Source of the DNA: Candidatus Saccharimonadales bacterium
GTDB taxonomy: Bacteria; Patescibacteriota; Saccharimonadia; Saccharimonadales; EFPC-124
Assembly: GCA_035710125.1 (NCBI GenBank)
Contig: DASTDY010000070.1
Coordinates: 25,396-89,395, forward strand
DNA length: 64,000 nt
Direction of reading: 5' to 3'
Shown here: positions 1-64,000 of the stretch, piece after piece
How positions within the stretch are numbered: position 1 is the first letter of the stretch
How the letters are laid out: every line of letters starts with the position of its first letter
Notes under the pieces: model-generated
Database searches by the model: none
What the model saw: only the letters and a program-made list of their open reading frames with translations
Told to the model about the DNA's origin: nothing
Program-made: the position numbers and the translations under genes

Positions 1-292
1 CAATGCCGTAAAAATACTTGGCGCCAATTATTGACCCAACGAGCGAATCTGGCACCACGTGCACAGACACCACTTTTTTGCCTGACCCAAATAAAAGATG
101 TAGCAAACCGTAAGGGCCAAATGTTTGGATATGTGTAATATCGGCACCGCGACGGAACTTATTTACGATTACATCTGTATCTGGTTGCGCACGCAAGGCG
201 TGTGTCATTTCTTCGAATGCGGTATGTACGCCATGACCCTGTACCGTAAAAACGCTTTCAGAGATCATGTTGATTTTAAGTTTTCGACTCAT
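1..292 (-). CDS. Partial CDS: N-terminus of a glycosyltransferase (GT4/GT1-like), start codon at 292-290, continues beyond window start
   Basis: Minus-strand translation from ATG at 292: MSRKLKINMISESVFTVQGHGVHTAFEEMTHALR..., typical N-terminus of GT-B glycosyltransferases (HG motif). The ORF is open to the window edge. Confidence 0.4.
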   Translation of the reverse strand, partial: MSRKLKINMISESVFTVQGHGVHTAFEEMTHALRAQPDTDVIVNKFRRGADITHIQTFGPYGLLHLLFGSGKKVVSVHVVPDSLVGSIIGAKYFYGI

Positions 293-382
293 AACTAGAG
301 GTATTGTAGCAGATAATCACGAAACAACCGCCTACCCCCAAGGATTTCTCCAAAAAGAGCAGGCGGTCGTTCGACCAAAAAA

Positions 383-1150
383 CTAGCCACGTGGCAGGCA
401 ACCTGCAGCTCCTTGCCACCACTCGCTGAGCGGTCGCTGGAGCAGGGGCCAGCCATTGCTGATATGCACGCAAATCGTGTCTGGACGGGGCATCGTGTTG
501 TCGAGCACCACGCACACCACCCAACCCACAATGCCGCCGAGCGCCACCAGACGCATCACCATATGCCAGGCTCGCCACGGGGCTTCAACCAAGGCAGGCA
601 ACACCAGGGCGAACAGCGCGTAGCCGTACGTAGGCAGGATCAGCGTGTGATACACCTTGGTGGGGCTAAAAAACGCCCCCCAGGTCATGATGTTCGACTG
701 TCCCTGCATTGAGTAGGTGACAATGGCCTCAGGGATTGTCAGGCCCAACAGGCACGCCACACCAAAGCCGACTGCCAACCAACGGAACCAGCGACGCTGA
801 TACCACTGGTTCTCGCCGTGGAGCTCTTTGGCCAGCATGCTGGCCGCAAACCAGGTGAATCCCAAAAGCAGATCACCAGGCAAGAGTCCCAGGTACTGTT
901 GGCTCAGGTTGACCGATCGACCCTCGACAAGCAACGCCAGAGCCAACAGGCCAACCGGAGTCGCCAACCAACCTATGTAGGGCTGGATTTTCGAGGAGTC
1001 AAAGGTCCAACGCAAGCCAGGGACAATCCGCAGTTGAATCCTCGGAAAGTCAAAAGCCCAACGAAGGCCAGGGACAATCCGCAGCTGCTGCGCCAACATC
1101 TGGCACCTCTTTCGGATCGAACGAACACTTCTTCCGTAACGGAATAGCAA
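383..1150 (-). CDS. Hypothetical polytopic membrane protein, high GC; N-terminal boundary uncertain
   Basis: Long minus ORF with several hydrophobic segments (VGLLALALLV, LAVGFGVACLLGL, LILPTYGYALFALVLPAL, LVALGGIVGWVVCVVL). GC is clearly higher than neighbouring core genes. Contains the duplicated peptide RIQLRIVPGLRW. Confidence 0.4.
   Translation of the reverse strand: MLFRYGRSVRSIRKRCQMLAQQLRIVPGLRWAFDFPRIQLRIVPGLRWTFDSSKIQPYIGWLATPVGLLALALLVEGRSVNLSQQYLGLLPGDLLLGFTWFAASMLAKELHGENQWYQRRWFRWLAVGFGVACLLGLTIPEAIVTYSMQGQSNIMTWGAFFSPTKVYHTLILPTYGYALFALVLPALVEAPWRAWHMVMRLVALGGIVGWVVCVVLDNTMPRPDTICVHISNGWPLLQRPLSEWWQGAAGCLPRG
1006..1084. repeat. Imperfect tandem direct repeat (~52 bp period) inside the membrane-protein ORF
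   Basis: ccaacgcaagccagggacaatccgcag (1006-1032) is repeated as ccaacgaaggccagggacaatccgcag (1058-1084). Encodes the duplicated RIQLRIVPGLRW(A/T)FD peptide. Confidence 0.6.
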
Positions 1151-1244
1151 AAAAGATTATAACATAATTGTCTTCAAAAAGCGAATAGCCGCCCGCTCTC
1201 CCACTGGTGTAGTGGGGAGCGGACGGCTTATCCGACCTTGAGAG

Positions 1245-2564
1245 TTACTTCTTGACCCAGGGCGGGTCAACCCAGCCAGCCGGCTTGGAGTTCTCGTTGC
1301 CCTGGGTGGGCGCCGAGGTCTCCTCGCCGGTCATCCACGGCGGCAGCGGCAGGCTCGACTGCGGCTGCACGATGTGAGGCTGGGTGCCGGTGTCGACCGG
1401 CTGCCTGTCGGCGATCCACGGGGGGACAGCCAACGGGCGGTTCTGCGGTGCGACGGACGGCTGGTCGGGTCCACGCCCGAAAGTCGGACGCTGGACGCCG
1501 CCATCGAACGGAAGCGGTTTCACGAGCACCTCGCCGTCCTGCTGACGGACACGCACGACCTGAGTCGCATCGGAGTCGCGCTTGCTGTCGTCCACCACGC
1601 ACTCCGGCTTGGCTTTCACGAACGTCTGCTTCTTCGGCACCCAACGGGCGTGGCTGAAGCTGTTGTAGTACTTGTACCACTTCCAGACGAACAGCTTGTC
1701 ACGCTTGCCCGCAACCAGCAGACCCAGGAACACCTGAAGCTTGGGGAGCCACCCGTTGTAGGGGTGTACCAGGCTCAGGTCGACCTTGCGGCCACCGTTG
1801 CCTGCCTTGTAGTCCTTGCGTTCCTTGTTGTCCTTGATCACGGAGTTGACGAACCAGACGAACAGGCCGACTGCCATGACGCAGATCAGCTGAGCCGCCA
1901 GCACCTTCTTGCCGACGCTGTAGTCGCCCAGAATGCCGTGCGTCAGTTCCACCGTCGTTGCCGACACGATGACCACCGTGAGGTAGGTCACCAGGAGGAT
2001 CAGTGCGGTGTGCACCAGCGAGGTAGGGCTGAGCTGCTGACCGATGGTGTAGACACCCTCGTCGTTCAGCGACTTCCGCTTGGCCCACCTCATGGTGTGG
2101 TTCTTCGGACGACCCCACGCCCACGTGCGGGCCAGGGTGAAGAAGATCTCCGTTCCCTTGAGCAGCAACATCAACGCGACGCCGAGGCCCCAGCCGATGT
2201 TGTGCAGCCACGCCTCCTGGTACCACATGCCAGTTGTGTCCGGCAGGAGGATGAGGGTGGCGATGGTTCCCGCGGTGAGGGCGATGCCCACGCCGATGTC
2301 ACCGTACTTCAGTCCCTTGTACTGCGCGCTGTAGGGGATCCAGCGGTTCTCCAGGAGGAGTCCCGTGGTCCACATGAGCACGAAGGTGTAGATGAAGCCG
2401 GCGAACAGGGTGGTGAACGGCGTTGTCCACGTTGGCCAGATCTCGTAGAAGAATCTCGCCCACGGGTACAGGTTCAGCTTGTCGGGAAACGACGTGACGT
2501 CGATGTTCATGTGCACCTCTCGGGAAAAATGGTCGGATGGTGCGCCAGGCGGCGACACCAACAT
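1245..2564 (-). CDS. Hypothetical integral membrane protein with Pro-rich C-terminal tail, high GC; likely true start near 2513 (MNIDVTSF...)
   Basis: Minus ORF of 439 aa with multiple TM-like segments (FTTLFAGFIYTFVLMWTTGLLL, IGVGIALTAGTIATLILL, LVHTALILLVTYLTVVIV, LICVMAVGLFVWFV). The C-terminus is P/Q-rich. The overlapping plus-strand ORF 1374-2597 is R-rich junk typical of antisense in GC-rich DNA. Confidence 0.5.
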   Translation of the reverse strand: MLVSPPGAPSDHFSREVHMNIDVTSFPDKLNLYPWARFFYEIWPTWTTPFTTLFAGFIYTFVLMWTTGLLLENRWIPYSAQYKGLKYGDIGVGIALTAGTIATLILLPDTTGMWYQEAWLHNIGWGLGVALMLLLKGTEIFFTLARTWAWGRPKNHTMRWAKRKSLNDEGVYTIGQQLSPTSLVHTALILLVTYLTVVIVSATTVELTHGILGDYSVGKKVLAAQLICVMAVGLFVWFVNSVIKDNKERKDYKAGNGGRKVDLSLVHPYNGWLPKLQVFLGLLVAGKRDKLFVWKWYKYYNSFSHARWVPKKQTFVKAKPECVVDDSKRDSDATQVVRVRQQDGEVLVKPLPFDGGVQRPTFGRGPDQPSVAPQNRPLAVPPWIADRQPVDTGTQPHIVQPQSSLPLPPWMTGEETSAPTQGNENSKPAGWVDPPWVKK

Positions 2565-2636
2565 TATTTTACTATATTACATAACTATTGTCAATAGTAC
2601 CACCCCTGTTCGTTTTGGGTTACAATAAAGGCCAGT

Positions 2637-3098
2637 ATGGCCAAAAAACTACCCGAAACATCTGTCCAAAATCGCCGCGCAAGGCACGACTACGATCTGC
2701 GCGACGAATTTAACGTAGGCATTGTGTTAAGCGGCCAAGAAGTTAAGGCTGCCAGGAGCGGCCATGTGAGCCTAAAAGGCAGTTATGTCACCTTAAAAGC
2801 AGGGGAGTTATGGCTTATTAACGCGTCTTTCTCGGTATTACACACCAAACCTGGGCTAAGCGAACGAACAGTCGACATAGGCGCACGCAAACTTCTCGCT
2901 AAAAAACAAGAAATTGCCGCCATACAATCAGCCAAAGACCAGGGTTTAACTATTGTCCCCCTGAGCATGACAACGCGGACACGCTTCATTAAAGTTAAGA
3001 TCGCCACAGCTAAGGGTAAAAAGCTGCACGATAAGCGCGAGACTATTAAACGCCGCGACCAAGAACGCGAAGCACAACGTCAGATGGCGCGCGCATAG
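2637..3098 (+). CDS. smpB: SsrA-binding protein SmpB
   Basis: 153 aa. N-terminus ...NRRARHDYDLRDEFNVGIVLSGQEVKA...GSYV... and the basic C-terminal tail are characteristic of SmpB. Confidence 0.9.
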   Translation: MAKKLPETSVQNRRARHDYDLRDEFNVGIVLSGQEVKAARSGHVSLKGSYVTLKAGELWLINASFSVLHTKPGLSERTVDIGARKLLAKKQEIAAIQSAKDQGLTIVPLSMTTRTRFIKVKIATAKGKKLHDKRETIKRRDQEREAQRQMARA

Positions 3099-3134
3099 TA
3101 CCTTTACCGCAAACCCATCTGATATACTAGGCGC

Positions 3135-3932
3135 ATGAAACTCTACTCGTGGAATGTAAACGGCATCAGGGCCGTTATGCGCAAAGAACTATTTTTACCC
3201 TTTATCGAACAAGAAAAGCCAGATATCTTGTGTCTACAAGAAACCAAGGCCGAGCGAGGCCAGATTGCAATTGACCTTAAAGACTACCATGAGTACTGGA
3301 ATTCAGCCACTAAAAAAGGGTACTCTGGTACAGCTATTTTTAGTAAAACCGAGCCCATAGCGGTAGTAAATGGTTTTCCAGATGAGCTGGCAAAAAAATA
3401 CACTCTTGTAGACGAGCTAGAGCGGGACTCAAGCAGCGAGGGCCGTGTTATTGCCGCCGAGTTTGAGAAGTTTTTTGTGGTTACTGTATACACCCCCAAT
3501 GCTAAGGACGACCTCAGCCGCATACCGCTTCGTCACAAACACTGGGATCCTGCCTTTTTAGCCTATTGTAAAGAGTTAGAAAAGCAAAAACCGGTTATTT
3601 TTTGCGGCGACTTAAATGTAGCCCACACCGAGCTAGATCTGGCAAATCCCAAGCCTAACAGAGGTAAAAAAGGCTTTACAATTGAAGAGCGCGAGGGCTT
3701 CCAAAACTTCTTAGATGCTGGCTTTGTGGATACTTTCCGTATATTCACCCAAGGCAATGGCCACTATAGCTGGTGGAGCCACTTTGCAAATTCGCGCGCG
3801 CGGAACGTTGGCTGGCGGATCGACTACATATTAGTGTCTGGGGCACTCAAAGATAAAGTAAAAGAGGCTAAAATCCATGCTGATGTCATGGGTTCAGACC
3901 ATTGCCCGGTCAGTATAACGCTCGACATCTGA
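3135..3932 (+). CDS. xth: Exodeoxyribonuclease III (AP endonuclease, ExoIII/Xth family)
   Basis: MKLYSWNVNGIRA..., LCLQETK, GDLNVAH, WRIDYILVS and SDHCPV are conserved ExoIII motifs. Length 265 aa. Confidence 0.9.
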   Translation: MKLYSWNVNGIRAVMRKELFLPFIEQEKPDILCLQETKAERGQIAIDLKDYHEYWNSATKKGYSGTAIFSKTEPIAVVNGFPDELAKKYTLVDELERDSSSEGRVIAAEFEKFFVVTVYTPNAKDDLSRIPLRHKHWDPAFLAYCKELEKQKPVIFCGDLNVAHTELDLANPKPNRGKKGFTIEEREGFQNFLDAGFVDTFRIFTQGNGHYSWWSHFANSRARNVGWRIDYILVSGALKDKVKEAKIHADVMGSDHCPVSITLDI

Positions 3933-4492
3933 TGCCACATATAGCCATTTTATACGGGTTTGCAGAAGGTCCCGCCCATGCGCGCCGCTTAAAACAGCGG
4001 TTAGAAAAAGAGGGGTTTACTATTGTCAATAACCTATCAGAGGCAGACATAATTTTGACACACTCCGGTGGCGTTTTAGAGCTCCCTTCTCTCCCGTTGC
4101 AGGCAAAAATACTTTGTATTACCCCAAATACGGGCTATGCATACAGCTTGCGTAATGCAGCTAAACATAAGATTAGGTTAGACATTGTGCATGCTATCCG
4201 TACCAAAAGTTTGGGCTTTTGGCTAAAAAAGACAGCGCTAAACATATGGTACGGAATGAATATCGTTAGAGGAATTCGGTTATATAAGGCTGCGAAACGA
4301 TGTGGGCGTGACCTTCCTAACATCCCTGCGCACCGCGTCATGGTGGTGATACAGCCGGGTGACCCTTGGTCAGGAAACATCCCAGAACGCACTATTAGAA
4401 AGCGCCTTTACACATTTGTCTCTATAAACGGTTACCACGATGACCTTTGGCGCATTCCAAAAACATACACTGATATTTTAAAACACTTGTAG
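3932..4492 (+). CDS. Hypothetical protein (possible alpha/beta-hydrolase-like); ATG overlaps xth stop (TGATG), suggesting translational coupling
   Basis: ORF MPHIAILYGFAEGPAHARRLKQRLEKEGF...ILTHSGG... has a loose nucleophile-elbow-like segment. No confident family assignment. Confidence 0.4.
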   Translation: MPHIAILYGFAEGPAHARRLKQRLEKEGFTIVNNLSEADIILTHSGGVLELPSLPLQAKILCITPNTGYAYSLRNAAKHKIRLDIVHAIRTKSLGFWLKKTALNIWYGMNIVRGIRLYKAAKRCGRDLPNIPAHRVMVVIQPGDPWSGNIPERTIRKRLYTFVSINGYHDDLWRIPKTYTDILKHL

Positions 4493-4513
4493 GCATGCTT
4501 TATACTGGGGGCA

Positions 4514-5302
4514 ATGCACGTAGAGTATTGGCACCGACAAGAGCCACCTAAACCCCTGTTCCCAGATATTGAATGGCAGAAGCCAGAGCAACGGTCGCTC
4601 GCTGGCACACTGTTGATTTTGGGTGGCAACGCACATGGGTTTGCTGCTGTGGCCCAAGCTTACCAAGACGCGGCAAAGGCGGGGATAGGTGAGAGCCGTG
4701 TTGTACTACCAGATGTACTCAAAAAAACTATCGACCCCTTGGCGCTCGACTGCGTATTTGTACCCACTAATCCAAGTGGCGGGTTATCTAAAGAGGCACT
4801 ACCCCAGTTACAAGCAGCTGCAGCTTGGGCGAGTGGTTTACTGCTGATTGGCGACGCTGGACGCAATTCAGAAACAGCGATTTTATTCGAGCAACTCCTG
4901 CAAGGTTCCCCAGATAAACCCACCGTTATAACCCGTGACGCTGTTGACCTTATAAGTAGTAGCTGGCCAATGTTGCTCGAACGCCCTACCTCTGTATTCG
5001 TGATTACGTTCGCGCAGTTGCAACGACTATTCCAGAGTGTGTATTACCCCAAGACGGTGCTGTTTAGCATGCAGCTCACTACCCTTGTTGAGACGCTCCA
5101 TAAATTTACCACGACGTATCCGGCAACTATTGTGACGTTCCACCAAAAACAGCTCATTGTGGCATCTGGCGGGCAAGTGAGCACTACTCCTTGGGACGAT
5201 CCTTTGCGCATTTGGCGGGGGAGTGTGGCAAGTGTGGCCGCTGTGTACGCGGTGCAGCATGCAAATATGTTCCAGGCGATTACTGTTTCGGTGAGCCGAT
5301 AG
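4514..5302 (+). CDS. Hypothetical protein with degenerate YjeF C-terminal (carbohydrate-kinase fold)-like N-terminal region
   Basis: LLILGGNAHGFAAVAQAYQDAAKAGIGESRVVLP resembles the start of YjeF_C/NAD(P)HX dehydratase domains (vlgGs..GAa.laa.aAlraGaGlv.v). The canonical GDxLxG motif was not found. Confidence 0.3.
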   Translation: MHVEYWHRQEPPKPLFPDIEWQKPEQRSLAGTLLILGGNAHGFAAVAQAYQDAAKAGIGESRVVLPDVLKKTIDPLALDCVFVPTNPSGGLSKEALPQLQAAAAWASGLLLIGDAGRNSETAILFEQLLQGSPDKPTVITRDAVDLISSSWPMLLERPTSVFVITFAQLQRLFQSVYYPKTVLFSMQLTTLVETLHKFTTTYPATIVTFHQKQLIVASGGQVSTTPWDDPLRIWRGSVASVAAVYAVQHANMFQAITVSVSR

Positions 5303-5368
5303 AGTTGTAAAATAACTCTAAATATGTTTTAATTTTATTGACACTATCGTCTAAAGCAAAGGGTAGAC

Positions 5369-5926
5369 ATGGACACCGGGGATTCCCTGTACTCCATTCC
5401 GCTGCTGGGTGCAACCTACAGCGTGTCCGTAGGCCGTGAGAGCGCTAGTCTGGTGCTCGCCCAGGCCATCGAATCGCAAACAGCAAGCATCAGGCATCGT
5501 CTGCCGGCGCGTCCCCACACTCTCTACGGAGGTGAGATCATCGACGGCAAAGAAGATGACGATGGCTTCTTGGCTGACATCAGACTGACGAGGCCGTTTG
5601 AGAGGTCCTCGCTCACCTCACACTTCGACGCGAGCCTGGTGCTGCAGACTGATGGGCAGCGGTACTTCCAGCTGACAACCAGAGCTCCACACAAAAAGGT
5701 GAGCCTGCGCGTCAGCTTCCCGCCCGAAGACGTCCCTACGTGGGTTGGCTTTGCCACCTGGGAGTCAGCCACACCAGAAGGCGCGCTGCTGACATGTGAT
5801 TACGAGTTGGAACGCAAAGAAGACGTTTCCGACGAGGATCACCCCAAGCCGGTTGTGAAGTTCCACAAGAAACTGACAGATGTCGCACCCGGCATCTACG
5901 GTTTCTTGTGGAGCTACTGCAGCTAG
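5369..5926 (+). CDS. Hypothetical protein, high-GC islet
   Basis: 185-aa ORF with no recognisable motifs. About 62% GC against ~48% in flanks. Followed by a GC hairpin. Confidence 0.4.
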   Translation: MDTGDSLYSIPLLGATYSVSVGRESASLVLAQAIESQTASIRHRLPARPHTLYGGEIIDGKEDDDGFLADIRLTRPFERSSLTSHFDASLVLQTDGQRYFQLTTRAPHKKVSLRVSFPPEDVPTWVGFATWESATPEGALLTCDYELERKEDVSDEDHPKPVVKFHKKLTDVAPGIYGFLWSYCS

Positions 5927-5940
5927 AACGTGTGTCGGAA

Positions 5941-5967
5941 CCACCCGGGCCTCGTCGGCCCGGGTGG
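5941..5967 (+). terminator. Perfect 11-bp stem hairpin (ccacccgggcc tcgtc ggcccgggtgg), candidate terminator
   Basis: Inverted repeat read directly from sequence, 14 nt after the stop of the 5369-5926 ORF. Downstream sequence (cgcccgcTTGTTTAT) is only moderately T-rich. Confidence 0.45.
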
Positions 5968-6132
5968 TCGCCCGCTTGTTTATAAAAATTTCGTGGCTAC
6001 CGCCCAACAAATTAGAAAGCATACGTACCCAAACAGGGGTAATGCAGCGATGAGGATGCCGCAGATTCACACGGTAGTCAGTAAAATCACACACCAAAGA
6101 AAGATGGCAGTATCAAAACTGCCATCTTTCTT

Positions 6133-6219
6133 TGGTGGGCGAGGTGGGACTTGAACCCACACGATATTGCTACCACAGGATTTTGAGTCCAGCGCGTCTA
6201 CCAATTCCGCCACTCGCCC
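6133..6219 (-). tRNA. tRNA-Leu (anticodon CAA), class II with long variable arm, CCA encoded
   Basis: Reverse complement GGGCGAGTGGCGGAATTGGTAGACGCGCTGGACTCAAAATCCTG...GTGGGTTCAAGTCCCACCTCGCCCACCA. The acceptor 7 bp pairs, the anticodon loop is CTCAAAA (CAA), and the T-arm is GTGGG/TTCAAGT/CCCAC. Confidence 0.85.
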
Positions 6220-6284
6220 ATGTAAAGCAAAAATCCTGTCCAAAATATTATATACTATCTACAGCATCAGATCACGTATTTTTA

Positions 6285-7489
6285 TGCAAAACGATACACC
6301 AAAATTTACCCCAAACGACCGGCACCTGCTTGTGCCCCCTAGAGACACCTCCAATTCGGCGGTGTCCGCTATGCGTTCAGAGGTAGATAAAATTTACGCT
6401 ACCAACCCGCCAAACCAGGTTAAAAAGCAACCTGTCACTATACAACCTATTGGCCATGCCACCCAGCAAGCTCCTGTAAACCCACAGAGCCCTTATGAAC
6501 GCACGCACCAAGAAAACTTCGACTGGCGCAACTACCACTCGGCCTGGCAAAACTATTACCAGCAATACTATCAGCAATATTATACGTACCACTTGCATGC
6601 CGAGCGGTTAAAACTGCATGCCGATAAAGCCGCTCAGGCTGCTGCACCAGCACCCCAAGAGCCTCAGGTGGTTACTGGCACCAACACTAGTAACGACCAA
6701 AAATCCAAAATTGCAAAACTTAAACACGATATTACCGACACAGTAAAGGCGCAGGCACAAAAAGCACGCAAAAGCCATCATTTTATACCAATCTTTAGCG
6801 CGGTTATGGTTGGCTTGGTTTTTATATTCTTGCAGTTTAACAGTGTGTTAGTCGCGCACGTAAAAGCATATGTGAGTCCTGGTAACCTTAGCAACGAGTC
6901 GCTTATTCTTGACCCAACCTCTAGCGCCAACGTCGGCCCAGAACCGAAATTGATTATTCCTAAGATTAATGTAGATGTGCCCGTTGATTACAGCGTAACT
7001 GGCCTCACCGAGGCCCAGATCCAAACCTCGCTCCGCGACGGAGCAACCTGGTACAACTTGCCTGGGGCAAATGCCAAACCAGGCCAAAATGGCAACACGG
7101 TTATTTTAGGCCACTCAAGCAACGATATTTTTAACCAAGGCAAATACAAATTTGTATTTGTACTGCTAGACAGGCTCCGCCCCGGCGACACTTTTTACCT
7201 TAACTACGAGGGCAAACGCTTTATATACAAGGTGACAGACATTAAAGTGATTGACCCCACCCAGGTAAGCGCACTCCAGATCGGCACAAGCAAACCTATG
7301 GCTACGCTAGTAACCTGCACTCCGCCGGGCACTGCGCTTAAACGCTTGGTAATTTTTGGAGAACAAATTAGCCCCGACCCAGGCGGAGCGGTTGCATCAG
7401 AGCCACAATCTGCCCCAGCACAAGAAAACACGGTGCTACCAGGCAACGAGCCTAACTGGCTCGACAACATCTGGAACTTCTTGTTTTAG
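6285..7489 (+). CDS. Sortase family transpeptidase with N-terminal Q/Y-rich low-complexity region and TM anchor
   Basis: Catalytic TLxTC motif (PMATLVTCTPPG), conserved His (NTVILGHSSN) and downstream Arg (ALKRLVIFG). TM segment IPIFSAVMVGLVFIFL. Start chosen at ATG 6285 downstream of the tRNA; the longer 6167 ORF overlaps the tRNA. Confidence 0.7.
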
Positions 7490-8955
7490 TATGGCGTTGT
7501 AAGTTGTGACGCTTGCAGGAAGTACGAGTTTGTTACTGTATTTTTACCTATGCTAAATAACGTTTTGCCGCTAGGGCTGAGCGTTGCAGAGAACCCGGGG
7601 GCAACAGTGGTGATTTCGCGCTCGTTTTGGCCATCGAACTCGAGTAGACGCAAACGCTCGCCGCTGTCTGACCACAGGTAATAATCGTCTAGCCACTGTA
7701 AGGGCTGGGAATTAGCGGCGCCTGCGAAAGGCAAAATCGAGCGGTATGAGCGGCCTAGCTCAAGGTCGTATGTAATCATCACATCGTCTACCCCGGCCAC
7801 AACCATTCGGCCATTGTTGCTCATTTTAAGCCATTGCACGGGCTTGCCGGTGGTGAACGTGGCGAATTCGGCGTTGCCTTGGTTTTCGCTAAAAGGGTTA
7901 CGCAACACCCGTACATCGCCATCGCCAGTGTGAATTGCAAAAAAATCATGGTTATCGTACTGGCCAAAGGCAATTCTTACAGTTGCGTTTAACGGGAAGG
8001 CTTGCAGCACCAATTCTTTGTTGCCGCGGTACAAGCCCACAAATTGCTGGGTTTGCGTACCGTCGGCCGAAGGCCGTTTTGCAATATAAGATATAGTGTC
8101 GTCCCCATATACCGAAAACTGCTGCACGCCAACTACCAATGCGGCAGATGCGCTATTGGCATTTATATCGAGTTTTCTAAGCACATCGTCTGTTTTTACA
8201 TACACAAAATTAGGGTTGCCGCCCGAAAAATGAATATCAGTTATGGCAAGCCTAAACTTGTCACTTATATTGATTGTTTCATTAGGATTAGTCCGGTCTA
8301 CCCGAAGCCACTGGTCAACGCCTGCGTTTTGCTGCCGCACAATAAAGTAGCGCGAGCTTAGATCCCACTCCACTAAAGATAGTGTGCCAATTTTACCATC
8401 TTTTTTTGGCAGTGCGGCGTCGGGTATTGTAAGCGTTGTGAGCACGGGCTTTTTTTCGTCTGCTAGGTCTACCAGGGTAAACGATGGCGTATCTTGTTTT
8501 TCTTGTATAACTATCCACCGGTGGTCGGGTGCGGGCAACATGCCAGTGACTGAAGGGAATGTCTTAACCGGCACAGTAGTAATAGATGTTGGGAACAATC
8601 TGGCGTAATTAAGCCACAAAAGCTGGCCAGGCGCGAGCGACACCGTCCGCTGCCAATCGCGGTAGCCACTCAGCTGCATCACTATAGTGTGGTCGCCAGC
8701 AGGAAAATTAGCACGGCCTGGTGTCTTAAAGTTTTGGGCGACGCCATCTACTACCACAGTTGCGGCTTCTGGGAGTGACCTAAATTGCACCAGGCCACCT
8801 TGCTCAAACTCGAGCGAAGATTGGTTAAACCGGTAGCCCATCGCGTAAAAAATAGCCAACGTTGTGAGTACAACGGTGGCCAGCGTCATGACACCGTAGG
8901 TAAAGAACCTGAGTGCTAGTTGGGCACGTTTGGAGCGTAAAGAAATAGGGAACAT
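7486..8955 (-). CDS. PEGA-domain protein with N-terminal TM anchor and large beta-rich (propeller-like) extracellular region
   Basis: N-terminal TM (VMTLATVVLTTLAIFYAMG). PEGA-like segment SLPEAATVVVDG...FPAGDHTIVMQLSGYRDWQRTVSLAPGQ. The rest is hypothetical. Confidence 0.55.
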   Translation of the reverse strand: MFPISLRSKRAQLALRFFTYGVMTLATVVLTTLAIFYAMGYRFNQSSLEFEQGGLVQFRSLPEAATVVVDGVAQNFKTPGRANFPAGDHTIVMQLSGYRDWQRTVSLAPGQLLWLNYARLFPTSITTVPVKTFPSVTGMLPAPDHRWIVIQEKQDTPSFTLVDLADEKKPVLTTLTIPDAALPKKDGKIGTLSLVEWDLSSRYFIVRQQNAGVDQWLRVDRTNPNETINISDKFRLAITDIHFSGGNPNFVYVKTDDVLRKLDINANSASAALVVGVQQFSVYGDDTISYIAKRPSADGTQTQQFVGLYRGNKELVLQAFPLNATVRIAFGQYDNHDFFAIHTGDGDVRVLRNPFSENQGNAEFATFTTGKPVQWLKMSNNGRMVVAGVDDVMITYDLELGRSYRSILPFAGAANSQPLQWLDDYYLWSDSGERLRLLEFDGQNEREITTVAPGFSATLSPSGKTLFSIGKNTVTNSYFLQASQLTTPY

Positions 8956-9060
8956 GGTGATACAGCCAGTGTATCATATGCTCGCAAGTTATGCTGAACG
9001 AAGAGTCTACCCCAGATTGTTTAAGCACTTGCGTGTTTCAGAAAAGCCTCGTACTATTAA

Positions 9061-10173
9061 GTGAGACTCGCGTTATATCGCACAAAAACCGCAGAGGGAA
9101 TATTGAGACGGGGTATGAAAAAAGCAACCACTATTATTATCAACGGTAAATTATACGATGCCACTACGGGCAAGCCCATGCCGCAGAACGCACCAGGGCA
9201 GCCAAAGGCACCAGTCCCTAAACGACCAATGCGCGCATTTAGCGATATCGGGCCGCATCCTAGCACGATTGCTAGGCCTCAAACCGTAACCCCGACCGCA
9301 CAAGGGCAAGCCAGTGCAAAAGCCCGCGACACGCACCTCCCTGCGCAAGCCATACACGCCAAACCCCAAAAATCGCATACCTTGTACCGCAAGGCGCTTA
9401 AAAAACCAGAGACCACACCCCAACCAGCAAGTTTTAGCACGCAACAATTGCCTACGCGTAGTCCACTTATTAGCAGATTCCACAGCAACGCAACTGTCCA
9501 CACTGACCTCACCCGTAAAGCAGAGAGGGCCAGCCAGGCAGAAGAGGCAATCACCCCTGCGCAAACACACCCAACTGTGGCAAAGATTTTGCAGCAAACC
9601 GCCCCAGCGCCAGTCGCACAGGCGAGCGGCAAAGAGCTAAAAGAACAGCTCATAAAAGAGCGTCTGGCAGAGGTGAGTGACTCACCAAAAGTCACCCACA
9701 AACAAAGCTGGCTAAAGAGTAAACCGCGCATGGCGAGTGTCCTTACGGCAACGCTCGCGCTGTTAGTGCTGGGCGGCTACCTTACATATATGAATTTACC
9801 TGTTATTTCTATGAAGGTTGCTGCATCCCGTGCTGGCGTGAGCGCGACGTTCCCGAATTATAGGCCTGACGGCTACGGACTGAACGGCCCCATCACGTAT
9901 TCACCAGGCGAGGTGAACATAAATTATAAATCGAACACCAACGATAACTCGTTTAAGATCAGCCAAAAGCATTCTAACTGGGACAGCCAGGCGCTGCTCG
10001 ATAATTACGTAACGCGACAAACCGAAAACTACCTCACATTCCAGGAGCGTGGCGTAACCGTATACACCTTTGGCAACAAGGCAGCCTGGGTAAACGGGGG
10101 CCTACTTTATACGCTTGATGGCAATGCCAGTTTAAGCTCAGACCAAGTTTTGCGACTCGCGACAAGCATGTAG
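9061..10173 (+). CDS. Hypothetical membrane-anchored protein with Pro/Gln/Thr-rich linker (GTG start; alternative ATG at 9117)
   Basis: ORF with a low-complexity P/Q/T/A region, one TM (VLTATLALLVLGGYLTYM) and a C-terminal globular domain. No family recognised. Confidence 0.4.
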   Translation: MRLALYRTKTAEGILRRGMKKATTIIINGKLYDATTGKPMPQNAPGQPKAPVPKRPMRAFSDIGPHPSTIARPQTVTPTAQGQASAKARDTHLPAQAIHAKPQKSHTLYRKALKKPETTPQPASFSTQQLPTRSPLISRFHSNATVHTDLTRKAERASQAEEAITPAQTHPTVAKILQQTAPAPVAQASGKELKEQLIKERLAEVSDSPKVTHKQSWLKSKPRMASVLTATLALLVLGGYLTYMNLPVISMKVAASRAGVSATFPNYRPDGYGLNGPITYSPGEVNINYKSNTNDNSFKISQKHSNWDSQALLDNYVTRQTENYLTFQERGVTVYTFGNKAAWVNGGLLYTLDGNASLSSDQVLRLATSM

Positions 10174-10232
10174 CGTATAAGTTTAGGCTGCGGTGCGGCG
10201 TGGTTCTTAGGTAGAACCACGCCGCACCGTTT

Positions 10233-10892
10233 TTAGGCGTCCACCAGCTGGGACTGGGCCTTAGCAACGTCCTGTGGGAACATGGCCTTGGCTTTGTCCT
10301 GGCCAGGTTCCCAGAGTAGTTCCACGCATGATCGGTTGCGATCAGGGGGGCTGTCGTTGCTGAACTCACGAACGATCCGCAGTTGCAGTTCGCCGAGTTG
10401 AATCTGGCGCACCGCGTCGGGCTCGAGAAGACGACAGCACAAAGGCTCTTGTGACCCCTGCAAGAACACCTGCAGCTCGGCGGGGCTCTTGCCCTGCATG
10501 TCGAACATGCACACCTTGAGTTCAAACCCTGCAGCACTCGAACGGTAGAAGCGAACGACGGCCTTCAGACCATCTACCACCTCATTTGCCGACCAGTGCT
10601 GCTGGCCGAACAGGTGATGTGCATATAGCCGGTGGCGCAACAGCATGGCGCACATCGCTGCCGACACAACAAAGCCGGCGGCGCATACACCAAACAGCTG
10701 CCACGACCAAACCGAGGCCGACACCCTGTACACGAGCCAAACGCAGCCCGCTCCGATCAGGACTGCTACCAGAGGCACGTACAGCGACGTGTACTTGGTG
10801 GATCCTGGCTTTCCGGACAACCGGATTGCCAACGACACCAGTACGGGACACGCCACGCACAAACCAATGGCGGCCAAAACCTGGGCGAACAT
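10233..10892 (-). CDS. Hypothetical membrane protein, high-GC islet (start set at MFAQVLAAIG; the longer ORF extension to 11150 overlaps the gltX 5' end and is rejected)
   Basis: Two or three N-terminal TM segments (VLAAIGLCVACPVLVSLAI, LVAVLIGAGCVWLVY, LFGVCAAGFVVSAAMCAML) followed by a soluble domain. About 62% GC. Confidence 0.4.
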   Translation of the reverse strand: MFAQVLAAIGLCVACPVLVSLAIRLSGKPGSTKYTSLYVPLVAVLIGAGCVWLVYRVSASVWSWQLFGVCAAGFVVSAAMCAMLLRHRLYAHHLFGQQHWSANEVVDGLKAVVRFYRSSAAGFELKVCMFDMQGKSPAELQVFLQGSQEPLCCRLLEPDAVRQIQLGELQLRIVREFSNDSPPDRNRSCVELLWEPGQDKAKAMFPQDVAKAQSQLVDA

Positions 10893-10989
10893 GAGTTCCT
10901 TCCCGCTAGATAGATGGACTGCTCCAGCCATTAAACCGCACGCTCGCGACTTGCACAAGTGCAAATTTCGCGCCATACTAGACCAGATC

Positions 10990-12405
10990 ATGAACGTACG
11001 AACACGCTTTGCCCCAAGCCCTACAGGCGCGCTCCACAGTGGTGTGGTGCGGACCGCACTTTTTTCGTGGCTCCTTGCCCGTAAACATGGCGGCCAATTT
11101 TTACTCCGTATAGAAGACACCGACCAAAAACGTGAAATCCAAGGCGGCACGCAAAATATTATCGATAGCTTGCGCTGGATCGGCCTTACATGGGACGAAG
11201 GCCCAGAAGTAGGCGGCCCGTTTGCACCGTATATACAATCGCAGCGCCTAGAAATTTATAAAAAATACGCACAAGAACTCGTAGCTAAAGGCCTTGCTTA
11301 CGCCGACCCCTACACACCAGCCGAACTACAAGCCCTCCGCGAACAAGCCCAAGCCGCAAAACGCCCATTTTTGTACCGCGACCACCGCCCAAAGAACCCG
11401 CCTGTGTGGGATGGTTCCCAGGCGCTACGTATTAAATTAGAGCCTAAATCATGGGAATGGAACGACGCCGTCATGGGCACAGTAAAAATGGGCCCAGAAA
11501 TGATAGACGACTTTATAATCATAAAGGCCGACGGGTTCCCAACGTACAACTTTTGCCACATTATAGATGACCACATTATGGGCATAACCCACGTGCTCCG
11601 TAGCCAAGAGTTTATAAGCTCTGTGCCAAAATTTTTAGCGGCACACGAAGTATTAGGCCTAAAACCGCCAATCAACGCCATTTTGCCGCCAATCATGGAC
11701 GACACTGGCAAACGCAAGCTGAGCAAGCGCCACGGCGCAAAGCCATTGCTTGCATACCGCGACATGGGTATTTTACCCAGTGCTATGATTAATTTTTTGG
11801 CAACAATTGGCTGGAACGACGGTACAGAGCAAGAGGTCTACAGCATTGAAGAACTTATCCAAAAATTCGACCTATCGCGTGTGCAAAAAAGCGGCGGTCG
11901 GTTTGATGAGCAACGGCTTTTGTACCTAAATGGCGTACACATTCGTAACTTAACCCCCGACCAGCTATACAAGCATGTAACTGGTTTTTGGCCAGATGCC
12001 GCAAACGACACACCTGAAGGTTACAAAAAAGCCGTGCTCTCGCTGGTACATGAACGACTTAAGTTCTTTGCTGAGCTGCCCCAATTGACCGATTTTTTCT
12101 TTACCGAGCCGCAGCTGCATGAAGGGCTCTTTGAATCCAACAAACAACTCAAGAAGCTTTCAGCCCAAGAACGCAAAACTATGATAGCGGCAGTAATTGA
12201 AGCCGTGCAAGACAACGACTTTACGATAGAGAGTTTAGAGGCTACGCTTCGCCCGCTGGTAGAAACGCTCAACACCAAAACCGGCGTATTGTTTGGACTA
12301 ATCCGCGCCATAATTACCGGCAGTAGTATAGCGCCAGGCTTGTTTGAAACCATGCATGTACTTGGTAAAGAAAAAGTTCTGGCCCGTCTTAAAAAAGCCT
12401 TGTAA
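10990..12405 (+). CDS. gltX: Glutamate--tRNA ligase
   Basis: RFAPSPTGALHSG (HIGH-class motif) at the N-terminus and the class I catalytic core. Start taken at ATG 10990 (MNVRTRFAPSPTG); the upstream in-frame extension from 10645 has no homology-like features. Confidence 0.9.
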   Translation: MNVRTRFAPSPTGALHSGVVRTALFSWLLARKHGGQFLLRIEDTDQKREIQGGTQNIIDSLRWIGLTWDEGPEVGGPFAPYIQSQRLEIYKKYAQELVAKGLAYADPYTPAELQALREQAQAAKRPFLYRDHRPKNPPVWDGSQALRIKLEPKSWEWNDAVMGTVKMGPEMIDDFIIIKADGFPTYNFCHIIDDHIMGITHVLRSQEFISSVPKFLAAHEVLGLKPPINAILPPIMDDTGKRKLSKRHGAKPLLAYRDMGILPSAMINFLATIGWNDGTEQEVYSIEELIQKFDLSRVQKSGGRFDEQRLLYLNGVHIRNLTPDQLYKHVTGFWPDAANDTPEGYKKAVLSLVHERLKFFAELPQLTDFFFTEPQLHEGLFESNKQLKKLSAQERKTMIAAVIEAVQDNDFTIESLEATLRPLVETLNTKTGVLFGLIRAIITGSSIAPGLFETMHVLGKEKVLARLKKAL

Positions 12406-12413
12406 AAGCGAAA

Positions 12414-12460
12414 CCGCCCAACCCTTTACGTGCACCGAAGTACAAATAAGGGTTGGGCGG
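12414..12460. terminator. 13-bp inverted repeat (ccgcccaaccctt ... aagggttgggcgg) between convergent gltX and the 12485-12886 ORF
   Basis: Arms at 12414-12426 and 12448-12460 with a 21-nt loop. Positioned 9 nt after the gltX stop. Confidence 0.4.
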
Positions 12461-12484
12461 TAGACGCCAGCCGATCCTGCAGCG

Positions 12485-12886
12485 TCAGCCCTGCGGGTGC
12501 CGGGCTGCCAGCTTGTGGTGTCGGTGGCTGTAGACGAACGCGAACGTGTTGATCTGCTGTGTGGATGCCTTCTCGGCGATCTCGGCGAGCACGAGCTTCA
12601 TGTAGTCGGGCGCTGTGGCCCACTCACGGAGCATGCGCCAGAACGCGATCGCAGCGGCTTCCAGCAGCGGAAGCACCACCCGACCCAGCAGCATCGCCTG
12701 AACCATGAGGTAGTAGATTGTGGCTCTCAGGTCCCAGTTGTCTCCGTCGAGCGTGCGCCACAGTGACAGCGCAGCGAACAGAGCGAGCGGGTAGAAACCG
12801 GACGAGCGAGCCTTCAGTGCCTTGGAAAAAGCCGTGGACATCTCACACTCCTCTAACAGGTCGTATCCGGAATTATATAATACCAT
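12485..12886 (-). CDS. Hypothetical protein, high-GC islet (true start possibly at MSTAFSK)
   Basis: 133-aa ORF at about 62% GC. Hydrophobic middle segment (FYPLALFAALSLW, LMVQAMLLGRVVLPLL). No motif recognised. Confidence 0.35.
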   Translation of the reverse strand: MVLYNSGYDLLEECEMSTAFSKALKARSSGFYPLALFAALSLWRTLDGDNWDLRATIYYLMVQAMLLGRVVLPLLEAAAIAFWRMLREWATAPDYMKLVLAEIAEKASTQQINTFAFVYSHRHHKLAARHPQG

Positions 12887-12973
12887 ATAGAATACAATTA
12901 ATCAATACTAGATGCCCATATTATGATCAGAAGTTGCTATTACGCTTATGCATTTTTGCTATAATAAAACAAT

Positions 12974-14068
12974 ATGCGACTCAAAAAGCCAAACCTCTGG
13001 TACAAGCTTAACCAATTCGTAAGCTCCCACCCTAAAGCCTCTGCCGTGCTTAGTTGCTGCATGGTTATTTTAGGGATCGGCGCGGCGGGGGCTGGCTACT
13101 CACTACAAGCGCAGCCTACCACCCAAATTCAGCCCCAAGCCAAGGCCCAAACTGTCCAAACCGCCCAAGATGGCACAAAGACCTTTTATTCGCCCTTAAC
13201 TGGCAAACAGGTGCCCGACGAAGCCACAACAAAACGGCAAGTCACCGCGATTATGCTAGAAAACAGCCCCGATTCACGCCCGCAATCTGGGCTTAAAGCC
13301 TCTGGCGTGGTGTTCGAGGCAATCGCAGAAGGCGGTATTACACGCTTTTTAACCTTGCGACAAGAAGACCGCTCAGGTTTGATCGGACCTGTCCGCAGCC
13401 TGCGGCCATACTATATTGATTGGCTAGCGCCATTTGATGCGTCTGTGGCGCACGTTGGCGGCAGCGCAAACGCACTTGGCGAAATCCGCAACGGCTCATA
13501 CAAAGACATAGACCAGTTCTTTGCCGGCAGCTTTTATTGGCGCGCGACTGACCGCTACGCGCCGCATAATGTGTATACGAATTCAGACAAGCTAGACGCA
13601 CTCAATGCTTCAAAGGGCTTTACTAGCAGTACATTTAATGGTTTTGTGCGTAAACAAGATTCGCCATCGGCCACACCAAATGCCACGCAAATTTCTGTTA
13701 CAGTTTCTGGGCCAACGTACAACAGTGCATACAGCTACGACGCACCAAGCAACAGCTACATCCGCTCCCAGGCTGGCAAGCCGCACACCGACCGCGAAAC
13801 CGGCCAAATCGCCCCAAAAACAGTTATTGTTATGCGAGTGCCGGTACAGATCGGGTACGAAGACGGCTACCGCGAGCAAATGTCTACCCTTGGACACAAC
13901 CAGGCCTATATTTTTCAGGACGGCATTGTAACCGACGGGTTCTGGCGCAAGGACAGCAAAAAAGACCAGATTAAGTTTTACGACAAAGCCGGCGTTGCCG
14001 TAGCACTCAACCCAGGGCAAACCTGGATCACAATAGTCGCACCCGATAAGGCGGTATCATGGCGGTAA
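12974..14068 (+). CDS. DUF3048 (YerB-like) secreted/lipoprotein-type protein
   Basis: N-terminal TM/signal (AVLSCCMVILGIGAAGAG). The core TAIMLENSPDSRPQSGLKASGVVFEAIAEGGITRFLTLRQ matches the characteristic DUF3048 block (from memory of YerB-family proteins). Confidence 0.55.
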   Translation: MRLKKPNLWYKLNQFVSSHPKASAVLSCCMVILGIGAAGAGYSLQAQPTTQIQPQAKAQTVQTAQDGTKTFYSPLTGKQVPDEATTKRQVTAIMLENSPDSRPQSGLKASGVVFEAIAEGGITRFLTLRQEDRSGLIGPVRSLRPYYIDWLAPFDASVAHVGGSANALGEIRNGSYKDIDQFFAGSFYWRATDRYAPHNVYTNSDKLDALNASKGFTSSTFNGFVRKQDSPSATPNATQISVTVSGPTYNSAYSYDAPSNSYIRSQAGKPHTDRETGQIAPKTVIVMRVPVQIGYEDGYREQMSTLGHNQAYIFQDGIVTDGFWRKDSKKDQIKFYDKAGVAVALNPGQTWITIVAPDKAVSWR

Positions 14069-15588
14069 AAATCCACGAGTTCTTTACCACGTACAACCGC
14101 AAGGCAACGATGATTTTCTTGGCGCTGCAAACCGTGGCAGCCCTGTTTGCCGGTTGCCTGGCTTGGCTTGCGTGGCACAGTATGGACCTCAGCCCGATTG
14201 CCAGCCTTATTGTTGGCCTGCTTGTTATGGTAGCGACAAATGGCATTGCAGCGGTATTGCTACTGTCTTACACAAGCGAACCGCTGCGCATTTTGAGCCA
14301 GGCGGTCGCACATGTGTCAAACGACCCGGTAGTAACACCACCGCCAGATATAAACATAAAGCGCTACGAACACTCTGGGCTCAAGGCCATGGTTAAGGCC
14401 ATTTACGAACTTGCCGTGGCGTCGCCAAGCTCACCGCCAACAACGACCGACCAGTCCACAAACCCCGACTTTTTTAGATTTTTAGCAGATGGTATGCCCA
14501 GCGGCATAATCGCGCTCGATGCAAACGGAGCAATCATGTACGCCAACGCTGCTGCGCCTGTGAATGCGACCTCACACGGCACACAAGAGATTAATTTAAT
14601 TTTTGAACAAAACGACGACCTCGCCAAATGGCTGGCTGACTGCCAAGCCAACAAAGTGCGCGACGACCACCTGTGGCTTCGGGTCGCTAACCAAATGCCT
14701 GGAGCGGCCGACCGGCGCATTTTTGACGTTGCTGGCCACTACCAAAAAAATGCCCAAGGCGGCATAGAGGTATTACTAGTGGCGTTCGACCGTACCGCAG
14801 CCTACGCACCCGACCAAGACGACATGGACTTTATTGCCCTTGCCGCACATGAACTGCGCGGGCCAATTACCGTCATCCGCGGTTATCTAGATGTGTTCAA
14901 CGAAGAAATCGGCCAAAGCCTCACTGCCGAACAGCACATTTTACTGGAGCGTTTGCAGGTTTCGGCCGAGCGGTTATCTGGATACATTAATAATATTCTT
15001 AATGTATCGCGCTATGACCGCGACCGGTTTAGTATGCATCCCCAAGAAGAACAGCTTATGGACATTTTAAAGGGCCTAGCACCAGACCTTGCACTCCGTG
15101 CCCGTACTCAGCGCCGCAAATTGACGTTTCAGATCCCTAATGACTTGCCAACTATTGCCGCCGACCGCACCAGCCTAAGCGAAGTTATTGTAAACCTAAT
15201 AGATAACGCAATAAAATACAGCCACGAGAACGGCGAAGTAACAATCGCTGCTGCCCGCAAAGAAAACATGGTAGAAATTACCGTAACCGACCACGGCATA
15301 GGCATGCCAGGCGCGGTAGTCAACAACTTGTTTAACAAATTCTACAGATCGCACCGCTCACGCGAGGCTGTTGGCGGCACCGGCCTAGGACTGTATATTT
15401 GCAAAGCCATCGTAGAAGGCCACGGCGGCACCATTTGGGTACGCTCTAAAGAAGGGCAGGGTACAACCTTTGGCTTTACACTCCCAGTGTACGCCACCGT
15501 TGCGCAGAAGCTGGCAAACGGCGATAATAAAGACATTGTTCAACGTAGCGAAGGCTGGATAAAAAACCACGCGATGTACCGGAGGTAG
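14059..15588 (+). CDS. Sensor histidine kinase (2 TM, HisKA + HATPase_c)
   Basis: H-box ALAAHELRGPITVIRGYLD, N-box IDNAIKYS, G-boxes VTDHGIGMP and GGTGLGLYICKAIVEGHGGTIWV. Two N-terminal TM segments. Confidence 0.85.
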   Translation: MAVKIHEFFTTYNRKATMIFLALQTVAALFAGCLAWLAWHSMDLSPIASLIVGLLVMVATNGIAAVLLLSYTSEPLRILSQAVAHVSNDPVVTPPPDINIKRYEHSGLKAMVKAIYELAVASPSSPPTTTDQSTNPDFFRFLADGMPSGIIALDANGAIMYANAAAPVNATSHGTQEINLIFEQNDDLAKWLADCQANKVRDDHLWLRVANQMPGAADRRIFDVAGHYQKNAQGGIEVLLVAFDRTAAYAPDQDDMDFIALAAHELRGPITVIRGYLDVFNEEIGQSLTAEQHILLERLQVSAERLSGYINNILNVSRYDRDRFSMHPQEEQLMDILKGLAPDLALRARTQRRKLTFQIPNDLPTIAADRTSLSEVIVNLIDNAIKYSHENGEVTIAAARKENMVEITVTDHGIGMPGAVVNNLFNKFYRSHRSREAVGGTGLGLYICKAIVEGHGGTIWVRSKEGQGTTFGFTLPVYATVAQKLANGDNKDIVQRSEGWIKNHAMYRR

Positions 15589-15593
15589 GCAAA

Positions 15594-15980
15594 ATGGCGG
15601 CAATTAAAACAATCCTGTGCATAGAAGACGACTTATTTATTGGCGATATGTACGCCCGGAGCCTACGCAAAGCCGGCTTCGAGGTAGATCTTATGACAAG
15701 CGGCAACCAAGGCCTGAATGCAGCGCTCTCTAAAAAATACGACCTTATACTTTTAGATATCTTGCTGCCCGAAAAGCACGGCACCGAAATCTTACAGACC
15801 CTTCGCGGCCAAGGCAAAGACCTTGTGCCAGATTCGCGCATTTTAGTACTGACTAACTTTAGCCAAGACGACGAATCGCGCCTTGCCATGCAAAACAAGG
15901 CTGACGGCTACCTTATTAAAGCCGATATTACTCCGCGCAAACTTATAGACATTATAGAGAGCTTGCAAACCACTACTTAG
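15594..15980 (+). CDS. Response regulator, receiver (REC) domain only, no output domain
   Basis: 128 aa. ILCIEDD...DLILLDILLP (phospho-acceptor Asp context) and the T/K positions of CheY-like REC. Immediately downstream of the kinase. Confidence 0.8.
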   Translation: MAAIKTILCIEDDLFIGDMYARSLRKAGFEVDLMTSGNQGLNAALSKKYDLILLDILLPEKHGTEILQTLRGQGKDLVPDSRILVLTNFSQDDESRLAMQNKADGYLIKADITPRKLIDIIESLQTTT

Positions 15981-16029
15981 CTTTATATAGTGGTTAGGTT
16001 CGGTTTTCTGTTTTTGGAGAGGGCTTTTT

Positions 16030-16773
16030 ATGGACGTCTTTCGACTGCATGAGGGCGAACTGCAAACCGCGGTTCTGGAGCTCGAGCACCCCGAACTGCG
16101 GCGCGTGAAACTGGTGGCCGTGTGCGACATTGGCAGGCCTGACTACTTCCGAGTGATCAAGCACCATGCCGGCCAGCAGACCAGCGATGTGTGGCTGGGG
16201 TTCGAGGCATTGCGAGAGGTAGAGGTTAGTGCGGAACTCTCGCACGGGCTGTCAAAGCGCGTAGAGACCATGCGTAACCACCTGATCGGCCGCAACAAAC
16301 TGGCGAACGCCGTTGGTCTCATGACGCTGCGCCAGCGGCTGCTCGACCTCGACGGCGTGAACCTTGGCCTGCCGCTCAACGTGTTCGTGCAGCACATGAC
16401 CAAACAGCACTACTCCGGAGTAAAGAGGTTCACGACGATCGCCAAGCTGGTAGTCAAGGCTACCGACAGCCAACGTGCCCGCAAAGCCGAAAAGGCGCGC
16501 GCAACCTGCCGCAAGCTGATCCGCAAGTCACTGTCGGGCCAGCTCAGGAACGTGAACGATCCGCGCAAGCTTGCACGTATGAACCAGGAGGACGCACGGC
16601 AGAACGACGTCACGTTCTCGCTGGCCTACAACCAGTTGAACCAAGGCAAGAGGGTCCATCTGGTTCTGCCGTCGGCGCATGCGCACGACATCGCCACCAG
16701 GCTGATCGGCGACGGTTACCAACTGGCCAACCAGCAATGGGTGGACTGCTTGAACCTCGACCATCTGGGATAA
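16030..16773 (+). CDS. Hypothetical protein, high-GC islet
   Basis: 247-aa ORF at about 62% GC. Basic/alpha-helical C-terminal half. No motif recognised. Confidence 0.4.
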   Translation: MDVFRLHEGELQTAVLELEHPELRRVKLVAVCDIGRPDYFRVIKHHAGQQTSDVWLGFEALREVEVSAELSHGLSKRVETMRNHLIGRNKLANAVGLMTLRQRLLDLDGVNLGLPLNVFVQHMTKQHYSGVKRFTTIAKLVVKATDSQRARKAEKARATCRKLIRKSLSGQLRNVNDPRKLARMNQEDARQNDVTFSLAYNQLNQGKRVHLVLPSAHAHDIATRLIGDGYQLANQQWVDCLNLDHLG

Positions 16774-16785
16774 GCCGATACCAGG

Positions 16786-16815
16786 GCAGCGCCGTGTATC
16801 CGTACACGGCGCTGC
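16786..16815 (+). terminator. Hairpin gcagcgccgtgta-tccg-tacacggcgctgc after the 16030-16773 ORF
   Basis: 13-bp perfect stem with a 4-nt loop, 13 nt after the stop. The downstream tract is not strongly T-rich. Confidence 0.4.
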
Positions 16816-16966
16816 TCTGCCAGCCCAATTTATAAATGCGGCACGGCGTCGGACCGATGCGGCACGCTTTGTATACGCGCCACCACTTGGATTCTAAAAT
16901 TATTACCTCGTATAGACACAACACCTCTGTTATGTTATTATTCTACACGTCTTCATGACGCAACAT

Positions 16967-17041
16967 GGCCCTATCGTCTAGCGGTTAGGACGCCGCCCTC
17001 TCACGGCGGCAACCCGGGTTCGAGTCCCGGTAGGGTCACCA
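16967..17041 (+). tRNA. tRNA-Glu (anticodon CTC), CCA encoded
   Basis: GGCCCTATCGTCTAGCGGTTAGGACGCCGCCCTCTCACGGCGGCAACCCGGGTTCGAGTCCCGGTAGGGTCACCA. The acceptor pairs (one G-U), the anticodon stem is CCGCC/GGCGG with loop CTCTCAC, and the T-arm is CCGGG TTCGAGT CCCGG. Confidence 0.85.
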
Positions 17042-17059
17042 TGAATTATTCCAACTCAC

Positions 17060-17122
17060 AACAGAGGTAAAAAGTCCCAGAAATATTACTGGGACTTTTT
17101 ACTAGTTAGCCACCTCTGTTAT
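17060..17122. repeat. Nested inverted repeats immediately 3' of tRNA-Glu: outer aacagaggt/acctctgtt (17060-17068 / 17112-17120) enclosing hairpin aaaaagtccca-N10-tgggacttttt (17069-17100)
   Basis: Read directly. The inner hairpin with flanking A/T runs looks like a bidirectional intrinsic terminator. The outer arm motif cacctctgttat also occurs as a direct copy upstream of the tRNA (16922-16933 vs 17111-17122). Confidence 0.6.
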
Positions 17123-17227
17123 TTTGATATTTGATCGCCATAGGGCTGCGTAGATGAGAGCGAGGCGAAGATAAGCAAGTATTTTGCAGTGAGAGCAAAA
17201 GGATGAATACGACCTGATCATTACAGC

Positions 17228-19237
17228 CTATGCATTTACTACGTAATCAAAATTCAACATAGAGCCGCCTTGTAAAGCTTTGCGAGTTGATACGGTAAAA
17301 CTACTTGTACTACGTGCTGAAACGTACAGATCTGCAGAAACGGGCGAGTGATCATTAATAGAAATTGCTAGCGGAATGGCAGCGTAAGGCCTAGAAAAGG
17401 TAACTGTTGCGATCGTCCCAGGCTCGGTAGGACTAGGACGGACAGCTGCGTTAATGTTGCCGGCAATGTCGCGAACCTGCACGCCCGGGTTTGCATAGCT
17501 TACTTGAGTACCGACAGTTACTCGAGCAGGAGTGCCTACGGCAATTGGCCGTCCATTTGAATCAAAAGCCTGACCTTGAATGTTATTAGCTTCATCCTGG
17601 AATTCCAGCAAACGGTTAGTGGCATTACTAGTAGGCCTCACAATCGCCAACCCTCTGTCGCCCTCCGATGCTGCTTTTACAAGTATTGCTACGCCAGTGA
17701 ATGGCTCTGTATTTATACCCACGTAACCCTTTGTGCCCTCAACTTGGAACTTACCACCAGCAAAGCGTGCCGCGCCGTTTGCACCTATAACACGCCATTT
17801 TTCGGCGGTATAATTGTCGGAATAGCCGGTTAAATCCGTTGAATTAGCAATATTAAGCGCTGGACGCGTGCCCGTATTATCGACTTTTATTAGATCTTTT
17901 TTGGTAATATGCGAGCTAACAATAAAGGAACCACTGGCATCAATTGGCACCTCTACGCCTTCTCTCGGGCTTTGCACCATAACCGTACTAACATCGCCTA
18001 TAGTTAACCTGCCACGGTTGGTTACGTTACAAGACACAATCACGTCAGTGCTGCCTGGCTCGGCAATTATAGCTGCCTGCACAGGATCGCCGGTGGGGTA
18101 AAAAGTACTAAGCTTGTAGTACATATGCGGGCCGCTTTTATACACATGCACCAAAGAGTTTGCCAGCGTGACTTCAAACCCCCATTGCACGTACACGTCT
18201 GTCATAAAAATGTGCGTACCGTAGTCATCGATGGCATCGATTGGTTTTGCAGTGATGGGCAGAGCGGCCATAATGGCGATATATAATTGGTTTACAAAAA
18301 CAATAGTGGTGCCGTCCATAATCTGCATGACAGGACCAGCGCAAAAACGGGTTTCCATTTTGCAAGAAGTAAAAAAGACCCCGTTAAGTTTTCTGGGTGA
18401 CCCATTAGCTGCGCCATCCATTTTAATTGCCCCATAGCGAAAGCTCTCCCAGCGACAGCCTGTAAAGTAAATTTGGTTCGTATTATCGTTGCTGTAACCA
18501 AATTGCCCTGGCGGCTGAGTGTTGCGGAGCAGCACGGCAGCTTCAGTCTCTGTACCGCAATTCTCCCAAATACACTCTAAAAAACGCGTATCCCATGTTT
18601 CAATAAGGTCGGTTGATACCCCCTTGCAATATACAAAATGAAGGTCCGAAAAGGTGCTGCTATCGGCATAGTAGGACCGAAGCAGGACACCCGGGGTGCG
18701 ATTACCATTGAGCGTCATGTTAGCCACGGTACTGTACCGCAAATGCCCCGTCATAGAGGCGGTGCCACTGGCATCAATAAGGGGTTCGTTACCACTAATA
18801 CGCACGAGACGGGTACCCCACCGTGCATCCCCGGCAATTCTTGTGCCAGATTTTTTAATTTTTAACCCGCGGACCATGAACGTGCCTTCTGGAATCTGAA
18901 TATTACCGCCGTTTCCTGCGGCATCGATGGCCGCCTGAATAGCGTCCGTATCATCGGTTACGCCATCGCCTTTAGCGCCAAAATCCCGCACGTTAATTTC
19001 GTTGGTCGACCTCCATATAAGGTCGGTTCCATTATTGGACAATATTGGGGTTTTAATTACGGGATCGGACGGTCGGTTAATAGTACGCAAATCTTTTAGG
19101 CCAACGGTTGCAGCTAGATGGCCGACTTCTTTTGTTGCCCTGGGCGTGCCATCGGGATTGTGCGCTACAAGCAAAAATTCATTAAGAATTTGGGCCCATG
19201 TATTGACGTCGCCACCGGGCTTAGGAAGTCTTGCCAT
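17228..19237 (-). CDS. Pectate-lyase-superfamily right-handed beta-helix protein (Pectate_lyase_3-like), phage tailspike/depolymerase-like; no signal peptide
   Basis: INVRDFGAKGDGVTDDTDAIQAAIDAAGNGGNIQIPEGTF is the hallmark N-terminal motif of the pectate lyase superfamily / tailspike depolymerases. The remainder is a long beta-rich, G/N/T-rich region consistent with a parallel beta-helix. Confidence 0.6.
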   Translation of the reverse strand: MARLPKPGGDVNTWAQILNEFLLVAHNPDGTPRATKEVGHLAATVGLKDLRTINRPSDPVIKTPILSNNGTDLIWRSTNEINVRDFGAKGDGVTDDTDAIQAAIDAAGNGGNIQIPEGTFMVRGLKIKKSGTRIAGDARWGTRLVRISGNEPLIDASGTASMTGHLRYSTVANMTLNGNRTPGVLLRSYYADSSTFSDLHFVYCKGVSTDLIETWDTRFLECIWENCGTETEAAVLLRNTQPPGQFGYSNDNTNQIYFTGCRWESFRYGAIKMDGAANGSPRKLNGVFFTSCKMETRFCAGPVMQIMDGTTIVFVNQLYIAIMAALPITAKPIDAIDDYGTHIFMTDVYVQWGFEVTLANSLVHVYKSGPHMYYKLSTFYPTGDPVQAAIIAEPGSTDVIVSCNVTNRGRLTIGDVSTVMVQSPREGVEVPIDASGSFIVSSHITKKDLIKVDNTGTRPALNIANSTDLTGYSDNYTAEKWRVIGANGAARFAGGKFQVEGTKGYVGINTEPFTGVAILVKAASEGDRGLAIVRPTSNATNRLLEFQDEANNIQGQAFDSNGRPIAVGTPARVTVGTQVSYANPGVQVRDIAGNINAAVRPSPTEPGTIATVTFSRPYAAIPLAISINDHSPVSADLYVSARSTSSFTVSTRKALQGGSMLNFDYVVNA

Positions 19238-19413
19238 ATATACTCTCCCACATTTTCTTGATTGGCGTCATCAAAAAAACTTAGTTCTGTTAAGTAATAG
19301 CATGCTCACTATAATACAAAGTCATTAGATAATCATTAAGCAACCAATGCTATAAAGGTAGTCATTTTGCTAATGGCAAATAGCGTCGGAACCTAGCGCA
19401 CCAAGCTTTGGCG

Positions 19414-20544
19414 CTAATGCTGTTCCAAAGCATTCCTAAAAGAATAGTAAGCTTGCTTCGGCCGGTATGCATCATCGAACATCAGCGGCCGTGCGCCCAC
19501 AGTTGAAGGGCCCATGTAGTTATACCATGTCTCTTTGTCCGTTATACCAAGCAGGGCAAAACTATGGCACACTTTGGATTCAATACATGCGCGCATCATA
19601 TTGTAGTAGATATCTCCGGCAATCTTGTCTTTTGTAGCATTATCAGCTGGGATGGCGCTCATATTCACATCGAACTCGGTTACGTATACCGCAACCCCTA
19701 AAGCAGCAAAGCGTTGCATGTTACCAATGACTTCTCGTTTATCGGGAACATGGGTACCGTCAATATGCATTTGCATGCCAATGCCATCGATCGGTACACC
19801 ACGCGCTTTTGCATCTTTAATGTACTGATACATGGCATCAGAAATAGGATTGTAATGTTCATTATTGAAGTCATTTAAAATTAACCGGGCATTTGGGTCA
19901 GCTTGGCGGGCCGCTATGAATGCTTGGTCTATATATTCAGTGCCACCACCGGTATGATCAGCCCACCAATCACTGAGTCCATTAAGGTGTTGACTGCGCG
20001 TGAATGCTTCGTTGACAACCGACCATTGTTTAATTTTTCCCTTGTAACGCCCAACAACGGTAGCAATATGGGCGTCCATAATGCTACTAAGCTTAGCCTT
20101 GTCGTAATTACCGTTTTTTAGCCATTCGGGCAACCACTTATCTTCGCCCCACAGTAAATGGTGTGCCTCGATAGACATAGTATGTGTCTGTGCATAGGCC
20201 ACAACTTCGTCCATTTGCTTAAAATTGTAGGTGGTTTCGCTTGGCCTTAGGCCTCCATCCGTAAAATACCAATTAGGCGTGTTGTCAGCCAAGACAAAAT
20301 CGAACTGGGTCGTGAGGATATGGCGATAAAGTGGGTCGTCCATTTGGTTCAGGATGGCAAAATTGCCCAGTTCTATGCTATGTCGGGCAGCTAATTCCTT
20401 AAGTGGCGGCGACACAAGCGGGAGTGGCGGCGGCCCATTGTGAATCATCGCCCAGTAGAAACAAACGAACACAAAAAAAGATGCTATACCTATAGGAATT
20501 ACCAGTTTCTTCCACCTTAGACGAACCTGGGAGTAAAATGCCAT
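19414..20544 (-). CDS. Glycoside hydrolase family 10-like (endo-beta-1,4-xylanase-like) with N-terminal TM anchor
   Basis: WSVVNEAF (acid/base Glu in the VNE context) and VYVTEFDVN (nucleophile Glu in the TE[LF]D context) in a (beta/alpha)8-compatible spacing. N-terminal TM LVIPIGIASFFVFVCFYWAMI. Confidence 0.55.
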   Translation of the reverse strand: MAFYSQVRLRWKKLVIPIGIASFFVFVCFYWAMIHNGPPPLPLVSPPLKELAARHSIELGNFAILNQMDDPLYRHILTTQFDFVLADNTPNWYFTDGGLRPSETTYNFKQMDEVVAYAQTHTMSIEAHHLLWGEDKWLPEWLKNGNYDKAKLSSIMDAHIATVVGRYKGKIKQWSVVNEAFTRSQHLNGLSDWWADHTGGGTEYIDQAFIAARQADPNARLILNDFNNEHYNPISDAMYQYIKDAKARGVPIDGIGMQMHIDGTHVPDKREVIGNMQRFAALGVAVYVTEFDVNMSAIPADNATKDKIAGDIYYNMMRACIESKVCHSFALLGITDKETWYNYMGPSTVGARPLMFDDAYRPKQAYYSFRNALEQH

Positions 20545-20775
20545 ACCTCTATTATAAAGCGTATGCGCCTAAAGACCTATCTTGCGATACCATCGATCCA
20601 TTGACATATTTTAATTTCCTGTTATCGTCTGCCTACTTCGTGAATGAAAGTTCCAGATGAATTAGGTTAGAACGTGTCAGCACTGGATCGGGAAAGATCG
20701 GGCGCTTCACACTTTATGCCTAATTTTTCAAGTTCACCTTTAATATATGGAAACCAGTTGTCTGTGCCCCGGCCA

Positions 20776-21477
20776 TCACCGTTGCCGTGCCGACCTTCTC
20801 TCCTGGGCTAGCATTTTAAGCAGTTCCACGGCTTTCGCCCTGTTTTTAATACCTTGTCCCACCGGAAAGTAGCAGGGTATAACCTCTCCGACTTCTGTTG
20901 GCATACTTTGGATCGTTCCCGTATCTAACATTGCCTCGTTCATTACGCCAAACTTTTGCTGTGTCTTTGTTCCAAGCTCGCGGAGTAGACCATCATACGT
21001 AAGCTGCCCAAAAACAATAATCCGCTCTGGTCGGATTTTGCGTAGTTCGTCAATAAGGAGTGGCGCATAAATTTTTACCTTCTCGCGCTCAGGGAGCTTC
21101 GCATCTAGCCCCGCCCATTTTACGATATTTGTAATGTATGCATCCTGGTTCGCAACATGGCTATATACATCTAGCGCAAACTGCTCTGACCAATTTGTTT
21201 TAGCATTCTGAATAGACCGGTTCAGCTCATCGCCAATTAAGCCTGCATCTGCAAAAAGTTGCCAAATGTTAGCGCAGCCAATCCAGGGCGCTTTTAGGCC
21301 CTTCCAGTTAGGATCGGTAGATATATTGCGGTGGGTGGGATTTATAAAGACGAGTGCGAGATACGGGTTTTTAATCTGTCCTGCGCCAGAAATAGCATCG
21401 AGCGTATGGTCGCCGTAATATTGCTGGCTGATTTCTATAACTCGCTGGCTAATCTCTGGAACTTGTAACAATGGCAT
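20776..21477 (-). CDS. Uracil-DNA glycosylase superfamily protein (MUG/TDG-like)
   Basis: FINPTHRNIS (cf. GINPG), ANIWQLFADAGLIGDE (cf. NRFWKVIYQAGFTD of MUG), AYITNIVKW (cf. the LTNIVKC block) and IIVFGQLTYD (cf. ILGKQAYE). Assignment is from memory of family motifs. Confidence 0.45.
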   Translation of the reverse strand: MPLLQVPEISQRVIEISQQYYGDHTLDAISGAGQIKNPYLALVFINPTHRNISTDPNWKGLKAPWIGCANIWQLFADAGLIGDELNRSIQNAKTNWSEQFALDVYSHVANQDAYITNIVKWAGLDAKLPEREKVKIYAPLLIDELRKIRPERIIVFGQLTYDGLLRELGTKTQQKFGVMNEAMLDTGTIQSMPTEVGEVIPCYFPVGQGIKNRAKAVELLKMLAQERRSARQR

Positions 21478-21528
21478 ATTTACATGCTAACAGGCGGGGC
21501 GGCATTTTAGGTACACCCGCGATGATTT

Positions 21529-21562
21529 AGTCCGGAGTGCAAAATATTACACACTCCGGACT
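21529..21562. promoter_or_regulatory. 11-bp perfect inverted repeat (agtccggagtg-N12-cactccggact) in the divergent intergenic region between the MUG-like and PD40 genes
   Basis: Read directly. Its position in a divergent promoter region suggests an operator or attenuator rather than a 3' terminator. Confidence 0.3.
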
Positions 21563-21653
21563 AACACCTACTGCGCTCCGCGTACACCCCAATCGTCATT
21601 GGCAACTTAACCTGGTTAATCTTAATTATATTTTTGCCCATTATATTTTAGGC

Positions 21654-23057
21654 ATGAACACTACAAAGAAACATCGTAACAAAATAAAAATCACGGCTCT
21701 GCTATTTGCGGCGCTCATTTTACCTGCATCTTCAGCCGGAGCAAGCAGCTTGAGCACAAACTGGATAATGGCTGGCGTATGGGAAGGGCCGTCTGGGTCG
21801 CTCGCACACCATGCGCCGCAGCAAAGCCGCACCAATACCGTGACTGCAGATGGGCGGCTTGCCGTGTTTTGGTCGCAGGCAAATAACCTTGTGGCAGGGG
21901 ATACCAATAATTCGTCTGATATTTTTATATTTGACCGCACCACAAAGGTTACACAACGTGTGAACCTGGGCGCAGGCGGCACTCAAAGTAACGGGCATAC
22001 CCGCAATGTTACTATTTCTGCCGACGGACGATATATTGGTTTCACTACCGCTGCTACCAATACAGCAGTAGGGCCACAGTGCGTACCTGGACATGACTGC
22101 ACCTTTAGCGGCGTACTCGACCGCTCAACCGGCGCGATCACCGTAGGCAGCAAAGATAACAGCGGCCAGCTTATGCCAGTAACCTATGGCATACGGCCAA
22201 TTGTTACCATGCATACTGCGGTTATAAGCGGCGATGGCAAATCACTGCTTTTTAGCGCCACATCACCTTCAGAAAGAGCACCTGATATTTATGTAAGGAA
22301 CCTCGCAGCTAGCACTACCAAACAAGCTAATATTAGCGACCAAGGAATACGTAGCCAAGGAGGAGTGTACGACCCAACAATAAGCAACGATGGCCGCCAC
22401 GTAGCCTTTAGCACAGCATCGTCATTGGCAGCAGAAGATAACAACAGCCTTCCCGATGTCTACGTGCGCGATATGCTCCAGGCGAAAACTAAGGTGATAA
22501 GCCTTGAACATAATGGCACTTACCCAGTTGGCAATACCTCGGAATCGGCTGTTATAAGTGGGGATGGCCAATTTGTGGTATACAAGGCATACACCACAGG
22601 TCTACCAGGTAGCCCCAATGACATAAGTAATATTTTCTTATATAACACACAAAACGGTAGCACTAAACAAATTAGCAATGCCAAGTTCGGCGGGCGGCCA
22701 AACGGTTCTAGCTACAACCCAAGTATTTCGGCAGATGGATCACATATTACGTTTTTGTCTGCTGCCAGCAACCTTGTACGCGCAGACTTACATGATTCAT
22801 CAGACATAGATATTTTCTTGTATTACGGCAATGCTGGCATTACAAGGGCAATTAAATTACCACCCCGCACCGATGTAGAGATGTCTGTCATGGGGTCGCC
22901 TGTTATAAATGGCAACGGCAAAGCTATAACTTACCAGCTTTTTACCCGCTCAGCCAGCAACCAGGCGGCGAATGCGCATAATATTTACTTTAATTATGAC
23001 CCAGTATCATATATTCCTTTTTATGATCCGGGGGATATATTAGACTTGCTTCCGTAG
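21654..23057 (+). CDS. Secreted PD40 (WD40-like beta-propeller repeat) protein
   Basis: Signal peptide MNTTKKHRNKIKITALLFAALILPASSAGA. Repeated blocks ISADGRYIGFTT, ISGDGKSLLFSA, ISNDGRHVAFST, ISGDGQFVVYKA and ISADGSHITFLSA are typical of PD40 propellers. Start set at ATG 21654. Confidence 0.6.
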   Translation: MNTTKKHRNKIKITALLFAALILPASSAGASSLSTNWIMAGVWEGPSGSLAHHAPQQSRTNTVTADGRLAVFWSQANNLVAGDTNNSSDIFIFDRTTKVTQRVNLGAGGTQSNGHTRNVTISADGRYIGFTTAATNTAVGPQCVPGHDCTFSGVLDRSTGAITVGSKDNSGQLMPVTYGIRPIVTMHTAVISGDGKSLLFSATSPSERAPDIYVRNLAASTTKQANISDQGIRSQGGVYDPTISNDGRHVAFSTASSLAAEDNNSLPDVYVRDMLQAKTKVISLEHNGTYPVGNTSESAVISGDGQFVVYKAYTTGLPGSPNDISNIFLYNTQNGSTKQISNAKFGGRPNGSSYNPSISADGSHITFLSAASNLVRADLHDSSDIDIFLYYGNAGITRAIKLPPRTDVEMSVMGSPVINGNGKAITYQLFTRSASNQAANAHNIYFNYDPVSYIPFYDPGDILDLLP

Positions 23058-23113
23058 CACCTTTACAAGTATGCAAGTATGCGAATGTTAGAATATTATG
23101 CTAGAATATAGCC

Positions 23114-23614
23114 ATGTACGAGCGGCTATTCAAACTACAAGAAGAGACGTTAAAGGTTCTTGCCAACCAAAAACGGCTCGAAATTGTTCAACTCTTGCAA
23201 AATAAGGCGCTGACCGTCAGCGAAATGGTAGATATGCTGGGCGTACCCCAGGCTAACATTTCGCAGCACTTGAGTTTGCTACGGCAGGTACGAATCGTTA
23301 CTACCCGAAAGGATGGCCTTCGCGTCTACTACCATCTAAGCGACAAGCGCATCCTTGCCGTTGTCCGTGAGCTGCGCGGCTTTCTAAAGAACCAATTCGC
23401 CCATGAGCCAGAGATTACGCATATTAGCTCGCTCGATAACAATGTTTACCCAATTGTCCGTGACCCTGTCTGTGGTATGCGCATAAGCGCATCCGAAGCC
23501 TACTCCCGCGTCGAGCATGACGGCCACGTATATTACTTTTGCGCCAGTGGCTGCAAGCTACATTTCGAGCAGCATCCTAACCAGTATGTGCGTAAAGAAG
23601 CATTAACACGATAA
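23114..23614 (+). CDS. ArsR/SmtB-family HTH regulator fused to a C-terminal TRASH/YHS metal-binding domain
   Basis: N-terminal LKVLANQKRLEIVQLLQNKALTVSEMVDMLGVPQANISQHLSLLRQVRIV (ArsR wHTH). C-terminal DPVCGMRIS...GHVYYFCASGCKLHF with the C-x(19-22)-C-x3-C pattern of YHS/TRASH. Confidence 0.75.
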   Translation: MYERLFKLQEETLKVLANQKRLEIVQLLQNKALTVSEMVDMLGVPQANISQHLSLLRQVRIVTTRKDGLRVYYHLSDKRILAVVRELRGFLKNQFAHEPEITHISSLDNNVYPIVRDPVCGMRISASEAYSRVEHDGHVYYFCASGCKLHFEQHPNQYVRKEALTR

Positions 23615-23639
23615 ACTAAGAGAGTAGGAGGATATAAGA

Positions 23640-24071
23640 ATGACATTACAAAAAGAAACGATCTACGTAGGGATTATTGGGCTACTCGCCGGCATCATTA
23701 TTGCCGGTGCCATCGCCGTGGCAGCGGTCAACAGCAACAACCGTGGCATGATGAAAATGATGGGTATGGATACTTCGCAAATGAAAGATAACGATGCCGG
23801 CCATATGGGCATGTCTATGAACGATATGTCGAACGAGCTTAAAAATCGCACCAGTGACGATTTTGACAAAAACTTTGTAGCCATGATGATCGCCCACCAC
23901 CAAGGTGCAATAGATATGGCCAGGCTCGCAGAAACCCGCGCCAAGCACGATGAGGTTAAACAACTCAGCAAAGAAATCATTACAGCCCAAACAAAAGAAA
24001 TTGAAGCCATGAAACAATGGCAGCAGACTTGGGGCTACACCGAAAACAACAGCATGCACAACATGCACTAA
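23640..24071 (+). CDS. DUF305 family protein (copper-resistance associated), N-terminal TM
   Basis: FVAMMIAHHQGAIDMA matches the HHxGAIxMA signature of DUF305. Preceded by an AGGAGG RBS. Confidence 0.7.
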   Translation: MTLQKETIYVGIIGLLAGIIIAGAIAVAAVNSNNRGMMKMMGMDTSQMKDNDAGHMGMSMNDMSNELKNRTSDDFDKNFVAMMIAHHQGAIDMARLAETRAKHDEVKQLSKEIITAQTKEIEAMKQWQQTWGYTENNSMHNMH

Positions 24072-24086
24072 AAATAAGGGTTTGCA

Positions 24087-26078
24087 ATGGACCACTCTCA
24101 CCACGGCCACGATAACCACGACAAGCATGCTGGCCATAGTCCGAACATGTTTAAGCAGAAATTTTGGCTTAGCTTATTGCTAACAATCCCAACGCTTGTT
24201 TTTTCGCACACCGTCCAGGGTTGGTTTGGGGTGAGCTGGATGTTTGCCGGAAGTGAGTATATACCTGCTATTTTTGGTACAGCTATTTTCTTTTACGGTG
24301 GGCTTGTTTTTCTAAGGGGCGCCAAAACCGAACTGGCTAATAAGGCGCCTGGCATGATGACCCTCATTTCTATGGCCATTACCGTTGCCTTTGGGTATAG
24401 CTTGGCTGTAACGCTCAGCATTATTACTGGCATGGATTTCTGGTGGGAGTTGGCAACGCTTGTGACGATCATGCTGCTTGGCCACTGGCTCGAAATGGCG
24501 TCAGTAATGAGCGCACAGGGAGCACTCAACGAACTCGCCAAGCTGTTGCCAGATGAAGCCGAGCTAGTGAATGGCAATGATACCAAAAAAGTGCCTGTCG
24601 GCGACCTAAAGGTTGGCGACCTTGTTTTGGTTCGCCCTGGGGCACAAATCCCTACAGACGGAGAAGTTGTGCGCGGCGAATCCGACGTAAACGAATCCAT
24701 GCTCACTGGCGAATCCAAACCAGTCAAAAAGGTCACAGCGACGCAGGTTATTGGCGGCACGATTAACGGCAGTGGGTCACTCACCATAAAAATTACTAAA
24801 GTCGGCAACGACACCGCCCTTGCTGGCATAATGAAACTTGTTGCCGAAGCCCAAAGCAGTAAATCTAAGACCCAAATCCTTGCAGATAAAGCGGCTTTCT
24901 ATTTAACCTTTGTTGCCGTAGGCGCGGCCGCCATAACAGGAGTTGCCTGGGCTATTGCAGGGGAATCTGCCGGATTTATCCTTGAGCGCATTGTAACCGT
25001 GCTTGTTATTGCTTGTCCGCATGCGCTTGGTTTAGCCGTGCCACTTGTTACAGCTATCTCTACCACGCTGGCCGCGAGGAATGGCTTGCTTGTCCGGCAG
25101 CGAATGGCGCTCGAAGCGGCCCGCAACGTAGATGTTATTTTGTTCGACAAAACAGGTACCCTCACAAAAGGCGAACAAGGCGTGGTTGATATTGTGGCCG
25201 AAGGTGAAAAAAACAAACTCCTAACCCTGGCGGCGGCAGTCGAGGCTGAATCAGAGCATCCCATTGCCCGTGCCATCGTTGTATCCGCCAAAGGGCAGCG
25301 CCTGCAGATACCAAAGGTTGCCCACTTTTCTGCGCTGTCTGGTCGGGGCGCAACGGGTGTGGTCGACGGCAAAACAGTGTATGTCGGCGGGCCGCGCCTT
25401 ATTGAGGAACTGCAAGCCACCATGCCTAAAACCATTCGAGCGGCGTCCGATCAGGCTTCTGCAGATGGCAAAACGGTAGTTTACGTTATTCAAGGCAAAA
25501 CCGTTGGCGGCGCAATTATGCTCGCCGATGTTATCCGTGAGGAATCCCACGAAGCCATTGCCGGCTTGCACGCAATGGGCAAGCGCGTTGCTATGCTCAC
25601 TGGTGACGCCAAAGGCGTAGCCGCCTGGGTAGCAAAAGAGCTTGCCATTGATGAATTCTTTGCCGAGGTCCTGCCAGAGAACAAAGCCGAGGCCGTAAAA
25701 AAACTCCAGGCAGACGGCAGCAAGGTTGCCATGGTCGGAGACGGCGTAAACGACGCGCCTGCCTTGGCGCAAGCCGACATTGGCATCGCCATTGGCGCTG
25801 GCACAGATGTCGCAATCGAATCTGCTGGTATTGTGCTTATTAGCAGCGACCCTCGTGGCGTCGCCAAAATTGTGCGTCTGTCCCGCAGTACCTACCGCAA
25901 AATGCTGCAAAACCTGTGGTGGGCTACAGGCTACAATATGCTGGCTATCCCGCTCGCGGCTGGCGTGGTGGCGGCATTTGGGTTTATATTGTCGCCAGCC
26001 ATTGGTGCAGTCCTAATGTCGCTCTCGACCATTATTGTAGCCGTTAATGCGCAATTCTTGCGTAGGTCACGGCTCTAA
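24087..26078 (+). CDS. copB: Heavy-metal (copper) translocating P1B-type ATPase, CopB-like (His-rich N-terminus, CPH motif)
   Basis: MDHSHHGHDNHDKHAGH His-rich N-terminus. TGESKP, CPHALGLAVP (CPH), DKTGTLT, GDGVNDAPALAQAD and eight TM segments. Confidence 0.8.
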   Translation: MDHSHHGHDNHDKHAGHSPNMFKQKFWLSLLLTIPTLVFSHTVQGWFGVSWMFAGSEYIPAIFGTAIFFYGGLVFLRGAKTELANKAPGMMTLISMAITVAFGYSLAVTLSIITGMDFWWELATLVTIMLLGHWLEMASVMSAQGALNELAKLLPDEAELVNGNDTKKVPVGDLKVGDLVLVRPGAQIPTDGEVVRGESDVNESMLTGESKPVKKVTATQVIGGTINGSGSLTIKITKVGNDTALAGIMKLVAEAQSSKSKTQILADKAAFYLTFVAVGAAAITGVAWAIAGESAGFILERIVTVLVIACPHALGLAVPLVTAISTTLAARNGLLVRQRMALEAARNVDVILFDKTGTLTKGEQGVVDIVAEGEKNKLLTLAAAVEAESEHPIARAIVVSAKGQRLQIPKVAHFSALSGRGATGVVDGKTVYVGGPRLIEELQATMPKTIRAASDQASADGKTVVYVIQGKTVGGAIMLADVIREESHEAIAGLHAMGKRVAMLTGDAKGVAAWVAKELAIDEFFAEVLPENKAEAVKKLQADGSKVAMVGDGVNDAPALAQADIGIAIGAGTDVAIESAGIVLISSDPRGVAKIVRLSRSTYRKMLQNLWWATGYNMLAIPLAAGVVAAFGFILSPAIGAVLMSLSTIIVAVNAQFLRRSRL

Positions 26079-26083
26079 AAGCT

Positions 26084-26479
26084 TTAAGAGTCACCAAGTT
26101 GGCGGTGTAATCTTTTGACTTCGTCCTGTAATGAGTCGAGCTGTTTTTGTGCTGATTCGATTGTAGCTTGCTGCTCTTTTATGGCCTCTATGGCATAGGG
26201 CAGCAAGTCGTGGGTAGACATAACCTTGGCTGCTTCGCCGTGCCACACACCATCTTTAATTACATCAGGGAACAATTGTTCAACCTCTTGGGCAATAAAG
26301 CCGTATTGGGTTGTGTTGCTGTCACCACCGGCTTTCCATCGCCAGGTAACCGGCCTTAAAGAGAGTACTTTTTGGAGCACATCTTGCAGGGCGGTTACAT
26401 CTTTTTTAAGAACTAAGTCTGAACCGCCAGTTGGCATGTCTTGAAGCCGGACAACGCGAGTATGATCTATATTTTTCAT
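26084..26479 (-). CDS. Stand-alone peptidase S74-like domain protein (tail-fibre / endosialidase intramolecular chaperone domain)
   Basis: GSDLVLKKDV...LRPVTWRWK...QYGFIAQEVEQLFPDVIKDG...LLPYAIEAIKEQQATIESAQKQLDSL follows the canonical S74 chaperone-domain pattern (SDxxLKK ... YGfIAQEVe.vfPelV ... l.peLIeAIKeqq..I..L). Only 131 aa with no upstream fibre domain. Confidence 0.6.
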   Translation of the reverse strand: MKNIDHTRVVRLQDMPTGGSDLVLKKDVTALQDVLQKVLSLRPVTWRWKAGGDSNTTQYGFIAQEVEQLFPDVIKDGVWHGEAAKVMSTHDLLPYAIEAIKEQQATIESAQKQLDSLQDEVKRLHRQLGDS

Positions 26480-26615
26480 AACACCCCTTTACTATGTACA
26501 GCGTACGGTTTTAAAAAATTGTCCGAAAGCAGGAATTTTATGAATTATGACTACCTATAACTACAATCCGCATGCCGCCATAACAGATAGGTCTGTGTAA
26601 AACCTTGCGTACTAT

Positions 26616-27866
26616 ATGGTAGAGTTAAATAAAGCAAAGATTATCATGAAAAAAACCGGAAAAAACAAGGAACTTCTTAGACCAGAGCAACTACTAAAAG
26701 AATTGTTGCTGTTCCGCAAGGGCCAGGGTCTTACGCACCTTAAGCTTAACGAGACAACGCAACTTAAACGCGTTGTAGCCACACACACTGGACTGCCAGA
26801 AAGGGAATTATCCGCCGGCCAACTCCACGCCTATTTGTTGTACGAAATAGAAAAACTAGGCCGCGGCCCAAAAACCGAGGCACTCAAACACGCCTTTGCC
26901 CTGACCGACAAAAATGCACAACCGACCTTAACAGAAAGAAGGCAAGACCTAGCGTTCCAACTTGGCCGCCACCCCGACACAATAAAGGCCTACGAAAACC
27001 AGGCGTTGCAAGAACTTGCGTACCGATTGAGCCGCGTTGACGAAAAGATAGTACCGCACACAACAAAAGCATCAGCCGCGCCCGCCGAGAGGCCCACGCC
27101 AGACCACCTTAGAGCGCTTAAAAACGCCGCCACAGAAAGCCTAACTGGCCTGTACTCTTTAGGTAAAAATGGTTCAAAAATCCTGCAAACACTAGGGCGG
27201 AGTAGCCATCCTTTTTTAGATGTTAACTATTATTGCGCGCTCTCTCCAAGCGATAAAGGCCCTAAATGGTATAAATTTGTTATAAAATACCAGTTCAAGA
27301 CCGCCAGGACAACGTTTAGGCTGGGCGCCTGTGCATCGCCGCTCGATACAGGCACGCTCATGGCCACAGGACTCGTAGACGACATAATCCAGTTCGACGA
27401 CAGCGCCGACTTATCCCACGAAACCTCTATGGAGGCCTGGCGCCTTGTGGTGCGTGACACACATAAAAACATATCAAAGACACTAGCATTTTCGGAACTA
27501 AGCAGGCAGGATACAAAGAACCTGCTCGAAGGCGTATGGCAACTCGACCCTTCCCATTGCCGGATTTTAGAGACAACAGTCCCAGAAGAATTCCATAACA
27601 GTAACGTCATATACGAAATCCGCGCCACGCTAGACCTCGACTTTGACGGACATTATGCGTTCTGGGAGGCTCCAAGCCTGATGTACCTCAACACAATAAA
27701 TATAGACTTATCTGGTTTTAGCAACCAGGGCGAATCACGTTTCTCGGTAAAGCCGTTTTTGGGTAATCTTTTTCCGGCGGTTATTGAGTCTGAGCAGCGT
27801 ATCTTTCATCTCTCGGTGAATAGTTGGATTACGTCGGGCCACGGGGTAGCTATAATCTGGCGTTAG
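26616..27866 (+). CDS. Hypothetical protein with a sigma-70 region-4/LuxR-like HTH segment near the N-terminus (possible regulator)
   Basis: TLTERRQDLAFQLGRHPDTIKAYENQALQELAYRL resembles sigma70_r4-type HTH. The C-terminal ~280 aa are unassigned. The start could be the internal MKKTGKN. Confidence 0.35.
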   Translation: MVELNKAKIIMKKTGKNKELLRPEQLLKELLLFRKGQGLTHLKLNETTQLKRVVATHTGLPERELSAGQLHAYLLYEIEKLGRGPKTEALKHAFALTDKNAQPTLTERRQDLAFQLGRHPDTIKAYENQALQELAYRLSRVDEKIVPHTTKASAAPAERPTPDHLRALKNAATESLTGLYSLGKNGSKILQTLGRSSHPFLDVNYYCALSPSDKGPKWYKFVIKYQFKTARTTFRLGACASPLDTGTLMATGLVDDIIQFDDSADLSHETSMEAWRLVVRDTHKNISKTLAFSELSRQDTKNLLEGVWQLDPSHCRILETTVPEEFHNSNVIYEIRATLDLDFDGHYAFWEAPSLMYLNTINIDLSGFSNQGESRFSVKPFLGNLFPAVIESEQRIFHLSVNSWITSGHGVAIIWR

Positions 27867-28468
27867 CGGGCTTCTTTTTTGTTTGCCTTTTGCCGCTTAA
27901 GTTTTGGCGCAGCTGTTCTGCGGGTTCGCAGAACCTTAAGATGTACCAAAGCCTTTTGCAGCCTCGCCTTAAGCTGGTCTCGGCGCAGTAGCGCCAATCC
28001 CGCTCCCAGACCAAACAAAAAGACTATGGCCGTATGGGCAATAAAAATAAGCAGGCTCTCGCCCAATCCCTTTTGGACTGCAATCGGAAACTCGGCGTGA
28101 GACACCTGTTTATCGTTATCTATAAAACTCAGGGTGAGCGTGTATGCTCCTTGGTGAGGGTAGGTGAAGGTTAAATTTGCATCGTTGTTTGCCGAAAAAG
28201 GTAAATCTTGGGCTTGTAACAAAGAGTCGCCCTGCTTCATTGTGGCATGTACTTTCTGGAAAGGCACCAACTGACCCCCTAAGCTATATAGCCGTATATT
28301 ATAGGAAATAGGAATACCCGACACAGCGTCGTGCACATTATGCGTGACCATGACCATATTAGCGCCATCAATATATTTAAAAGTATAAATAGAACCATGG
28401 GCCGCGGCCGATGTGGCCGTTACTAGCAAAAAGATAGTTGTAGCAGCGAGGTAGCGGAGTAGTTTCAT
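27863..28468 (-). CDS. Hypothetical secreted/membrane-anchored protein (signal peptide + C-terminal TM and basic tail), co-oriented just downstream of the giant protein gene
   Basis: N-terminal signal MKLLRYLAATTIFLLVTATSAAA. C-terminal TM AIVFLFGLGAGLALL followed by a K/R-rich tail. The gap to the upstream gene is 1 nt. Confidence 0.45.
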   Translation of the reverse strand: MKLLRYLAATTIFLLVTATSAAAHGSIYTFKYIDGANMVMVTHNVHDAVSGIPISYNIRLYSLGGQLVPFQKVHATMKQGDSLLQAQDLPFSANNDANLTFTYPHQGAYTLTLSFIDNDKQVSHAEFPIAVQKGLGESLLIFIAHTAIVFLFGLGAGLALLRRDQLKARLQKALVHLKVLRTRRTAAPKLKRQKANKKEAR

Positions 28469-28469
28469 G

Positions 28470-31400
28470 TTACAGTGCGGTGTTCATATCTGTTTGGATT
28501 TCTGACTGGTTAAGCGCACGGTTATACACGCGGATTTCATCAAGCTGGCCGGCAAAATATTCGCCCCACACGGCGTTACCGCCAAATTTGAGCGGATTCG
28601 TAGATGTGTACAGATTGCCTGTGGTGGCCTGTGTCTTTACAAGCACACCATTTACATATAGCCGCATATTTGTGCCGTCATACGTAGTCGCCAAGTGGGT
28701 CCAGGTGTTGAGCGCAAGCCCAGAAGTACCAGTCACAGATTTAGAGCTGCCCGAAGTTGGATTAGTGCGCAGCCACCCAGACGGCCGGTTAGTACTTTCG
28801 CGGGCGTACAGTGCATAGGCAAGCTCGCTCCCGTTTTCTTTTAGCATCACCGTGCGCCAACCCGAATTTGCAGTTGGACGTACCCAGGCTTCAAGGGTAA
28901 AGCGGTTAAGGTCAAGGCTGTTGGAATCTGGCACGCTTACGTAGTCGTTCGTACCATCGAACGCAAGCGCCTTGCCAAACTTGCCAGCCGCATACCAAGT
29001 GGCCTGGAATATGCTGCCGTGGTTGCCATTACCAGACTGGTCCGAAACAGCGCTGCCCGAGCCTTCATTAAAGCCATAAGATGCAACTAAGCCACCGCCG
29101 CCCGTGTTATTAACAGTTACGGTTACCGCAGACGAAATAGTTACATTACCTGCCGCATCGCGCGCCACCGCAGTAAGCGAGTGGCTACCATTACTCACAG
29201 ATTGCGTGCTCCACGAAGCGCTAAAGGGGCTACTTGTGTCTTCCGGTCCTACATTAGTACCATCTACTTTAAACTGTACACCAGCTACGCCCACATTGTC
29301 TGACGCGTTAGCAGTCACGGTAATCGTACCGCTCACAGTGCTACCATTTGCGGGTGACGTCATTGTTATGGCCGGCGCTTGCGTGTCGGGAATTGTGGTG
29401 GTAAACGTCATGTCGCCAGATGTTGCTAAGTTTCCGGCTGCGTCGCGGCTTTTAACGCGGTAATGGTAAAGTGTGCCTGTGGTTAGCCCCGTAAGTTGCT
29501 GCGAGTGCGCAGTAACAAGGGCGGTATTGAGCGTAGTAGAGGATCCGTAAGAGGTGGTAGTGCCGTATTCTATTTGGGAATCAGCAGTTTCATTGGTATT
29601 CCAAGTTATTGTTGCGGAGTTACTTGTAATATTTGTAGATTGAATATCGCTAACCGCGGGGGCGGTGGTGTCAGGGCTGCCTAGGCGTACAATTTTAGCT
29701 TCCGATGGCACGCCGCGGCTATCTACAATAAAGACCATGTAGTGGTTATCGGGGGCTAAATTTGCATTCGCGGGGGTATTTACCGTTATGGTGTCGCCGT
29801 TTTGGGTGAATGGCAATTCCATAAAATGCTGGTTCCAGTCGGTGGCATGAGTAACAGAGGCTAATGTAGACATTGTAACCTTACTTACATCTGCCGCATT
29901 AGGGGAGGTGAGATTCATGGTAGCGTTGTGCTGGATATTAGTTGGTGCGCTCGTAATGGTTGGCCGCGCACCTTGGAACATGTATGGCGGAGAGTAAATC
30001 TGTGCATTTAATTGGTCGCTCGCAGGAGATAGCCGCCCGCCGCCCGACGACAAAACACGGCCGTCAGGCAACAAAATTGAAACCGAGTGGTACATACGTG
30101 GCTTCGCAGGCGCCGCCATCTGCGACCAGCTATTTGTTGCAGGATCCCACTGTTCTGCCGTGACGGTAGCTTTTTGCTCGCGGGCAAAGTCGCTCACAAT
30201 GGTTGCACCACCTATGGCCAAAGCCTTGCCAGTAGGCAGCATGGTAACGTTATGGAAAGAACGGCCTTGGTTCATATCGCCACCGTTACTCCATACTGGC
30301 GAGCCGCTGGTCATGTCGAGTATTCTTGTGGTTCTTTGTGAGTCCACAGCATTAGGGTCGTCTGGCATGTCGTGGTAGTCGTTAAATGTGAGGCCGCCGC
30401 CGGTAATTAAGTACTTGCCTGGCGCAAATGACGTCCACACACCATACGGACGCTCAGAAGTCCCAACCCGTTGCCACGTAGAGTTAGCGGGATCGTAAAT
30501 CATAACACCGCCATGTTCGGCCGAAATAGACATAATTTTGCCAGACGGGAGCAGCGTAGTTTGCGGATACTGGATCTCGGCAAGCTCAGGGGTGGTAAAC
30601 GGCAGCTGGGTTATAGTGTTGCTTATAGGATTAAAAATCTCTGGCGTATTAGAAAAACTACCGTTAACAGATTGTCCGCTAAAAGTGACCATGCGGTTGT
30701 CGGCCATTTGCGTCACACTCGGGTACCACCTGGCAAAACCCATGTCTGGCCGACGGGTCCAGCTCTTTGTGATAGGGCTAAAGGTGTACACCGTTTTTGT
30801 ACCGAGCGTGCCGCTAAAGGAATGCCCGCCCATTACCACAAGTTCGCCGTTAGAACCCGTAGCTTGGCCAGCACAAAACAATTCGCTGTTTGGAACACTG
30901 AGAGGCACGTTTGTCCAGGTGTTCGTAACGTAGTTCCAAAGCTTTGCGTTTGTAATGGCCGAATCTTCCCAGGCGTCCCACATTAATATTTCGCCGGTGT
31001 GGAACAGCGTTGCATGCACCGAAACAAGCGGCCAGTCCATGGTCTGGCTCCACTCACCAAGCACAGCGCGCGGGTCGGAATTTTGCACAGTTATGGTAAT
31101 GGGGGCCGACGTGGTTTGGTTCAAAGAATCACGGGCGCGGGCGGTGAGGGTATGCGTGCCATTGCTCACAGGCTGCGTGTTCCAGCTCACGCTATAGGGC
31201 GCGGTTGTGTCTTCGCTTCCCAGTGCGGTGCCATCTAGTAAAAACTGGACCCCGAGCAGGCTGGTCTCGTCTGCGGCGTCGGCAGTGACAACCACCGTAT
31301 TTTGTACCGTCGAATTGTTGGCAGGGGAGGTAACCGACACAGTGGGCGGGGTAGTATCGGGGGCGGTAGTACTAAACGAAAGAGTGCCGCCCGAGCCTGC

Positions 31401-32795
31401 AATCTCGGCGTGAGCACCGTCGGCAACTATAAATTCAAGCGAGTGGGCGCCGCCAGGGACGTCTAATAATGTATACGACTGGTCGCCGTCAGCATTGAGG
31501 TCCATTTTAGTGGGGCCGCCATCTAGCCTAAAATGGGCGTGTTTGCCATTTGTCCAATCGCCAGCGCGCGTATATGTTATTGTCACGTTGGTAGCTGCAA
31601 CATTCTGCCCCGCAGTTGGCTGGGTGATGGCAAGTTTTGATGGATTATTAGTAGTTACGTTAACGGGCGAGCTGGTTGTGACATTGCCCGTGGTATCAGT
31701 CGCTACGGCTGTAATCGTATGGGCTCCATCGAACAAGTTAGCAGTATCCCAACTCACACTGTAAGGCGCGGTTGTATCGGCAGCGCCGAGGTTATTGTTA
31801 CCAAGCTTAAACTGGACACTCGCTATTGCATTGTCGTCTGTAGCATCGGCCGTGATAGATACCTGGCCCGATACAACCGACGTATCGGCCGGACTGGTTA
31901 TGTTTACTGCGGGCGGCGTGATGTCATTCACAAATGAGGCGTACATAGAAAACGTTACATTTTGCCCTGTAAACGACCCAAACGAAGCCGGCCATGTGCC
32001 AAAAATTTGGCCACTCGAGCTCCAGCCGCTTACGCCGCCATCTGCATAATGCATATTGTTCACACTCGAGCTGGTCCCATTAGTGTTATAGGCAATAAAA
32101 TAGCTCGTGTTTGGTGCGAGCGTGGCAGTTATGGGCAGCGTATTCCAACTATTTGCCACAAGCGTTCCGCTTGCGGTGCTGGCAATTAATGCACCAGGCA
32201 CACTACCGTTGGCGGCATAAAGCGCGAGCTGAAAACTGCGGTTACCAAGCGATGGGTCTACCGCACCCACATGCACAGAAAGCGAGGCGACTTTGCCTCC
32301 TGCCACGGTAGTAAACCGGCTCGCGTTCATTGTGTTTGAGTTAGAGCTATCAGTAGAAGAGCCAGGAGTGGTGGTGCCGAGCGGCGTTATAAAAGTCCGG
32401 TTTTGCGACAAAGCTAAATCGCCCGACGAATCACGGCTTTTTACTCGGTAATTATAAAGTTGGTTGGCTACCAAGCCGGTAATTTGCTGGCTGTGGCTTG
32501 TGACAAGCTGGGTGTTTAGTGTGGTGGAAGACCCATAGGCGGTTGTGGTGCCGTAATCAATCTGGGTGTCTGCCGGAATGTCGGTAGTCCAATTTACCGT
32601 CGCGCCCGACGTGGTCAAATTAGAAGTTGCAACACCGCTAATAACAGGGGTAGCAGCATTAGCCGAGGTAAGAATAAAAAGCGAAACAATCAAACAGGCA
32701 ACAACACATGCTGCGACGATCCTGAATAACGGAGTAGTGATCAGCCGTAGGATAGATGCCGCATATATACGCATATTGGTCCTTAAGCTCATCAT
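28470..32795 (-). CDS. Giant (1441 aa) secreted multidomain protein: FN3/Ig-like repeats + glyoxal/galactose-oxidase-like kelch beta-propeller (+DUF1929-like) + FN3/Ig repeats + C-terminal LamG (concanavalin A-like, Laminin_G_3) domain
   Basis: N-terminal TM/signal. Repeated ATV(N)WTT...DYGTTTAYGSSTT FN3-like blocks. Central WSQTMDWPLVSVHATLFHTGEILMWDAWEDS...GGHSFSG...WYPS... matches glyoxal-oxidase N-terminal propellers. The C-terminus GNHGSI...GKALAFDGTNDYVSVPD...FTLEAWVRP...WTHLATTYDGTNMRLYVNGVL...GQLDEIRVYNRALNQSEIQ is classic LamG_3. Confidence 0.7.
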   Translation of the reverse strand: MMSLRTNMRIYAASILRLITTPLFRIVAACVVACLIVSLFILTSANAATPVISGVATSNLTTSGATVNWTTDIPADTQIDYGTTTAYGSSTTLNTQLVTSHSQQITGLVANQLYNYRVKSRDSSGDLALSQNRTFITPLGTTTPGSSTDSSNSNTMNASRFTTVAGGKVASLSVHVGAVDPSLGNRSFQLALYAANGSVPGALIASTASGTLVANSWNTLPITATLAPNTSYFIAYNTNGTSSSVNNMHYADGGVSGWSSSGQIFGTWPASFGSFTGQNVTFSMYASFVNDITPPAVNITSPADTSVVSGQVSITADATDDNAIASVQFKLGNNNLGAADTTAPYSVSWDTANLFDGAHTITAVATDTTGNVTTSSPVNVTTNNPSKLAITQPTAGQNVAATNVTITYTRAGDWTNGKHAHFRLDGGPTKMDLNADGDQSYTLLDVPGGAHSLEFIVADGAHAEIAGSGGTLSFSTTAPDTTPPTVSVTSPANNSTVQNTVVVTADAADETSLLGVQFLLDGTALGSEDTTAPYSVSWNTQPVSNGTHTLTARARDSLNQTTSAPITITVQNSDPRAVLGEWSQTMDWPLVSVHATLFHTGEILMWDAWEDSAITNAKLWNYVTNTWTNVPLSVPNSELFCAGQATGSNGELVVMGGHSFSGTLGTKTVYTFSPITKSWTRRPDMGFARWYPSVTQMADNRMVTFSGQSVNGSFSNTPEIFNPISNTITQLPFTTPELAEIQYPQTTLLPSGKIMSISAEHGGVMIYDPANSTWQRVGTSERPYGVWTSFAPGKYLITGGGLTFNDYHDMPDDPNAVDSQRTTRILDMTSGSPVWSNGGDMNQGRSFHNVTMLPTGKALAIGGATIVSDFAREQKATVTAEQWDPATNSWSQMAAPAKPRMYHSVSILLPDGRVLSSGGGRLSPASDQLNAQIYSPPYMFQGARPTITSAPTNIQHNATMNLTSPNAADVSKVTMSTLASVTHATDWNQHFMELPFTQNGDTITVNTPANANLAPDNHYMVFIVDSRGVPSEAKIVRLGSPDTTAPAVSDIQSTNITSNSATITWNTNETADSQIEYGTTTSYGSSTTLNTALVTAHSQQLTGLTTGTLYHYRVKSRDAAGNLATSGDMTFTTTIPDTQAPAITMTSPANGSTVSGTITVTANASDNVGVAGVQFKVDGTNVGPEDTSSPFSASWSTQSVSNGSHSLTAVARDAAGNVTISSAVTVTVNNTGGGGLVASYGFNEGSGSAVSDQSGNGNHGSIFQATWYAAGKFGKALAFDGTNDYVSVPDSNSLDLNRFTLEAWVRPTANSGWRTVMLKENGSELAYALYARESTNRPSGWLRTNPTSGSSKSVTGTSGLALNTWTHLATTYDGTNMRLYVNGVLVKTQATTGNLYTSTNPLKFGGNAVWGEYFAGQLDEIRVYNRALNQSEIQTDMNTAL

Positions 32796-32918
32796 AGTGC
32801 AAGAAACTTACAATAACAATAAAAAAGTTAAAAATGCCGCAATCTTTACTTTAAAAATTGCCCAGAAGAGGACTAGGCTTTTAAGAGCCTGTGCCATCGA
32901 TGGATTACGTTGGTTATC

Positions 32919-34142
32919 CTAGCCGTGCTTAACTTTAGAAACGGTAAGAATGTATTCTCGGCTGTCGGTTTGGCTTGAATGGAGTAGGTAGAAATCGTTG
33001 CGGTCAAATTGCTCGTTAACGTCGGCGGCGGTTTGCTGGAGACCTCGCCATGTCAGAATAGTGTCACCTTTATTAAAATGTATCGGACGTTCTCCGTCCT
33101 CAAACTTGAGCTTAATAGTAAGCGACACGTTCAGACGAATTTGCTCAAACCGCTGTTTAAGTTTGGGATCATACCCCAACTCAACTTTGTAGTATGTGCT
33201 GTCTATGCCCAAAAGGTTTACAACAAGTCCGTGTATTGCAGCTAGCCGCGTTTCACCTGGTTTTAGGTCAAAATCAAAAAAGCTTCGGGTGGCTTCTGTA
33301 TCAAGCTTTGTAGAGTGAATAAGGATATCGTTAATACCCATGCTGTCATGGATAATTTTAAGTCCACTGTCTGGTTTTCGCATGTTTGAGAGCGTGCCAC
33401 CAAGCAGCAAAACTAGATTAACAGTTTCCTTAGCGTCACTTTGTGCGTACTCCCGAATAAAAAGGTCAGAAAAACGGTCATAATTTATATCGTGTTCATA
33501 ACCTTCAAAAGCAACAGTGTCACCAAACCATTTTTTTATATTGATACGGGCGATAGCCAACATAGTTGGGCTCACATCCAGGGCGATATACCGACCCAAT
33601 TTTTTAGCGTCTAGAAGGTGAGTGAGCAGCCCTTTTACTGGATATGCATTACCCACACCGACATCAATAACATTTACTCGTTTATAGCGGTCGAGCAGGT
33701 TATCTATATAGCTCTGGTTAGCCTTGAGAAGCCTTACAGTGCTGTTAACAAGGTTGGGTGACTCTTCACCATCGAGGCGTTCTGCATATTTATCCCAATA
33801 ATTAGCACCGCCATCAAAATAATTGTATTGGCGTGGAATCTCATGATGGATTTCTAGGTTGGTTGCGATATCAAAAATCTGCTTCTGGCTGTATGTCTCA
33901 TAAAACTCAGGCAAAGGTTCAACTGTTTTAATCGCAATGGAGTTGCGGTACTTGCGCCTGCTTTCGGTTAGCTCGGAGAGCATATCAATGTTTCTTGCGA
34001 TATTTGCAACATATAGCTTATCGCCCTCACGATGGAGTGTAAGGTCTAATTTGCCCTCTCGGGTCTCGTCGATCCAGTTATGAACTGTTCTAAGAGATAC
34101 AGCGTACTTTTTGGCGAGATCACTATGTTTAAAATAAAGCAT
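32919..34142 (-). CDS. HTH (excisionase/MerR-like) domain fused to an EgtD-like SAM-dependent methyltransferase (Methyltransf_33 family), in an AT-rich islet
   Basis: N-terminus LYFKHSDLAKKYAVSLRTVHNWIDE (HTH). Then YNYFDGGANYWDKYAERLD...ESPNL (cf. EgtD YFYDerGSeLFEqIt.lPEYY), VIDVGVGNAYPVKGLLTHL (cf. LVELGSGss.Ktr.LL), RYIALDVS (cf. YvPvDIS) and LLLGGTLSNM (cf. GSTIGNf). About 40% GC. Confidence 0.5.
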   Translation of the reverse strand: MLYFKHSDLAKKYAVSLRTVHNWIDETREGKLDLTLHREGDKLYVANIARNIDMLSELTESRRKYRNSIAIKTVEPLPEFYETYSQKQIFDIATNLEIHHEIPRQYNYFDGGANYWDKYAERLDGEESPNLVNSTVRLLKANQSYIDNLLDRYKRVNVIDVGVGNAYPVKGLLTHLLDAKKLGRYIALDVSPTMLAIARINIKKWFGDTVAFEGYEHDINYDRFSDLFIREYAQSDAKETVNLVLLLGGTLSNMRKPDSGLKIIHDSMGINDILIHSTKLDTEATRSFFDFDLKPGETRLAAIHGLVVNLLGIDSTYYKVELGYDPKLKQRFEQIRLNVSLTIKLKFEDGERPIHFNKGDTILTWRGLQQTAADVNEQFDRNDFYLLHSSQTDSREYILTVSKVKHG

Positions 34143-34236
34143 ATTCCTATTAATTCTTCACAACTTTACTAATTTAATATCTTGTATGTTTCACATTTGC
34201 TATGTTAACATAAGATTAAGAGTTAATACTACTGGT

Positions 34237-34262
34237 AATCGTATCAGCTACAAATCGTATCA
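34237..34262. promoter_or_regulatory. 10-bp direct repeat aatcgtatca x2 (34237-34246, 34253-34262) in the divergent promoter region between the HTH-methyltransferase and the small ORF
   Basis: Read directly. A 16-bp centre-to-centre spacing is compatible with an operator for the HTH domain (inference). Confidence 0.25.
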
Positions 34263-34329
34263 TCTCTACCACCTTTGTTCAAGGTGCTGTGAACGTTGAA
34301 ACCATTTAAAGCAAAGTGAGGAATGTTAT

Positions 34330-34623
34330 ATGTCAACCGACACCATAAACGCAAACACACAACAACTACAGTGTAAACCCGCTCAATATCCGATTGCCGA
34401 AATAGAGATCGCCCCTCACGAGAATTCATTAGTGGTATTAAATACATACGAAGATAAAAAACAACCAAAAGGCTTTTGTGTAGAGTTTGAACAAGATGTT
34501 GATACAGAAGAGCTTGTAAAAGTAGAAGTTTTTACCCGCGATGTAAAAGGCGGGTTCCAATATCTGCTTTCTGTTGTTAACAAAACTAGCCAAACGCTGG
34601 GTATTGGCGTAAGCGTTCTTTAA
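34330..34623 (+). CDS. Hypothetical small protein (97 aa), AT-rich islet
   Basis: ORF MSTDTINANTQQLQCKPAQYPIAEIEIAPHENSLVVLNTYEDKKQPKGF... preceded by a GAGG-type RBS (aagtgaggaatgttatATG). No family recognised. Confidence 0.35.
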   Translation: MSTDTINANTQQLQCKPAQYPIAEIEIAPHENSLVVLNTYEDKKQPKGFCVEFEQDVDTEELVKVEVFTRDVKGGFQYLLSVVNKTSQTLGIGVSVL

Positions 34624-34683
34624 ATAAAAGAGGGCCCCAGAAGGGGCGCAGACAGAGTTCGTCTGACAGCCTCTTTTGGGGCG

Positions 34684-35064
34684 CTAGCGGTGACGCCTGT
34701 GACCACGGTCGTAGGACGTCCCCTCGGCTTCTTCCACCTCTTCGAGTTCGTCCCTGAGCTTCTTGAGCTCGGCCTCGAACTCCTCGACGAACGCCATCTG
34801 GAACGGCGCTGCCTCGAGCTGGGCCAGCAGGGCCGGACGGTCGAGGCACTCGGCCGCCTTGCTGCCCGGTTGCACACCGTCGAGCTGCGCCTTGATGAGC
34901 TCGTACGAGTCCATGGCCTTCTTGAGTCGATCGGACAACGCCTGTAACGTCCGCGCCTCGCGGTCGCTGTCGGCCTGGACCTCGGCGAAGGTCTTTTCGT
35001 CGCCTCCAGGGGGAAGCGAGCTGCCGATTGCACGAAGCGCGGCGAGCACATTGCTGTCGAGCAT
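34684..35064 (-). CDS. Hypothetical alpha-helical acidic protein; last gene of a four-gene high-GC operon
   Basis: 126-aa ORF at about 65% GC, E/A/L-rich. Same strand as the three upstream ORFs. Upstream RBS-like GGAG noted. Confidence 0.35.
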   Translation of the reverse strand: MLDSNVLAALRAIGSSLPPGGDEKTFAEVQADSDREARTLQALSDRLKKAMDSYELIKAQLDGVQPGSKAAECLDRPALLAQLEAAPFQMAFVEEFEAELKKLRDELEEVEEAEGTSYDRGHRRHR

Positions 35065-35247
35065 CTGCGGATCCTTAGTTCTCAGAGAGTGGATTTTGCA
35101 ATTACATGCCCCAATATTATAAATTCTATATACAGATCTGTCAAGAGTTGTTTATATAAAACACCCCTGGTTTAAACCCACACTTTCATTAAAAGAAGAG
35201 TGGGTCTGGGGCAGCGACTAACTGCCCCAGGAACCCGCGTTACCTTG

Positions 35248-36078
35248 CTATACAGCCCTGAGTTTTTTGCTTGCTTTGCTAACGAGCTTCTTTGCAGATG
35301 CGATCCCTGCTTTAATGTCGCTCGTGTCAGAAAACTTGCCGGCCTCTTTGTGCGCCTGTTTGGATGTAGCGGCGACACTCTCTAGATCGCTCGCGTCGGG
35401 CAATGAATCGGATGACTCTAGGTCTACTGCTTGCAGCTGCGACAGCACGGTGTCGAGTGGCGTGCTGTCTGGCACCTCGAAGGTGCTGATCATGCCCTTG
35501 CATTCGCCAATCTTGTCGCACGCAGCCGAAACACCGCCATGAGCGTTTTCGACTGCCTTGCTGGCAATCTCAGTCCGATCTCGGATTTTCTCGGCTGGCG
35601 GCAAGGCTGGATGTTTTGGCCCGAGTTCTTCCTCGAGCCTTTTACGGCGGCTCTCGGCCTCTTGGAGCAGTCCAGATGCCTTGCTCGCAGCATCGCCGAT
35701 TATCCCGGCGCATCCATCATCTGAACCTGCACCCACCGCAGCCGAAAGCTGCTTTGCATCTTCTAAGGCCTTCTGGCGATACTGCTTTGCCAACCGGAGC
35801 CCTTCTTTTGCCCCAGCTACTACCCGAATCACTTCTTCGAATAAAGATCTGGCTCTAGCCTGGGCTGCATCGTCTGCCTGGCTGCGTAGAGTGGCGATTT
35901 CTTTCAGGTTTTCTACCACGGTCACCAGCGGAGTGCAGACATCTTCGAGAGTGTTTTCTAGCAGCGCAACCGAAGACTTTAAGGGCAACACCTGATCGAG
36001 CGCACCGTTGAGCTTCTGGGCTGCACCTTCGAGCTTACCGGCAAGTTGCTTCGTCTGAGACCGCACAGATTCAGTCAT
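35248..36078 (-). CDS. Hypothetical coiled-coil protein (A/E/K/L-rich); third gene of the high-GC operon
   Basis: 276-aa ORF. Its start overlaps the upstream ORF by 8 nt (36071-36078), indicating operon coupling. No motif recognised. Confidence 0.4.
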   Translation of the reverse strand: MTESVRSQTKQLAGKLEGAAQKLNGALDQVLPLKSSVALLENTLEDVCTPLVTVVENLKEIATLRSQADDAAQARARSLFEEVIRVVAGAKEGLRLAKQYRQKALEDAKQLSAAVGAGSDDGCAGIIGDAASKASGLLQEAESRRKRLEEELGPKHPALPPAEKIRDRTEIASKAVENAHGGVSAACDKIGECKGMISTFEVPDSTPLDTVLSQLQAVDLESSDSLPDASDLESVAATSKQAHKEAGKFSDTSDIKAGIASAKKLVSKASKKLRAV

Positions 36079-36763
36079 CGAGCAACCCCACTACCTGTTT
36101 GGAGCCTTCTAGGTGACTAAGGACGGTTTTCATGTGGGTCTCGACAGGAAGGAGTTTCAATGCATCTTCCAGCGCTTTCACATCTCGCATAAAGCGCTTG
36201 AAATCATCGGTGAACGACTGTACGTCGCTACCCCTTGGCCGCCCAACTGCATCGATCTTCTCGACTACCTCTGCCATCGGAGCCTTTGCAGCCTCGGCCG
36301 CATCAAGCCCGGGTTGAAAAAAGTTGTCAGCCAATTGCTTTGCGAGCTTATACGTTATCCTTACCGGCGAAACTACATCCTCACCCAAGCCCTCTGCAAT
36401 CTGCAGGCTCGCCGTAGCAACCCCAGCAATGTCGTTGGTGCATTCAAGCAATTGCGTTTCGAAACACTGGCACAAGTCATGTAGGCGATCCACCTTGCCG
36501 TTGGCTTCGCCTCTCATTGAGACCAGCATGAGCATGAGTGTCTCAGACTCGTAGTCAGCTTTCTCTATCTTTGTTGTCTCGTCTATGTCGGACTCGAGTT
36601 TAGCAAGAAGGTTGCCCGCCCTTTCATGCATCTTGCCACAATGGCTAATGCAGGCCAAAAAAATCTTTCTGACTCCTTTTGCCATTTTCTCGGCGTCCTC
36701 GGTGCTTTCTTTCACAAACTTAAGTAGCTCGGGAAGAGAAACGGCTCGCCTAAAAATCGCCAC
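36071..36763 (-). CDS. Hypothetical protein; second gene of the high-GC operon
   Basis: 230-aa ORF with a Cys-containing segment (FLACISHCGKMHE...LCQCFETQLLEC). No family recognised. Confidence 0.4.
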   Translation of the reverse strand: MAIFRRAVSLPELLKFVKESTEDAEKMAKGVRKIFLACISHCGKMHERAGNLLAKLESDIDETTKIEKADYESETLMLMLVSMRGEANGKVDRLHDLCQCFETQLLECTNDIAGVATASLQIAEGLGEDVVSPVRITYKLAKQLADNFFQPGLDAAEAAKAPMAEVVEKIDAVGRPRGSDVQSFTDDFKRFMRDVKALEDALKLLPVETHMKTVLSHLEGSKQVVGLLDD

Positions 36764-36905
36764 AAAACCCCCTAAAGGTGCAAGGAACGTATGCTACTGT
36801 ACCACAATTTTAGTGCTGCTGCTGTAGTCTGCCTAAAGCGGCGAAAATCGTCGCATTAGGCAGACCCCAGAGCCTCACACAGCGGGTGTGAGGCTCTGGT
36901 TGTGG

Positions 36906-38036
36906 TCAGACCGACTTCTGGTGCGAGAGGAGTTCACAGCTTGCAGGCTCCACGGGTGAGGTGGTGGGGGAGAGGGGCACGTTGTAGATCTTCATGCCAG
37001 GCACCATGGTGCTCGGCAGACCCTTCAGCTGCGCCTCGTGGACCATCACTTCCATGTTCGCCGACAGTGGTTCGCCGGAGTGCCGCAGCACGATCGTCTC
37101 AGCGTTGGGACGCCAGACGACCACCTGCTGCACGCCGTCTTCCCGCTGCTCCACACGCGCGAAGTGCCAGCCACGCCGCGTGAACAGCTCATGAACCGGG
37201 CTCTCCTTGATGAGCACGTGGGCGTAGTCGCGGTTGGACTGGACTGCCCCTTCCGTCAACAGGCGGTACACCTGGACCGCCAGATCAGGACGAAGGTCGA
37301 GCAGCTTGTCGATGGGCTCGAGGAGCTCGTCGACGTTCTGGCTACGAGTGGCCAAGATCGCTCCGTAAAGCCTCAGACCGAGACTGTTGAGCGCCATGCG
37401 CGCGGCCAGCTTGATGCCGTCGAACGGCCCCAGCTTCTTGACGTGGAACAACGCCACGTTCAGCTGGTACGGCGATTCGATCGTCCGCAGGTAGCGCAGG
37501 GCGAGCATCTGGAGTTCCGTGATGCTCGACAACGCCGCGGACTCGTCGCCGCCAGACAGGGCCACGAAACGCCGCTGCATGCTGTTGTGGGCGTTGGCGC
37601 TGAGCACCGCCGACGGGTCGTCGGTGGCCATGCGCTTCACGAACTCGAACAGCCCGCTGTACGTGCCCACGAAACACTGCGCGGTTTCATCGAGCCAGAA
37701 CGCGCGGCGGTGCAGGTGGCTGGTGTCGTACCCGAAGCACAGGGCTTCCAGGAACGAACCGATGTCTGCAGCACTCCAGCCGGCGCGGATCAGGACACCA
37801 ACGTAGGGCAAACCCACGGGGTCGCCTTGGCCGTCGAAGTCCAGGTAGTTGCGCGCGATGCGCAACAGCGCCTCACGGCCTACGCCGTGGACCAACGCGT
37901 GGGCGAAGTAGGTGCCCACGGGGGTGCCATGCGGTAGGCTTTCCGGCTGGACGCCGTCCGGTCTACCCTCCAAAGTTGCTGTCATGACGCACTCCTTTTG
38001 TGCAATCCGTATTCCTGAAAAAGGACGAGTACGCAA
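36906..38036 (-). CDS. Hypothetical protein; first gene of the high-GC operon (likely start at MTATLEGR, ~37986)
   Basis: 376-aa ORF at about 65% GC. The antisense ORF 37038-37937 is R-rich junk. No family recognised. Confidence 0.4.
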   Translation of the reverse strand: MRTRPFSGIRIAQKECVMTATLEGRPDGVQPESLPHGTPVGTYFAHALVHGVGREALLRIARNYLDFDGQGDPVGLPYVGVLIRAGWSAADIGSFLEALCFGYDTSHLHRRAFWLDETAQCFVGTYSGLFEFVKRMATDDPSAVLSANAHNSMQRRFVALSGGDESAALSSITELQMLALRYLRTIESPYQLNVALFHVKKLGPFDGIKLAARMALNSLGLRLYGAILATRSQNVDELLEPIDKLLDLRPDLAVQVYRLLTEGAVQSNRDYAHVLIKESPVHELFTRRGWHFARVEQREDGVQQVVVWRPNAETIVLRHSGEPLSANMEVMVHEAQLKGLPSTMVPGMKIYNVPLSPTTSPVEPASCELLSHQKSV

Positions 38037-38282
38037 AGCCGGTTTTCAAAAGCCTAAGCCTTTGCCAACCAAGTCTTGCTGCACTTTGCTTATGCCAATT
38101 ATCGGTTTGACAGGGTGGAATTATATAATATATCGAATAAAAATACAATAGTAATTAAGTGAGGTAACTATTAACGAGCATCCAACAATCCTTAGTGCCA
38201 AATACTCAGATTGACACATTTTTTAAATTATTTTAAAGTAAAAAAGACAACCCGTTTTCGATGCCTTATTTAGGAGGCGCAC

Positions 38283-38882
38283 GTGACCGCAATATTCCAG
38301 ATGCTGGCATGCGTGGTGGTGTTGGCGTCGGCGATCCCCACGGCTATCGCCACCGCCAAGCGCGAGGCCAGACCGCGAATTGCGACATGGTTCATACTGG
38401 TGGTGTTCAACGCCGTCCTTGGCGGAGTGGCGCTAGGCAACGGCGAGCAAGTAACTGCCGTGTTCGCCCTCAGCGCCACCGTCGGCGCCACGCTGGTGCT
38501 GGTTCTGGCGCTCGCAACGAAACCACGGCCGTACGGCACTGCCGATGCAGCCTGCCAAGCACTGGCGTGCCTTTTCATGGCGCTGATTCTGCTCACCGAA
38601 GACCCACAACGGACCGTGGCAACTGTCATGGTTGTGGCAATCGGGCTGCTCTCGGCGCTACCGGCTGTCTACTACCAGCTGCGTTCGCAATCAGACGAGT
38701 TCTGGGGCACCTACCTGGGCTACGCAATGGCGGCAGGAATCATGCTGGCTGTGACTGACCGCGGTGACTTCTTCGCGATCATGTTGCCCCTGTTCATGTT
38801 CAGCAACGGTGGCGCGACCGCACTGCTGCTCCTGGGCACGTGGCTGCGTACACGGGCCGTGCACAAGGCAGCAACGAGTTGA
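38283..38882 (+). CDS. Hypothetical polytopic membrane protein, high-GC islet; GTG start with AGGAGG RBS
   Basis: taGGAGGcgcacGTG. About six hydrophobic helices rich in A/L/V/G. 199 aa. Confidence 0.5.
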   Translation: MTAIFQMLACVVVLASAIPTAIATAKREARPRIATWFILVVFNAVLGGVALGNGEQVTAVFALSATVGATLVLVLALATKPRPYGTADAACQALACLFMALILLTEDPQRTVATVMVVAIGLLSALPAVYYQLRSQSDEFWGTYLGYAMAAGIMLAVTDRGDFFAIMLPLFMFSNGGATALLLLGTWLRTRAVHKAATS

Positions 38883-38887
38883 TCAAT

Positions 38888-38924
38888 GCGGCTACCTCGC
38901 CCCAATGTGGGGCGGGGTAGCCGC
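38888..38924. terminator. 16-bp imperfect inverted repeat (gcggctacctcgcccc aatgt ggggcggggtagccgc) between convergent genes
   Basis: One mismatch in a 16-bp stem with a 5-nt loop. Starts 6 nt after the 38283-38882 stop, then ...gtatttta. Likely a bidirectional terminator. Confidence 0.5.
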
Positions 38925-38937
38925 GCAACGCTGTATT

Positions 38938-39594
38938 TTAATTAAGGCCCGCCAACTCCACCGCAACTCCGCCAAAAATACGCGGTCGGAGAAGTACCAT
39001 CCGGATAAACACTATGTGTAAATGAATACAAAAGGCAAAAAGGATTGCCGCCAACAATGCAAGCAGCCAACCCCAAAGCGACCCTAGACTGATCGAATCT
39101 ATTCCAAGCTGCAACAAACTAATGCAAAAGGGCACGAGCAGCGCCATAAAAGCAATCCAATATAGAGTCCAACTTAAAATTGCCATAATCCTTACCTGCA
39201 ACCGCACAATATTTGCGCGCAGCTCGGCCTTAATATCTGCGGTAGGCGATAGTAGACGATACCACAAATTTGCCGATCCACTAGCAGTCCGGCGCGAGAT
39301 TTCTAAAACCTCGTACACAATAAAACCGATGGCAGCGGCGGCGGCAATAATTAATGCGTTATAGGTCATCGGGCTGTTAAGCACCGCCGTACGCAAAAAT
39401 ACCGACCAATCCGGCGCTGCTAATAAGATTGTCACAATGCCTGATTCGCCAAATAAATAACCAGAGAATGCATCGGTCTCGCTAATGTACACCCACGCAT
39501 TAAGCCCAATAAACGCAAGCGTCACGCACACAATAGTAATACCACTTATCAAAGAAGGGGTGAGCAAAAGCCAGGTAAGCCTAAATTGAGCCAT
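38938..39594 (-). CDS. Hypothetical polytopic membrane protein
   Basis: 218 aa with six predicted TM-like segments. About 48% GC, so core-like composition. Confidence 0.5.
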   Translation of the reverse strand: MAQFRLTWLLLTPSLISGITIVCVTLAFIGLNAWVYISETDAFSGYLFGESGIVTILLAAPDWSVFLRTAVLNSPMTYNALIIAAAAAIGFIVYEVLEISRRTASGSANLWYRLLSPTADIKAELRANIVRLQVRIMAILSWTLYWIAFMALLVPFCISLLQLGIDSISLGSLWGWLLALLAAILFAFCIHLHIVFIRMVLLRPRIFGGVAVELAGLN

Positions 39595-39718
39595 GTACCC
39601 ATATAGTAGGCGAGCCCGCCCAAGATGTCTACACGCTAATTTTGCGTTTAGGCCTTGATATTCTGTTGTTCAAAGTGCATTATTCATAGCATAAGGGTAT
39701 TAAAAAAACGGAAACCAA

Positions 39719-41314
39719 ATGAAAGTACATTCTCTTTTTGCAAGAGCGCCACGCAAAACGCTCGTATTAGGTATAACCGCTTTAATTACAGGGGTATTAT
39801 GCGTCGCAGGTATTACTAGCTCGCGCGCTGTTGCAGCCGCCTGTCAGGCGCCTAGCACAAACTTTGGCTCTGGGTCGGCAACAGTTAATGTTACAAATGC
39901 CGGCACCTACAGAGTGTGGAGTCGCGTAATGGCTCCAAACATTCAAGACAGCAACTACTTGCTAGAAATAGACGGCAACACTTGCTACAGCGTTGGTGGC
40001 GGCACGGTCACACCAAACACATGGACTTGGATTGACTACAAAGACAGTGCTGCGGACTCTAAAATTGACATCGCCCTCAGTGCAGGCAACCACACACTGA
40101 AGTTTATAGGTACTAAAGCAGACGTGAAACTCGATAAGGTCATGTTTGTTTCTGACCTTACTTGCACCCCCGTAGACGACGGCAGCAACTGCGATACTCC
40201 AAGTGATGTAATGCCTCCGACCGTTAGCCTTACTGCCCCCACCGAAGGCAGCACTGTGAGCGGCAATACGAACGTTACGGCAAACGCCACAGACAACGTA
40301 GGTATTACCAAAGTACAATTCTACGCGAATAGCGCACTCATTGGCGAAGACACAACCGCCCCTTACAGCGTAAGCTGGAACACGACAGCTGCGCCAAACG
40401 GTACCTATTCAATAATTGCCCGTGCTTTCGACAGCGCCAATAACTTAAGTACGGATAGCTATAGCGTGGTTGTGCAAAATGGCGACACCCAAGCACCGAC
40501 AACACCAAGCGGACTAACTGTTGTCGTTAACAGCGCAACAAAATCCACGCTCACCTGGAAGGCTAGCACCGACAATGTAAGCGTTAAAGGCTACACTGTG
40601 ATCCGCGATGGCTCACCGCTAGCCAACCTAGGCGCTGTCACTACATATAGCGACAGCACGCTTACTCCTGGCACACAGTACAAGTATCAATTAGTAGCGT
40701 TTGATGCAGCCGGAAACAAGTCAGCACCCACCCAAATTGTGGCAGTTACAACACCTAGCGCGCCTGACACACAAGCTCCTACTACTCCTGGTGACCTTAG
40801 GGCAACAACAGTAAGCGCGTCACAGATCAACCTTTCTTGGCAAGCCAGCACTGACAATACAAGTGCCGTGACATACGAAATCTTTAGCAAACCTCGTAAC
40901 GGCAACGCTACAAAGCTAGGCACCAGCACCACAACAAGCTTTGGTGTCACAGGCCTTAAGGCAAACACCGAATACAGCTACTATGTTGTCGCAAAAGACT
41001 CTGCTGGCAACACCAGCCAGGCATCTAACACTGCCACGTCTAAAACCGCCCCTAAACAGCGACGGTCTACTCTATGGGGCACCGTCACAACAACGTCTGG
41101 CCGAAGCGTTAAGGACACACACGTGATTGTACAAACCCAAGGCAAGAAGCGCGTATACCACGCAAATCGGAACGGCAAATACGTTATAAACAACCTTGCC
41201 GCTGGCAGTTACACTGTGACGTACCGTGCGCCAGGATACGTATCTAAATCAGTCCGGCTCACCTTAGGCGCCGAAGCAGTGCGCATGCAAAACATTACCA
41301 TGGTAAAGAGATAA
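39719..41314 (+). CDS. Secreted protein with Ig-like (Big) and three FN3 repeats plus a C-terminal CarboxypepD_reg/PEGA-like beta-sandwich
   Basis: Signal peptide/TM anchor (MKVHSLFARAPRKTLVLGITALITGVLCVAGITSSRAVAAA), assigned because the ORF heads a same-strand cluster of secreted proteins. DVMPPTVSLTAPTEGSTVSG (Big-like). Repeated ...QAPTTPSGLTVVVNSATKSTLTWKASTDNVSVKGYTV and ...QAPTTPGDLRATTVSASQINLSWQAS FN3 blocks. C-terminal TVTYRAPGYVSKSVRLTLG. Confidence 0.65.
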   Translation: MKVHSLFARAPRKTLVLGITALITGVLCVAGITSSRAVAAACQAPSTNFGSGSATVNVTNAGTYRVWSRVMAPNIQDSNYLLEIDGNTCYSVGGGTVTPNTWTWIDYKDSAADSKIDIALSAGNHTLKFIGTKADVKLDKVMFVSDLTCTPVDDGSNCDTPSDVMPPTVSLTAPTEGSTVSGNTNVTANATDNVGITKVQFYANSALIGEDTTAPYSVSWNTTAAPNGTYSIIARAFDSANNLSTDSYSVVVQNGDTQAPTTPSGLTVVVNSATKSTLTWKASTDNVSVKGYTVIRDGSPLANLGAVTTYSDSTLTPGTQYKYQLVAFDAAGNKSAPTQIVAVTTPSAPDTQAPTTPGDLRATTVSASQINLSWQASTDNTSAVTYEIFSKPRNGNATKLGTSTTTSFGVTGLKANTEYSYYVVAKDSAGNTSQASNTATSKTAPKQRRSTLWGTVTTTSGRSVKDTHVIVQTQGKKRVYHANRNGKYVINNLAAGSYTVTYRAPGYVSKSVRLTLGAEAVRMQNITMVKR

Positions 41315-41327
41315 GCGAGGAAAACGT

Positions 41328-41771
41328 ATGAACCCGTCAACACCAACTCCGCAACAACCTCTTGCTCAAGGATCAAAAAATGGCCCTGCTGGTAAAATGA
41401 GCAATAAAAAGTTCTGGCTCATCATTGTTGCACTGCTCGCGCTCATCGTCATTTCTGCTGGGGCCCTCATTTACACCCAAACTATTGGGCAGGCACCCAC
41501 TGAAGAACAGCTATCTGAAGCCCAAGTTTCAATAACCGCCGATGGGTTCTCGCCCTCGACAATACAGATTAAAAAAGGCCAAAGCGTTGTATGGAGCAAT
41601 ACTGACGAGGCAGCGCACCTTCTTACCTCTGATGCAGGCGATTCACCAATAAAAAGCGACACGCTCAATAGGGGCGACGAATACTCAACCATTTTCGACG
41701 AACCAGGAACCTACCCATACTACGACCAACAAGATCCTCAAAAATTTAAAGGCAATGTAATAGTAGAGTAG
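41328..41771 (+). CDS. Cupredoxin-like (plastocyanin/amicyanin-fold) secreted protein lacking the type-1 copper ligands
   Basis: TM/signal. FSPSTIQIKKGQSVVWSNTDEAAHLLTS...GDEYSTIFDEPGTYPYYDQQDP follows the cupredoxin layout (F.P..i.vk.Gd.V.w.N.D...H.v....GTY.Y.C..H...M). Here the Cys/His/Met ligand positions are replaced (YYDQQDPQKF). Confidence 0.5.
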   Translation: MNPSTPTPQQPLAQGSKNGPAGKMSNKKFWLIIVALLALIVISAGALIYTQTIGQAPTEEQLSEAQVSITADGFSPSTIQIKKGQSVVWSNTDEAAHLLTSDAGDSPIKSDTLNRGDEYSTIFDEPGTYPYYDQQDPQKFKGNVIVE

Positions 41772-41781
41772 GGCCACTACA

Positions 41782-42981
41782 GTGAAACATTCGAAAAAAC
41801 GCATAGACTTCTTAAGGTTAAAGGCATCGTATCGCAACAAAATCATTGCCCTGGTAATTGCAATCTCTGTCTTTGGTGTGGGGTTCGCAATAATCCGCTC
41901 CGGTGCGGCAGGCTTTCTGTTCGCAACCGAAGCAGAGCAAGGTGCTGTTAGTGATTCGGCCGTAGTACTAAATGACCCAACAGCATCAGGCGGCAAGGCA
42001 ATCCAATTTAAGGCTGCGCCAACAACACCGCCTCCAACAACACCTCCGCCGGTTGGTCTTAAAGGCTGGCAGATCAATCCAACTAACGTTGGCCTGGCGC
42101 CGCATGGCTTAAGCTGTGCGAGCCTCCCTGAATACAACGGCCCTGTGAGCAACGGCAACTTTAAGCCAGCGGCCGGCTCAGTTATATCTAAGGTGCGCAT
42201 TAGCAAGCCTATGAACCTCTCTAACGGCAATATAACTATAGAAAAAAGCTGTATCCGTGGCGGTGGCATCATTAATGAACAGGGCATGACAGTTACGTGG
42301 GAGCCAGATGGCTGTGGTAACTCTTGCACCCCAGGACGCGGCCCAGTAACTATCCGTGATTCTGAATTTGACGGATCCAACATAGGGCGCGAGGCAGTGT
42401 CGAGAGGTTGCGCATTCCACGGGCTTGGCTTCTTGGAGCGAAACTACATCCATGACCTCGGCAGCGGCCTCTGCTTTGTGAACACCGGCAAAGAGCTCAG
42501 CGGATCTATGGTGAACAACTACATCCATAAGCTACGTGGCAACGGTATTGATCCAGGTACTCCACAAGGCTCGCACAACGAAGCAGGTACAATCCGCGAT
42601 TTCCCAACCAATAGCAACCCAAACCGCACCATTTTAATAGCTAACAACATGTTTGACTCTAAAGACACTGGCGATAACGACTCAGGCGCATTCTTTATTC
42701 AACCAATTTGGGGCGAAATTAATAACGCAACCTTAGAGGGCAACTTGTTTGTAAGCGGAAACTTCAACCTGACCTTAGAGGCGTACAACCGCGACGGCGA
42801 ACGAATCCCTTACGGCCGCAATATGCGTGCAAATAACAACCGGTTCGATGGCGGCTACTACGGCCCGCATAACAACCAACAAAATGGCGTCGTAAATTAT
42901 GGTTGGGCAGAAGCTAAAGAGAACTACATTAATGATCCTTCCAAGCCTGACAATAAAGGACGTGCGCTTAGCCTCGACTAA
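41782..42981 (+). CDS. Secreted parallel beta-helix repeat-like protein with Pro/Thr linker
   Basis: N-terminal TM (IIALVIAISVFGVGFAII). TTPPPTTPPP linker. Repeated NYIHDLGSGLCFVN / NNYIHKLRGNGID segments resembling PbH1 repeats. Confidence 0.4.
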   Translation: MKHSKKRIDFLRLKASYRNKIIALVIAISVFGVGFAIIRSGAAGFLFATEAEQGAVSDSAVVLNDPTASGGKAIQFKAAPTTPPPTTPPPVGLKGWQINPTNVGLAPHGLSCASLPEYNGPVSNGNFKPAAGSVISKVRISKPMNLSNGNITIEKSCIRGGGIINEQGMTVTWEPDGCGNSCTPGRGPVTIRDSEFDGSNIGREAVSRGCAFHGLGFLERNYIHDLGSGLCFVNTGKELSGSMVNNYIHKLRGNGIDPGTPQGSHNEAGTIRDFPTNSNPNRTILIANNMFDSKDTGDNDSGAFFIQPIWGEINNATLEGNLFVSGNFNLTLEAYNRDGERIPYGRNMRANNNRFDGGYYGPHNNQQNGVVNYGWAEAKENYINDPSKPDNKGRALSLD

Positions 42982-43080
42982 CGGCCGAACCGTGCACGAC
43001 TAGGCGCCTTGCATTGCCGCTGCTGGACACATTAATACAAACTGCTTAAGATAATAGCGACAAAACTATAAGAGAGTCAT

Positions 43081-44508
43081 ATGCAACCAAACAATCCAGT
43101 CCCGAACCAGCAGGACCAGCAAGGGCAACCGCCAATACAACCTACGCCACAAATTACGCCACAGCCTATTACGCCACTCCCACCTAACAAACCGCGCGGT
43201 AAGCTGTACGTTATTGCAGCGGTAATTGCAACGTTTATTATTGGAGCTGTCGCAATAGCTATAGTTATGAATGGCTCACAGCAAAAGCAAAGCTCCCAAG
43301 ATAAAGCGCAATCTACCAAAGTACCTATGTTCGGTGACAAACCGTATGCCAATGCCTGCAGTGTTGCCACCGAAGACGATTTTAGGCGCATTTTTGCCCT
43401 CGATAACAATGCCGTTGGCACTATAACCGAAACTGGAACCCTGCCGCCTAAGGCCATGCCAGAAGGCATAGATATAAGTAGCTTTGCAAGCGCATTCGGC
43501 AATAAATCAGACAGGAACGCAACCTGCCACATGGCACTCGGCAAAAATGGGGCAGGCAAAATTTGGACTATCGAGCTAAAACTAAACCAGCTCACCCGAA
43601 ACGAAGACGCTAAAGAGGCGTTTGAGCTTGGCAAAGAAAGAATAGCCTTGCTCCGCGACAGCAACGAAAAAGACATACAACTGCCATCTTTTAAGGCCGA
43701 CGCAGCACAGGCGCGTGCAACCAGCAACGAAATCTCGGCAATAATCCTGCATAATAGCTACGTTGCAGAAATTTCGTATGACTTTGTGCAAGGCGAAACC
43801 GCAGAAGCAATTACGCCAAAGCTAGATCAATTTGCCCAAGCTGTCATAAAAAACCTAGACGACCGTCAAAAACTCTCTACCCAAATTAATCTTTCGGGTC
43901 GCACTGCACAATACGGCAAAAAGTTTGCAGATGTTTGCCACAGCCTGGACGTAAAGGCCATTGCCGCGGCGCTCAATAATATTGAATACAAGGTAGAAGA
44001 CGCCTATTGCTACAATGCGTTTGGCTCACTACCAGGATCGCGGGCTTACGACGACGGCATGGTCTCTAGGCTCGACATAGACTTTAATAGCGAAAAAGAC
44101 CGCGAAGCAATTGCCACAAACAGCCAGTTAACACGCAGCGAACAGTTCCCTCATAAGGCAACATTCAAGACCACTACTGTAGAATCCAATAAAAATGCAC
44201 GTGCGCTACTTGCCGATAAAAAAGCCACGCGCACAAAACCTGGCGCGACCATAACTGCTACTACTGGTCTAGGCGACGAAGGCTTTAGGGTTGTCAAACC
44301 AAGCACTACTAAGCTTAGCTATAAAGGCCAGCCGGTGGAGATACAGTACATGCTCACCACGTACTTTATTGTGAAAGATGCGCATGTTATAGAGATAGAG
44401 TTCGACCAAACAACCGGCAACCGTGGCTACCAAATGACTCCAACCGAACTGACGGACCAAAATATTGCCAAAGTCTACCAAGAGTTTGAAAAGCTGCTAA
44501 GCCAATAG
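43081..44508 (+). CDS. Hypothetical membrane-anchored protein with Q/P-rich N-terminus
   Basis: MQPNNPVPNQQDQQGQPPIQPTPQITPQPITPLPPNKP low-complexity region, then TM LYVIAAVIATFIIGAVAIAIVM, then a ~400-aa extracellular domain. No family recognised. Confidence 0.45.
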   Translation: MQPNNPVPNQQDQQGQPPIQPTPQITPQPITPLPPNKPRGKLYVIAAVIATFIIGAVAIAIVMNGSQQKQSSQDKAQSTKVPMFGDKPYANACSVATEDDFRRIFALDNNAVGTITETGTLPPKAMPEGIDISSFASAFGNKSDRNATCHMALGKNGAGKIWTIELKLNQLTRNEDAKEAFELGKERIALLRDSNEKDIQLPSFKADAAQARATSNEISAIILHNSYVAEISYDFVQGETAEAITPKLDQFAQAVIKNLDDRQKLSTQINLSGRTAQYGKKFADVCHSLDVKAIAAALNNIEYKVEDAYCYNAFGSLPGSRAYDDGMVSRLDIDFNSEKDREAIATNSQLTRSEQFPHKATFKTTTVESNKNARALLADKKATRTKPGATITATTGLGDEGFRVVKPSTTKLSYKGQPVEIQYMLTTYFIVKDAHVIEIEFDQTTGNRGYQMTPTELTDQNIAKVYQEFEKLLSQ

Positions 44509-44531
44509 GCAATCTAGCCCAGGCTCAGCAA

Positions 44532-45626
44532 CTACTTATATTCAACTGCTGTGCTTAGGCCTAAAAAGCCACCGTAGCGCTTGGCTTGCGCAGCAATCTG
44601 CGCTTGCACAGCCAAAGAAAGCGGCTGTAGGGGCATGCATGTTAGTGTTACGGCATCTTTTTTGAGGCTACGGTTCCACATGCCAACAATGCGGCCATCT
44701 ACAACGATATTATTGTTATTAACGCCATAACCGGTTTGCAGCAGCAGGTCGTTGCTTACAGCAGCGCTGCGGTCTTTATAGGCAACTGTGTACTCGTCGA
44801 AGCGAGGCAACAACAGAGTTGTAGGCCCATGATTCTTTGGCGCGAAGTCGAGCGGGAGCCAATACTCCGAGCCACTCTGGTCGTGGCGCGCGAACTCTTG
44901 CTGTACCAGCGAAGCAGCCTTACGGGATTCGCCTAAAGTCAGGCCCGACCACCATGCAAAATCGCGCACTGTAGCTGGCCCGTGGCTTCTAAAGTAGCGG
45001 CGGGCAAGCTCTGCCAAGGCCTGGTCGCCAGTTAAGGCGCGTTGGTTGGGCGCCCATTCGTGCAGCAATACATATGTTGGCTGCTTACCTTGGCGAGGAC
45101 CGAAACATATCAGACTCTCTTGCGCCCAATAGCTAAGCGCATGCAGGCCGCGTGACTGCGATGGGTCAACACCTTGCTGCAAAAGTGCAGCGTATAAATC
45201 TTGGCGGGTGAGTTGCTTGCCGCCAGACAATGCCCGCTTAAACACTTTGCCGCACAATGCAAGTACATCTGGGGTAAGGTTGAGTGACTTCAAGCGATAC
45301 GCTGATTTAACGTTAACGCGGCGCGCCAATAAAGCTTGCATCCAGGAAACATCTTGTGCGGGAATATAGTGTATTGTGCCACGCATTGGCCATGTCCTTA
45401 CAATGGTACGGTCATCTATTGCCTGGGCGACCGATTGTTCAGTGACACCCGCCGGCAACCGAATTCCCAATGCCCATAACGACCAATAATACTCTTGTGC
45501 CTGCACGGCGCCGAACCACTGCACAAGCTCAAGCGGCGTAGAGAAATGGCCGCCCACCAAGCGCTGGTTATGTAATCGAAGTTGTGAAATATCCATACAA
45601 ACAAGTATACCCGAACCGCAGACCAA
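44532..45626 (-). CDS. Winged-helix DNA glycosylase, AlkZ/YcaQ-like (HTH_42 / DUF1006 family)
   Basis: LRLHNQRL...TPLELVQWFGAVQAQEYYWSLWALGIRLPAGVTEQSVAQAIDDRTIVRTWPMRGTIHYIPAQDVSWMQALLARR closely matches the conserved N-terminal block of AlkZ/YcaQ proteins (LGAVQAQDY..A.WSL..R....T...V..AL.DG.LVRTWaMRGTLHLV.AEDL.W..ALLAPR). Confidence 0.65.
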   Translation of the reverse strand: MVCGSGILVCMDISQLRLHNQRLVGGHFSTPLELVQWFGAVQAQEYYWSLWALGIRLPAGVTEQSVAQAIDDRTIVRTWPMRGTIHYIPAQDVSWMQALLARRVNVKSAYRLKSLNLTPDVLALCGKVFKRALSGGKQLTRQDLYAALLQQGVDPSQSRGLHALSYWAQESLICFGPRQGKQPTYVLLHEWAPNQRALTGDQALAELARRYFRSHGPATVRDFAWWSGLTLGESRKAASLVQQEFARHDQSGSEYWLPLDFAPKNHGPTTLLLPRFDEYTVAYKDRSAAVSNDLLLQTGYGVNNNNIVVDGRIVGMWNRSLKKDAVTLTCMPLQPLSLAVQAQIAAQAKRYGGFLGLSTAVEYK

Positions 45627-45669
45627 AGCCGGCTACGGGGCGATGTAGTTAATTTGCTATACTTAAAAC

Positions 45670-45906
45670 ATGCAAGATACGCATTTCTTCATAGATTATT
45701 CACAACGAATCCGCAGCAGTAATGGCCATCCAAGAGATAACGAGTTCTTCATAAAAGATGGCCAGCACATTTTTGGCCCTAAAAATAGCGCAAAATATTG
45801 GATAGAGGGCGATCAAATTTTAAGCGACCAAGGCGACACTGGCTTTAGAATAATGCCCGATAAAAAAATCTTTGGCCCATCGCAACAACTGCCGTGGTTT
45901 GATTAG
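45670..45906 (+). CDS. Hypothetical small protein (78 aa) with internal short repeats (FFIKDGQHIFGPK / YWIEGDQILSDQGD / FRIMPDKKIFGPS)
   Basis: ORF only. A repeated [FY]-x-I-x-[DG]-x-x-IFGP-like unit was noticed by eye. Confidence 0.3.
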   Translation: MQDTHFFIDYSQRIRSSNGHPRDNEFFIKDGQHIFGPKNSAKYWIEGDQILSDQGDTGFRIMPDKKIFGPSQQLPWFD

Positions 45907-45965
45907 ATAATTAAAACGCTATATTGTACTAGGGTCTTGATACGTCTAGCGCAAAGGTGTAACAG

Positions 45966-46379
45966 ATGGACCGGCTCTGGGCTTTGGTTGGCGAATGGCT
46001 GGAGCGACTCGCACGTTGGAGGGCGCAGGGATACCTCAACCAAGCGCTCGCCACACGGATAAACGACAAGAAAAACCGCAAGTACAGCTGGGAATTGCGT
46101 GGCAAAAGCGCCACATGGCGAAAGCTCATGTACGGCAACAACCTAGAAGAAATAGTAGCCTGCACGGTTGTGTTGGCATATGGAAAACGGGTTGCGGTTG
46201 GCGCGTCGTTCCACATTGGCGAGCTGGTTGACCCCCAGTGCTTCCCGCCACGCAGCACGCTCACAGAGGTATTGCCGTATATCGGCTACTCCCCGGAGTA
46301 TTTCAGGCGCGATCCCGTGCTCTTTTATTCGCCCAAAGAGTTCAAGGTGGCAGTCGAGAACCTCGGTATACCCACTTGA
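45966..46379 (+). CDS. Hypothetical protein
   Basis: 137-aa ORF, moderately GC-rich, followed by an intrinsic terminator. Confidence 0.35.
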   Translation: MDRLWALVGEWLERLARWRAQGYLNQALATRINDKKNRKYSWELRGKSATWRKLMYGNNLEEIVACTVVLAYGKRVAVGASFHIGELVDPQCFPPRSTLTEVLPYIGYSPEYFRRDPVLFYSPKEFKVAVENLGIPT

Positions 46380-46465
46380 CATAAGAAGTGGGTGAGTACT
46401 GACGGATCGAGCGCAGCGGGCTTCCCACTCGGGAGGCCCGCCCCGTCATTTCCAGACAAATCCAC

Positions 46466-46492
46466 CACACCTTTACCGGTGTGTTTATTTTT
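46466..46492 (+). terminator. Rho-independent terminator (cacacc tttacc ggtgtg TTTATTTTT)
   Basis: 6-bp stem, 6-nt loop, then a 9-nt T-rich run. Sits 87 nt downstream of the 45966-46379 stop. Confidence 0.55.
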
Positions 46493-46637
46493 GGCCGAAC
46501 ACTCGACATATACCAAACTAATCTTCATAATATAAAGCATAAGCCAATTAGGGGGGCGTATTTCTTTCGACCGATCAATATCACCGTTCTGGTACCGCCG
46601 CATATGCGAGGTAGCACTGCTGATTTCGGTAACGATT

Positions 46638-48317
46638 ATGGTGTTGTACGGATTATCCGGCACAACCCTGGTTGTACCGCAGCACGCAGCGCTTATTGCG
46701 GGCTTCAACGCGCTTTTTAGTATCGGCGCATATTTTTTGGCACGCAGAAAAGCATCGTATTATGTGGCTCTTTCGGCATATATCACAACCTTTTTCACAG
46801 CCGGCGTGCTTATCCAGGCCACAGGGAATACATGGTCTCCGTTTATTTCTTTATGGCTGCTTATTGGCGTATTCTCGGGCGTACTAGGTTGGTGGGTGAT
46901 CTTATTTTTGGCTGCATGTTCAAACGCATTTGTTGCATACCAACTGTTTGCTTCTGGCATAGAATATTCCGCAGTCCGCATTATAGAAATCATTCTAGTT
47001 GCCGAGGCTCCCTTGGTCGCCAGTTACATAATTTGGCACAGCCAAAGCAAGAGCGAAAAAGAAGGCGACAACAAACAAGTAACCGCCCTTACCCAACAGC
47101 TTACAGCCGCCACCAGCAAATCCGATATTGTTATTAATGCCATTGCCGACGGTGTAGTTGCCATTGGCAGCGACCGCACTATCCAACTAATAAACCCTGC
47201 GGCGCAAACCCTTTTGGGCTGGCCAAGCAAAGACGCTTTAGGCCTAGACTACCGCTCAGTCATTAAATTAAGCGGCGCAAAGGGGCAACCGATCCCAGAG
47301 GATTTTTCGCCGATCCGGCAAGGCTTGCTATCTAACAAGCCAATCGAAAACCACGATCTAGAACTCACCACAAAATCTGGCAAGATCATCCTTATTTCAC
47401 TCATTGTATCTCCGGTGAGCCAAGAGGGTGGGGGAGTGATTGCCGTATTCCGCGACATCACCCGCGAAAAAGAAGAAGAACGCCAAAAGGCCGAGTTCAT
47501 TAGCACCGCCAGCCACGAAATGCGCACGCCTGTTGCCGCAATAGAAGGCTACCTGAGCCTAGCCATGAACCCAGCGACCGCCACCATAGACAGCAAAGCC
47601 GCGTCGTACCTGCAAAAAGCACACGAATCTACGCAGCATTTAGGGCGGCTTTTTCAGGATTTGCTTACTGTCTCTAAAGCCGACGACGCCCGCCTTGTGC
47701 CTCACCCTACAGTAATAGACCTCGTGGCGCTCACGCGCGAGATCATTTTTAGCTTGCAAGACAAGGCCAAAAAGAAGGGGATATTCTTAACCTTTATCCC
47801 AGGAGACAACGACACCGATAGCACCCGCCGCATTACCCCCGTGTACTACACATATGCCGACCAAGACCAAATCCGCGAAGTCTTAAGCAACTTAATTGAT
47901 AACGGCGTAAAATATACTAAACAAGGCACGGTGAGTGTTGATGTAACGGGCGATGACCAATCCGTAAGCGTTATAGTAACCGACAGTGGCATCGGGATCC
48001 CACCCGAAGACGTATCGCACCTGTTCCAAAAATTCTACCGAGTAGACAACAGCGATACACGAGAAATCGGCGGCACCGGCCTTGGCCTATACATTTCGCG
48101 CCGCCTAGTAGAAAGTAACAACGGCCATATTGGCGTTAACAGCACCTTTGGCAAGGGTAGCACTTTTTATGTGCAGCTACCGCGCCTCACCCACGACCAA
48201 GCAAATGCCATAATGGCGGCTGATACTTCGCCAAAACAAACCCAGGCAAAACCGGTGCCTGCCGCAACAAGCTCACGGCCGGCAACAAATCCGCCAACTC
48301 AAGCACAAGCAGTATAG
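46638..48317 (+). CDS. Sensor histidine kinase with multi-TM N-terminus, PAS domain, HisKA and HATPase_c; Thr/Pro/Ala-rich C-terminal tail
   Basis: Five or six TM helices. PAS-like SDIVINAIADGVVAIGSDRTIQLINPAAQTLLGW. H-box STASHEMRTPVAAIEGYLSL, N-box IDNGVKYT, G-boxes VTDSGIGIP and GGTGLGLYISRRLVESNNGHIGV. Confidence 0.8.
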   Translation: MVLYGLSGTTLVVPQHAALIAGFNALFSIGAYFLARRKASYYVALSAYITTFFTAGVLIQATGNTWSPFISLWLLIGVFSGVLGWWVILFLAACSNAFVAYQLFASGIEYSAVRIIEIILVAEAPLVASYIIWHSQSKSEKEGDNKQVTALTQQLTAATSKSDIVINAIADGVVAIGSDRTIQLINPAAQTLLGWPSKDALGLDYRSVIKLSGAKGQPIPEDFSPIRQGLLSNKPIENHDLELTTKSGKIILISLIVSPVSQEGGGVIAVFRDITREKEEERQKAEFISTASHEMRTPVAAIEGYLSLAMNPATATIDSKAASYLQKAHESTQHLGRLFQDLLTVSKADDARLVPHPTVIDLVALTREIIFSLQDKAKKKGIFLTFIPGDNDTDSTRRITPVYYTYADQDQIREVLSNLIDNGVKYTKQGTVSVDVTGDDQSVSVIVTDSGIGIPPEDVSHLFQKFYRVDNSDTREIGGTGLGLYISRRLVESNNGHIGVNSTFGKGSTFYVQLPRLTHDQANAIMAADTSPKQTQAKPVPAATSSRPATNPPTQAQAV

Positions 48318-48350
48318 CTTTTTTTGCCATTGGTACGTACAATATAGGCA

Positions 48351-49313
48351 ATGACAAAGATAATGTTAGTTGAAGACGATAAAAGCCTGCGCGAAATCTA
48401 CGGCGTTCGCTTGCTTGCCGAGGGGTACGATATTGTATCGGCCGGCGACGGCGAAGAAGCCTTAGCCATGGCAATCAAAGAGCGGCCCAAGCTTATTATT
48501 ACCGATGTGATGATGCCCAAAATTAGCGGCTTCGACATGCTGGATATTCTGCGCTCTACCACCGAAACCCGAGATATTAAAGTAATAATGATGACCGCAC
48601 TCAGCTCAGACGACCAACGCGCCCGAGGCGAGCAAATGGGTGCTGACCGATATTTAGTAAAATCGCAAGTCGGCATAGAAGACGTCGTGCGTGTGGTGCA
48701 CGAGGTACTCGGCGACGCAGCCAGCCGCCCTTCGCCTGTACAGACCGCACCCGCTGCCCCTGTTGCTGCACGCCCTGCTGTACAGATGCCACCGGCGCAA
48801 CCACAAGCTGCTTCGACAACCCCGCAAACAACCTTCGCCGCGCCACCGCCGCGTGCACCAGTACCGCCGGCATCGGCAACAACCGCGCCTGCACCTCGAC
48901 CCTCTCAGCCGCAACCTGCACAGCAGTTCCACCAGATGCCGCCAATTAGCTCATCTACTGCAACCCCGCCATCAGCCAAACAACGCGTGATCCAACCAAT
49001 TGCCAATGCTACACCCAAAATAGATATCAACGAACTGCTCGACCGCGAACTCGCGCGTGAAGCTGGTGCCGCCGTTCCCCAAGTAGCAACTACCGCCCAA
49101 GAAAAAGCAGCGGTGCAAAGCCAGATTAGTTCTTTTGCGCCACCAAATGCGCAGCCTGTTGCGCAGGCTCAACCAGCACAACCTCAAGCTGCTGCTCCGA
49201 CTGCCGCGCCAGAACCACAACGGCCAGCCGTACAAGTACCGCCGCGCCCTGTGGCACCGGCACCGCCACAACCACCGCAGCCGCCTCAAACTCCTCCAGC
49301 GCCAGCTGCATAA
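48351..49313 (+). CDS. Response regulator: REC domain followed by ~200-aa Pro/Ala/Gln-rich low-complexity tail, no recognisable DNA-binding output
   Basis: MTKIMLVEDDKSLREIY...LIITDVMMPKISGFDML...MMTA (REC). Then APAAPVAARPAVQMPPAQPQAAS...PPQPPQPPQTPPAPAA. Confidence 0.75.
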   Translation: MTKIMLVEDDKSLREIYGVRLLAEGYDIVSAGDGEEALAMAIKERPKLIITDVMMPKISGFDMLDILRSTTETRDIKVIMMTALSSDDQRARGEQMGADRYLVKSQVGIEDVVRVVHEVLGDAASRPSPVQTAPAAPVAARPAVQMPPAQPQAASTTPQTTFAAPPPRAPVPPASATTAPAPRPSQPQPAQQFHQMPPISSSTATPPSAKQRVIQPIANATPKIDINELLDRELAREAGAAVPQVATTAQEKAAVQSQISSFAPPNAQPVAQAQPAQPQAAAPTAAPEPQRPAVQVPPRPVAPAPPQPPQPPQTPPAPAA

Positions 49314-49332
49314 ATGCGCTACAATACCAGGT

Positions 49333-50034
49333 ATGAATCCAGAACCTGTCCGGTTAAATAAGTTTATTGCCCAGCATCTTAACCTTGGCCGCCGTGCGGC
49401 CGATGACCTTATTGCTGACGGCAAAGTTACTATAAATGGGACACCCGCGACACTAGGCGACAGAGTACATCCAACCGACACAGTTATTGCAGACGGCAAG
49501 CAGATTACCTGGACAACCGAGCCAAACTTTTTATACGTACTCATGGACAAACCAGAGGGCTACGTGTGCAGCCGTAGGCAGCAAGGCGACACTCCCACTA
49601 TCTATTCGCTTTTGCCGCCCAAATACCAACACCTAAAGACAGTTGGGCGGCTCGACAAAAACTCGTCTGGCCTTATTTTGCTCACTAACGACGGCGACCT
49701 TGCACATCGCCTAACACACCCTAGTTTTGTAAAAATAAAACAGTACGAAGTAACACTTGACCGCCCCTTGGCGCCGCTACACCACCAAATGATCGCCGAC
49801 CACGGCATTACACTTTCTGACGGCGTAAGCAAGTTCCAACTACAGCGCCTGCGCGACAGCGACAGTACCGCCTGGCAAATAACCATGCACGAAGGCCGCA
49901 ACCGTCAAATCCGGCGCACATTTGCCGCACTTGGTTACGACGTTATAACGTTGCACCGCACTGCATTCGGATCTTTTACGCTTGCGGATTTACACGGCGC
50001 ACGCCTGTTACCAATTGCCAAACCGCACGCATAG
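49333..50034 (+). CDS. rRNA pseudouridine synthase (RsuA/RluB family; S4 domain + PseudoU_synth_2)
   Basis: VRLNKFIAQHLNLGRRAADDLIADGKVTINGT (S4). YVLMDKPEGYVCS...GRLDKNSSGLILLTNDGDLAHRLTHP (catalytic Asp in the GRLD context). Start set at ATG 49333; the longer upstream ORF lies within the preceding gene's tail region. Confidence 0.8.
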   Translation: MNPEPVRLNKFIAQHLNLGRRAADDLIADGKVTINGTPATLGDRVHPTDTVIADGKQITWTTEPNFLYVLMDKPEGYVCSRRQQGDTPTIYSLLPPKYQHLKTVGRLDKNSSGLILLTNDGDLAHRLTHPSFVKIKQYEVTLDRPLAPLHHQMIADHGITLSDGVSKFQLQRLRDSDSTAWQITMHEGRNRQIRRTFAALGYDVITLHRTAFGSFTLADLHGARLLPIAKPHA

Positions 50035-50107
50035 CTTGTACTTATAGGCTGTTCAATATATAATCCCAAGGCCAAATTAAAACTGGCGCCGACATGCGAG
50101 GTCGCTT

Positions 50108-50608
50108 ATGTCGCAGCATGCAGCAATTGTCCACGTCGCTCTTTTTGATGCCCGCGAAGGCCAGGGGTTAACCCTGGACCGGCACGGCCTTCGCCCAAAG
50201 GCGCTGTTACCAGCATTCCGTCAGGTGAGTTGGCGGCACAAATTGCCGCTGAGCGAAAGCCGCACCCTCCGCCGCTACAACACAGATTGCGTGACAGTCC
50301 GGCTGTTAATCTGGCCCTGGACTGTGATGGTGACGGACCACGACGGGCAAGAGGTAGCCATGCCGCTCCAGCCAGAGCTGGCGAAAAACACGCCACTCTT
50401 GCAGGCAATGTTTTTGCAGGCACAAATGACATCTATCCCGAACCTGGCCAGAGAGGAGCTCGAGGTTCACACTGCACAACTGCACCAGCACCTTACACGC
50501 AGCTCACGTTTAGCTGGCTCAAAGCCACGACTGCCAGACCTACCTGGCCCTGGCCTCATTGACGAGCTGCGTGTGGTCCTTACGGACCAGTTCGAAAGGT
50601 TGGACTAA
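50108..50608 (+). CDS. Hypothetical protein, high-GC islet
   Basis: 166-aa ORF at about 62% GC. No motif recognised. Confidence 0.35.
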   Translation: MSQHAAIVHVALFDAREGQGLTLDRHGLRPKALLPAFRQVSWRHKLPLSESRTLRRYNTDCVTVRLLIWPWTVMVTDHDGQEVAMPLQPELAKNTPLLQAMFLQAQMTSIPNLAREELEVHTAQLHQHLTRSSRLAGSKPRLPDLPGPGLIDELRVVLTDQFERLD

Positions 50609-50712
50609 GGTGACTGAACCCCCTCCGTCGCGGCGCGTAGCCCGGGGTATAACGTGCATTGCACGCAAGTACTTCGGGCTACGCCTAACCAGATCTGATA
50701 TAATCAAGCATA

Positions 50713-52059
50713 ATGAGCAATAAAAAAATCCCCACTGTCGCCATTGTTGGCCAAACTAATGTTGGAAAATCCAGCATTTTTAACCGTATGGTGGGTTCGC
50801 AGCAGGCCATTGTCGCCCGCGAGGCCGGCACCACACGCGATAGCGTAGTTGGTAAAGTCACCTCTGGGGACCACACTTTTTGGCTCGTTGACACTGCCGG
50901 GCTAAAAAACCCAGAAGACGAATTTGAAGCTACAATCCAAGAGCAAATAGAAGACGCAGTTACAGCAGCCGACGTTATTATTATGATGGTCGATGCCACT
51001 GCAATGGCCAGCGACGAAGACCGCGGTATTGCTAAAAAAGCCCTAAAATCACGCAAACCAGTCATTTTAGTTGTAAATAAGGCAGATAAAACCGGCGCAC
51101 TCCCAAGCGAAGACTTTTTGCGCCTTGGCATAAAGCACATGTTCCGCACAAGCGCAGAGCAGGGGAGCGGGGTGTACGAACTACTCGATGCCCTTACCGC
51201 CTTGCTGCCGCCCGCGCGCGATATTCCGCAAGACAACACACTGCGCATTGCTTTAATTGGCCGGCCAAATGTGGGCAAATCATCGCTCATAAACACACTT
51301 GCAGGCAAACAACAGGCGATTGTGGCGAACGTTGCAGGCACCACGCGCGACGTTAACCGCATCCGCGTGCGCTACCACCAGCGCGACGTTGAACTACTCG
51401 ACACTGCGGGTATCCGCCGAAGCGGCAAAATAGAGGTAGGCATAGAAAAATTCAGCGTGCTCCGCAGCCTACAGGCGATCGAAGAATCCGATATCTGCCT
51501 GCTTCTCATTGACGCAAACGACACACATGTATCACTCGACCAAAAGCTTGCCGGCATAATTAAAGAAGCAGGCAAGGGCTTGGTGATTGTAATCAGCAAG
51601 TGGGATAGCCTAGAAGACAAAACGCCATTTACGCGCGACCAGATTGCAGCCAAGCTTACCCAAAACTACCACCATGTGCCGTGGGCGCCGCTTATTTTTA
51701 CTAGCTCGGTAACAGGCCAAAATGTCGCAAAATTATTTGAACTCGCAGTAGAAATAGACGCCCGCCGCAAAACGCAGCTAAAAACAGTACAAGTAAACAA
51801 AGTCCTGCAAAAATCAATTCATGAGCACCCGCCAGCCGGCCTTAAAAACACGCGCCCTAAACTACGTTACATGGTACAAACCGATGTATCACCACCTTGG
51901 TTCGTTATATTCGGAGGCCACCTAAAACTCCTTCACTGGGGTTACAAGCGCTACCTAGAAAAAAACATGCGCGAAGCCTTTGATTTTACCGGCACGCCCA
52001 TAATGTTTAGTTTTAGAGAAGAAAAAAGCGAAAAATCTCACAAAAAACACTTGATCTGA
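50713..52059 (+). CDS. der: Ribosome-biogenesis GTPase Der (EngA), tandem GTPase domains + KH-like C-terminus
   Basis: Two G1 motifs, GQTNVGKSS and GRPNVGKSS. DTAG/DTAG G3 motifs. NKAD/SKWD G4 motifs. Confidence 0.9.
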   Translation: MSNKKIPTVAIVGQTNVGKSSIFNRMVGSQQAIVAREAGTTRDSVVGKVTSGDHTFWLVDTAGLKNPEDEFEATIQEQIEDAVTAADVIIMMVDATAMASDEDRGIAKKALKSRKPVILVVNKADKTGALPSEDFLRLGIKHMFRTSAEQGSGVYELLDALTALLPPARDIPQDNTLRIALIGRPNVGKSSLINTLAGKQQAIVANVAGTTRDVNRIRVRYHQRDVELLDTAGIRRSGKIEVGIEKFSVLRSLQAIEESDICLLLIDANDTHVSLDQKLAGIIKEAGKGLVIVISKWDSLEDKTPFTRDQIAAKLTQNYHHVPWAPLIFTSSVTGQNVAKLFELAVEIDARRKTQLKTVQVNKVLQKSIHEHPPAGLKNTRPKLRYMVQTDVSPPWFVIFGGHLKLLHWGYKRYLEKNMREAFDFTGTPIMFSFREEKSEKSHKKHLI

Positions 52060-52170
52060 TTTATAAATTTTAGTAAAATCGCCCTTGATGTGCCGCCAAA
52101 AGCGGCGCTTTCATTGTACCTACTACCGAGCGATCCTGAAGCAAGCTGCTTTACCTGTATGTAAACCGAA

Positions 52171-53031
52171 ATGCACTACTCGACAGGAAAGGGACACATC
52201 CCCGTGTTCACGCGTAAGGGAGTGCGTCGCGCACTCGCCACGCTGACGCTGGCGGCAGTCGCCAGCCTCTCAGCAGCACCGATTGCCAATGCCGACCCGA
52301 CCACCAACGACACCGTCACGGCCACCGAGATCGCGGCCGCGCTGACCAAGGCCGACGCGCAGAACTCGGCGACCATCGCCGCGCCCGTGGCGTCCACAGC
52401 GGACGCCGACTCGGCCGCGCAGACACTCACCATCGACGTCCCCAAGGACGCCGACGCGGGCGTCAGCATGAAGTCGACCGACGGCCTGCCCACCCTCACG
52501 GTGGACCTGCCCAACGCCGACAACGCAGCCAACGCCACGCGCCTGCCGGACGGCACGGTGGTGTACCCGTCGAACGACGGCTCGGCCAACGCCGTGATCG
52601 CCGCCGAGGGCGACAGCGCACAGATGATCACGACCATCGCCAACAACGGCGCGCCGACGCACTACGAGTACGGCCTGAAGGTGGCCGGTGGCAGCAACGT
52701 GGTTCTGATGGAGAGCGGCGGCGCCCTGGTGAACGACACCAACGGCAACACGCTGCGGGCCGTGCCGGCTCCGTGGGCGCGTGACGCCAAGGGCGCGACC
52801 GTCCCCTCGCACTACGCGACCAACAACGGCGCGCTCACCCTGGTGGTCGACCACACCAGCGGCAACTACGCGTACCCCATCGTGGCTGACCCCATCTGGA
52901 TCCCGGCCTACCTGGTCTGGCGCATCATCAAGTGCGGCGGCTCGGGCGCGCTGGCGTGGATCACCGCGGGTGGCTTCAACTGGTGGCAGCGCCTGCTCAT
53001 CTCGGTGGGCGCGTGCGTGTTCTCGCTGTAG
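52171..53031 (+). CDS. Hypothetical secreted protein, very high GC (~68%); probable GTG start near 52204 with signal peptide ...ALATLTLAAVASLSAAPIANA/DP
   Basis: Actinobacteria-like signal peptide and A/T/D/G/N-rich mature region. C-terminal hydrophobic/Trp-rich segment (IWIPAYLVWRIIKCGGSGALAWITAGGFNWW). The antisense ORF 52270-53037 is R/G junk. Confidence 0.45.
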   Translation: MHYSTGKGHIPVFTRKGVRRALATLTLAAVASLSAAPIANADPTTNDTVTATEIAAALTKADAQNSATIAAPVASTADADSAAQTLTIDVPKDADAGVSMKSTDGLPTLTVDLPNADNAANATRLPDGTVVYPSNDGSANAVIAAEGDSAQMITTIANNGAPTHYEYGLKVAGGSNVVLMESGGALVNDTNGNTLRAVPAPWARDAKGATVPSHYATNNGALTLVVDHTSGNYAYPIVADPIWIPAYLVWRIIKCGGSGALAWITAGGFNWWQRLLISVGACVFSL

Positions 53032-53065
53032 CCACAACGGCTACATGCAAGTAGGTGCATGAACG

Positions 53066-53362
53066 GTGGGCGTCATTCTTCGGAATGGCGTCCCACCGCG
53101 TGTACATGATATAGTAACCAAAAATAAGGGTGTAAAAATGATAGAAATTCTAATAACCGCAACAATTTTTATTGGCATTATCTTGTTCTTCATTAAACAA
53201 AAAACCGCCGCGTACGTTATAGGCGGAATCGGATTTGCATGGTTGGCATTTTACCAGCTTACACAGGGCCAAACAGTTGGTTTAATCGCACTAATCTTTA
53301 CCGTTGGCTGCATAGAGCGGCTCATAGATATTTGGCGACCAAAAAAGTCGGCTAAAAAATAA
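53066..53362 (+). CDS. Small two-TM membrane protein (likely true start at ATG 53139, MIEILITATIFIGIILFFI...)
   Basis: AT-rich ORF with two hydrophobic helices and a basic C-terminal end (RPKKSAKK). Confidence 0.4.
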   Translation: MGVILRNGVPPRVHDIVTKNKGVKMIEILITATIFIGIILFFIKQKTAAYVIGGIGFAWLAFYQLTQGQTVGLIALIFTVGCIERLIDIWRPKKSAKK

Positions 53363-53382
53363 CCTTACCCTACAAACGAAAG

Positions 53383-53413
53383 AAGGCGTCTGCACCAGAA
53401 GTACAGACGCCTT
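53383..53413. terminator. Hairpin aaggcgtctg-N11-cagacgcctt followed by TCTTCGTT; likely bidirectional terminator between convergent genes
   Basis: 10-bp perfect stem, read directly, 20 nt after the 53362 stop and upstream of the stop of the minus gene 53445-54128. Confidence 0.5.
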
Positions 53414-53444
53414 TCTTCGTTACTGCTTAGGGATGGGCAGGCTG

Positions 53445-54128
53445 TCAGCGCGTGCGGCGTTTCCGCTGACCGGGCTTCAGCCGCTTGGGGCGCTCCTTCT
53501 TGGCCTCCTTGCGGACTGTCTTGGCCTCGGTCTCAGCCGCCACGGCACCTTCTTGCTCAGCGCGCAACCAGAGCTTGGCCCGGTTGAGCCACATGTTCCA
53601 GAGCGTCCAGCCGATCAGCGCGCCAAGACCGTAGTGGGCGATATCCCACCAGTCGAAACCACCAACACCAAGCTCCTCCTTGGAATCGGGGTTCTCTTGC
53701 TTGAGCTTGAAGATGATCGCACCCGCCAGCACTTCGTAGCCAACAGAGACGACAAAGCCGATCAGCGCGCCACGGCGCCACACGCCGCCGTACTGAACTG
53801 CCCGCTCTGCACGCTCAAGTTTTGGCATTGACCGGTCCCAAGAGAACCGGGCAGCCACCCCTCTGCTGAAGATCACGGCAGCGAACAACGGAAACCCGAT
53901 GTCGCCCATGTGCCAACGAACCCACTCAGGACCCACTTGGGCGAACTTCAGCCCTGTGCCCAGGCCGTAGAGCGAAATTGTGACCCAAAAGAGTCTTTCG
54001 AGCCACTCGTACCGACTACGGCCAAGCGAGCGAACTGCCTGCACAACGCAAAAGGCCCCGTGCAGGGCGCTCGCAATCGCAATCACGAGGCCGCCGTAAA
54101 ACCGTATCCAATCCGGAATCAAGTTCAC
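53445..54128 (-). CDS. Hypothetical membrane protein with Lys/Arg-rich C-terminal tail, high-GC islet
   Basis: 227 aa. Four or five TM-like helices, then ...AETEAKTVRKEAKKERPKRLKPGQRKRRTR. Confidence 0.4.
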   Translation of the reverse strand: MNLIPDWIRFYGGLVIAIASALHGAFCVVQAVRSLGRSRYEWLERLFWVTISLYGLGTGLKFAQVGPEWVRWHMGDIGFPLFAAVIFSRGVAARFSWDRSMPKLERAERAVQYGGVWRRGALIGFVVSVGYEVLAGAIIFKLKQENPDSKEELGVGGFDWWDIAHYGLGALIGWTLWNMWLNRAKLWLRAEQEGAVAAETEAKTVRKEAKKERPKRLKPGQRKRRTR

Positions 54129-54234
54129 GATTACTCCTAATTCGCAACGAAGCTAGATAAAACCATACCATAAAAACAATAAAACTACAAGACAAAGCGC
54201 CCTCTTGCAGGGCGCCCGTCTTCACCTTAAAACA

Positions 54235-54717
54235 TCAGCTGCTGATTTGGTTGAACCGGCGCCCCCACAGCCACAGCATGAACGTGCCGTACGCACCACC
54301 CACCACATGGGGGAGGGCAGCAACCGGATCCAGTCCCACGGCCGGCGTCTGCAATGCGTGCAAGGCAAGCGCCAAGGCGCAGCTCACCATGATCGCCGGC
54401 GAGAGCCGAACGAACCGCTTCATCGCGTGGTTGGACGGCAGCCTCCGAGAGAAGCCACACATCAGCAAGAACAGTCCAACTAGCACCGGCGCCGCCACCA
54501 GGGTGGACATGTTCGCATCGCCAACGAACTGCCACAGAGGGCTTGGCTGCCACGACATATCAATTGCCGCTGTTACACTCAACCACAAGGGCAAGGGCAA
54601 CGAGAACAGCCAGACGTACGCCCACGCACGGAACTCGTACGCGAACCACAGCCAGATTGCCACGCCAACCACACCGACCGCAAAGACCGCAGGAGCAAAC
54701 ATCACGTCACACCTCAC
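54235..54717 (-). CDS. Hypothetical polytopic membrane protein, high-GC islet
   Basis: 160 aa, four hydrophobic helices rich in W/L/A/V. Confidence 0.4.
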   Translation of the reverse strand: MRCDVMFAPAVFAVGVVGVAIWLWFAYEFRAWAYVWLFSLPLPLWLSVTAAIDMSWQPSPLWQFVGDANMSTLVAAPVLVGLFLLMCGFSRRLPSNHAMKRFVRLSPAIMVSCALALALHALQTPAVGLDPVAALPHVVGGAYGTFMLWLWGRRFNQISS

Positions 54718-54777
54718 AAAATAGGGTATGATAAAAGGGAAGACCCTAAAACTATACTATAAAATATATTTTTTACA

Positions 54778-55341
54778 ATGAAGCTTATTATTGGACTTGG
54801 TAATATCGGAACACATTTTGAAAAAACCAGACATAACGTTGGATTTATGGCGGTAGATGCGTGGGTACAAGCACACCAGAGTGAATGGCAATCAAAAGAT
54901 AAATTTAAGGCGTTGGTCGCCGAAACGACGTTGCATAACGAAAAAATCATACTTATTAAACCTACAACGTATTACAACTTGTCTGGGGATGCCACACGGC
55001 TAGTGAAAGACTTTTACAAAATAGATACCCAAAATATTTTGGTTGTTCACGACGAGCTTGCGCTCCCGTTTGGAACGGTTCGTATGCGGCAGGGCGGTAG
55101 TGATGCAGGAAACAATGGCATAAAAAGTATCGTGGCCACGATTGGCGCCGACTTTGCTCGCATACGGGTAGGTATTGCAAATGACCTTCTTGCCACACAT
55201 GATGCCGCAGATTTTGTACTCAATCGTTTTACGCCTAGCGAAACCGAGCAATGGCCAACTATCAACCACGAGGTTATGCGACATATAACAGCGTTCGCAG
55301 ACGAATCGCAAACCTTCTTCCCCACGAGTGTCCGGGTATAA
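54778..55341 (+). CDS. pth: Peptidyl-tRNA hydrolase
   Basis: MKLIIGLGNIGTHFEKTRHNVGFMAVD...VVHDELALPFGTVRMRQGGSDAGNNGIKSI carries the conserved Pth catalytic His/Asp context. Confidence 0.85.
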   Translation: MKLIIGLGNIGTHFEKTRHNVGFMAVDAWVQAHQSEWQSKDKFKALVAETTLHNEKIILIKPTTYYNLSGDATRLVKDFYKIDTQNILVVHDELALPFGTVRMRQGGSDAGNNGIKSIVATIGADFARIRVGIANDLLATHDAADFVLNRFTPSETEQWPTINHEVMRHITAFADESQTFFPTSVRV

Positions 55342-55392
55342 AATTAAAGAGAAGGGACACCCGGCTGGGCGCCCCACTCTTCACTGCATGAA

Positions 55393-56001
55393 TCAGGGTG
55401 CGCTGAAATGGAGTTTGTCGACGCGCATGCGGGCCTCGACATAGTTAGAAAACCAGACGTCACCGAAGCGACGCGTAAGTCCTCCGGCCCACAAGCGCTT
55501 TTCGACCTCCCACAACCAGTACGCAACAGCTGTGGCAACCAGGCCTGCGCCCACTCCCCACCAGCTGAACTGAAAAAACGAACTCGTACGAAGCGCCAGG
55601 TTGCTATCGGCAACGATGGCGGCTGTGACCTGGATACCCACAGCCACCAGAACGCCCGTCGCCAGCGTCCCTTGCCGGTAGCGGCAGAATCTTATGCGTA
55701 TAGCGGGATAGTCCTGTGCGCATGATGCCTGCGAAGCTATGTACGTCATACGGCAGACAAAACTTGCCAGCGCCAACGGCAAGCCTGCACTCGCCAGTAT
55801 TGGTGGCGCCCAGGCCATCTCCAGACCAGTCAAGCCAAGGCCCACACCTACGCCAAGACAGTAGGCGAGTGCGGCGTACAGATGGCTGGGCACTTCGGTT
55901 GGTAACCATCTGCGACGTACGGCCTCGAGCAGGCTTCTAGACCCCTCAATCACGCCGGACAGCGCAACACCCCAGCCGATTATCTGGACAATGATGTTCA
56001 C
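55393..56001 (-). CDS. Hypothetical polytopic membrane protein, high-GC islet
   Basis: 202 aa, five or six TM-like helices. Confidence 0.4.
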   Translation of the reverse strand: MNIIVQIIGWGVALSGVIEGSRSLLEAVRRRWLPTEVPSHLYAALAYCLGVGVGLGLTGLEMAWAPPILASAGLPLALASFVCRMTYIASQASCAQDYPAIRIRFCRYRQGTLATGVLVAVGIQVTAAIVADSNLALRTSSFFQFSWWGVGAGLVATAVAYWLWEVEKRLWAGGLTRRFGDVWFSNYVEARMRVDKLHFSAP

Positions 56002-56123
56002 AACACACCTCGATTTCAGGCAATGAAGTCGGAATAATTATATCATCGAGCAAAAAATTATCAACCTCACTTTACAATCCTCAAAAAAGAGCGCCCCCGA
56101 AGAGGCGCCCTTCCTGCACTCAC

Positions 56124-56600
56124 CTACACCCTAGTGAGCTTTTTGGCCGCCCGGCACCACAAGTGCAACAGAGGCAGGCCCACCAGGCATCCAGCTGCGA
56201 TCAGCCAGACATCGAGCCACTTGCCCATGATGGCCAGAGTGACGCCCAGCACCAGTGAACTGAGCACCAGCAAGGCCTGCGCCCAGTGGACGAACTTGAT
56301 CTCTGCCTCGGTGTTCCAGTCTACGAACCAGTCGAAGAGAAGCGCCGTGAGCAGTAGGGCGGACACCTGCATCACCGTGATGGCGGCGATGCAGTACATC
56401 ACACTGGGGTACACGCCAGCGTGCTTCAGCGATTCCGCAGCAGCGGTGATCGGAAGCATGCCTTGGAAGAGGCCAACGTAGCGCGACCTTCCCCCGTGCT
56501 TGAACCCGCGGAAAATCAGCCATCCAGCGACCACCAACAAAACAGCGGCCACAGAGATCAACTCAATGCGCAATACCGACACCTGTCTTCCGGTTGACAT
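56124..56600 (-). CDS. Hypothetical polytopic membrane protein, high-GC islet
   Basis: 158 aa, four TM-like helices. Confidence 0.4.
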   Translation of the reverse strand: MSTGRQVSVLRIELISVAAVLLVVAGWLIFRGFKHGGRSRYVGLFQGMLPITAAAESLKHAGVYPSVMYCIAAITVMQVSALLLTALLFDWFVDWNTEAEIKFVHWAQALLVLSSLVLGVTLAIMGKWLDVWLIAAGCLVGLPLLHLWCRAAKKLTRV

Positions 56601-56690
56601 ACAAGAAGGCTCCCAGAGTATAGCAAACCTAAACAGCTAATTCTAATGTCTGCCGGACAACAAGCATATCCTCATGTAGATAATAAAAAT

Positions 56691-56740
56691 TACACACAAA
56701 AAAGCGCCAGGAGAGGGTGGGCTTCTCCTGGCGCTATTTC
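56691..56740. terminator. Strong hairpin agcgccaggag-N11-ctcctggcgct flanked by an A-run (5') and ATTT (3'); bidirectional terminator-like element in a 430-bp divergent intergenic region
   Basis: 11-bp perfect stem (56703-56713 / 56725-56735), read directly. Confidence 0.45.
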
Positions 56741-57035
56741 ACCCTTCAACCCACCCGATCTGGGCATTAGCGTGACCCACCTCACATTATAAGAGGTCCG
56801 CCGGTTAAAGGGGTTAGTTTGCATGCAACGCTTGTAACAGATTTATTTCAACCTGCAAGCGTATAAAGTGGAGGGTAGAAACTTTAGGACGCACGTTGCA
56901 CGCAATCTAACTTCACTTCTTACGAAGTGATGATAGAATTTGGGGGTATAAGGTGCAGTTTGCCCTTTTGGGGCTTACCACGTAACAATTTAACACACAT
57001 AAGCGTTTGTGTCAATACTTTTTTACACATAATCT

Positions 57036-57890
57036 ATGAAAATCAATAACATTTGCCCAGATTACCCCGAATATCTTAAGATAATACAAACTATTGCTAA
57101 TGCGCCAAAAAGGTTATGGTATATTGGCAGTATTCCGCACAGACGACTACCAACCGTGGCTATAATCGGCACACGCCGGCCAACCGCTTATGGCCAAATG
57201 GTTGCCCATAAGCTTGCCTACCAGCTTGCAAAACAAGGGGTGGTTATTGTGAGCGGTTTAGCCCTTGGGGTAGATGCCATAGCCCACAGGGCTGCACTCG
57301 AAGCCGGAGGTACTACCATTGCGATTATGCCAGGCGGGCTCACACATATTTCGCCCCGATCCAACTACAACCTGGCTGTCGATATTATAAAGAACGGCGG
57401 CATGTTACTGAGCGACTATGCGCCCGAAGACCCAATTTACAAGCAAAACTTTATTGCGCGCAACCGCATTGTGTCGGGCATTAGCGATGGCCTGCTCGTT
57501 ATTGAGGCCACTGCCAAAAGCGGCACCATGCACACCGCCAGTTTTGCACTGGAGCAGGGCCGTGCAGTCATGGCCGTGCCAGGCAACATAACCAGCGCTG
57601 CAAGTGAGGGCTGCAATAACCTTATAAAGCGTGGGGCACTCGCAGTAACAGACGTAAACGACATCTTTGCCGAAATTGGCCTTGCCACTGCACGCCAAAC
57701 TTCACTGCCGCTCGGCAACTCACCCCAGGAGCAGTCATTACTACAACTATTATTTGCGGGCGAGTCAGATGGCGACGTACTGCAACAAAAAAGCAAACTC
57801 CCATCTGCAGCATTTAGCCAAACGCTAACCATGCTAGAGCTAAGCGGTAAAATCCGTGCGTTAGGTGCCAACCAGTGGTCTCTTAAATAA
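57036..57890 (+). CDS. dprA: DNA processing protein DprA (Smf)
   Basis: VAIIGTRRPTAYGQ...VIVSGLALGVDAIAHRAALEAGGTTIAIMPGGL...ARNRIVSG... is the characteristic DprA Rossmann-like fold. Confidence 0.85.
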   Translation: MKINNICPDYPEYLKIIQTIANAPKRLWYIGSIPHRRLPTVAIIGTRRPTAYGQMVAHKLAYQLAKQGVVIVSGLALGVDAIAHRAALEAGGTTIAIMPGGLTHISPRSNYNLAVDIIKNGGMLLSDYAPEDPIYKQNFIARNRIVSGISDGLLVIEATAKSGTMHTASFALEQGRAVMAVPGNITSAASEGCNNLIKRGALAVTDVNDIFAEIGLATARQTSLPLGNSPQEQSLLQLLFAGESDGDVLQQKSKLPSAAFSQTLTMLELSGKIRALGANQWSLK

Positions 57891-57904
57891 CTTTACAAGA
57901 AGAC

Positions 57905-57952
57905 GTCCGGTCCGCTTCGGAGTTTACAGGTGAACTCCGATAGCGGCCGGAC
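57905..57952. terminator. Long imperfect inverted repeat (gtccggtccgcttcggagtttaca ggtg tgaactccgatagcggccggac) after dprA, between convergent genes
   Basis: About 20 paired bases with a few mismatches, read directly. Lies 15 nt after the dprA stop. Confidence 0.4.
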
Positions 57953-57983
57953 ATTGTCTTCATGCTTTTTAGCACAGCCTGAC

Positions 57984-58472
57984 CTACCACTCGATATACC
58001 GGAACTGATTGCAGAGCGGCAAAAAGGCGAGCTGCTTCAAATTAGGCCGCAGCGCCACCACCAGCTCCAACATCCACGACCCGGAAGCCAAAAAGAAGTC
58101 GCAGACCAGAGAAGGGCAGCCAAGGTCGCTCATCTGTAGGTGACCACGCAAGTGTGACACCTGGAGCTGCAAGTCTAGCTCCCAAAGGAACTTTGCATCA
58201 TCTGGCAACCGCTTGCCACTATGCTGAATCGCCAACTGGCTTTGCCACAATTGGCTCAGCGTGGGCGGACAAGAGTACGGCTTATCAAACACAACCTGGG
58301 AGGTCGCGAATTTTGTGCCGCCGAACCAAACCTGCTTGGTTTCGAGCGCCTCGGCCAATGCCAAGTCCCTGCCTGGCCGCAAGTCCGTAAACGTCCGCCG
58401 GATCGACCCGAGAGTCAGCTCTCGAGGGCTGAGCTCTTCCGCCGTGGGTGTTTCCGCCGCTTTGCTTGTCAT
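57984..58472 (-). CDS. Hypothetical protein, high-GC islet
   Basis: 162-aa ORF at about 60% GC. No motif recognised. Confidence 0.35.
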   Translation of the reverse strand: MTSKAAETPTAEELSPRELTLGSIRRTFTDLRPGRDLALAEALETKQVWFGGTKFATSQVVFDKPYSCPPTLSQLWQSQLAIQHSGKRLPDDAKFLWELDLQLQVSHLRGHLQMSDLGCPSLVCDFFLASGSWMLELVVALRPNLKQLAFLPLCNQFRYIEW

Positions 58473-58686
58473 TTCTTTTTACGCCCCATAACTTTGCTTC
58501 GGAGAGCGCCGTGCTGTCTTGCTAAAAACATGAAAGACCGGCAACGCATAAGCTCGCACTGTAGTCGGCGGGCCGCGTTGGTAAGCTTTGACATTACGCC
58601 GTTTTAACCTTTTTGTCAATGTAGGTCTTGCCAGCTCCCCGTGCTTGCTGTACGATGAGCCACTGAAACCTGTAGTATAAAAAAGC

Positions 58687-60987
58687 ATGAGCAAAAACCT
58701 AGTAATAGTAGAGTCCCCCGCAAAAGCCAAAACCATTGCCAAATACTTAGGCAAAGACTTTGTAGTTAAAAGCAGTTTTGGCCACGTACGCGATTTGCCT
58801 AAAAAAGGCATGAGCGTCGATATTGAGCACAACTTTGAACCAAAATACGAAGTCACCCCAGATAAAAAGAAAACTGTCGCCGAACTTCGCGCCGCCACAA
58901 AAGCCGCCCAAACAGTTTGGCTGGCATCCGATGAAGACCGCGAAGGCGAGGCAATTGCCTGGCACCTAAGTGAGGTGCTCAAATTAAAGCCGGCTAACAC
59001 AAAACGAATTGTATTCCACGAAATCACCAAACCAGCAATCGAAGCCGCCGTAAAAAACCCCCGCACAATAGACATCAAACTGGTGGACGCCCAGCAAGCC
59101 CGCCGTATTTTAGACCGCATTGTGGGGTACGAGCTAAGCCCAGTTTTATGGAAAAAGGTCCGCACGGGCCTCAGCGCTGGCCGCGTACAATCTGTTGCCG
59201 TACGCCTTATTGTTGAACGCGAACGCGAGATAGAGGCATTTACCCCCACTGCCAGCTTTAAAGTCAGCGCCATTTTTACCCTAAAAGACGGCACCGAACT
59301 AAAGGCAGAGGCACCTGTTAAATATGAATCCGAAGCCAAGGCGGCAAAATTCTTAGAACAACTCGCAAAAAGCGACTGCACCATTGCCGATGTCGCCAAG
59401 ACGCCTGGCACCCGTAGCCCAAGCGCGCCGTTTACCACGAGTACACTACAACAAGAGGCATCGCGTAAACTCGGCTACAGCCCTAAACAAACCATGATGC
59501 TCGCCCAACGGCTGTACGAAGAAGGTAACATTACCTACATGCGTACAGACTCATTCAACCTAAGCGCAATTGCCGTTGCCGCCATGTCCGACCTTATCAC
59601 CAAAGAATACGGCGCAGATTACCTACAAGCCCGCAAATACACCACCAAGTCTGCCGGCGCACAAGAGGCACACGAAGCAATCCGTCCTACAGATGTCACC
59701 AAACGTACCGCTGGTGCTGATGCACAGCAGCAAAAATTATATAACCTTATATGGCAACGCGCCGTAGCCAGCCAAATGGCCCAGGCAAAAATAGAAAAGA
59801 CCACCATTACAATTGGGCTGAGCGAAAGCAAAGATACACTAGAAGCCAAAGGCGAAATTGTACTGTTCCCAGGCTTCTTAAAGATATACGGCGATGCCAA
59901 AAACGCCGAAGAAGGGTTGCTCCCCGTAGTCGCTGTAGGCGATCCACTAAAATTGGTGGATGCCGAAGCCGAACAGGTATACAGCCGCGCCCCAAGCCGC
60001 TACACCGAGGCCAGCCTAGTGCGCAAACTAGAAGAACTCGGCATTGGCCGACCAAGCACCTACGCACCGACCATTAGCACCGTACAAGACCGTGGGTACA
60101 TAGAAAAGGCCGACGTAGAAGGCGGGGAACGCGAAATCATCCGTCTAAAATTAAAAAATGGCAACACGACACGCACCCAAGCTATAGAGCCCATTCCGAC
60201 CGATAAAGGCAAACTTGTGCCAACAGATATCGCAAAAGTGGTCACAGACTTTTTAGTGCAGCATTTTCCGAGCGTGATCGACTACGACTTTACAAAAGAC
60301 GTAGAACAGCTATTCGACGATATCGCCGAAGGCAAAGTCACCTGGCAACACATGCTCAAAGGTTTTTATGACCCATTCCACGCCATTGTAGACAAATCTG
60401 CCGACATTAGCCGCGCAGAAGCCATGCAATCGCGCCCACTCGGCAACGATCCCAAATCTGGCCGGCCTGTCAGCGCACGCTTTGGCCGCTACGGCGCAAT
60501 GGTGCAGATGGGCGAAGCAGAAGACGAAGAAAAACCAAAGTTCGCCTCTATACCGGCCGGTAAAAATATAGACACCATCACCCTAGAAGAAGCACTCACA
60601 TTATTCAACCTGCCGCGGGCCCTTGGCGTTACAGACGACGGCGAAGAGATACAAGCCAACATTGGCCGCTTCGGCCCTTACATTAAAGTTGGCAGCCGTT
60701 ATGTCAGCCTTGGCAAAAACGACCCTTACACTGTAGACCTCGCAACCGCCCAGTCCCTACTAAAAGAAGATGCCGAAAAACGCGCCAAAATGACCATCCA
60801 CGACTTTACCAAAGAAGGTATCCGCGTCTTAAATGGCCGCTTCGGCCCTTACATTACCGACGGCAAAAAAAATGTTAAAGTCCCCAAAGGCCAGGAGCCG
60901 ACCGAGCTCACCTTAGAGGACTGCAAAGCCCTCCTAGAAAAAGCACCCGTTAAAACCCGCAAACGCCAAATTAGAAAACGCGCCTAA
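58687..60987 (+). CDS. topA: DNA topoisomerase I
   Basis: MSKNLVIVESPAKAKTIAKYLG...VKSSFGHVRDLP (Toprim). ...YMRTDS... (catalytic Tyr context). C-terminal Lys-rich repeats. 766 aa. Confidence 0.9.
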   Translation: MSKNLVIVESPAKAKTIAKYLGKDFVVKSSFGHVRDLPKKGMSVDIEHNFEPKYEVTPDKKKTVAELRAATKAAQTVWLASDEDREGEAIAWHLSEVLKLKPANTKRIVFHEITKPAIEAAVKNPRTIDIKLVDAQQARRILDRIVGYELSPVLWKKVRTGLSAGRVQSVAVRLIVEREREIEAFTPTASFKVSAIFTLKDGTELKAEAPVKYESEAKAAKFLEQLAKSDCTIADVAKTPGTRSPSAPFTTSTLQQEASRKLGYSPKQTMMLAQRLYEEGNITYMRTDSFNLSAIAVAAMSDLITKEYGADYLQARKYTTKSAGAQEAHEAIRPTDVTKRTAGADAQQQKLYNLIWQRAVASQMAQAKIEKTTITIGLSESKDTLEAKGEIVLFPGFLKIYGDAKNAEEGLLPVVAVGDPLKLVDAEAEQVYSRAPSRYTEASLVRKLEELGIGRPSTYAPTISTVQDRGYIEKADVEGGEREIIRLKLKNGNTTRTQAIEPIPTDKGKLVPTDIAKVVTDFLVQHFPSVIDYDFTKDVEQLFDDIAEGKVTWQHMLKGFYDPFHAIVDKSADISRAEAMQSRPLGNDPKSGRPVSARFGRYGAMVQMGEAEDEEKPKFASIPAGKNIDTITLEEALTLFNLPRALGVTDDGEEIQANIGRFGPYIKVGSRYVSLGKNDPYTVDLATAQSLLKEDAEKRAKMTIHDFTKEGIRVLNGRFGPYITDGKKNVKVPKGQEPTELTLEDCKALLEKAPVKTRKRQIRKRA

Positions 60988-61059
60988 AACCTCTTGCTTT
61001 CTCTGTTAAAAAAAGGTAGAACTAATACAAGCTCACTTTAATTTGTGCGTTTAAAATGC

Positions 61060-61850
61060 TAACCCTCCGCCCTGAGCACGGCGGAGGGGTAGACAGCCAG
61101 GCCAACGGCTACCCCGAAGGCTGAACGTCTGGCTGGGGAACGGCGGGGTCAGCGCCTCGCCGTTCCGTAAAACTTGTGCTGGGTAACACCGCCGAACGGA
61201 CATCCCGGCGAGTGCCAGTGCGGGAGCCAGGGCTTTTTTCCTTTCACCTGGCTGGTGTCAGATAGTTTTCTGTCTGCTCCGGCCTAGAGAAGGACAGAGA
61301 GCTATCTGGCATCGAAAAAACTTGTGCTGTGGAGCACCCCTCGTCGTATTCCACAGCACAGCTGCATCAGGTAACTCTTCGGGGGTCGCCTGATGCAGAG
61401 CCAGACAGATGTGGTCCGAACTCACCCCCGGGAACCACCACATCTGTCTGGCACCTAAACCTCGAGGTGTCTTACTCTCCTGAGACATCTCAAGGGTTGC
61501 TTGTGTCCTGTCATGCTGTCCGACGGAAGGCAGGGCATAAGCACTGGTCAGGGGTTCAGCCCTGGCCATTTCACCCCGATGCCGGTCCAAGAGGTATAGG
61601 TTCGGGGTGAAAAGGGGAGTGCGTGAAGGTTTAGGGATCCCGCGCACTTTGGTTCCAACCGCATCAGCGCGAGGTTGGAACTACAGGGGGCGCGCATGTA
61701 AGAGAGATTCGCCATTCCGTGTGGCTTGAGTCTCCGGTGCGCGCCTCCTGCCTCTTAACCAAAGGCTTGGGCTATCCACCTCCTCGAGGGTAGTCCAAAT
61801 AGGGCCCCCTCTCTGGTAGATCACACTGCCAGAGAGGGGCGCCCCTCTAA
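61060..61850 (+). ncRNA. Candidate large structured ncRNA, copy A (family unassigned)
   Basis: ORF-free, hairpin-dense region. Landmarks: cttgtgctg (61321), agccagacagatgtgg-loop-ccacatctgtctgg hairpin (61399-61453), tcctgcctcttaa (61746). Terminal hairpins ccctctctgg/ccagagaggg and gagggg cg cccctc (61807-61847). Several helices contain G-T pairs only on the plus strand. Confidence 0.35.
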
Positions 61851-61989
61851 CTTGTAACGTTATTCTTATTAGAAGATCTTGACTTACACGGTCGAGAAAA
61901 GGTAGAAATAGTATCAGCGCAACCGCTATGTTCAACCTTAAGTTGGCATTGCTGGCGGCACAAAACGCAGGCGAACTCCACAGCTGCCC

Positions 61990-62560
61990 GAAAGTTCGGC
62001 TCCGGTGACGAAAGACTTCAGACTTGCACTTAGCCTAGTCTTTGGGAACCGCCGGGTAAGGCGTCTGGGCGCCGAAAGCTTGTGCTGCGACACCTTGCGC
62101 TGTCTGCAGCACATATACATCGGCGCCGACGGGTTCCGATGTAGCCAGACAGATGTGGCGCCCACTCCTGGCACCCCCCACATCTGTCTGGCCCAAAAAC
62201 CTCCCGAGTGCTCAAGAGCACACTCGGAGGTGCTTGTGTAGGATCCGGACCTGTCGGCGGACACTTCACAAGCATGTGACCAGGGAACACCACTCCTTGG
62301 TTACAAACACACCTCGTTATGCTCAAGATAGCTGGGTAACGAAGTGTGGGGGAGTACGCGGACTCTGGCGTACTATGACTCTGCCTGGCAGGGCAGAGCC
62401 TCAGGGACGCGCGTCAGTGAGATTCGCTGCACCGTGAATGCAGCTCGAGTCCTGACGCGCGTTCCTGCCTCTTAAATCGGACTGCACGATAAGTCCAAAA
62501 CCATTGCATAGGATCCCATTCGGTTATTTCATACCAGAAAGGGGATCCTTTTTCATTGCT
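61990..62560 (+). ncRNA. Candidate large structured ncRNA, copy B (diverged tandem paralogue of copy A), ending in an intrinsic-terminator-like hairpin + T-run
   Basis: The same landmarks are collinear with copy A at a ~745-bp offset: cttgtgctg (62079), agccagacagatgtgg hairpin (62143-62195), tcctgcctcttaa (62463). Helices corresponding to copy A show compensatory changes, for example tgtgctgtgg/ccacagcaca vs tgtgctgc/gcagcaca, and catcagg/cctgatg vs catcgg/ccgatg. Terminal hairpin aggatccc-N24-gggatcct + TTTTT (62510-62554). Confidence 0.35.
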
Positions 62561-62656
62561 CGAGCGCCTACTAATCCATGTTATCCACTGTTTAAAAGTC
62601 TCACAGCAGAGACTATCTTGTACGCCAAGAAAATGCTATAATAGATTAATAAATTG

Positions 62657-62685
62657 TTGACACTAATAAGCATTTGTGTTACAGT
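62657..62685 (+). promoter_or_regulatory. Candidate sigma-70 promoter for the downstream regulator gene: TTGACA -17- TACAGT with TGn extension
   Basis: ttgaca (62657-62662), 17-nt spacer, tacagt (62680-62685) preceded by tgt. About 47 nt upstream of ATG 62733, with a GAGGAAGG RBS in between. Confidence 0.35.
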
Positions 62686-62732
62686 AATATTAACATTTTG
62701 TAAAATGATGATGAGGAAGGCTTAATTAGACT

Positions 62733-63776
62733 ATGAACGACACTGCCGAAGCCGTCGTTACCCTAAATCTGCAAACTGCTGTCAAGGACATATTGGCAAC
62801 TGTTGAACGTGAGCGCGAGCGCGAAATTATCGCCCGGCGCTTTGGTTTGTATGATCGAAAGGAAACACTCGAACAAATCGGTGAACTCTTAGGTATCACC
62901 CGCGAGCGTGTTCGCCAACTAGAAAAGGCGATTATGATTCGCCTTAAGATTGCCGCCGAAGACAATCTTCCTCACATTGCAAATATCGAAAAACACTTTA
63001 TTCGCCACCTGCACGACCTTGGCCGTGTCGCCAAAGTACACGACCTCGCCAAACGAGCCGGTAACGACACGAGCGACCGCACCAAGGCCCATGTTGCCTT
63101 CTTAGCTGAAATCGCCCCACGCCTTGCCGTGGTAGACGAAAACGACCACTACCACCATGCGGTAGGCATAAAAGAGCACCACAGCGAAGCAGACATTAAA
63201 AAACATGTCGACACCATTGTAAGTACCGTAAAAAAACACGGTGAGCCTATTAGCATTGAAGAGCTTCATGCTAAAGTAGACCATGACCACCCTAGCCACG
63301 TGCGTGCGCTTGCAAGCGTCAGCAAAGAGCTAGCAAGCCTTAAAGACCGTTGGGGGCTTAGCCGCTGGCCAACCGTGAACCCTAAAAACATCCGCGACAA
63401 AATTTACGTGATTTTGCAAGAAAACGGCAAACCGCTGCACTTTAGTGATATTGCCAAGGCTATTAAGGCTTCCGATTTCCGCCGCAAAGATGTTACCACC
63501 CAAGCAATCCACAACGAACTGATTAAAGATGGTCGTTTTGTGTTGATTGGCCGAGGCATATACGCGCTTAAAGATTGGGGCTACAACAAGGGAACCGTTG
63601 CCGATATTATTATCGACATCTTAAACAAAGAGGGCGGCCCCTTGCACCGTGACGAAATCGTAAAACGCGTACTAAAACACCGCCAAGTTAAAGAAACAAC
63701 CATTCTTCTAAACTTGCAGGGCAAACAACGCTTTAAGCGAGTCGCCAAGGCAACCTACGCACTGGTTGAAAGCTAA
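62733..63776 (+). CDS. Predicted transcription factor with unusual architecture: N-terminal sigma-70 region-4 HTH + two C-terminal HARE-HTH domains
   Basis: REREREIIARRFGLYDRKETLEQIGELLGITRERVRQLEKAIMIRLK is a textbook sigma70_r4. KPLHFSDIAKAIKASDF...TTQAIHNELIKDGRFVLIGRGIYALKDWG and GPLHRDEIVKRVLKH...ETTILLNLQGKQRFKRVAKATYALVE both match the HARE-HTH pattern known from the RNAP delta subunit (phF.eIa.......tp.atl...l..D.RFv.vgRGlY.LkeW). Confidence 0.6.
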   Translation: MNDTAEAVVTLNLQTAVKDILATVEREREREIIARRFGLYDRKETLEQIGELLGITRERVRQLEKAIMIRLKIAAEDNLPHIANIEKHFIRHLHDLGRVAKVHDLAKRAGNDTSDRTKAHVAFLAEIAPRLAVVDENDHYHHAVGIKEHHSEADIKKHVDTIVSTVKKHGEPISIEELHAKVDHDHPSHVRALASVSKELASLKDRWGLSRWPTVNPKNIRDKIYVILQENGKPLHFSDIAKAIKASDFRRKDVTTQAIHNELIKDGRFVLIGRGIYALKDWGYNKGTVADIIIDILNKEGGPLHRDEIVKRVLKHRQVKETTILLNLQGKQRFKRVAKATYALVES

Positions 63777-63803
63777 AAAAACTTGAGCCATTCTGGCACC
63801 CTC

Positions 63804-63850
63804 AAGCCGCCACCTCTGGCCTGACTTTTGCAGGATAGAGGTGGCGGCTT
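63804..63850 (+). terminator. 14-bp inverted repeat aagccgccacctct-N19-agaggtggcggctt after the regulator gene; T-run follows at ~63865
   Basis: Perfect 14-bp stem, read directly, 28 nt after the stop. The TTTTT run is 15 nt downstream of the stem rather than adjacent. Confidence 0.4.
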
Positions 63851-64000
63851 GGGGCAGTCGGCACTTTTTACATCAAAAACTAAACAGAGAGGGCAAAATT
63901 ACCCCAACTGTAGTTTGCAACTACAGCGTATTTGCGGGACAATAGTATAAAGCAATGGACGTGCTATCTTTTCTATTTAGCTTGCTTGGCAAGTGGTACA

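Follow-up and report, generated by a model that had tools for sequence, protein, structure and literature searches.

The window analysed here is a 64,000-nt stretch of a soil Saccharimonadales genome (Saccharibacteria, CPR), taken from a short-read soil metagenome assembly. The housekeeping genes recognised in an earlier note on this DNA are supported by Pfam (SmpB, Exo_endo_phos, GltX, Der/EngA, Pth, DprA, TopA and two histidine kinases). Interleaved with these core genes are GC-rich islets, mostly single genes. They are listed below with the other ORFs and the non-coding region discussed in the text (TM, transmembrane).

383-1099, minus strand: islet ORF of 238 aa with about 4 TM helices, GC3 0.72; no Pfam match.
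1245-2510, minus strand: islet ORF VFO38_05835 of 421 aa with 5 TM helices and a Pro-rich tail, GC3 0.88; absolute ORFan.
5369-5926, plus strand: islet ORF of 185 aa, soluble, GC3 0.70; no Pfam match.
10233-10892, minus strand: islet ORF of 219 aa with 3 TM helices, GC3 0.72; a DUF4367-like gene on one side, gltX on the other.
12485-12841, minus strand: islet ORF of 118 aa, GC3 0.81; in the gap between gltX and a DUF3048 gene.
16030-16773, plus strand: islet ORF of 247 aa, GC3 0.79; immediately 3' of a histidine kinase/response regulator pair.
34684-35064, minus strand: islet ORF of 126 aa, coiled-coil-like, GC3 0.82; no Pfam match.
35248-36763, minus strand: two orphan ORFs, 35248-36078 (276 aa, GC3 0.56) and 36071-36763 (230 aa, GC3 0.57).
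36906-37985, minus strand: islet ORF VFO38_06005 of 359 aa, soluble and mostly helical, GC3 0.84; absolute ORFan.
38283-38882, plus strand: islet ORF of 199 aa with 6 TM helices, GC3 0.74.
45966-46379, plus strand: islet ORF of 137 aa, GC3 0.68; missing from the earlier list.
50108-50608, plus strand: islet ORF of 166 aa, GC3 0.65; in the gap between a pseudouridine synthase gene and der.
52171-53031, plus strand: closticin-574-like bacteriocin precursor VFO38_06080, GC3 0.92.
53138-53362, plus strand: small 2-TM protein of 74 aa, GC3 about 0.39; bacteriocin partner.
53445-54128, minus strand: islet ORF of 227 aa, membrane protein, GC3 0.73.
54235-54717, minus strand: islet ORF of 160 aa with 3 TM helices, GC3 0.78.
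55393-56001, minus strand: islet ORF of 202 aa with 3 TM helices, GC3 0.65.
56124-56600, minus strand: islet ORF of 158 aa with 4 TM helices, GC3 0.78.
57984-58472, minus strand: islet ORF of 162 aa, GC3 0.72; in the gap between dprA and topA.
60988-62600, plus strand: non-coding GC-rich islet of two diverged tandem copies (about 68% identity), each an array of long hairpins.

The earlier note had treated 34684-38036 as one high-GC segment. This holds for 34684-35064 and 36906-37985, but the two ORFs between them have a GC3 of just 0.56/0.57 and are therefore not compositionally distinct. The longer reading 10233-11150 (minus strand) was rejected as a gene, being partly an antisense reading of gltX; the real gene spans about 10233-10892. 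As described before, the islets come with long antisense ORFs, for example 1374-2597 (plus), 37038-37937 (plus) and 52270-53037 (minus).

Several islets have promoter-like and terminator-like sites of their own. A terminator-like hairpin belongs to ORF 53445-54128 (53383-53413), whereas both kinds of site are seen for ORF 54235-54717 (terminator-like 54195-54217, promoter-like 54751-54778) and for ORF 55393-56001 (terminator-like 55354-55375, promoter-like 56037-56064 with 11/12 positions matching). A 12-bp GC hairpin (5940-5968) lies 3' of ORF 5369-5926. As single, apparently self-contained transcription units the islets resemble phage 'morons'. About half of their products are polytopic membrane proteins, and the TM helices and signal peptides are coherent. 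GTG starts are present but not general (5 of 19 islet ORFs). Likewise, the AGGAGG-type ribosome binding site attributed to the islets applies to part of them: an SD-like motif precedes 12 of 19, against 6 of 39 core genes (with core start codons unrefined).

The mosaic composition is clear from sliding windows and from individual ORFs. At an overall GC of 0.513 (51.3%), the standard deviation over 300-bp windows is 0.060 against a binomial expectation of 0.029, and 400-bp windows span 0.37 to 0.705. Core ORFs (n = 39) have a mean GC3 of 0.497 (sd 0.054, maximum 0.58), compared to 0.65-0.92 for the islet ORFs (n = 17), and base composition shifts abruptly at the islet ORF ends. Codon usage differs accordingly (islets against core: AAC 0.94 and 0.60, ATC 0.67 and 0.23, TTA 0.02 and 0.14), and the dinucleotide distance delta* between both classes reaches 196, while the baseline within the genome is 31 ± 10. 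At codon junctions the islets (T|A 0.43, T|C 0.99) are nearer to high-GC ORFs (0.33 and 1.27) than to the core (1.19 and 0.41), as would be expected if this DNA had come from a high-GC organism. Of another kind is the GC-rich segment at 48.7-49.3 kb. It encodes the C-terminal, low-complexity tail of a response regulator, with high GC1 and GC2 but normal GC3.

The gene order HK-RR-rluB-der-pth-dprA-topA-sigma-like gene is kept in eight relatives, in none of which the islet proteins find a match. On the single contig of the window the islets sit exactly in the intergenic gaps of this conserved order. The der-pth gap measures 2.7 kb here against 40-61 bp in three relatives (L002, L010, L019), whereas in L003, L019 and L010 the pseudouridine synthase-der gap (the site of 50108-50608) is 95-185 bp and the dprA-topA gap (the site of 57984-58472) 68-177 bp. 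According to the earlier note, an intrinsic feature would show itself by native-like codon usage and by recurrence of the islets at syntenic sites in many relatives; what we find is neither native-like nor shared. The islets are real. ORF 36906-37985 and its low-GC flank recur at 99.8% identity in L173, an independent Logan assembly, and the architecture is also found in unrelated metagenomes (L081, L083, L086, L089, L093, L096, L097, L104 and L175). Among these mid-GC contigs only L081 is syntenic with the window, the others being Saccharibacteria-like by GC and gene content. In L081 the gltX-DUF3048 gap holds an unrelated ORF that is also GC3-rich (0.76).

The orphan character of the islets is borne out by searches of Pfam (no match among 19 islet ORFs) and PHROGs (none among 10 proteins, namely nine islet ORFs and the small partner protein). 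Deep homology searches covered three islets. ORFs 1245-2510 and 36906-37985 match only themselves among 5.8 billion (5.8e9) proteins, and ORF 16030-16773 has three homologues among 1.84e9 representatives; the word-based search overlooks relatives below roughly 35% identity. Between the islets there is almost no sequence relationship, ORF 383-1099 (with a 51-bp tandem repeat at 984-1085) being a distant paralogue of ORF 1245-2510 (26% identity, E 4e-9). Homologues of the traceable families are limited to mid-GC, Saccharibacteria-like contigs, where they are GC3-rich as well.

The first traceable family, that of 16030-16773, is tiny and hypervariable. It keeps the same position in relatives and is found solely beside one Saccharibacterial response regulator. 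In L086 and L175 this regulator is 91-97% identical, while the adjoining family member is only about 30% identical to the copy in the window. GC3 is 0.68-0.79 across the family, which is GC3-rich in three close relatives; taken alone, these values are compatible with partial amelioration from an ancestral GC3 of about 0.9.

The second family is that of the bacteriocin precursor, a secreted, closticin-574-like (DUF2599-related) protein that carries a signal peptide and, at its C-terminus, a hydrophobic peptide containing Cys. The family is old and widespread. In a neighbour-joining tree, which has long branches, the copies of mid-GC contigs form one clade (bootstrap 97%) that contains none of the 25 copies from high-GC backgrounds, the exception being a mid-GC copy (L168) that clusters with the latter. 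GC3-rich genes share 45-88% identity with the other copies from mid-GC contigs, against 30-39% at best with high-GC copies. Conserved 4-fold sites are near saturation (same base at 0.41-0.55, with 0.34-0.44 expected), yet GC3 remains 0.7-0.95. The adjacent small TM protein, probably the immunity protein for the bacteriocin, is 51% identical to its counterpart in L089 (E 5e-22). It has co-diverged with the toxin (51% against 53% identity), but its GC3 stays at 0.39-0.45. A comparison of L089 with L104 gives identities of 96% for the toxin gene and 92% for the TM gene, against 76% for the downstream backbone. GC3-rich toxin loci are accompanied by other GC3-rich ORFs; GC3-normal toxin loci have none.

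We consider the chances about even that the islets represent a lineage-specific accessory gene pool, rapidly exchanged among Saccharibacteria, in which GC-rich codons persist. Each islet would be one self-contained transcription unit, placed at a core-gene junction conserved across the clade and encoding an orphan membrane, secreted or coiled-coil protein. If the two traceable families are representative of all islets, turnover and exchange of the pool would be much faster than divergence of the core. Genes would probably be exchanged by natural transformation, with the conserved flanks serving as sites of recombination. In some lineages high GC3 may then mark this class of genes lastingly, rather than being the fading trace of a recent transfer from sampled Actinobacteria. 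GC3 could be kept high by GC-biased repair where recombination is most frequent, by selection for the structure or stability of the mRNA, or through a high-GC reservoir that has escaped sampling. Compared with shuffles of their synonymous codons, islet mRNAs are more structured (mean z -1.9, four ORFs below -4), a modest excess over the -0.6 of true high-GC ORFs (p = 0.02). We know of no mechanism by which certain bacterial genes would retain a GC3 of 0.9 beside genes at 0.4.

A possible, though not probable, explanation is that short fragments of high-GC DNA were captured recently, in an independent event for each islet. The most plausible donor would be the actinobacterial host, whose DNA the epibiont takes up; illegitimate recombination would have placed the fragments between core genes, and the islets would by now have reached differing stages of amelioration. 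Saccharibacteria live as epibionts on Actinobacteria and are naturally competent (PMC10633639), and the donor-like GC3, codon usage and dinucleotide context, the sharp boundaries of the self-contained units and the tight islet-free junctions of relatives all agree with such captures. So does the bacteriocin family: high-GC contigs often carry it (two were assigned to Microbacterium via neighbouring genes), L168 falls among their copies, and the GC3 values of the mid-GC clade run without a break from 0.48 to 0.95, as an amelioration series would also yield. Nonetheless, that clade excludes every high-GC copy and retains its GC3 over saturated synonymous sites next to a co-diverged partner at 0.4, and in Actinobacteria the GC of the bacteriocin module lies below that of its genome. 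ORFs 1245-2510 and 36906-37985 find no actinobacterial homologue among the 5.8e9 proteins, and the 16030-16773 family is tied to a single Saccharibacterial regulator. Moreover, islet GC1 is 0.62 where 0.69 is predicted from GC3 (p = 0.004), and GC1 and GC2 together are closer to native values than GC3 would predict; this lag is the opposite of the amelioration trajectory of Lawrence and Ochman. For both families that can be traced, a simple recent transfer from Actinobacteria is a poor fit. Of the repeated acquisition suggested earlier, lineage- and junction-specific gain and turnover are supported, whereas direct, recent import from a high-GC host is not supported for these families.

It might also be argued that GC-rich, hairpin-rich non-coding inserts at core junctions spawn new genes, since GC-rich DNA is poor in stop codons and would offer long ORFs; such birth would account for the extreme orphan status, and the excess of mRNA structure points the same way. 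The array at 60988-62600 shows that such an insert exists at one junction, with similarly structured sequence there in relatives. It matches no Rfam family, and the region 61040-62570, described before as ncRNA, is indeed non-coding: its positional GC is flat (0.59/0.54/0.55), and it was rejected as an ORF for lack of coding periodicity. The islets, in contrast to random GC-rich DNA, have strong three-base periodicity and a GC3 far above GC2. With their coherent TM helices and signal peptides, and the age and spread of the bacteriocin family, this makes de novo birth very unlikely.

Even less credible is the view that small elements, whether autonomous or mobilisable (cassettes, MITE-like or integron-like), insert themselves between genes. 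One gene per intergenic site and the movement of the toxin module between diverged backbones would suit them, but we found no direct or inverted repeats common to the islet ends, no attC-like sites, and no integrase or transposase among 58 ORFs scanned against Pfam. The near-unrelatedness of the islets and the absence of PHROGs matches for the 10 proteins scanned likewise do not support the family of tiny mobile inserts considered earlier, and among phages and plasmids the bacteriocin is the only islet to find a match. Chimeric assembly or binning, by which a Saccharibacterial contig would have picked up high-GC reads of foreign origin, is extremely improbable despite the short-read source and the wrong taxon labels of several Saccharibacterial contigs in public MAGs, given that at least 17 inserts are bracketed exactly by intact syntenic genes and come with whole ORFs and terminators, L173 independently reproduces one of them and the same pattern recurs across many unrelated assemblies.

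The mosaic base composition described in the earlier note is real: in 300-bp windows the GC content of the stretch (51.3% over 64 kb) has a standard deviation of 0.060, twice the binomial value of 0.029. The mosaic is located in the third codon positions. GC3 (GC at the third codon position) is 0.497 ± 0.054, with a maximum of 0.58, in 39 core ORFs, against 0.65-0.92 in 17 ORFs interleaved between them (the islets), which have a GC1 of about 0.62 and a GC2 of about 0.44. Together the islets sum to about 10.9 kb (17% of the window), and the composition changes within a few bases of their start and stop codons. The list of islets drawn up before largely stood: two ORFs within 34.7-38.0 kb were removed since their GC3 is not raised, ORF 10233-11150 proved partly antisense of gltX, and one islet (45966-46379) was added.

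The housekeeping genes that surround the islets were named correctly, as Pfam agrees on SmpB, an Xth-type nuclease, GltX, Der/EngA, Pth, DprA and TopA; the kinases turn out to be two histidine kinase/response regulator pairs. Sortase, PEGA, DUF3048 and large Ig/Kelch proteins, surface genes typical of Saccharibacteria, are present as well (Pfam). The window TopA is 85%, 83% and 76% identical to that of soil MAGs that carry the names Candidatus Saccharimonadales, Saccharimonas and Saccharibacteria, and three window proteins have NCBI entries, as hypothetical proteins, under a Candidatus Saccharimonadales bacterium MAG. Exact look-ups with topA and with P0001 gave no record.

Codon usage differs between islets and core (AAC 0.94 vs 0.60, ATC 0.67 vs 0.23, AAG 0.74 vs 0.30, TTA 0.02 vs 0.14), and their dinucleotide distance delta-star amounts to 196, against 31 ± 10 between random subsets of the core. 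Amino-acid composition is ruled out as the cause of the islet GC, because the signal is GC3, and so is translational selection for optimal codons, given that G-ending codons are enriched as well as C-ending ones. For the optimal-codon test the highly expressed genes EF-Tu, GroEL, S2 and L2 were sought in related loci, and none is there. Long perfect hairpins within islet ORFs are likewise ruled out: such hairpins occur only at gene ends and at 61-62.6 kb. Islet mRNAs, with ORF 10233-10900 left out, have a more stable fold than permutations of their synonymous codons: their mean z is -1.9, while core genes have -0.1 (p = 0.001) and genuine high-GC ORFs -0.6 (p = 0.02). This extra structure is a hint towards the cause of the high GC3.

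Codon-junction context (third base of a codon, first base of the next) of the islets, the core genes and high-GC ORFs.
Set	T-A	T-C	G-A	G-C
Islets	0.43	0.99	0.84	1.18
Core genes	1.19	0.41	0.59	1.74
High-GC ORFs	0.33	1.27	1.06	1.05

The orphan status of the islet ORFs was borne out: Pfam gave 0 matches for all 19 orphan ORFs and PHROGs 0 for 10 proteins (nine islet ORFs and a small neighbouring protein, the partner discussed below). About half of the islet proteins span the membrane more than once (polytopic); there are also one secreted and several helical or coiled-coil proteins. They are mutually unrelated in sequence, save the distant paralogues 383-1099 and 1245-2510. Consensus scans place terminator-like hairpins directly 3' of 53445, 54235, 55393, 5369 and 16030 and promoter-like sites 5' of 55393 and 54235, both at counts little above those in shuffled sequence. 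A tblastn search with the islet proteins joined end to end, run on 50,697 phage and 72,556 plasmid records, matched only the bacteriocin-like protein described below, plus an artefact antisense to gltX. IMG/VR scans with 53445-54128 and 5369-5926 and a profile search of the PDB gave no match, and a deep search of 5.8 billion proteins returned only self-matches for 1245-2510 and 36906-37985. AlphaFold2 models were poor (pLDDT 52 for the bacteriocin-like protein, 43 for 36906-37985) and unfit for fold searches. As a separate observation, the 5' part of ORF 383-1150(-) holds a 51-bp tandem duplication (984-1085, 78% identity) encoding the repeated peptide LRIVPGLRW(A/T)FD.

The gaps in which the islets lie vary between relatives. 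The order histidine kinase-response regulator-pseudouridine synthase-der-pth-dprA-topA-sigma-like gene is kept in eight related loci, in none of which tblastn finds a match to the islet proteins. The der-pth gap measures 2,718 bp in the window against 61, 40 and 43 bp in three relatives (L002, L019 and L010); the remaining core-gene gaps vary likewise, and some junctions are tight in relatives (40-185 bp). In three other relatives (L004, L006 and L008) these gaps are occupied by GC-rich ORFs unrelated to the islets, with a GC3 of up to 0.92. In the more distant syntenic contig L081 (Xth 76% and GltX 54% identical) the gltX-DUF3048 gap contains a different GC3-rich ORF from that of the window. 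Gain and replacement therefore take place at conserved junctions.

Two families allow islets to be compared between genomes. The members in the window are:
16030-16773 (+), islet ORF beside a histidine kinase/response regulator pair
52171-53031 (+), islet ORF of 286 aa, putative bacteriocin precursor (the toxin)
53138-53362 (+), small ORF with two transmembrane (TM) segments (the partner), which may protect against the toxin

For the first, a search of 1.84 billion representatives yielded three real homologues. Two of these lie, as one or two paralogues with a GC3 of 0.68-0.79, immediately after the same response regulator (91-97% identical; L086 and L175), and their proteins are only about 30% identical to that of the window. 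The search met the family nowhere but in a Saccharibacterial context. The family is a fixed locus with hypervariable alleles, all of them GC3-rich.

The toxin is kin to closticin-574-type bacteriocin precursors: tblastn matches it to the 'putative closticin' of Paenibacillus phage BN12 (E 7e-11), to small plasmids of B. cereus (E 2e-12), to small Bacillus and Clostridium plasmids, and to plasmids of Streptomyces, Clavibacter and Rhodococcus. Remoter relatives carry DUF2599 (PF10783); the protein itself has no Pfam match at E<=0.01. Members of the closticin 574 family are made as pre-proteins of ~300 aa, in which a signal peptide comes first and the mature peptide forms the C-terminus (PMC10888436). 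This layout is found here too, with a hydrophobic N-terminus ending in ANA-DP (signal peptide) and, after a conserved ADP motif, the conserved hydrophobic C-terminal peptide WIPAYLVWRIIKCGG...CVFSL. On sequence grounds we regard the protein as related to closticin 574 and as a putative bacteriocin precursor; one closticin-like protein of Bacillus had no activity in vitro (PMC10888436).

A metagenome scan for the toxin family gave 80 loci (an IMG/VR scan with the toxin profile only one, distant, locus). The GC of the toxin gene is equal to or below the local GC in high-GC contigs, two of which are assigned to Microbacterium via neighbouring genes and one other of which has a WhiA/RbpA context. 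Its GC3 ranges from 0.48 to 0.95 in the mid-GC contigs that we judge to be Saccharibacteria-like. All but four of these mid-GC copies fall in one clade (NJ bootstrap 97%), and each GC3-rich toxin shares 45-88% identity with other mid-GC copies and no more than 30-39% with any high-GC copy. At conserved 4-fold sites the same base is shared barely more often (0.41-0.55) than by chance (0.34-0.44), and therefore synonymous sites have turned over with GC3 remaining high. Loci with a GC3-rich toxin have other GC3-rich ORFs too, whereas loci with a GC3-normal toxin have none.

A small TM gene follows the toxin gene both in Saccharibacteria and in Actinobacteria. Between the window and the toxin locus L089 the partners are 51% identical (E 5e-22), which matches the divergence of the toxins (53%). 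The partner has a GC3 of 0.39-0.45 in the window, L089 and a further locus, L104; analogous small TM genes in L093, L096 and L097 have 0.36-0.55. From toxin to partner, GC3 changes from ~0.9 to ~0.4 within roughly 100 nt (window 53032-53362, L089 2667-2963, L104 6742-6983), and the spacer holds the hairpin ggtgggcgtcattcttcggaatggcgtcccacc. L089 and L104 share 96% DNA identity in the toxin and 92% in the partner against 76% in the downstream backbone, so that an exchange of the module between diverged genomes has taken place. In two actinobacterial contigs (L092 6001-7057, with WhiA/RbpA context, and L087 6001-7216, assigned to Microbacterium via a neighbouring gene) the homologous pair forms a two-gene islet that is lower in GC than its own genome (GC3 0.65-0.73 vs about 0.88).

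Two origins of the islets have to be weighed in particular: direct transfer from a high-GC host, which is the main rival, and a rapidly exchanged accessory pool confined to Saccharibacteria, with persistently GC-rich codons. Such transfer, if recent, predicts closer homologues in high-GC genomes and co-transferred genes of like composition, and neither is seen. It also predicts that GC3 decays faster than GC1 and GC2, and this is not seen either: GC1 is 0.62 in islets against 0.69 in high-GC ORFs of equal GC3 (p = 0.004). Nonetheless, the codon-junction context of the islets is like that of high-GC bacteria and lacks the peculiar signature of the core, the continuum of GC3 values looks like an amelioration series, and a GC3 that is held gene by gene has no established mechanism. 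Given that the predictions of transfer fail while these three points oppose the other reading, we favour the accessory pool, at about even confidence; direct transfer from a host seems possible, though rather doubtful.

It might further be argued, tentatively and as something we consider on the unlikely side, that a force acting on particular genes in some soil Saccharibacteria actively holds fast-evolving accessory genes (for attack, immunity or surface proteins) at a GC3 of about 0.8-0.9 in a genome of GC3 0.5, and that the hairpin arrays found after topA are a non-coding product of the same process. Candidates for such a force are selection that favours long-lived, highly structured mRNAs rich in GC, a GC bias of repair where recombination has its hotspots, and a targeted AT-to-GC hypermutation that would also drive the hypervariability.

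The islets show the deviant base composition and codon usage of genomic islands and are present or absent among relatives. Shared flanking repeats were not found at the islets (two of them have a tRNA nearby, without repeats), the 58 window ORFs scanned against Pfam include no integrase or transposase, and for the searched islets no donor lineage has closer homologues than the relatives of the recipient. Integron cassettes, MITEs and IS elements were rejected, as the islets showed no attC sites, no terminal inverted repeats and no target-site duplications, and the 58 scanned ORFs no integrase or transposase; every testable defining feature of cassette- or IS-like mobility is absent. Assembly chimerism, which the earlier note had also considered, is rejected on the evidence of the assemblies: it would need at least 17 complete ORFs placed exactly between intact syntenic genes, the architecture recurs in many unrelated assemblies, and a separate Logan assembly (L173, built from an independent run) reproduces 36831-38307, an islet with its low-GC flank, at 99.8%.

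Several known systems resemble the islets in part. The phage morons of Juhala and Hendrix are extra single genes between genes that are adjacent in relatives, with their own promoter and terminator and a deviant composition. The islets share the single-gene insertion and the deviant composition, but they sit among housekeeping neighbours on a cellular CPR chromosome, are many per 64 kb and are GC-rich rather than arbitrary; no phage genes lie nearby, PHROGs matched 0/10 proteins and the phage tblastn matched the bacteriocin only. With the horizontally acquired islands and islets whose amelioration was reportedly described by Lawrence and Ochman in 1997 they have in common an atypical GC3 and codon usage, presence or absence among relatives and a graded deviation. 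They differ in being single genes without a tRNA, integrase or repeat boundary or an identifiable donor, in a GC3 that deviates more than GC1 and GC2 and persists through synonymous saturation, and in having a low-GC gene as adjacent, co-inherited neighbour. Enterobacterial O-antigen and capsule clusters are hypervariable, multi-gene biosynthetic loci with a persistently atypical, AT-rich composition; alike are the fixed position between conserved flanks, the divergent alleles and the shared atypical composition, whereas the islets are GC-rich single orphan genes at many separate loci. Typical ORFans (bacterial ORFans were reportedly treated by Daubin and Ochman in 2004) are short, lineage-restricted, without homologues, of fast turnover and AT-rich relative to their genome. 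The islets agree in shortness, lineage restriction, absent homologues and fast turnover, and differ in being strongly GC-rich. The module of toxin and small membrane partner is like closticin 574/DUF2599 in the length (~300 aa), signal peptide and hydrophobic C-terminal peptide of the toxin; it differs in that the toxin, whose function is putative, has no Pfam match of its own, and in a GC3 difference of 0.5 between toxin and partner.

Islands of atypical GC are already known, and so are morons, ORFans and bacteriocin modules. The literature searched yielded no account of GC-rich orphan islets in Saccharibacteria, nor of the combination seen here: many single-gene GC-rich orphan units at conserved CPR junctions, whose composition is kept through saturation and departs from that of a co-inherited neighbour.

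Like other CPR bacteria, Saccharibacteria spend their lives attached to bacterial hosts, and to our knowledge most of the accessory genes of these groups have no known function. Our results suggest that a large share of the Saccharibacterial accessory repertoire (about 17% of the sequence here) can be recognised by composition alone and clusters at fixed junctions in a genome whose gene order is otherwise conserved. Because the islets encode secreted and membrane proteins, a bacteriocin-like toxin among them, their products are prime candidates for factors in host interaction and competition. If their GC-rich codons are indeed maintained and not inherited from a donor, atypical GC would no longer prove recent horizontal transfer, and an undescribed selective or mutational process would act on bacterial synonymous sites. 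If they instead reflect gene flow from host to epibiont, the pattern of single genes at specific junctions would usefully mark host range and DNA uptake in a group that is uncultured.

The region at 61.0-62.6 kb, listed before among the high-GC segments as an ncRNA region, has no coding periodicity. It contains:
60988-62600 (+), non-coding hairpin array downstream of topA
61030-61880 (+), 851 nt within it, about 16 consecutive long hairpins (-460 kcal/mol, z = -16)

The minus strand of 61030-61880 folds less well. A second copy, 68% identical, follows in tandem, with shared hairpins and some compensatory changes. Of the Rfam covariance models run against 61.0-62.6 kb none reached its gathering score, the sole match at E<=1 being sR19 (E 0.57). 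The gap downstream of topA is comparably structured (z -11 to -16) in three related contigs (L001 3260-3940, L004 12265-13110, L005 2130-2550); blastn and nhmmer detect no sequence homology between the arrays of different genomes.

The core genes have a signature of their own, absent from the islets: TC/GA is strongly avoided (symmetrised rho 0.68), GC and AA/TT are over-represented, and the 3-1 codon junction follows suit (T-C 0.41, G-A 0.59, G-C 1.74). TC-context cytosine deamination or motif avoidance could be the cause. In native ORFs of related contigs the signature is weaker (about 0.8). Seven contigs whose TopA is 44-69% identical to that of the window (L010, which shares its core gene order, L012, L034, L042, L043, L049 and L053) carry the MAG labels Acidoferrum, Dormiibacterota, Vicingus or Gammaproteobacteria, and are probably mis-binned or mislabelled CPR contigs.

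Further features of the window are:
48700-49313, GC-rich C-terminal extension (~200 aa) of the response regulator 48351-49313, with GC1 0.71, GC2 0.54 and GC3 0.48
32800-34650, low-GC segment (0.37-0.43) with a Methyltransf_33 (EgtD-like) gene and a 97-aa ORF of GC3 0.33
17228-19237 (-), pectate-lyase-fold protein with an endosialidase N-terminal extension
26084-26479 (-), separate Peptidase_S74 'chaperone of endosialidase' domain protein
6087-6142, near-perfect inverted repeat of 20-25 bp

The response regulator extension is not conserved among relatives and owes its GC to amino-acid composition, not to codon choice. The low-GC segment directly adjoins the GC-rich cluster at 34.7-38.9 kb, and its Methyltransf_33 gene is 55% identical to the copy in L081, which also has a flanking GC3-rich ORF. 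Both tailspike-like parts lie in a cellular context near a GH10 xylanase. The inverted repeat overlaps the 3' end of tRNA-Leu(CAA) (6133-6219, minus strand).

Follow-up and report, generated by a model that had tools for sequence, protein, structure and literature searches.

An EgtD-like methyltransferase with a putative DNA-binding domain and a small divergent protein form a mobile two-gene cassette, mostly of Saccharibacteria

The window, by which we mean the whole stretch of 64,000 nucleotides analyzed, holds one copy of a two-gene cassette that is horizontally mobile, occurs mostly in Saccharibacteria and was previously undescribed. One gene encodes a 407-aa protein in which a predicted winged helix-turn-helix (wHTH) is joined to a SAM methyltransferase with the fold of EgtD. 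The second runs divergently and encodes a 97-aa partner, and the two are separated by a control region of 187 bp. The interpretation that we favor, with middling confidence, is that the mobile cassette comprises a self-regulating enzyme-regulator and a divergent cargo gene. Its components are as follows.

32919..34142, minus strand: 407-aa fusion gene (wHTH, linker and EgtD-fold SAM methyltransferase), from the ORF, Pfam, homologues and an AlphaFold model
33960..34142, minus strand: putative N-terminal winged helix-turn-helix, residues 1-61, from model topology and sub-threshold HTH-clan matches
33933..33959, minus strand: basic linker, residues 62-70 (RRKYRN), predicted to be disordered, conserved
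32919..33932, minus strand: EgtD-fold methyltransferase body, residues 71-407, with the stop codon, from hhalign to EgtD
34143..34329, no strand: shared control region, conserved in ~30 loci of several phyla, from k-mers, alignment A4, dyads and promoters
34330..34623, plus strand: 97-aa partner gene, from the ORF, divergent homologues and AlphaFold
32860..32878, minus strand: terminator-like hairpin with a T-run, downstream of the methyltransferase stop codon
34634..34647, no strand: GC-rich hairpin just beyond the small-ORF stop; its T-run lies on the minus strand, and it may be a terminator that is shared or bidirectional

The cassette is set apart by its base composition. The GC content of 0.37-0.44 over 32.6-34.6 kb is the minimum of the window, the mean of which is ~0.51, and this stretch directly adjoins a block of 0.56-0.65 at 34.6-38 kb. 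A low-GC islet beside a high-GC block, with a small divergent ORF, is what the original prediction had described, and all of this is borne out. No terminal repeats or transposon ends above chance were found around the cassette.

The fusion protein and its relation to EgtD

The 407-aa protein matches Methyltransf_33 (PF10017) with 45.5 bits against a gathering cutoff of 23 (E 6.8e-12), residues 100-400 covering model positions 14-300 of 304, and PF10017 is present in 120 of the 120 homologues listed. The motifs YNYFDGG, VIDVGVGNA, RYIALDVS and LLGGTLSNM, from which an EgtD-like catalytic core had been proposed, all lie within the ORF. In the PDB the best fold match to the AlphaFold model (pLDDT 89) is EgtD itself, with a TM score of 0.82 normalized to EgtD (E 3e-18), and bridged hhalign aligns the methyltransferase body with EgtD at a probability of 99.85%. 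Thus the proposed core stands, with Methyltransf_33 above its cutoff and EgtD as the closest solved fold. Both the fold search and the bridge were needed for this alignment, as sequence-only routes fell short; a sequence search of the PDB reached EgtD neither with the single protein nor with the family profile. The two proteins (EgtD as PDB 4PIM, 4PIO and 4UY5) have in common the two-domain fold, the Pfam family and the SAM motif, but they are only ~15% identical, and the fusion adds the N-terminal wHTH and linker.

How far does the likeness extend into the active site? In EgtD, N166 contacts the alpha-amine of the substrate, Y56, Y206 and S284 form a carboxylate clamp, and E282 and M252 provide specificity for histidine (PMC8593015). 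The alpha-amine site is preserved. G248, T250 and N253 align with EgtD G161, T163 and N166; N253 and G248 are invariant in the family and T250 is at least 90% conserved. Y108 aligns with EgtD Y39, and W116 with F47, keeping the aromatic side chain. The histidine-binding residues, the conservation of which the original prediction had left to be checked, are by contrast replaced. Bridged hhalign places the invariant F289 opposite Y206, W365 of the invariant W365-R366 pair opposite the histidine-specific E282, G367 (a variable position) opposite S284, and I335 opposite M252. EgtD Y56 falls opposite a variable loop where the alignment is uncertain. Retention of the amine-binding asparagine with loss of the carboxylate clamp and the histidine glutamate suggests N-methylation of a different substrate, which on these alignments is probably some amine other than free histidine.

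The profile tests are in keeping with this. The EgtD equivalog TIGR03438 scores 23.3 bits against a cutoff of 290.9, with only model positions 53-154 matched, and EasF (TIGR03439) scores 30.1 against 205.55. No neighbor like egtB, egtC or egtE, and no FGE-sulfatase/DinB_2 gene, turned up in the gene contexts examined. As judged from sequence, the 407-aa protein is almost certainly an EgtD-fold methyltransferase that is not a functional EgtD or histidine methyltransferase. Two cyanobacterial homologues lacking the HTH (L047 and L048) were considered as true-EgtD references and set aside, at 67-77 bits against the cutoff of 291; their gene neighbors are uninformative.

The N-terminal 61 residues are modeled as beta-alpha-alpha-beta-beta-alpha with pLDDT of 82-91, the topology of a winged HTH: a strand at residues 3-4, helices at 6-12 and 17-28, strands at 36-39 and 42-46 and a helix at 49-61. 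Among 30 family members the sub-threshold matches are consistently to the HTH clan (HTH_23 in 23, HTH_17 in 14, HTH_28 in 13, HTH_29 in 12 and MerR in 6), and the weak PDB profile matches of the domain are to HTH proteins, namely GerE, the excisionase-like Gp37 (4j2n) and 6ama/6amk. ArsR-type models (HTH_5 and HTH_20) do not occur among the matches. No HTH model reaches its Pfam cutoff in the family, the best HTH_17 E-value of 1.9e-4 being still below threshold, and this counts against our favored interpretation. The isolated domain from the window likewise falls short (HTH_29 21.4 against 28.1 and HTH_23 18.1 against 24.6) and gives no HTH_17 match, so that of the two profiles proposed for the protein only Methyltransf_33 was recovered. 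The excisionase- or MerR-type HTH originally suggested is therefore upheld in its fold and in the consistency of its matches, though none of these passes threshold. The model suggests a MerR/Xis-like winged HTH that would bind DNA. This domain is as well conserved as the catalytic core, with W23, N47 and N51 invariant. Residues 62-69 of the linker have pLDDT <50, although K64 does not vary in the family and R66 is conserved in at least 90% of members. In the model the long coiled-coil dimerization helix of MerR proteins is absent, the helix at 49-61 being followed by the disordered linker and then the methyltransferase body.

Distribution of the cassette and its partner protein

How general is the cassette? 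The fusion family comprises 700 homologues of uniform length (~407 aa), and so what had appeared to be an oddity of one locus is the trait of a large family. Its members are found mostly in Saccharimonadia, often with several copies per genome, and are scattered in Streptomyces, Nocardia and Actinomadura; literature searches on the methyltransferase-fusion family found no publication. The mobility of the cassette is seen in its low GC content, variable neighbors and multiplicity. The GC content of the methyltransferase gene is below that of its flanks in 42 of 42 loci, with 0.475-0.51 against 0.59-0.63 in the actinomycete copies. Neighboring genes differ from locus to locus, the small ORF being the sole recurrent neighbor in the contexts examined, and several genomes hold multiple or tandem copies, many Saccharibacteria having two to four. 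About 12 of 41 loci are adjacent to a tRNA gene, which is not clearly over expectation for genomes of ~1 Mb.

Saccharibacteria have genomes of about that size with very little regulation or biosynthesis, yet often carry two to four copies of the cassette, and it is therefore likely to be important for their biology. Streptomyces, Nocardia and Actinomadura belong to the phylum of the known hosts of cultivated Saccharibacteria, and the anomalously low GC content of the actinomycete copies hints that epibionts and hosts have exchanged genes.

The 97-aa partner had been taken for an orphan, but it belongs to a family of 344 cluster representatives, all of them stand-alone proteins of 68-146 aa. 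An exhaustive HMMER search was required to find these, word-indexed searches having returned one homologue and then 10. The AlphaFold model (pLDDT 78) comprises a disordered tail of ~19 residues and a six-strand all-beta domain, for which there is no relative in the PDB and no match in Pfam, NCBIfam, PADLOC or PHROG. Of 41 loci, ~28 have the partner divergently beside the methyltransferase gene; searches that start from the partner find the methyltransferase adjoining in three of three loci and also at L052. Thus the homologues do co-occur, a check that the original prediction had proposed. The partner is missing at about one-third of the methyltransferase loci, which counts against the interpretation that we favor. 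The divergent gene is a different one at L010 and L023, and in some loci another gene pair takes the place of the partner.

The partner is the faster evolving of the two proteins, with a median identity of 30% compared with 50% for the methyltransferase, and its N-terminal region varies in both sequence and length. The divergences of the two are only weakly correlated (Mantel r = 0.09, 109 of 2000 permutations), which weighs against the interpretation that we favor. The subfamily of the partner shows a weak but significant association with the clade of the methyltransferase (2 of 5000 permutations).

The shared control region

The spacer between the genes contains the following elements.

34277..34282, minus strand: candidate methyltransferase -35 box TTGAAC, from sigma-70-like geometry
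34254..34259, minus strand: candidate methyltransferase -10 box TACGAT, within the right-hand of the two direct-repeat copies
34182..34211, plus strand: candidate small-ORF promoter TTGTAT-18-TAACAT, beside the methyltransferase start codon
34247..34261, no strand: IR1 dyad, in the window GATAC-GATTT-GTAGC (consensus TGTTAC-N5-GTAAC), over the putative methyltransferase -10 box and start site
34215..34227, no strand: weak AT-rich counterpart of IR2, ATTAA-GAG-TTAAT, at the position of the family's central palindrome
34186..34211, no strand: IR3 dyad, ATGTTTCAC ... ATGTTAACAT, lying across the spacer of the putative small-ORF promoter, between -35 and -10
34237..34262, plus strand: direct repeat, two copies of AATCGTATCA, a window-specific duplication of the IR1 half-site and -10 region

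This architecture is visible by eye across loci. The k-mer AACATGTC occurs in 16 of 40 upstream regions, compared with a maximum of nine in shuffles, and the region accompanies the methyltransferase gene even at L010 and L023, where the divergent gene differs. No Rfam family matches any part of 34143-34329, even with the E-value limit relaxed to 10. Because the control region is short, is shared between phyla and contains many elements open to experiment, it provides a manageable regulatory system in a lineage with almost none.

The best sigma-70-like match in the sense of the methyltransferase is TTGAA[GC]-17-TAC[GC]NT, found in ~17 loci at -102 to -131; that of the window is TTGAAC-17-TACGAT. 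The candidate promoter of the small ORF is elsewhere TTGACA-18-TAACAT, in ~20 loci and clustered at -46 to -82. Its -35 box is weaker in the window, with three matches of six, as in the other loci of the subgroup to which this copy belongs (L006, L008, L009, L026, L031, L035 and L042). A strict sigma-70 scan of the window placed no promoter in the spacer, and these boxes come from a looser scan across loci. The two promoters would fire towards each other; because both are read from sequence, this face-to-face arrangement is a matter of hexamer matches only.

Two of the dyads share the half-site TGTTAC. In alignment A4 columns 64-68 of IR1 pair with 74-78, with 78.5% of cells paired and GGTAC/GTACC covariants, while columns 158-168 of IR3 pair with 174-183, with 87.7% of cells paired and six of nine pairs changed on both sides. 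Over the dyads 84.5% of cells are paired, whereas shuffles give 75.4% (0 of 500) and slid controls give 25-50%; the covariation score is 0.28 against 0.15. IR2 is elsewhere a GC-rich zero-gap palindrome with AGCA...TGCT arms, a form that the window lacks; it is the top inverted repeat in 12 of 28 loci, compared with 13.9% in shuffles. The IR2 palindrome has no role in our favored interpretation.

In that interpretation the HTH would bind the TGTTAC dyads. The fusion protein would repress its own promoter through IR1, over the -10 box and start site, and would control the partner promoter through IR3, between -35 and -10, while the enzyme domain, through its ligand or its catalytic state, would set the regulatory output, as in a 'trigger enzyme' such as BirA, PutA or SahR. 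The original prediction had raised self-regulation, and conserved dyads overlying the putative promoters make it plausible. The two TGTTAC dyads differ in spacing, at 5 nt in one and 11-13 nt in the other, and this would be awkward for one rigid dimer.

The original prediction had placed its operator-like sites elsewhere, at a 10-bp direct repeat. The repeat is real: two exact copies of AATCGTATCA lie at 34237-34246 and 34253-34262, with a period of 16 nt, and the similarity reaches 13 nt if one mismatch is allowed. By our estimate ~0.03 such repeats would be expected in a 187-bp AT-rich spacer (and a few in 64 kb), so it is not local chance. As a conserved operator it was rejected, since none of 41 other upstream regions contains an exact local repeat of at least 10 bp, and comparison with L006 reveals a 13-nt insertion in the window at this point. 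On these comparisons the direct repeat arose locally, by duplication of the methyltransferase -10 box and dyad half-site, and the conserved elements are instead the inverted repeats and the promoter boxes.

Alternative readings and comparison with known systems

The dyads could instead act mainly in RNA, with antisense or attenuation control arising from convergent transcripts that overlap and from hairpins in the methyltransferase leader, and with the HTH binding elsewhere or nothing in the spacer. The inner pairs of IR3 covary (AU, CG, UA, GC), and on the methyltransferase-sense strand its mismatches are biased to G.U over A.C (23 versus 3 cells), a pattern no less suited to a hairpin in RNA than to an operator. 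RNAalifold recovers the IR3 hairpin, which forms in most minimum-energy folds, that of the window leader among them, and the z-scores are significant in some loci (-4.6 in L012, -3.0 in L031 and -2.1 in L017). Transcripts from facing promoters would overlap. We nevertheless regard this as rather unlikely. The stability of the leader does not consistently exceed that of shuffles (+0.67 in the window, +0.17 in L011 and +0.05 in L041), the RNAalifold consensus is only -2.3 kcal/mol with no Rfam family, the G.U bias comes mainly from one column pair in related sequences, and IR2 is palindromic through its center in 12 of 28 loci, a property of DNA. A claim of a structured leader was dropped because of that inconsistency in stability across loci. 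The wobble count is the one anchored on alignment A4, an unanchored hairpin search for strand bias (49 versus 37) being too noisy. A different possibility is a one-component regulator in which the EgtD-like domain is a non-catalytic sensor of SAM, SAH or an amino-acid derivative. This would suit the layout of a regulator and divergent target, a control region that stays with the methyltransferase gene regardless of cargo, and the loss of the EgtD contacts to substrate carboxylate and imidazole; moreover SahR is a precedent, being a wHTH regulator that responds to SAH, recognizes a palindrome and regulates itself (PMC4239095). It seems doubtful given that the SAM motif D160-x-G162-x-G164, N253, Y108 and many pocket residues are invariant among sequences 55-77% identical, which is more typical of an active enzyme, and that the whole EgtD substrate-binding domain is kept at high model confidence.

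The mobility of the cassette, with low GC content in every locus, variable neighbors, tandem copies in ~1 Mb genomes and spread across phyla, would also be expected of a selfish or defense element, either toxin-antitoxin-like or anti-phage. The methyltransferase would modify a target of the cell or of an invader, the partner would be the antidote, sensor or specificity factor, and the HTH would supply the tight autoregulation usual in such modules. The much faster evolution of the partner, its exchange for another gene pair in some loci and the Nocardia copy surrounded by Xre-type HTH, Hypoth_Ymh and DUF4096 genes point the same way. However, PADLOC-DB v2 yields only mad2 (E 1e-4), at residues 144-206 in the region of the SAM motif, and nothing for the partner or neighbors; there is no meaningful PHROG match for either protein, neither resembles a known toxin or antitoxin fold, and the 407-aa protein falls in no known toxin or antitoxin family. 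The genes do not form an operon of the type II toxin-antitoxin kind, since at every locus they run divergently, ~190 bp apart, and loci without the partner are unexpected if one protein neutralizes the other; we think this reading unlikely. Could the partner be the substrate, methylated on its disordered tail or alpha-amino group in a protein or RiPP-like pair? With the clamp lost and the amine-binding asparagine kept, the site might in principle accept the N-terminus of a peptide, the pairing is tight, and the structural matches after EgtD are generic N-methyltransferases that include the peptide N-terminal enzyme CypM. But the partner is a folded beta domain rather than a leader-core peptide, it has a variable N-terminus and is absent at so many loci, and we know of no Methyltransf_33 member that acts on peptides, making this very unlikely. 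The stronger forms of the original prediction, a true EgtD-type betaine synthase for histidine or an aromatic amino acid with a regulatory HTH added, or an HTH-guided DNA methyltransferase, are highly improbable. They draw on the Methyltransf_33 membership, the EgtD fold and the name 'L-histidine N(alpha)-methyltransferase' that NCBI gives to family members, and are opposed by the EgtD and EasF scores, the altered pocket and the gene contexts. Pfam, NCBIfam and PADLOC reveal no DNA-methyltransferase motifs or family matches, and the fold is one of enzymes that act on small molecules. The public label is almost certainly mistaken and might cause CPR bacteria to be credited wrongly with ergothioneine synthesis.

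A bolder reading takes the facing promoters at face value. The cassette would be a bistable switch in which expression of the enzyme-regulator and that of the rapidly diversifying beta-sandwich partner are mutually exclusive, with a role between epibiont and host or in distinguishing self from non-self, for instance through production or detection of a methylated amine as a signal. The system would be specific to Saccharibacteria and exchanged with actinomycetes, the phylum that includes known hosts. We rate this as distinctly unlikely. If true, the cassette would represent a functional class of its own among mobile modules. Face-to-face promoters are known in coliphage 186 (pR/pL), P2 (Pe/Pc), pCF10 (PQ/PX) and IS10 (pIN/pOUT), where the layout yields transcriptional interference and mutually exclusive expression. 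The cassette would resemble these in having two promoters that meet over a short overlap, each with an operator-like dyad. Here the arrangement is deduced from hexamers, the regulator is an enzyme fusion and the context is not that of a phage, plasmid or IS element. If the promoters do face each other, this would be a rare chromosomal example of such a switch outside phages and plasmids.

Returning to the enzyme-regulator that we favor, its parts can be compared with several known proteins. The effector domain of SahR has a methyltransferase fold, but not that of Methyltransf_33, and the HTH of SahR and SamR is of the ArsR type that is absent from the matches of the fusion family. The targets of SahR are the SAM-cycle genes metK, ahcY, metH and metF, and the cassette is linked to none of them. 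The operators of MerR proteins sit between the -35 and -10 boxes of promoters with long spacers. IR3 is similarly placed, in a spacer longer than optimal, but of 18 rather than 19-20 bp. The winged HTH topology and the weak MerR and HTH_17 matches are in common with MerR, whereas the MerR Pfam models remain below threshold and the long coiled-coil helix after the HTH is missing. The fusion of regulator and enzyme has a precedent in BirA, a Group II biotin protein ligase (PMC4016012). BirA, PutA and RbkR each have an N-terminal HTH or winged helix tethered to a full enzyme (PMC4016012, PMC5397151), as in the fusion family, from which they differ in catalytic fold and chemistry. In such proteins promoter occupancy is expected to depend on the ligand of the enzyme or on its catalytic state. 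All three regulate genes of their own pathway, whereas here the conserved target would be one small protein, in a cassette that is mobile and often present in multiple copies.

The cassette and its distribution

The cassette comprises a 407-aa protein, in which a winged helix-turn-helix (wHTH) domain precedes an EgtD-like methyltransferase, and a divergent 97-aa ORF, here termed the partner, separated from it by a spacer of 187 bp. Both ORFs, an exact 10-bp repeat and a low-GC islet were all found where the original prediction had placed them. The features of the window are as follows, IR1 and IR3 being dyads in the spacer:

32860-32878 and 34634-34647: terminator-like hairpins flanking the gene pair
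32919-34142, minus strand: methyltransferase ORF, 407 aa
34186-34211: IR3
34247-34261: IR1
34254-34259, minus strand: TACGAT, promoter-like box of the methyltransferase gene (hexamer match)
34277-34282, minus strand: TTGAAC, promoter-like box of the methyltransferase gene (hexamer match)
34330-34623, divergent from the methyltransferase ORF: small ORF, 97 aa

The GC content is 0.37-0.44 at 32.6-34.6 kb compared with ~0.51 for the window overall, and climbs to 0.56-0.65 directly to the right of the cassette. There lie four co-directional ORFs (126, 276, 230 and 376 aa; 34684-38036, minus strand; GC up to 0.65 against ~0.51 for the window), for which Pfam, PADLOC and PHROG gave no significant match. 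Since this block is as anomalous in composition as the cassette, in the opposite direction, the region from 32.8 to 38 kb looks like a patchwork of foreign DNA. The gene directly downstream of the cassette (28470-32795, minus strand) probably encodes a large surface or adhesin-type protein. Its 1441-aa product has a hydrophobic segment at the N-terminus, three Big_7 Ig domains, a Kelch/galactose-oxidase-like propeller with a GO-like E-set domain, fn3 domains and, at the C-terminus, a Laminin_G_3 domain. The two ends of the cassette share the sequence CCCAGAAG[AG]GG (32861-32871 and 34636-34646), which lies within the terminator-like hairpin on each side. This is probably coincidence, because ~30 chance matches of such quality are expected in a 2.8-kb stretch. 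No terminal repeats above chance bound the window copy.

How widespread is the fusion? A word-indexed search gave 700 homologues of the 407-aa protein. Among the best 120, nearly every protein measures 405-412 aa and matches the whole query at 54-77% identity; conservation across the family is as high in the N-terminus as in the catalytic core. The fusion is thus no one-off, and belongs to a large family of near-uniform length. Taking one genome per species gave 48 loci, mainly in Saccharimonadia MAGs, with scattered copies in Nocardia, three Streptomyces, Actinomadura, a Limnocylindria MAG and a Bacillota MAG. Some genomes hold several copies (three separate ones in SMAG_U6366, two in SMAG_U15685), and in four loci a tandem methyltransferase paralogue lies just downstream of the first (L017 9252-10265, L026 9979-11235, L029 10055-11299 and L044 2207-3436); the L017 tandem copy lacks the first ~70 residues, including the HTH. 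Two further homologues, P0078 and P0082, lie on contigs of identical listed length (1,119,003 bp). The nearest relatives without an HTH, in Nostoc and Calothrix, are ~25% identical, and are ruled out as EgtD too. In open-access papers and preprints we found neither an HTH-Methyltransf_33 fusion nor this cassette in Saccharibacteria. The Methyltransf_33 fold, the winged HTH and enzyme-regulator fusions are of known kinds; the cassette as assembled, the partner family and the control region appear to be undescribed so far.

The methyltransferase gene has a lower GC content than the rest of its locus in 42/42 cases (0.428 versus 0.515 in the window, 0.475 versus 0.59 in Nocardia, 0.48-0.51 versus 0.59-0.60 in Streptomyces and 0.51 versus 0.63 in Actinomadura). 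A typical actinomycete genome has a GC content of ~0.70, and the flanks of the cassette in these hosts lie well below this. The flanking genes vary locus by locus. tRNA genes are found within ~1.5 kb in about 12 of 41 loci, not clearly beyond expectation for genomes of ~1 Mb. At ~0.1-2 kb from the cassette there is tRNA-Arg (ccg/tcg) in L013, L018, L020, L021, L043 and L054, and tRNA-Cys with tRNA-Leu (taa) in L016, L026 and L044; such recurrent neighbours could reflect conserved synteny within one lineage or tRNA-targeted insertion. Neither the partner nor the conserved control region is left in the Nocardia copy (L001/L004, Nocardia sp. CA-135953, 5.22 Mb region). Co-directional ribonucleotide-reductase-like and NUDIX genes precede it, and the surrounding island includes Xre-type HTH, Hypoth_Ymh, DUF6879/DUF5753 and DUF4096 genes. 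In L002, L003, L052 and L054 the cassette likewise has NUDIX or HAD genes nearby.

The methyltransferase and its N-terminal domain

Residues 100-400 match Methyltransf_33 (Pfam, 45.5 bits against a cutoff of 23). In the AlphaFold model, built from 36 homologues (pLDDT 89, pTM 0.78), the nearest solved structure by far is EgtD (E 3e-18, TM 0.82 normalised to EgtD, ~15% identity), followed by generic class-I methyltransferases at E 1e-12 or worse. The family and fold of the original prediction are therefore upheld, but identity with EgtD is not: the NCBIfam EgtD equivalog gives the protein 23 bits (cutoff 291) and the EasF model 30 (cutoff 206), and the family profile did not retrieve EgtD from PDB sequences.

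Residues were compared with Mycobacterium smegmatis EgtD, checked against PDB 4PIM chain A, taking the roles of its histidine-binding residues from PMC8593015. With hhalign against EgtD alone the Rossmann core is aligned, and G248, T250 and N253 correspond to EgtD G161, T163 and N166. Bridging by two cyanobacterial intermediates extends the alignment to residues 77-403 (probability 99.85%), and places the invariant Y108 and W116 opposite EgtD Y39 and F47. The carboxylate contact Y206 is replaced by an invariant F289, and the specificity residue E282 by an invariant W365, followed by an invariant R366. EgtD S284 aligns with a variable position, and Y56 with a variable loop of uncertain alignment. 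Further invariant residues of the 407-aa protein are R286, K279 and D281. Thus of the histidine-binding residues, whose conservation had been in question, the amine-site asparagine is kept while the carboxylate and specificity contacts are not. As judged by this alignment the protein shares the fold and the SAM and amine sites of EgtD, has lost its amino-acid carboxylate clamp and imidazole site, and is not an EgtD. With that clamp and imidazole site gone and the amine site kept, the likely substrate is some amine that is not free histidine. Six of the homologous proteins (P0001, which is that of the window, P0021, P0041, P0107, P0116 and P0118) bear the NCBI name 'L-histidine N(alpha)-methyltransferase'. 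Given the equivalog score and the missing histidine contacts this name is unsupported; it is probably over-specific, and spreading through CPR and actinomycete genomes.

Residues 1-61 are modelled as strand, helix, helix, beta-hairpin and helix. The linker that follows is predicted to be disordered, yet is conserved and basic (RRKYRN, with K64 invariant). None of the HTH models reached its Pfam cutoff on this domain. In 30 family members the sub-threshold matches are nearly all of the HTH clan (HTH_23 in 23/30, HTH_17 in 14/30, HTH_28 in 13/30, HTH_29 in 12/30 and MerR in 6/30), and weak PDB profile matches include GerE, an excisionase-like phage protein and 6ama/6amk. The fold and the recurrence of these weak matches support the excisionase/MerR-type HTH that had been proposed, though not as a formal family assignment.

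The divergent partner

The partner had been taken for an orphan. An exhaustive HMMER search of 1.84 billion representatives gave instead a family of 344 members at E of 1e-3 or better, 84 of them at 1e-10 or better; the best 150 are all stand-alone proteins of 68-146 aa. By tblastn, followed by iterated profile searching of every ORF in all loci, a homologue is present in ~28/41 loci with upstream sequence. In each it lies immediately upstream of the methyltransferase start, on the other strand, actinomycete and Bacillota loci included. Starting from partner homologues found by sequence alone, a divergent Methyltransf_33 gene of 407-412 aa adjoins in 3/3 loci with enough flank, and such a gene also lies next door in the L052 partner locus.

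The model of the partner has a disordered tail of ~19 residues and then a six-stranded all-beta domain (pLDDT 78). The PDB contains no significant relative (best E 0.36), and Pfam, NCBIfam, PADLOC and PHROGs gave no match. Sequence change is much faster in the partner than in the enzyme (median pairwise identity 30% versus 50%), and co-divergence of the two is weak (Mantel r = 0.09, 109/2000 permutations); the two partner subfamilies modestly track methyltransferase similarity (51.9% versus 49.3%, 2/5000 permutations). The partner is missing from roughly one locus in three. Three loci have another pair in its place, on the strand opposite the methyltransferase (L010 6998-7694, L023 6759-7461 and L027 6972-7758). 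This comprises a Cys-rich ORF of ~90 aa (C..C ... C..H, zinc-ribbon-like) overlapping one of 160-175 aa, neither with a Pfam match. Despite the swapped genes the conserved control region is retained in L010 and L023.

The control region and its possible function

The spacer is conserved across phyla, with k-mers such as AACATGTC in 16/40 upstream regions against a shuffle maximum of 9. Its common order, towards the methyltransferase gene, is CTTGAA[GC]AA, ~17 nt, IR1, the central palindrome IR2, and IR3. IR1 is TGTTAC-N5-GTAAC, with GGTAC/GTACC covariants; IR3 is ATGTTAC...G[AT]AACAT followed by GTCAAC, ~30 nt before the methyltransferase ATG. Together these two dyads pair in 84.5% of cells against 75.4% in shuffles (0/500) and 25-50% with slid partners, with a covariation score of 0.28 against 0.15 (0/500). 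The outer arms of IR3 (TGTTAC ... GTGAAACA) are similar to the halves of a chromosomal parS site (TGTTNCACGTGAAACA), split by an insert of ~9 nt, as in L015 (TGTTACATTTCATTGGTGAAACA) and at 34186-34211 of the window; the likeness is probably coincidental.

IR2 has conserved AGCA...TGCT arms spaced by 2 to 6 nt (L031 -71 to -56, L012 -80 to -65 and L010 -83 to -60 relative to the methyltransferase ATG) and a variable centre (GCGC, TCGA or GTCGAC, CGATCG, ATCGAT, CAGCTG, CATATG, ACGT or AGATCT). In 12/28 loci the top-ranking inverted repeat is a zero-gap palindrome, against 13.9% in shuffles. Because it is palindromic right through its centre, the symmetry is at the DNA level. IR2 sits near the putative small-ORF start site; the GC-rich form is missing from the window spacer.

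A loose sigma-70 scan of all loci gave TTGACA-18-TAACAT on the small-ORF strand as the best match in ~20 loci, its -10 box ending 46-82 nt from the methyltransferase ATG; the -35 box in the window is a weak TTGTAT. On the methyltransferase strand TTGAA[GC]-17-TAC[GC]NT, preceded by TG, occurs at -102 to -131 in ~17 loci. A stricter scan found no promoter in the window's spacer. If the matches are real promoters they face each other, and their transcripts share a few tens of nucleotides. The methyltransferase promoter would then have IR1 over its -10 box and start site, and the small-ORF promoter would have the IR3 dyad within its 18-bp spacer. MerR-family operators sit in the spacer between promoter boxes.

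The 10-bp direct repeat had been read as an operator. AATCGTATCA occurs exactly twice, at 34237 and 34253, the match running to 13 nt with one mismatch; in the methyltransferase sense it is TGATACGATT twice, and the upstream copy includes both the putative -10 box (TACGAT) and the left IR1 arm of the window. The repeat does lie on a candidate regulatory element, but is found in the window and not in the upstream regions of the other loci. Because a 13-nt insertion relative to the closest relatives, L006 and L008, creates the second copy, we read it as a lineage-specific duplication on that element and not the operator of the family.

The reading we favour, and hold about as likely as not, is that the 407-aa protein is a bifunctional enzyme-regulator of its own and the divergent promoters. 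The wHTH would bind the TGTTAC dyads; the fusion protein would repress its own promoter and control that of a divergent cargo gene, usually encoding the beta protein, and the SAM, SAH or substrate state of the EgtD-like domain would modulate this control. Control acting mainly on RNA, which overlaps with this model, has perhaps half that plausibility. The inner pairs of IR3 covary, and on the methyltransferase-sense strand cells of G.U type outnumber those of A.C type by 23 to 3, making an RNA-level role for IR3 possible; against this, the leaders do not consistently fold more stably than their shuffles (z-scores across loci from -4.6 to +0.7, window +0.67), and the window spacer has no Rfam match.

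A selfish or defence-type cassette seems to us somewhat less probable again, and that the protein is a non-catalytic sensor we think unlikely. It is more doubtful still that the partner is a protein substrate of the methyltransferase. A true EgtD, of which the histidine contacts are replaced here, or a DNA methyltransferase is very improbable. Neither the enzyme-regulator model nor any of these alternatives accounts for IR2.

The enzyme-regulator model has known counterparts. The effector domain of SahR has a methyltransferase fold. SahR is an SAH-sensing wHTH regulator (PMC4239095), and BirA, PutA and RbkR are enzyme-regulators of the same logic (PMC4016012, PMC5397151).

Follow-up and report, generated by a model that had tools for sequence, protein, structure and literature searches.

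What occupies the 1.7-kb spacer between topA and a sigma70_r4/HARE-HTH gene (the HARE gene) in a Saccharibacteria (TM7) genome, and does it encode an RNA? Saccharibacteria genomes are about 1 Mb and contain very little non-coding DNA. The spacer was analyzed within a window of 64,000 nucleotides and was found to hold two tandem units, A and B, of a hairpin-rich non-coding element (the array, 61030-62555; topA stop codon at 60987). The neighbouring genes, dprA, topA, the HARE gene and the gene for a DUF8128/TrwB-like ATPase, were the same in all relatives, and the array's terminator was directly upstream of a HARE promoter block that is conserved order-wide.

When the whole 64-kb window was folded in 300-nt windows, 61201-61500 was the most extreme (z -11.6) and all six windows across 60901-62700 ranked within the top 12; no other part of the 64 kb is as structured as the array. 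Structure in the dprA-topA spacer was mild (z about -3), and the remaining GC-rich islands of the window, examined as possible additional copies, were rejected because their fold z-scores were ordinary. At ≥13 nt, no array hairpin recurred elsewhere in the 64-kb window beyond chance.

Anatomy and coding potential of the two units

The features of the array are as follows.

60994-61022, plus strand: promoter-like box of unit A (TTGCTT, 17-nt spacer, TAGAAC), starting 6 nt past the topA stop codon
61030-61850, plus strand: unit A, about 820 nt (MFE -457 kcal/mol, z -14.8)
61059-61166, plus strand: unit A, three unit-specific 5′ hairpins
61173-61313, plus strand: unit A, first CTTGTGCTG module
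61322-61611, plus strand: unit A, core helices Ha-Hg
61400-61452, plus strand: unit A, helix Hc (GCCAGACAGATGTGGT / ACCACATCTGTCTGGC), with arms identical to those of unit B and a different loop
61612-61756, plus strand: unit A, four-way junction domain, in which closing helix P (AAGGGG/CCTCTT) surrounds the abutting hairpins Hh, Hi and Hj; Hj holds the GAGATTCGC inner helix, and the tail is CCUGCCUCUUAA
61739-61851, plus strand: unit A, 3′ module (CCUGCCUC tail, Hk and hairpin Hl)
61767-61798, plus strand: unit A, Hk
61802-61844, plus strand: unit A, GGGCCCCCUC hairpin Hl, with a conserved single-nucleotide bulge (GGGG-N-GCC)
61879-61908, plus strand: promoter-like box of unit B (TTGACT, 18-nt spacer, TAGAAA)
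61915-62555, plus strand: unit B, about 640 nt (MFE -294 kcal/mol, z -10.6)
61915-62075, plus strand: unit B, its own 5′ domain
62079-62348, plus strand: unit B, core helices Ha-Hg
62144-62192, plus strand: unit B, helix Hc, whose 15-bp stem is shared with unit A
62349-62471, plus strand: unit B, four-way junction domain (P = GGGG/CCTC around Hh, Hi and Hj)
62479-62496, plus strand: unit B, Hk
62510-62554, plus strand: intrinsic terminator of unit B and of the whole array (AGGATCCC...GGGGATCCT, then TTTTT; hairpin 62510-62549)

The MFE folds of A and B contained 12 helices in identical order. Every landmark that the earlier note had described as shared, in order, by two copies was located: CTTGTGCTG at 61173, 61323 and 62079, AGCCAGACAGATGTGG...CCACATCTGTCTGGC at 61399-61452 and 62143-62192 (arms 100% identical between A and B, loops different), TGCTTGTGT...AAGCA at 61498-61543 and 62231-62274, GAGATTCGC at 61706 and 62420, and TCCTGCCTCTTAA at 61746 and 62463. 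Its reading of the end of copy B as a hairpin followed by a T-run held as well. Copies of the landmarks are 740-758 bp apart in the 5′ portion of the units and 715-717 bp apart in the 3′ portion, and local alignment of the two units gave z = 31-42 over mononucleotide shuffles. TRF reported no tandem repeat in the array, and a repeat search for regularly spaced, near-identical short repeats of the CRISPR type returned only two-unit families.

The region is non-coding. A Pfam search with the five longest ORFs of the array gave no match, the longest ORF (129 aa) had no homologue among 5.8 billion proteins, and no peptide was conserved between loci in a cross-species comparison; these searches, which found no protein-coding homologue, bear out the view of the earlier note that the region lacks a credible ORF. 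Indels between A and B were not multiples of three, and no small hydrophobic ORF preceded by a Shine-Dalgarno (SD) sequence was present in any hairpin-array spacer. The topA-HARE spacer of one assembly, L004, holds a 49-aa hydrophobic ORF.

For known RNAs, the whole window was run through cmscan against Rfam 15 at gathering thresholds, as the earlier note had proposed, and only two tRNAs were reported, both outside the array. At E ≤ 10, 60900-62750 yielded only chance hairpin matches to miRNA and snoRNA models (best 22 bits, against a miRNA cut-off of 88), and ARAGORN found no tRNA or tmRNA gene in 60900-62800. Searches of phages, plasmids and viral contigs revealed no similarity to the array, the exact pattern GAGATTCGC...TCCTGCCTCTTAA had 0 matches when GTDB species genomes were scanned, and IscB, OapA and prophage-type genes were absent among the neighbours. 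Literature searches on ncRNAs of TM7 or CPR that are large or structured turned up a single TM7 motif, the unrelated lysM-TM7.

Relatives, covariation and strand

Units of the same kind, one to three per genome, were present in the same topA-HARE spacer of 11 other related Saccharimonadales assemblies; genomes of this group came from soil and rhizosphere samples. The array-bearing set (n = 12: the window, L001, L002, L081, L161-L164, L167, L168, L170 and L172; HARE identity at least 82%) had a GC-rich hairpin array at the topA-HARE locus in every member, and this presence in close relatives supplies the conservation at homologous loci to which the earlier note had looked. A shorter candidate array was seen in L005 (HARE identity 79%), and in more distant relatives the spacer was 190-270 bp long and AT-rich. 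The family is confined to the topA-HARE spacer of one Saccharimonadales subclade. Its units follow a common plan of a sigma70-like box, abutting hairpins, a four-way junction and then a CCUGCCYC tail, with the GGCCCCCUC hairpin in most units and a plus-strand terminator at the end of nearly all. When the units were compared by blastn with all the loci collected, the HARE promoter block was the sole match; at 82-90% identity of the flanking proteins, primary sequence was essentially unalignable from one species to another.

The HARE gene, which the earlier note had thought an intriguing neighbour, did not prove informative. It was found across Patescibacteria (8000 matches), and nothing links it to the element, because even its closer Saccharimonadales homologues mostly have element-free spacers.

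Homology was followed further with covariance models. R1 was a single-sequence model seeded with the four-way junction domain of unit A. It scored 49.2 bits (E 1e-9) on the junction domain of unit B and 17-30 bits on plus-strand spacers of seven other species, with 14-bit matches in L002 and L081; the best non-target in the window reached 14.9 bits, and the ten best matches were all on the plus strand. Junction domains homologous to that of unit A were found in eight other species. In the R1-fitted alignment, 94% of cells were paired, the long-range closing helix included, versus 57% in shuffles, although these strongest covariation numbers come from model-fitted alignments of hairpin-rich sequence and so lean towards the model. 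R2, built from L001, L161 and L168 only, was searched against both strands of the window, and its top match was the 3′ module of unit A (20.2 bits, E 8e-4; next match 10.9 bits). The junction and the 3′ hairpin were thus recovered reciprocally by covariance models, on the plus strand only, and neither R1 nor R2 detected another copy in the 64-kb window.

A structure-guided alignment of the A and B junction domains contained 57 pairs, of which 97% were paired; nine pairs had changed on both sides and six on one side with pairing preserved, three cells were broken, and three G·U pairs were kept in both copies. In sequence-only pairwise MAFFT alignments, changed pairs were paired no more often than chance, and the structure conservation index on MAFFT alignments was marginal (0-3 sd above the null). 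Outside well-aligned blocks such as the junction, the compensatory pattern proposed by the earlier note is one of hairpin replacing hairpin, with no demonstrable covariation by column. After 40-55% divergence, partners folded 6-11 sd better than same-pattern partners with randomised replacements.

For a functional RNA, stems of such length and perfection are unusual, and stable UUCG or GNRA tetraloops were not enriched on the plus strand. Loops contained 34% C and 18% G (commonest words CCC, CAC, ACA and TCC). The C-rich loops were considered as anti-SD-like seeds, a mechanism that was dropped because loop C-richness, like the A-richness of linkers, was only about 1.2-fold above shuffles.

Several signals favour the plus strand. 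Against shuffles, the minus strands of A and B each had z -8.2, less extreme than the plus-strand values listed, and the MFE of unit A was -378 kcal/mol on the minus strand versus -457 kcal/mol on the plus strand. Across the 12 species, interior G·U pairs numbered 247 on the plus and 176 on the minus strand, A·C mismatches 28 and 70, and summed MFE was -5373 and -5073, respectively; MFE favoured the plus strand although, among the 11 spacers whose bases were counted, 10 had at least as much C as G. Motifs were biased in the same direction (plus versus minus: GCCCCCT, 8 loci versus 2; CTGCCCC, 6 versus 1; RMTTGTK, 16 versus 3), and the T-runs of unit-end terminators lay on the plus strand for nearly every unit in the window and its relatives. 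On the minus strand, the A-rich linkers create terminator-like sites (hairpin plus GUUUU). Together, the G·U/A·C asymmetry, folding energies, motifs and terminators agree with the plus-strand transcription that the earlier note had read from G-U pairing.

The boxes before units A and B are putative promoters, judged from their sequence and placement. The box of unit A is repeated before unit B, and most relatives have a TTGCnT-N17-(G/C)GTAnnA box directly after topA (spacer 16 nt in L161, 14 nt in L168). A promoter-like box also precedes internal units, past the terminator of the preceding unit, in the window, L164, L081, L162 and L167, and the tRNA promoter TTGGAT-N18-TATAGA is similar to it. 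Position 6 of the -10 elements is not the canonical T, the boxes of A and B were not called by a generic promoter scan, and a loose promoter regular expression gave too many chance matches across the window to be informative. Read-through from topA may also reach unit A, as the stretch from the topA stop codon to unit A contains no terminator.

Interpretation and rival explanations

We consider it probable that the array belongs to a real family of plus-strand structured ncRNA genes, and the data support a novel, lineage-restricted large ncRNA family. The two units would be tandem paralogous genes, each giving a structured non-coding RNA of about 0.6-0.8 kb and each starting at its own sigma70-like promoter box, with topA read-through perhaps contributing to unit A. 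Each RNA is predicted to fold as "beads on a string", hairpins of 10-25 bp joined by linkers of 0-2 nt or by A-rich linkers of the CUAAAAC type, followed by a perfect four-way junction, the CCUGCCYC tail, often the bulged GGCCCCCUC hairpin, and an intrinsic terminator. The family would evolve by internal and whole-unit duplication, with selection acting mainly on hairpin formation and less on sequence. As to what such RNAs do, we tentatively suggest a trans-acting modular hairpin scaffold or decoy, a possibility rather than a likelihood, which would offer numerous double-stranded stems to a partner (protein or RNase) that binds stems or dsRNA, at a dosage set by the number of hairpins and units.

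The hairpins might instead work only in cis, as a long structured topA 3′ UTR (stabiliser or terminator) or as a transcriptional insulator before the HARE promoters. This is unlikely. Transcripts of topA should indeed enter the array, which is always at this one locus and closes with a strong terminator immediately before the promoter block conserved order-wide, and long perfect hairpins are the usual terminator style of this genome; but relatives manage with element-free spacers of 190-270 bp, the promoter-like box recurs before internal units in five genomes, and the four-way junction and bulged 3′ hairpin are conserved. Nor would a stabiliser or terminator need 0.6-1.7 kb with a dozen ordered helices. 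Similarly improbable is an origin at the DNA level, with a functionless RNA: palindromes produced by duplication and intra-strand template switching, or cruciform-prone supercoiling or DNA-binding repeats near topA. The junction's long-range closing helix makes sense only in a single strand, both MFE and the G·U/A·C imbalance single out one strand over the 12 species, motifs are strand-specific and units end in terminators, stability is 6-11 sd above the neutral expectation after 40-55% divergence, and the element has been retained in a clade of reduced genomes. What speaks for such an origin is that the stems are long and nearly perfect, good folding is seen on the minus strand too, sequence turns over extremely fast, unfitted alignments lack column-wise covariation and RNA-type tetraloops are missing.

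We regard it as very unlikely that the array is a highly divergent member of a described class (GOLLD, ROOL, OLE, HEARO/omega RNA, raiA, 6S/Ms1, RNase P, tmRNA or an ORF-less group II intron). Apart from a length of 0.6-0.8 kb and the lack of coding, nothing points that way: the region had no Rfam 15 family at gathering score, nothing from ARAGORN and no IscB, OapA or prophage-type neighbour. There is just as little reason to expect a coding or toxin-antitoxin locus, whether tandem type I-like repeats with tiny toxic peptides or the remnant of a mobile element. Type I loci (LDR, Sib/QUAD, hok-like) also consist of tandem, fast-evolving, structured intergenic units of a few hundred nucleotides, the array's 0.6-0.8-kb repeats with their own putative promoter and terminator recall E. 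coli LDR and QUAD/Sib, and the hydrophobic ORF of L004 would fit; the hairpin-array spacers, however, contain no SD-preceded hydrophobic small ORF and no conserved peptide, A/B indels ignore the reading frame, and neither similarity to phages, plasmids or viral contigs nor another copy in the window was found.

Comparison with known systems and meaning

GOLLD, ROOL, OLE and raiA RNAs are 0.2-0.8 kb long, non-coding, apparently independently transcribed, heavily structured and narrow or patchy in phylogeny (PMC12286853, PMC12968392, and general knowledge). The units of the array are likewise large, non-coding, heavily structured and narrowly distributed, with transcription presumed here. They differ in having no Rfam match, few conserved nucleotides, a single multi-helix junction and tandem paralogues, and in being unalignable between species with flanking proteins 82-90% identical. 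The likeness to OLE, GOLLD and ROOL suggested by the earlier note therefore extends to size and not to ornateness, the units being mostly abutting simple hairpins; the array is a modular hairpin array, not an ornate RNA of the GOLLD/ROOL/OLE type. Characteristic neighbours are a prophage or tRNA for GOLLD and ROOL, oapA/B/C for OLE and IscB for HEARO, whereas those of the array are dprA, topA, the HARE gene and the DUF8128/TrwB-like ATPase gene.

CsrB/CsrC and RsmX/Y/Z are modular hairpin arrays of variable hairpin number and fast turnover, with duplicated, sometimes tandem, paralogues and their own promoter and Rho-independent terminator. From general knowledge, such sponge sRNAs have the organization that the array most resembles. 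Their GGA (ANGGA) loop motifs, however, were absent from the commonest words of the array's loops, which are C-rich and G-poor; its stems are 10-25 bp rather than short, and its units two to three times longer. REP/BIME elements, palindromic hairpins clustered in intergenic DNA behind a gene, have historically been associated with binding of topoisomerase or gyrase. The array is also a palindromic hairpin cluster in intergenic DNA, downstream of topA, but each of its hairpins is unique, none recurring in the 64 kb as the dispersed palindromes of REP/BIME or MITE elements would, and it has ordered orthologous helices, a putative promoter and a terminator.

A further and more doubtful reading is that the array represents an unrecognised "hairpin-array" RNA class of episymbiotic Saccharibacteria, which might serve as a decoy or sponge for a nuclease or dsRNA-binding factor of host, phage or self, or might form a self-assembling particle. 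ROOL and GOLLD self-assemble into higher-order RNA particles. Growth and loss by duplication, homogenisation within genomes and near-complete divergence between species would, on this reading, be a signature typical of conflict systems.

No large ncRNA for Saccharibacteria was found in Rfam 15 or in the literature searched. That 0.5-1.7 kb of non-coding DNA is kept in roughly 1-Mb genomes argues for function, and the clade probably keeps and repeatedly duplicates this ORF-free, strongly structured and apparently transcribed sequence at a fixed locus for a reason. The array is a warning case for covariation methods, since sequence-based alignment fails despite conserved architecture, and it is a concrete target for metatranscriptomics, structure probing and cryo-EM. 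If transcription is confirmed, it would represent a new large bacterial RNA family with an unusual architecture, a string of long abutting hairpins with one perfect four-way junction, and an unusual mode of evolution, with structure retained, hardly any constraint on sequence, and tandem paralogues either homogenised or maintained for long.

Two structured units in the topA-HARE spacer

The spacer between topA and the sigma70_r4/HARE-HTH gene (the HARE gene) is 1745 bp long and houses both units, A and B, as follows:

58687-60987, plus strand: topA (Toprim, Topoisom_bac, C-terminal repeats)
61030-61850: unit A
61915-62555: unit B
62575-62732: block 5′ of the HARE gene, containing a DnaA-box-like TTATCCAC(A/T) at 62581-62589, a small hairpin GTCTC-ACAGCA-GAGAC, and an extended -10 element TGCTATAAT followed by TTGACA-N17-TACAGT
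62733-63776, plus strand: HARE gene, encoding a protein 100% identical to one from a Candidatus Saccharimonadales metagenome-assembled genome in NCBI

All landmarks described in the earlier note were recovered in two copies and in the same order, with A and B 740-758 bp apart over their 5′ halves and 715-717 bp apart over their 3′ halves. Local alignment of A with B gave z = 31-42 over shuffles. The MFE folds of the two units shared about a dozen identically ordered helices (Ha-Hg, the junction Hh/Hi/Hj, Hk and a terminal hairpin), with fold z-scores against dinucleotide shuffles of -14.8 for A and -10.6 for B (reverse strands, -8.2). When the 64 kb were scanned in 300-nt segments, 61201-61500 was the most extreme (z -11.6), all six segments over 60901-62700 ranked in the top twelve, and the hairpins of the units, sought elsewhere in the window, did not recur. 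From the landmarks, alignment, fold z-scores, scan and non-recurrence, the tandem structured copies are real and far beyond chance.

Within helix Hc (61400-61452 and 62144-62192), both arms are 100% identical between A and B over 15-16 bp and the loop has diverged, a pattern not easily made by one conversion tract. The stem sequence may be under selection, or conversion may have acted on each arm separately. Unit A and unit X of the related locus L164 each carry an internal duplication of a module in which the CTTGTGCTG hairpin is combined with two further hairpins.

Elsewhere in the window, intergenic perfect hairpins of 12-20 bp were observed at 5859-5916, 5940-5975, 6093-6137 and 36827-36900, and the one next to the tRNA at 6136-6219 has a stem of 20 bp; terminators in this genome seem typically to be built on long perfect stems. 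The dprA-topA spacer (57891-58686, 797 bp) has a strong hairpin directly 3′ of dprA, a 162-aa minus-strand ORF without Pfam match and a fold z of only about -3 on both strands; in relatives, a minus-strand gene of 81-123 aa is called there. GC-rich islands (0.61-0.69 GC vs about 0.50 for the genome) at 1245-2597, 34680-35069, 36906-38036, 38283-38882 and 52171-53031 contain long ORFs, some on both strands, with zero Pfam matches and unremarkable fold z, and could represent new genes or horizontal acquisitions.

The locus in related Saccharimonadales

The gene order dprA-topA-HARE is kept across Saccharimonadales. The earlier note called the HARE gene an intriguing neighbor, but because this gene is distributed across Patescibacteria and most of its closer homologues in Saccharimonadales have a spacer free of the element, a functional link between the two is not indicated. 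The block at 62575-62732 is conserved order-wide and may comprise a regulatory box and two promoters in tandem; a single DnaA-like box, and no cluster, was found. In all close relatives the HARE gene is followed by a coupling-protein-like ATPase of about 950 aa (DUF8128, TrwB_AAD_bind, TraG-D_C; L161:5654-8596, L162:5719-8577, L167:5686-8496), before which the window stops.

Homology searches with the two copies gave a split outcome: BLAST detected almost no similarity between the window's units and those of other species, the sole alignable part of the spacer being the 160-bp HARE promoter block (62537-62727), and hairpin arrays were nevertheless present at the same locus. Eleven other assemblies, which are every sampled assembly with a HARE protein identity to the window of at least 82% other than L004, have ORF-free, hairpin-packed spacers of 0.5-1.6 kb (GC 0.48-0.62); this near-absence of similarity to the window's units contrasts with flanking protein identities of 82-90% for HARE and 76-85% for topA.

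Units per topA-HARE spacer in the 11 assemblies
One unit: L001, L002, L161, L163, L168, L170, L172
Two or more units: L081, L162, L164, L167

The array of L005 (79% HARE identity) is shorter and less certain, and distant members (60-74%; L007-L010, L084, L085) have AT-rich spacers of 190-270 bp. In L004 (84%) and L171 (77%), a small ORF occupies the spacer instead of a hairpin array, encoding a 49-aa hydrophobic peptide (L004:5554-6000) and 131 aa without Pfam match (L171:3850-4500), respectively.

Read from the sequences, units across species follow one plan despite sequence turnover:

Promoter-like box TTGCnT-N17-(G/C)GTAnnA, directly 3′ of the topA stop or the preceding unit's terminator (spacing 16 nt in L161, 14 nt in L168, 18 nt in unit B), resembling the promoters of the window's tRNA and HARE gene
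Run of 10-25 bp hairpins, abutting or joined by A-rich linkers, e.g., CUAAAAC
Perfect four-way junction, with a short G-rich/C-rich helix P around three abutting hairpins, the last closing with CAGG...CCUG
CCUGCCYC tail, 3′ of the junction
Hairpin GGCCCCCUC.../...GAGGGG-N-GCC, in many units, with a conserved one-nucleotide bulge
Intrinsic terminator with T-run, plus strand, at the unit end

Units of one genome can far outscore orthologues (A-B, z 42; L164 X-Y, z 59; A-L164 X, only 5). Between L081 and L167, alignment gave z = 10 for the first units, 30 for the second units and only 2-3 for first against second, and these alignments indicate that first and second units are ancient paralogues with separate orthologous counterparts.

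Conservation of structure and strand

R1, a covariance model seeded with the junction of unit A only, matched unit B with 49 bits (E 1e-9). With filters off, R1 gave plus-strand matches of 17-30 bits in the spacers of L162 (two), L161, L167 (two), L163, L164 (unit Y) and L001, at sites predicted beforehand by eye; the plus-strand match in L168 was away from the predicted site, and L164 X, L002 and L081 gave 14-15 bits. In the 64-kb window, the highest-scoring non-target had 14.9 bits. The top ten R1 matches were all on the plus strand. For the reciprocal test, R2 was built with no sequences other than those 3′ modules contributed by L001, L161 and L168; its top window match on either strand was 61739-61851, the tail and bulged hairpin of unit A (20.2 bits, E 8e-4; next best, 10.9 bits), and weak plus-strand matches were correctly placed at unit 3′ ends in L163, L162 and L167.

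The R1-fitted alignment (nine sequences, seven other species) had 94% of cells paired vs 57% in shuffles, both sides changed in 48 of 57 pairs, and long-range helix P 90% paired with AU, UA, GC and CG variants, although fitted alignments are biased to the model and a multi-hairpin model will fit hairpin-rich sequence. Between A and B, 97% of the 57 junction pairs were paired; nine had changed on both sides, and both copies kept G·U at three. In MAFFT sequence-only alignments of the three alignable pairs, changed pairs were no more often canonical than in a permutation null. The structure conservation index was just 0-3 sd above null. After 40-55% divergence, the real partner folded 6-11 sd better than a same-pattern partner with randomized bases, and structure is clearly preserved through divergence. 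Hairpins are thus retained at equivalent places with their sequences largely replaced, and column-wise covariation is not established by the alignments used.

Across 12 species, the plus and minus strands had 247 vs 176 interior G·U pairs, 28 vs 70 A·C single mismatches and a total MFE of -5373 vs -5073 kcal/mol, although 10 of the 11 spacers whose bases were counted had at least as much C as G. Motifs were also strand-specific: GCCCCCT (8 loci on plus, 2 on minus), CTGCCCC (6 and 1), AGGGGAG (5 and 0) and, across loci, RMTTGTK (16 and 3). Together with box orientation, terminators, plus-only model matches and helix P, possible on a single strand only, these signals point to the units being a predicted plus-strand transcript. 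Against this, stable RNA tetraloops were not enriched, stems are unusually perfect, and on the minus strand the A-rich linkers give rise to hairpin+GUUUU sites that look like terminators. Several such sites lie inside the element at 61170-62230, and four of five sites in a generic scan were on the minus strand.

A candidate family of large non-coding RNAs

The absence of a credible ORF was borne out: the five longest ORFs had no Pfam match, the longest (129 aa, minus strand) had zero homologues among 5.8 billion proteins, no stop-to-stop peptide of at least 18 aa was conserved across the species' spacers, an SD-preceded hydrophobic mini-ORF was absent from every hairpin-array spacer, and A/B indel lengths are not multiples of three, so that a type I TA-like or coding locus is poorly supported. 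The same holds for a very divergent member of a known RNA family, since the Rfam 15 scan called for earlier gave zero matches at gathering thresholds (at E≤10 on the units, just hairpins that resemble miRNA and snoRNA models by chance) and ARAGORN found no tRNA or tmRNA in the region. A REP/BIME array was rejected, the element's hairpins being unique within the 64 kb, as was a CRISPR-type repeat array, TRF having found no short-period array. No similar sequence was found in phage, plasmid and viral-contig collections, and a literature search turned up no large ncRNA described from TM7 or CPR.

The earlier note proposed a candidate large plus-strand ncRNA in two tandem copies. The reading with most support is that these are tandem paralogues from a family of large non-coding plus-strand RNAs that is restricted to one lineage and built as modular hairpin arrays; the family plan in relatives and the lack of coding and Rfam matches agree with it. 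It competes with a role solely in cis, as a topA 3′ UTR or an insulator before the HARE promoters, and with neutral or DNA-level accumulation of palindromes. Retention in genomes of about 1 Mb and divergence that preserves structure argue for function.

We rate the element among the large structured bacterial ncRNAs. The suggested resemblance to OLE, GOLLD and ROOL stands for size and independence, which raiA shares, but their junction-rich, nucleotide-conserved architecture is absent and their models gave no matches. The closest organization is that of CsrB/Rsm-type sponge RNAs, with modular hairpins in variable number, duplicated genes and their own (here predicted) promoter and terminator, but the defining GGA loops are absent. 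Because sequence and hairpin number are free to vary, the RNA family's function is suggested to depend on presenting many stems, not on a defined fold for catalysis or ligand binding. We therefore favor, as a tentative inference that taken alone is rather unlikely, an RNA that would act in trans as a scaffold or decoy, with a partner that binds stems or dsRNA.
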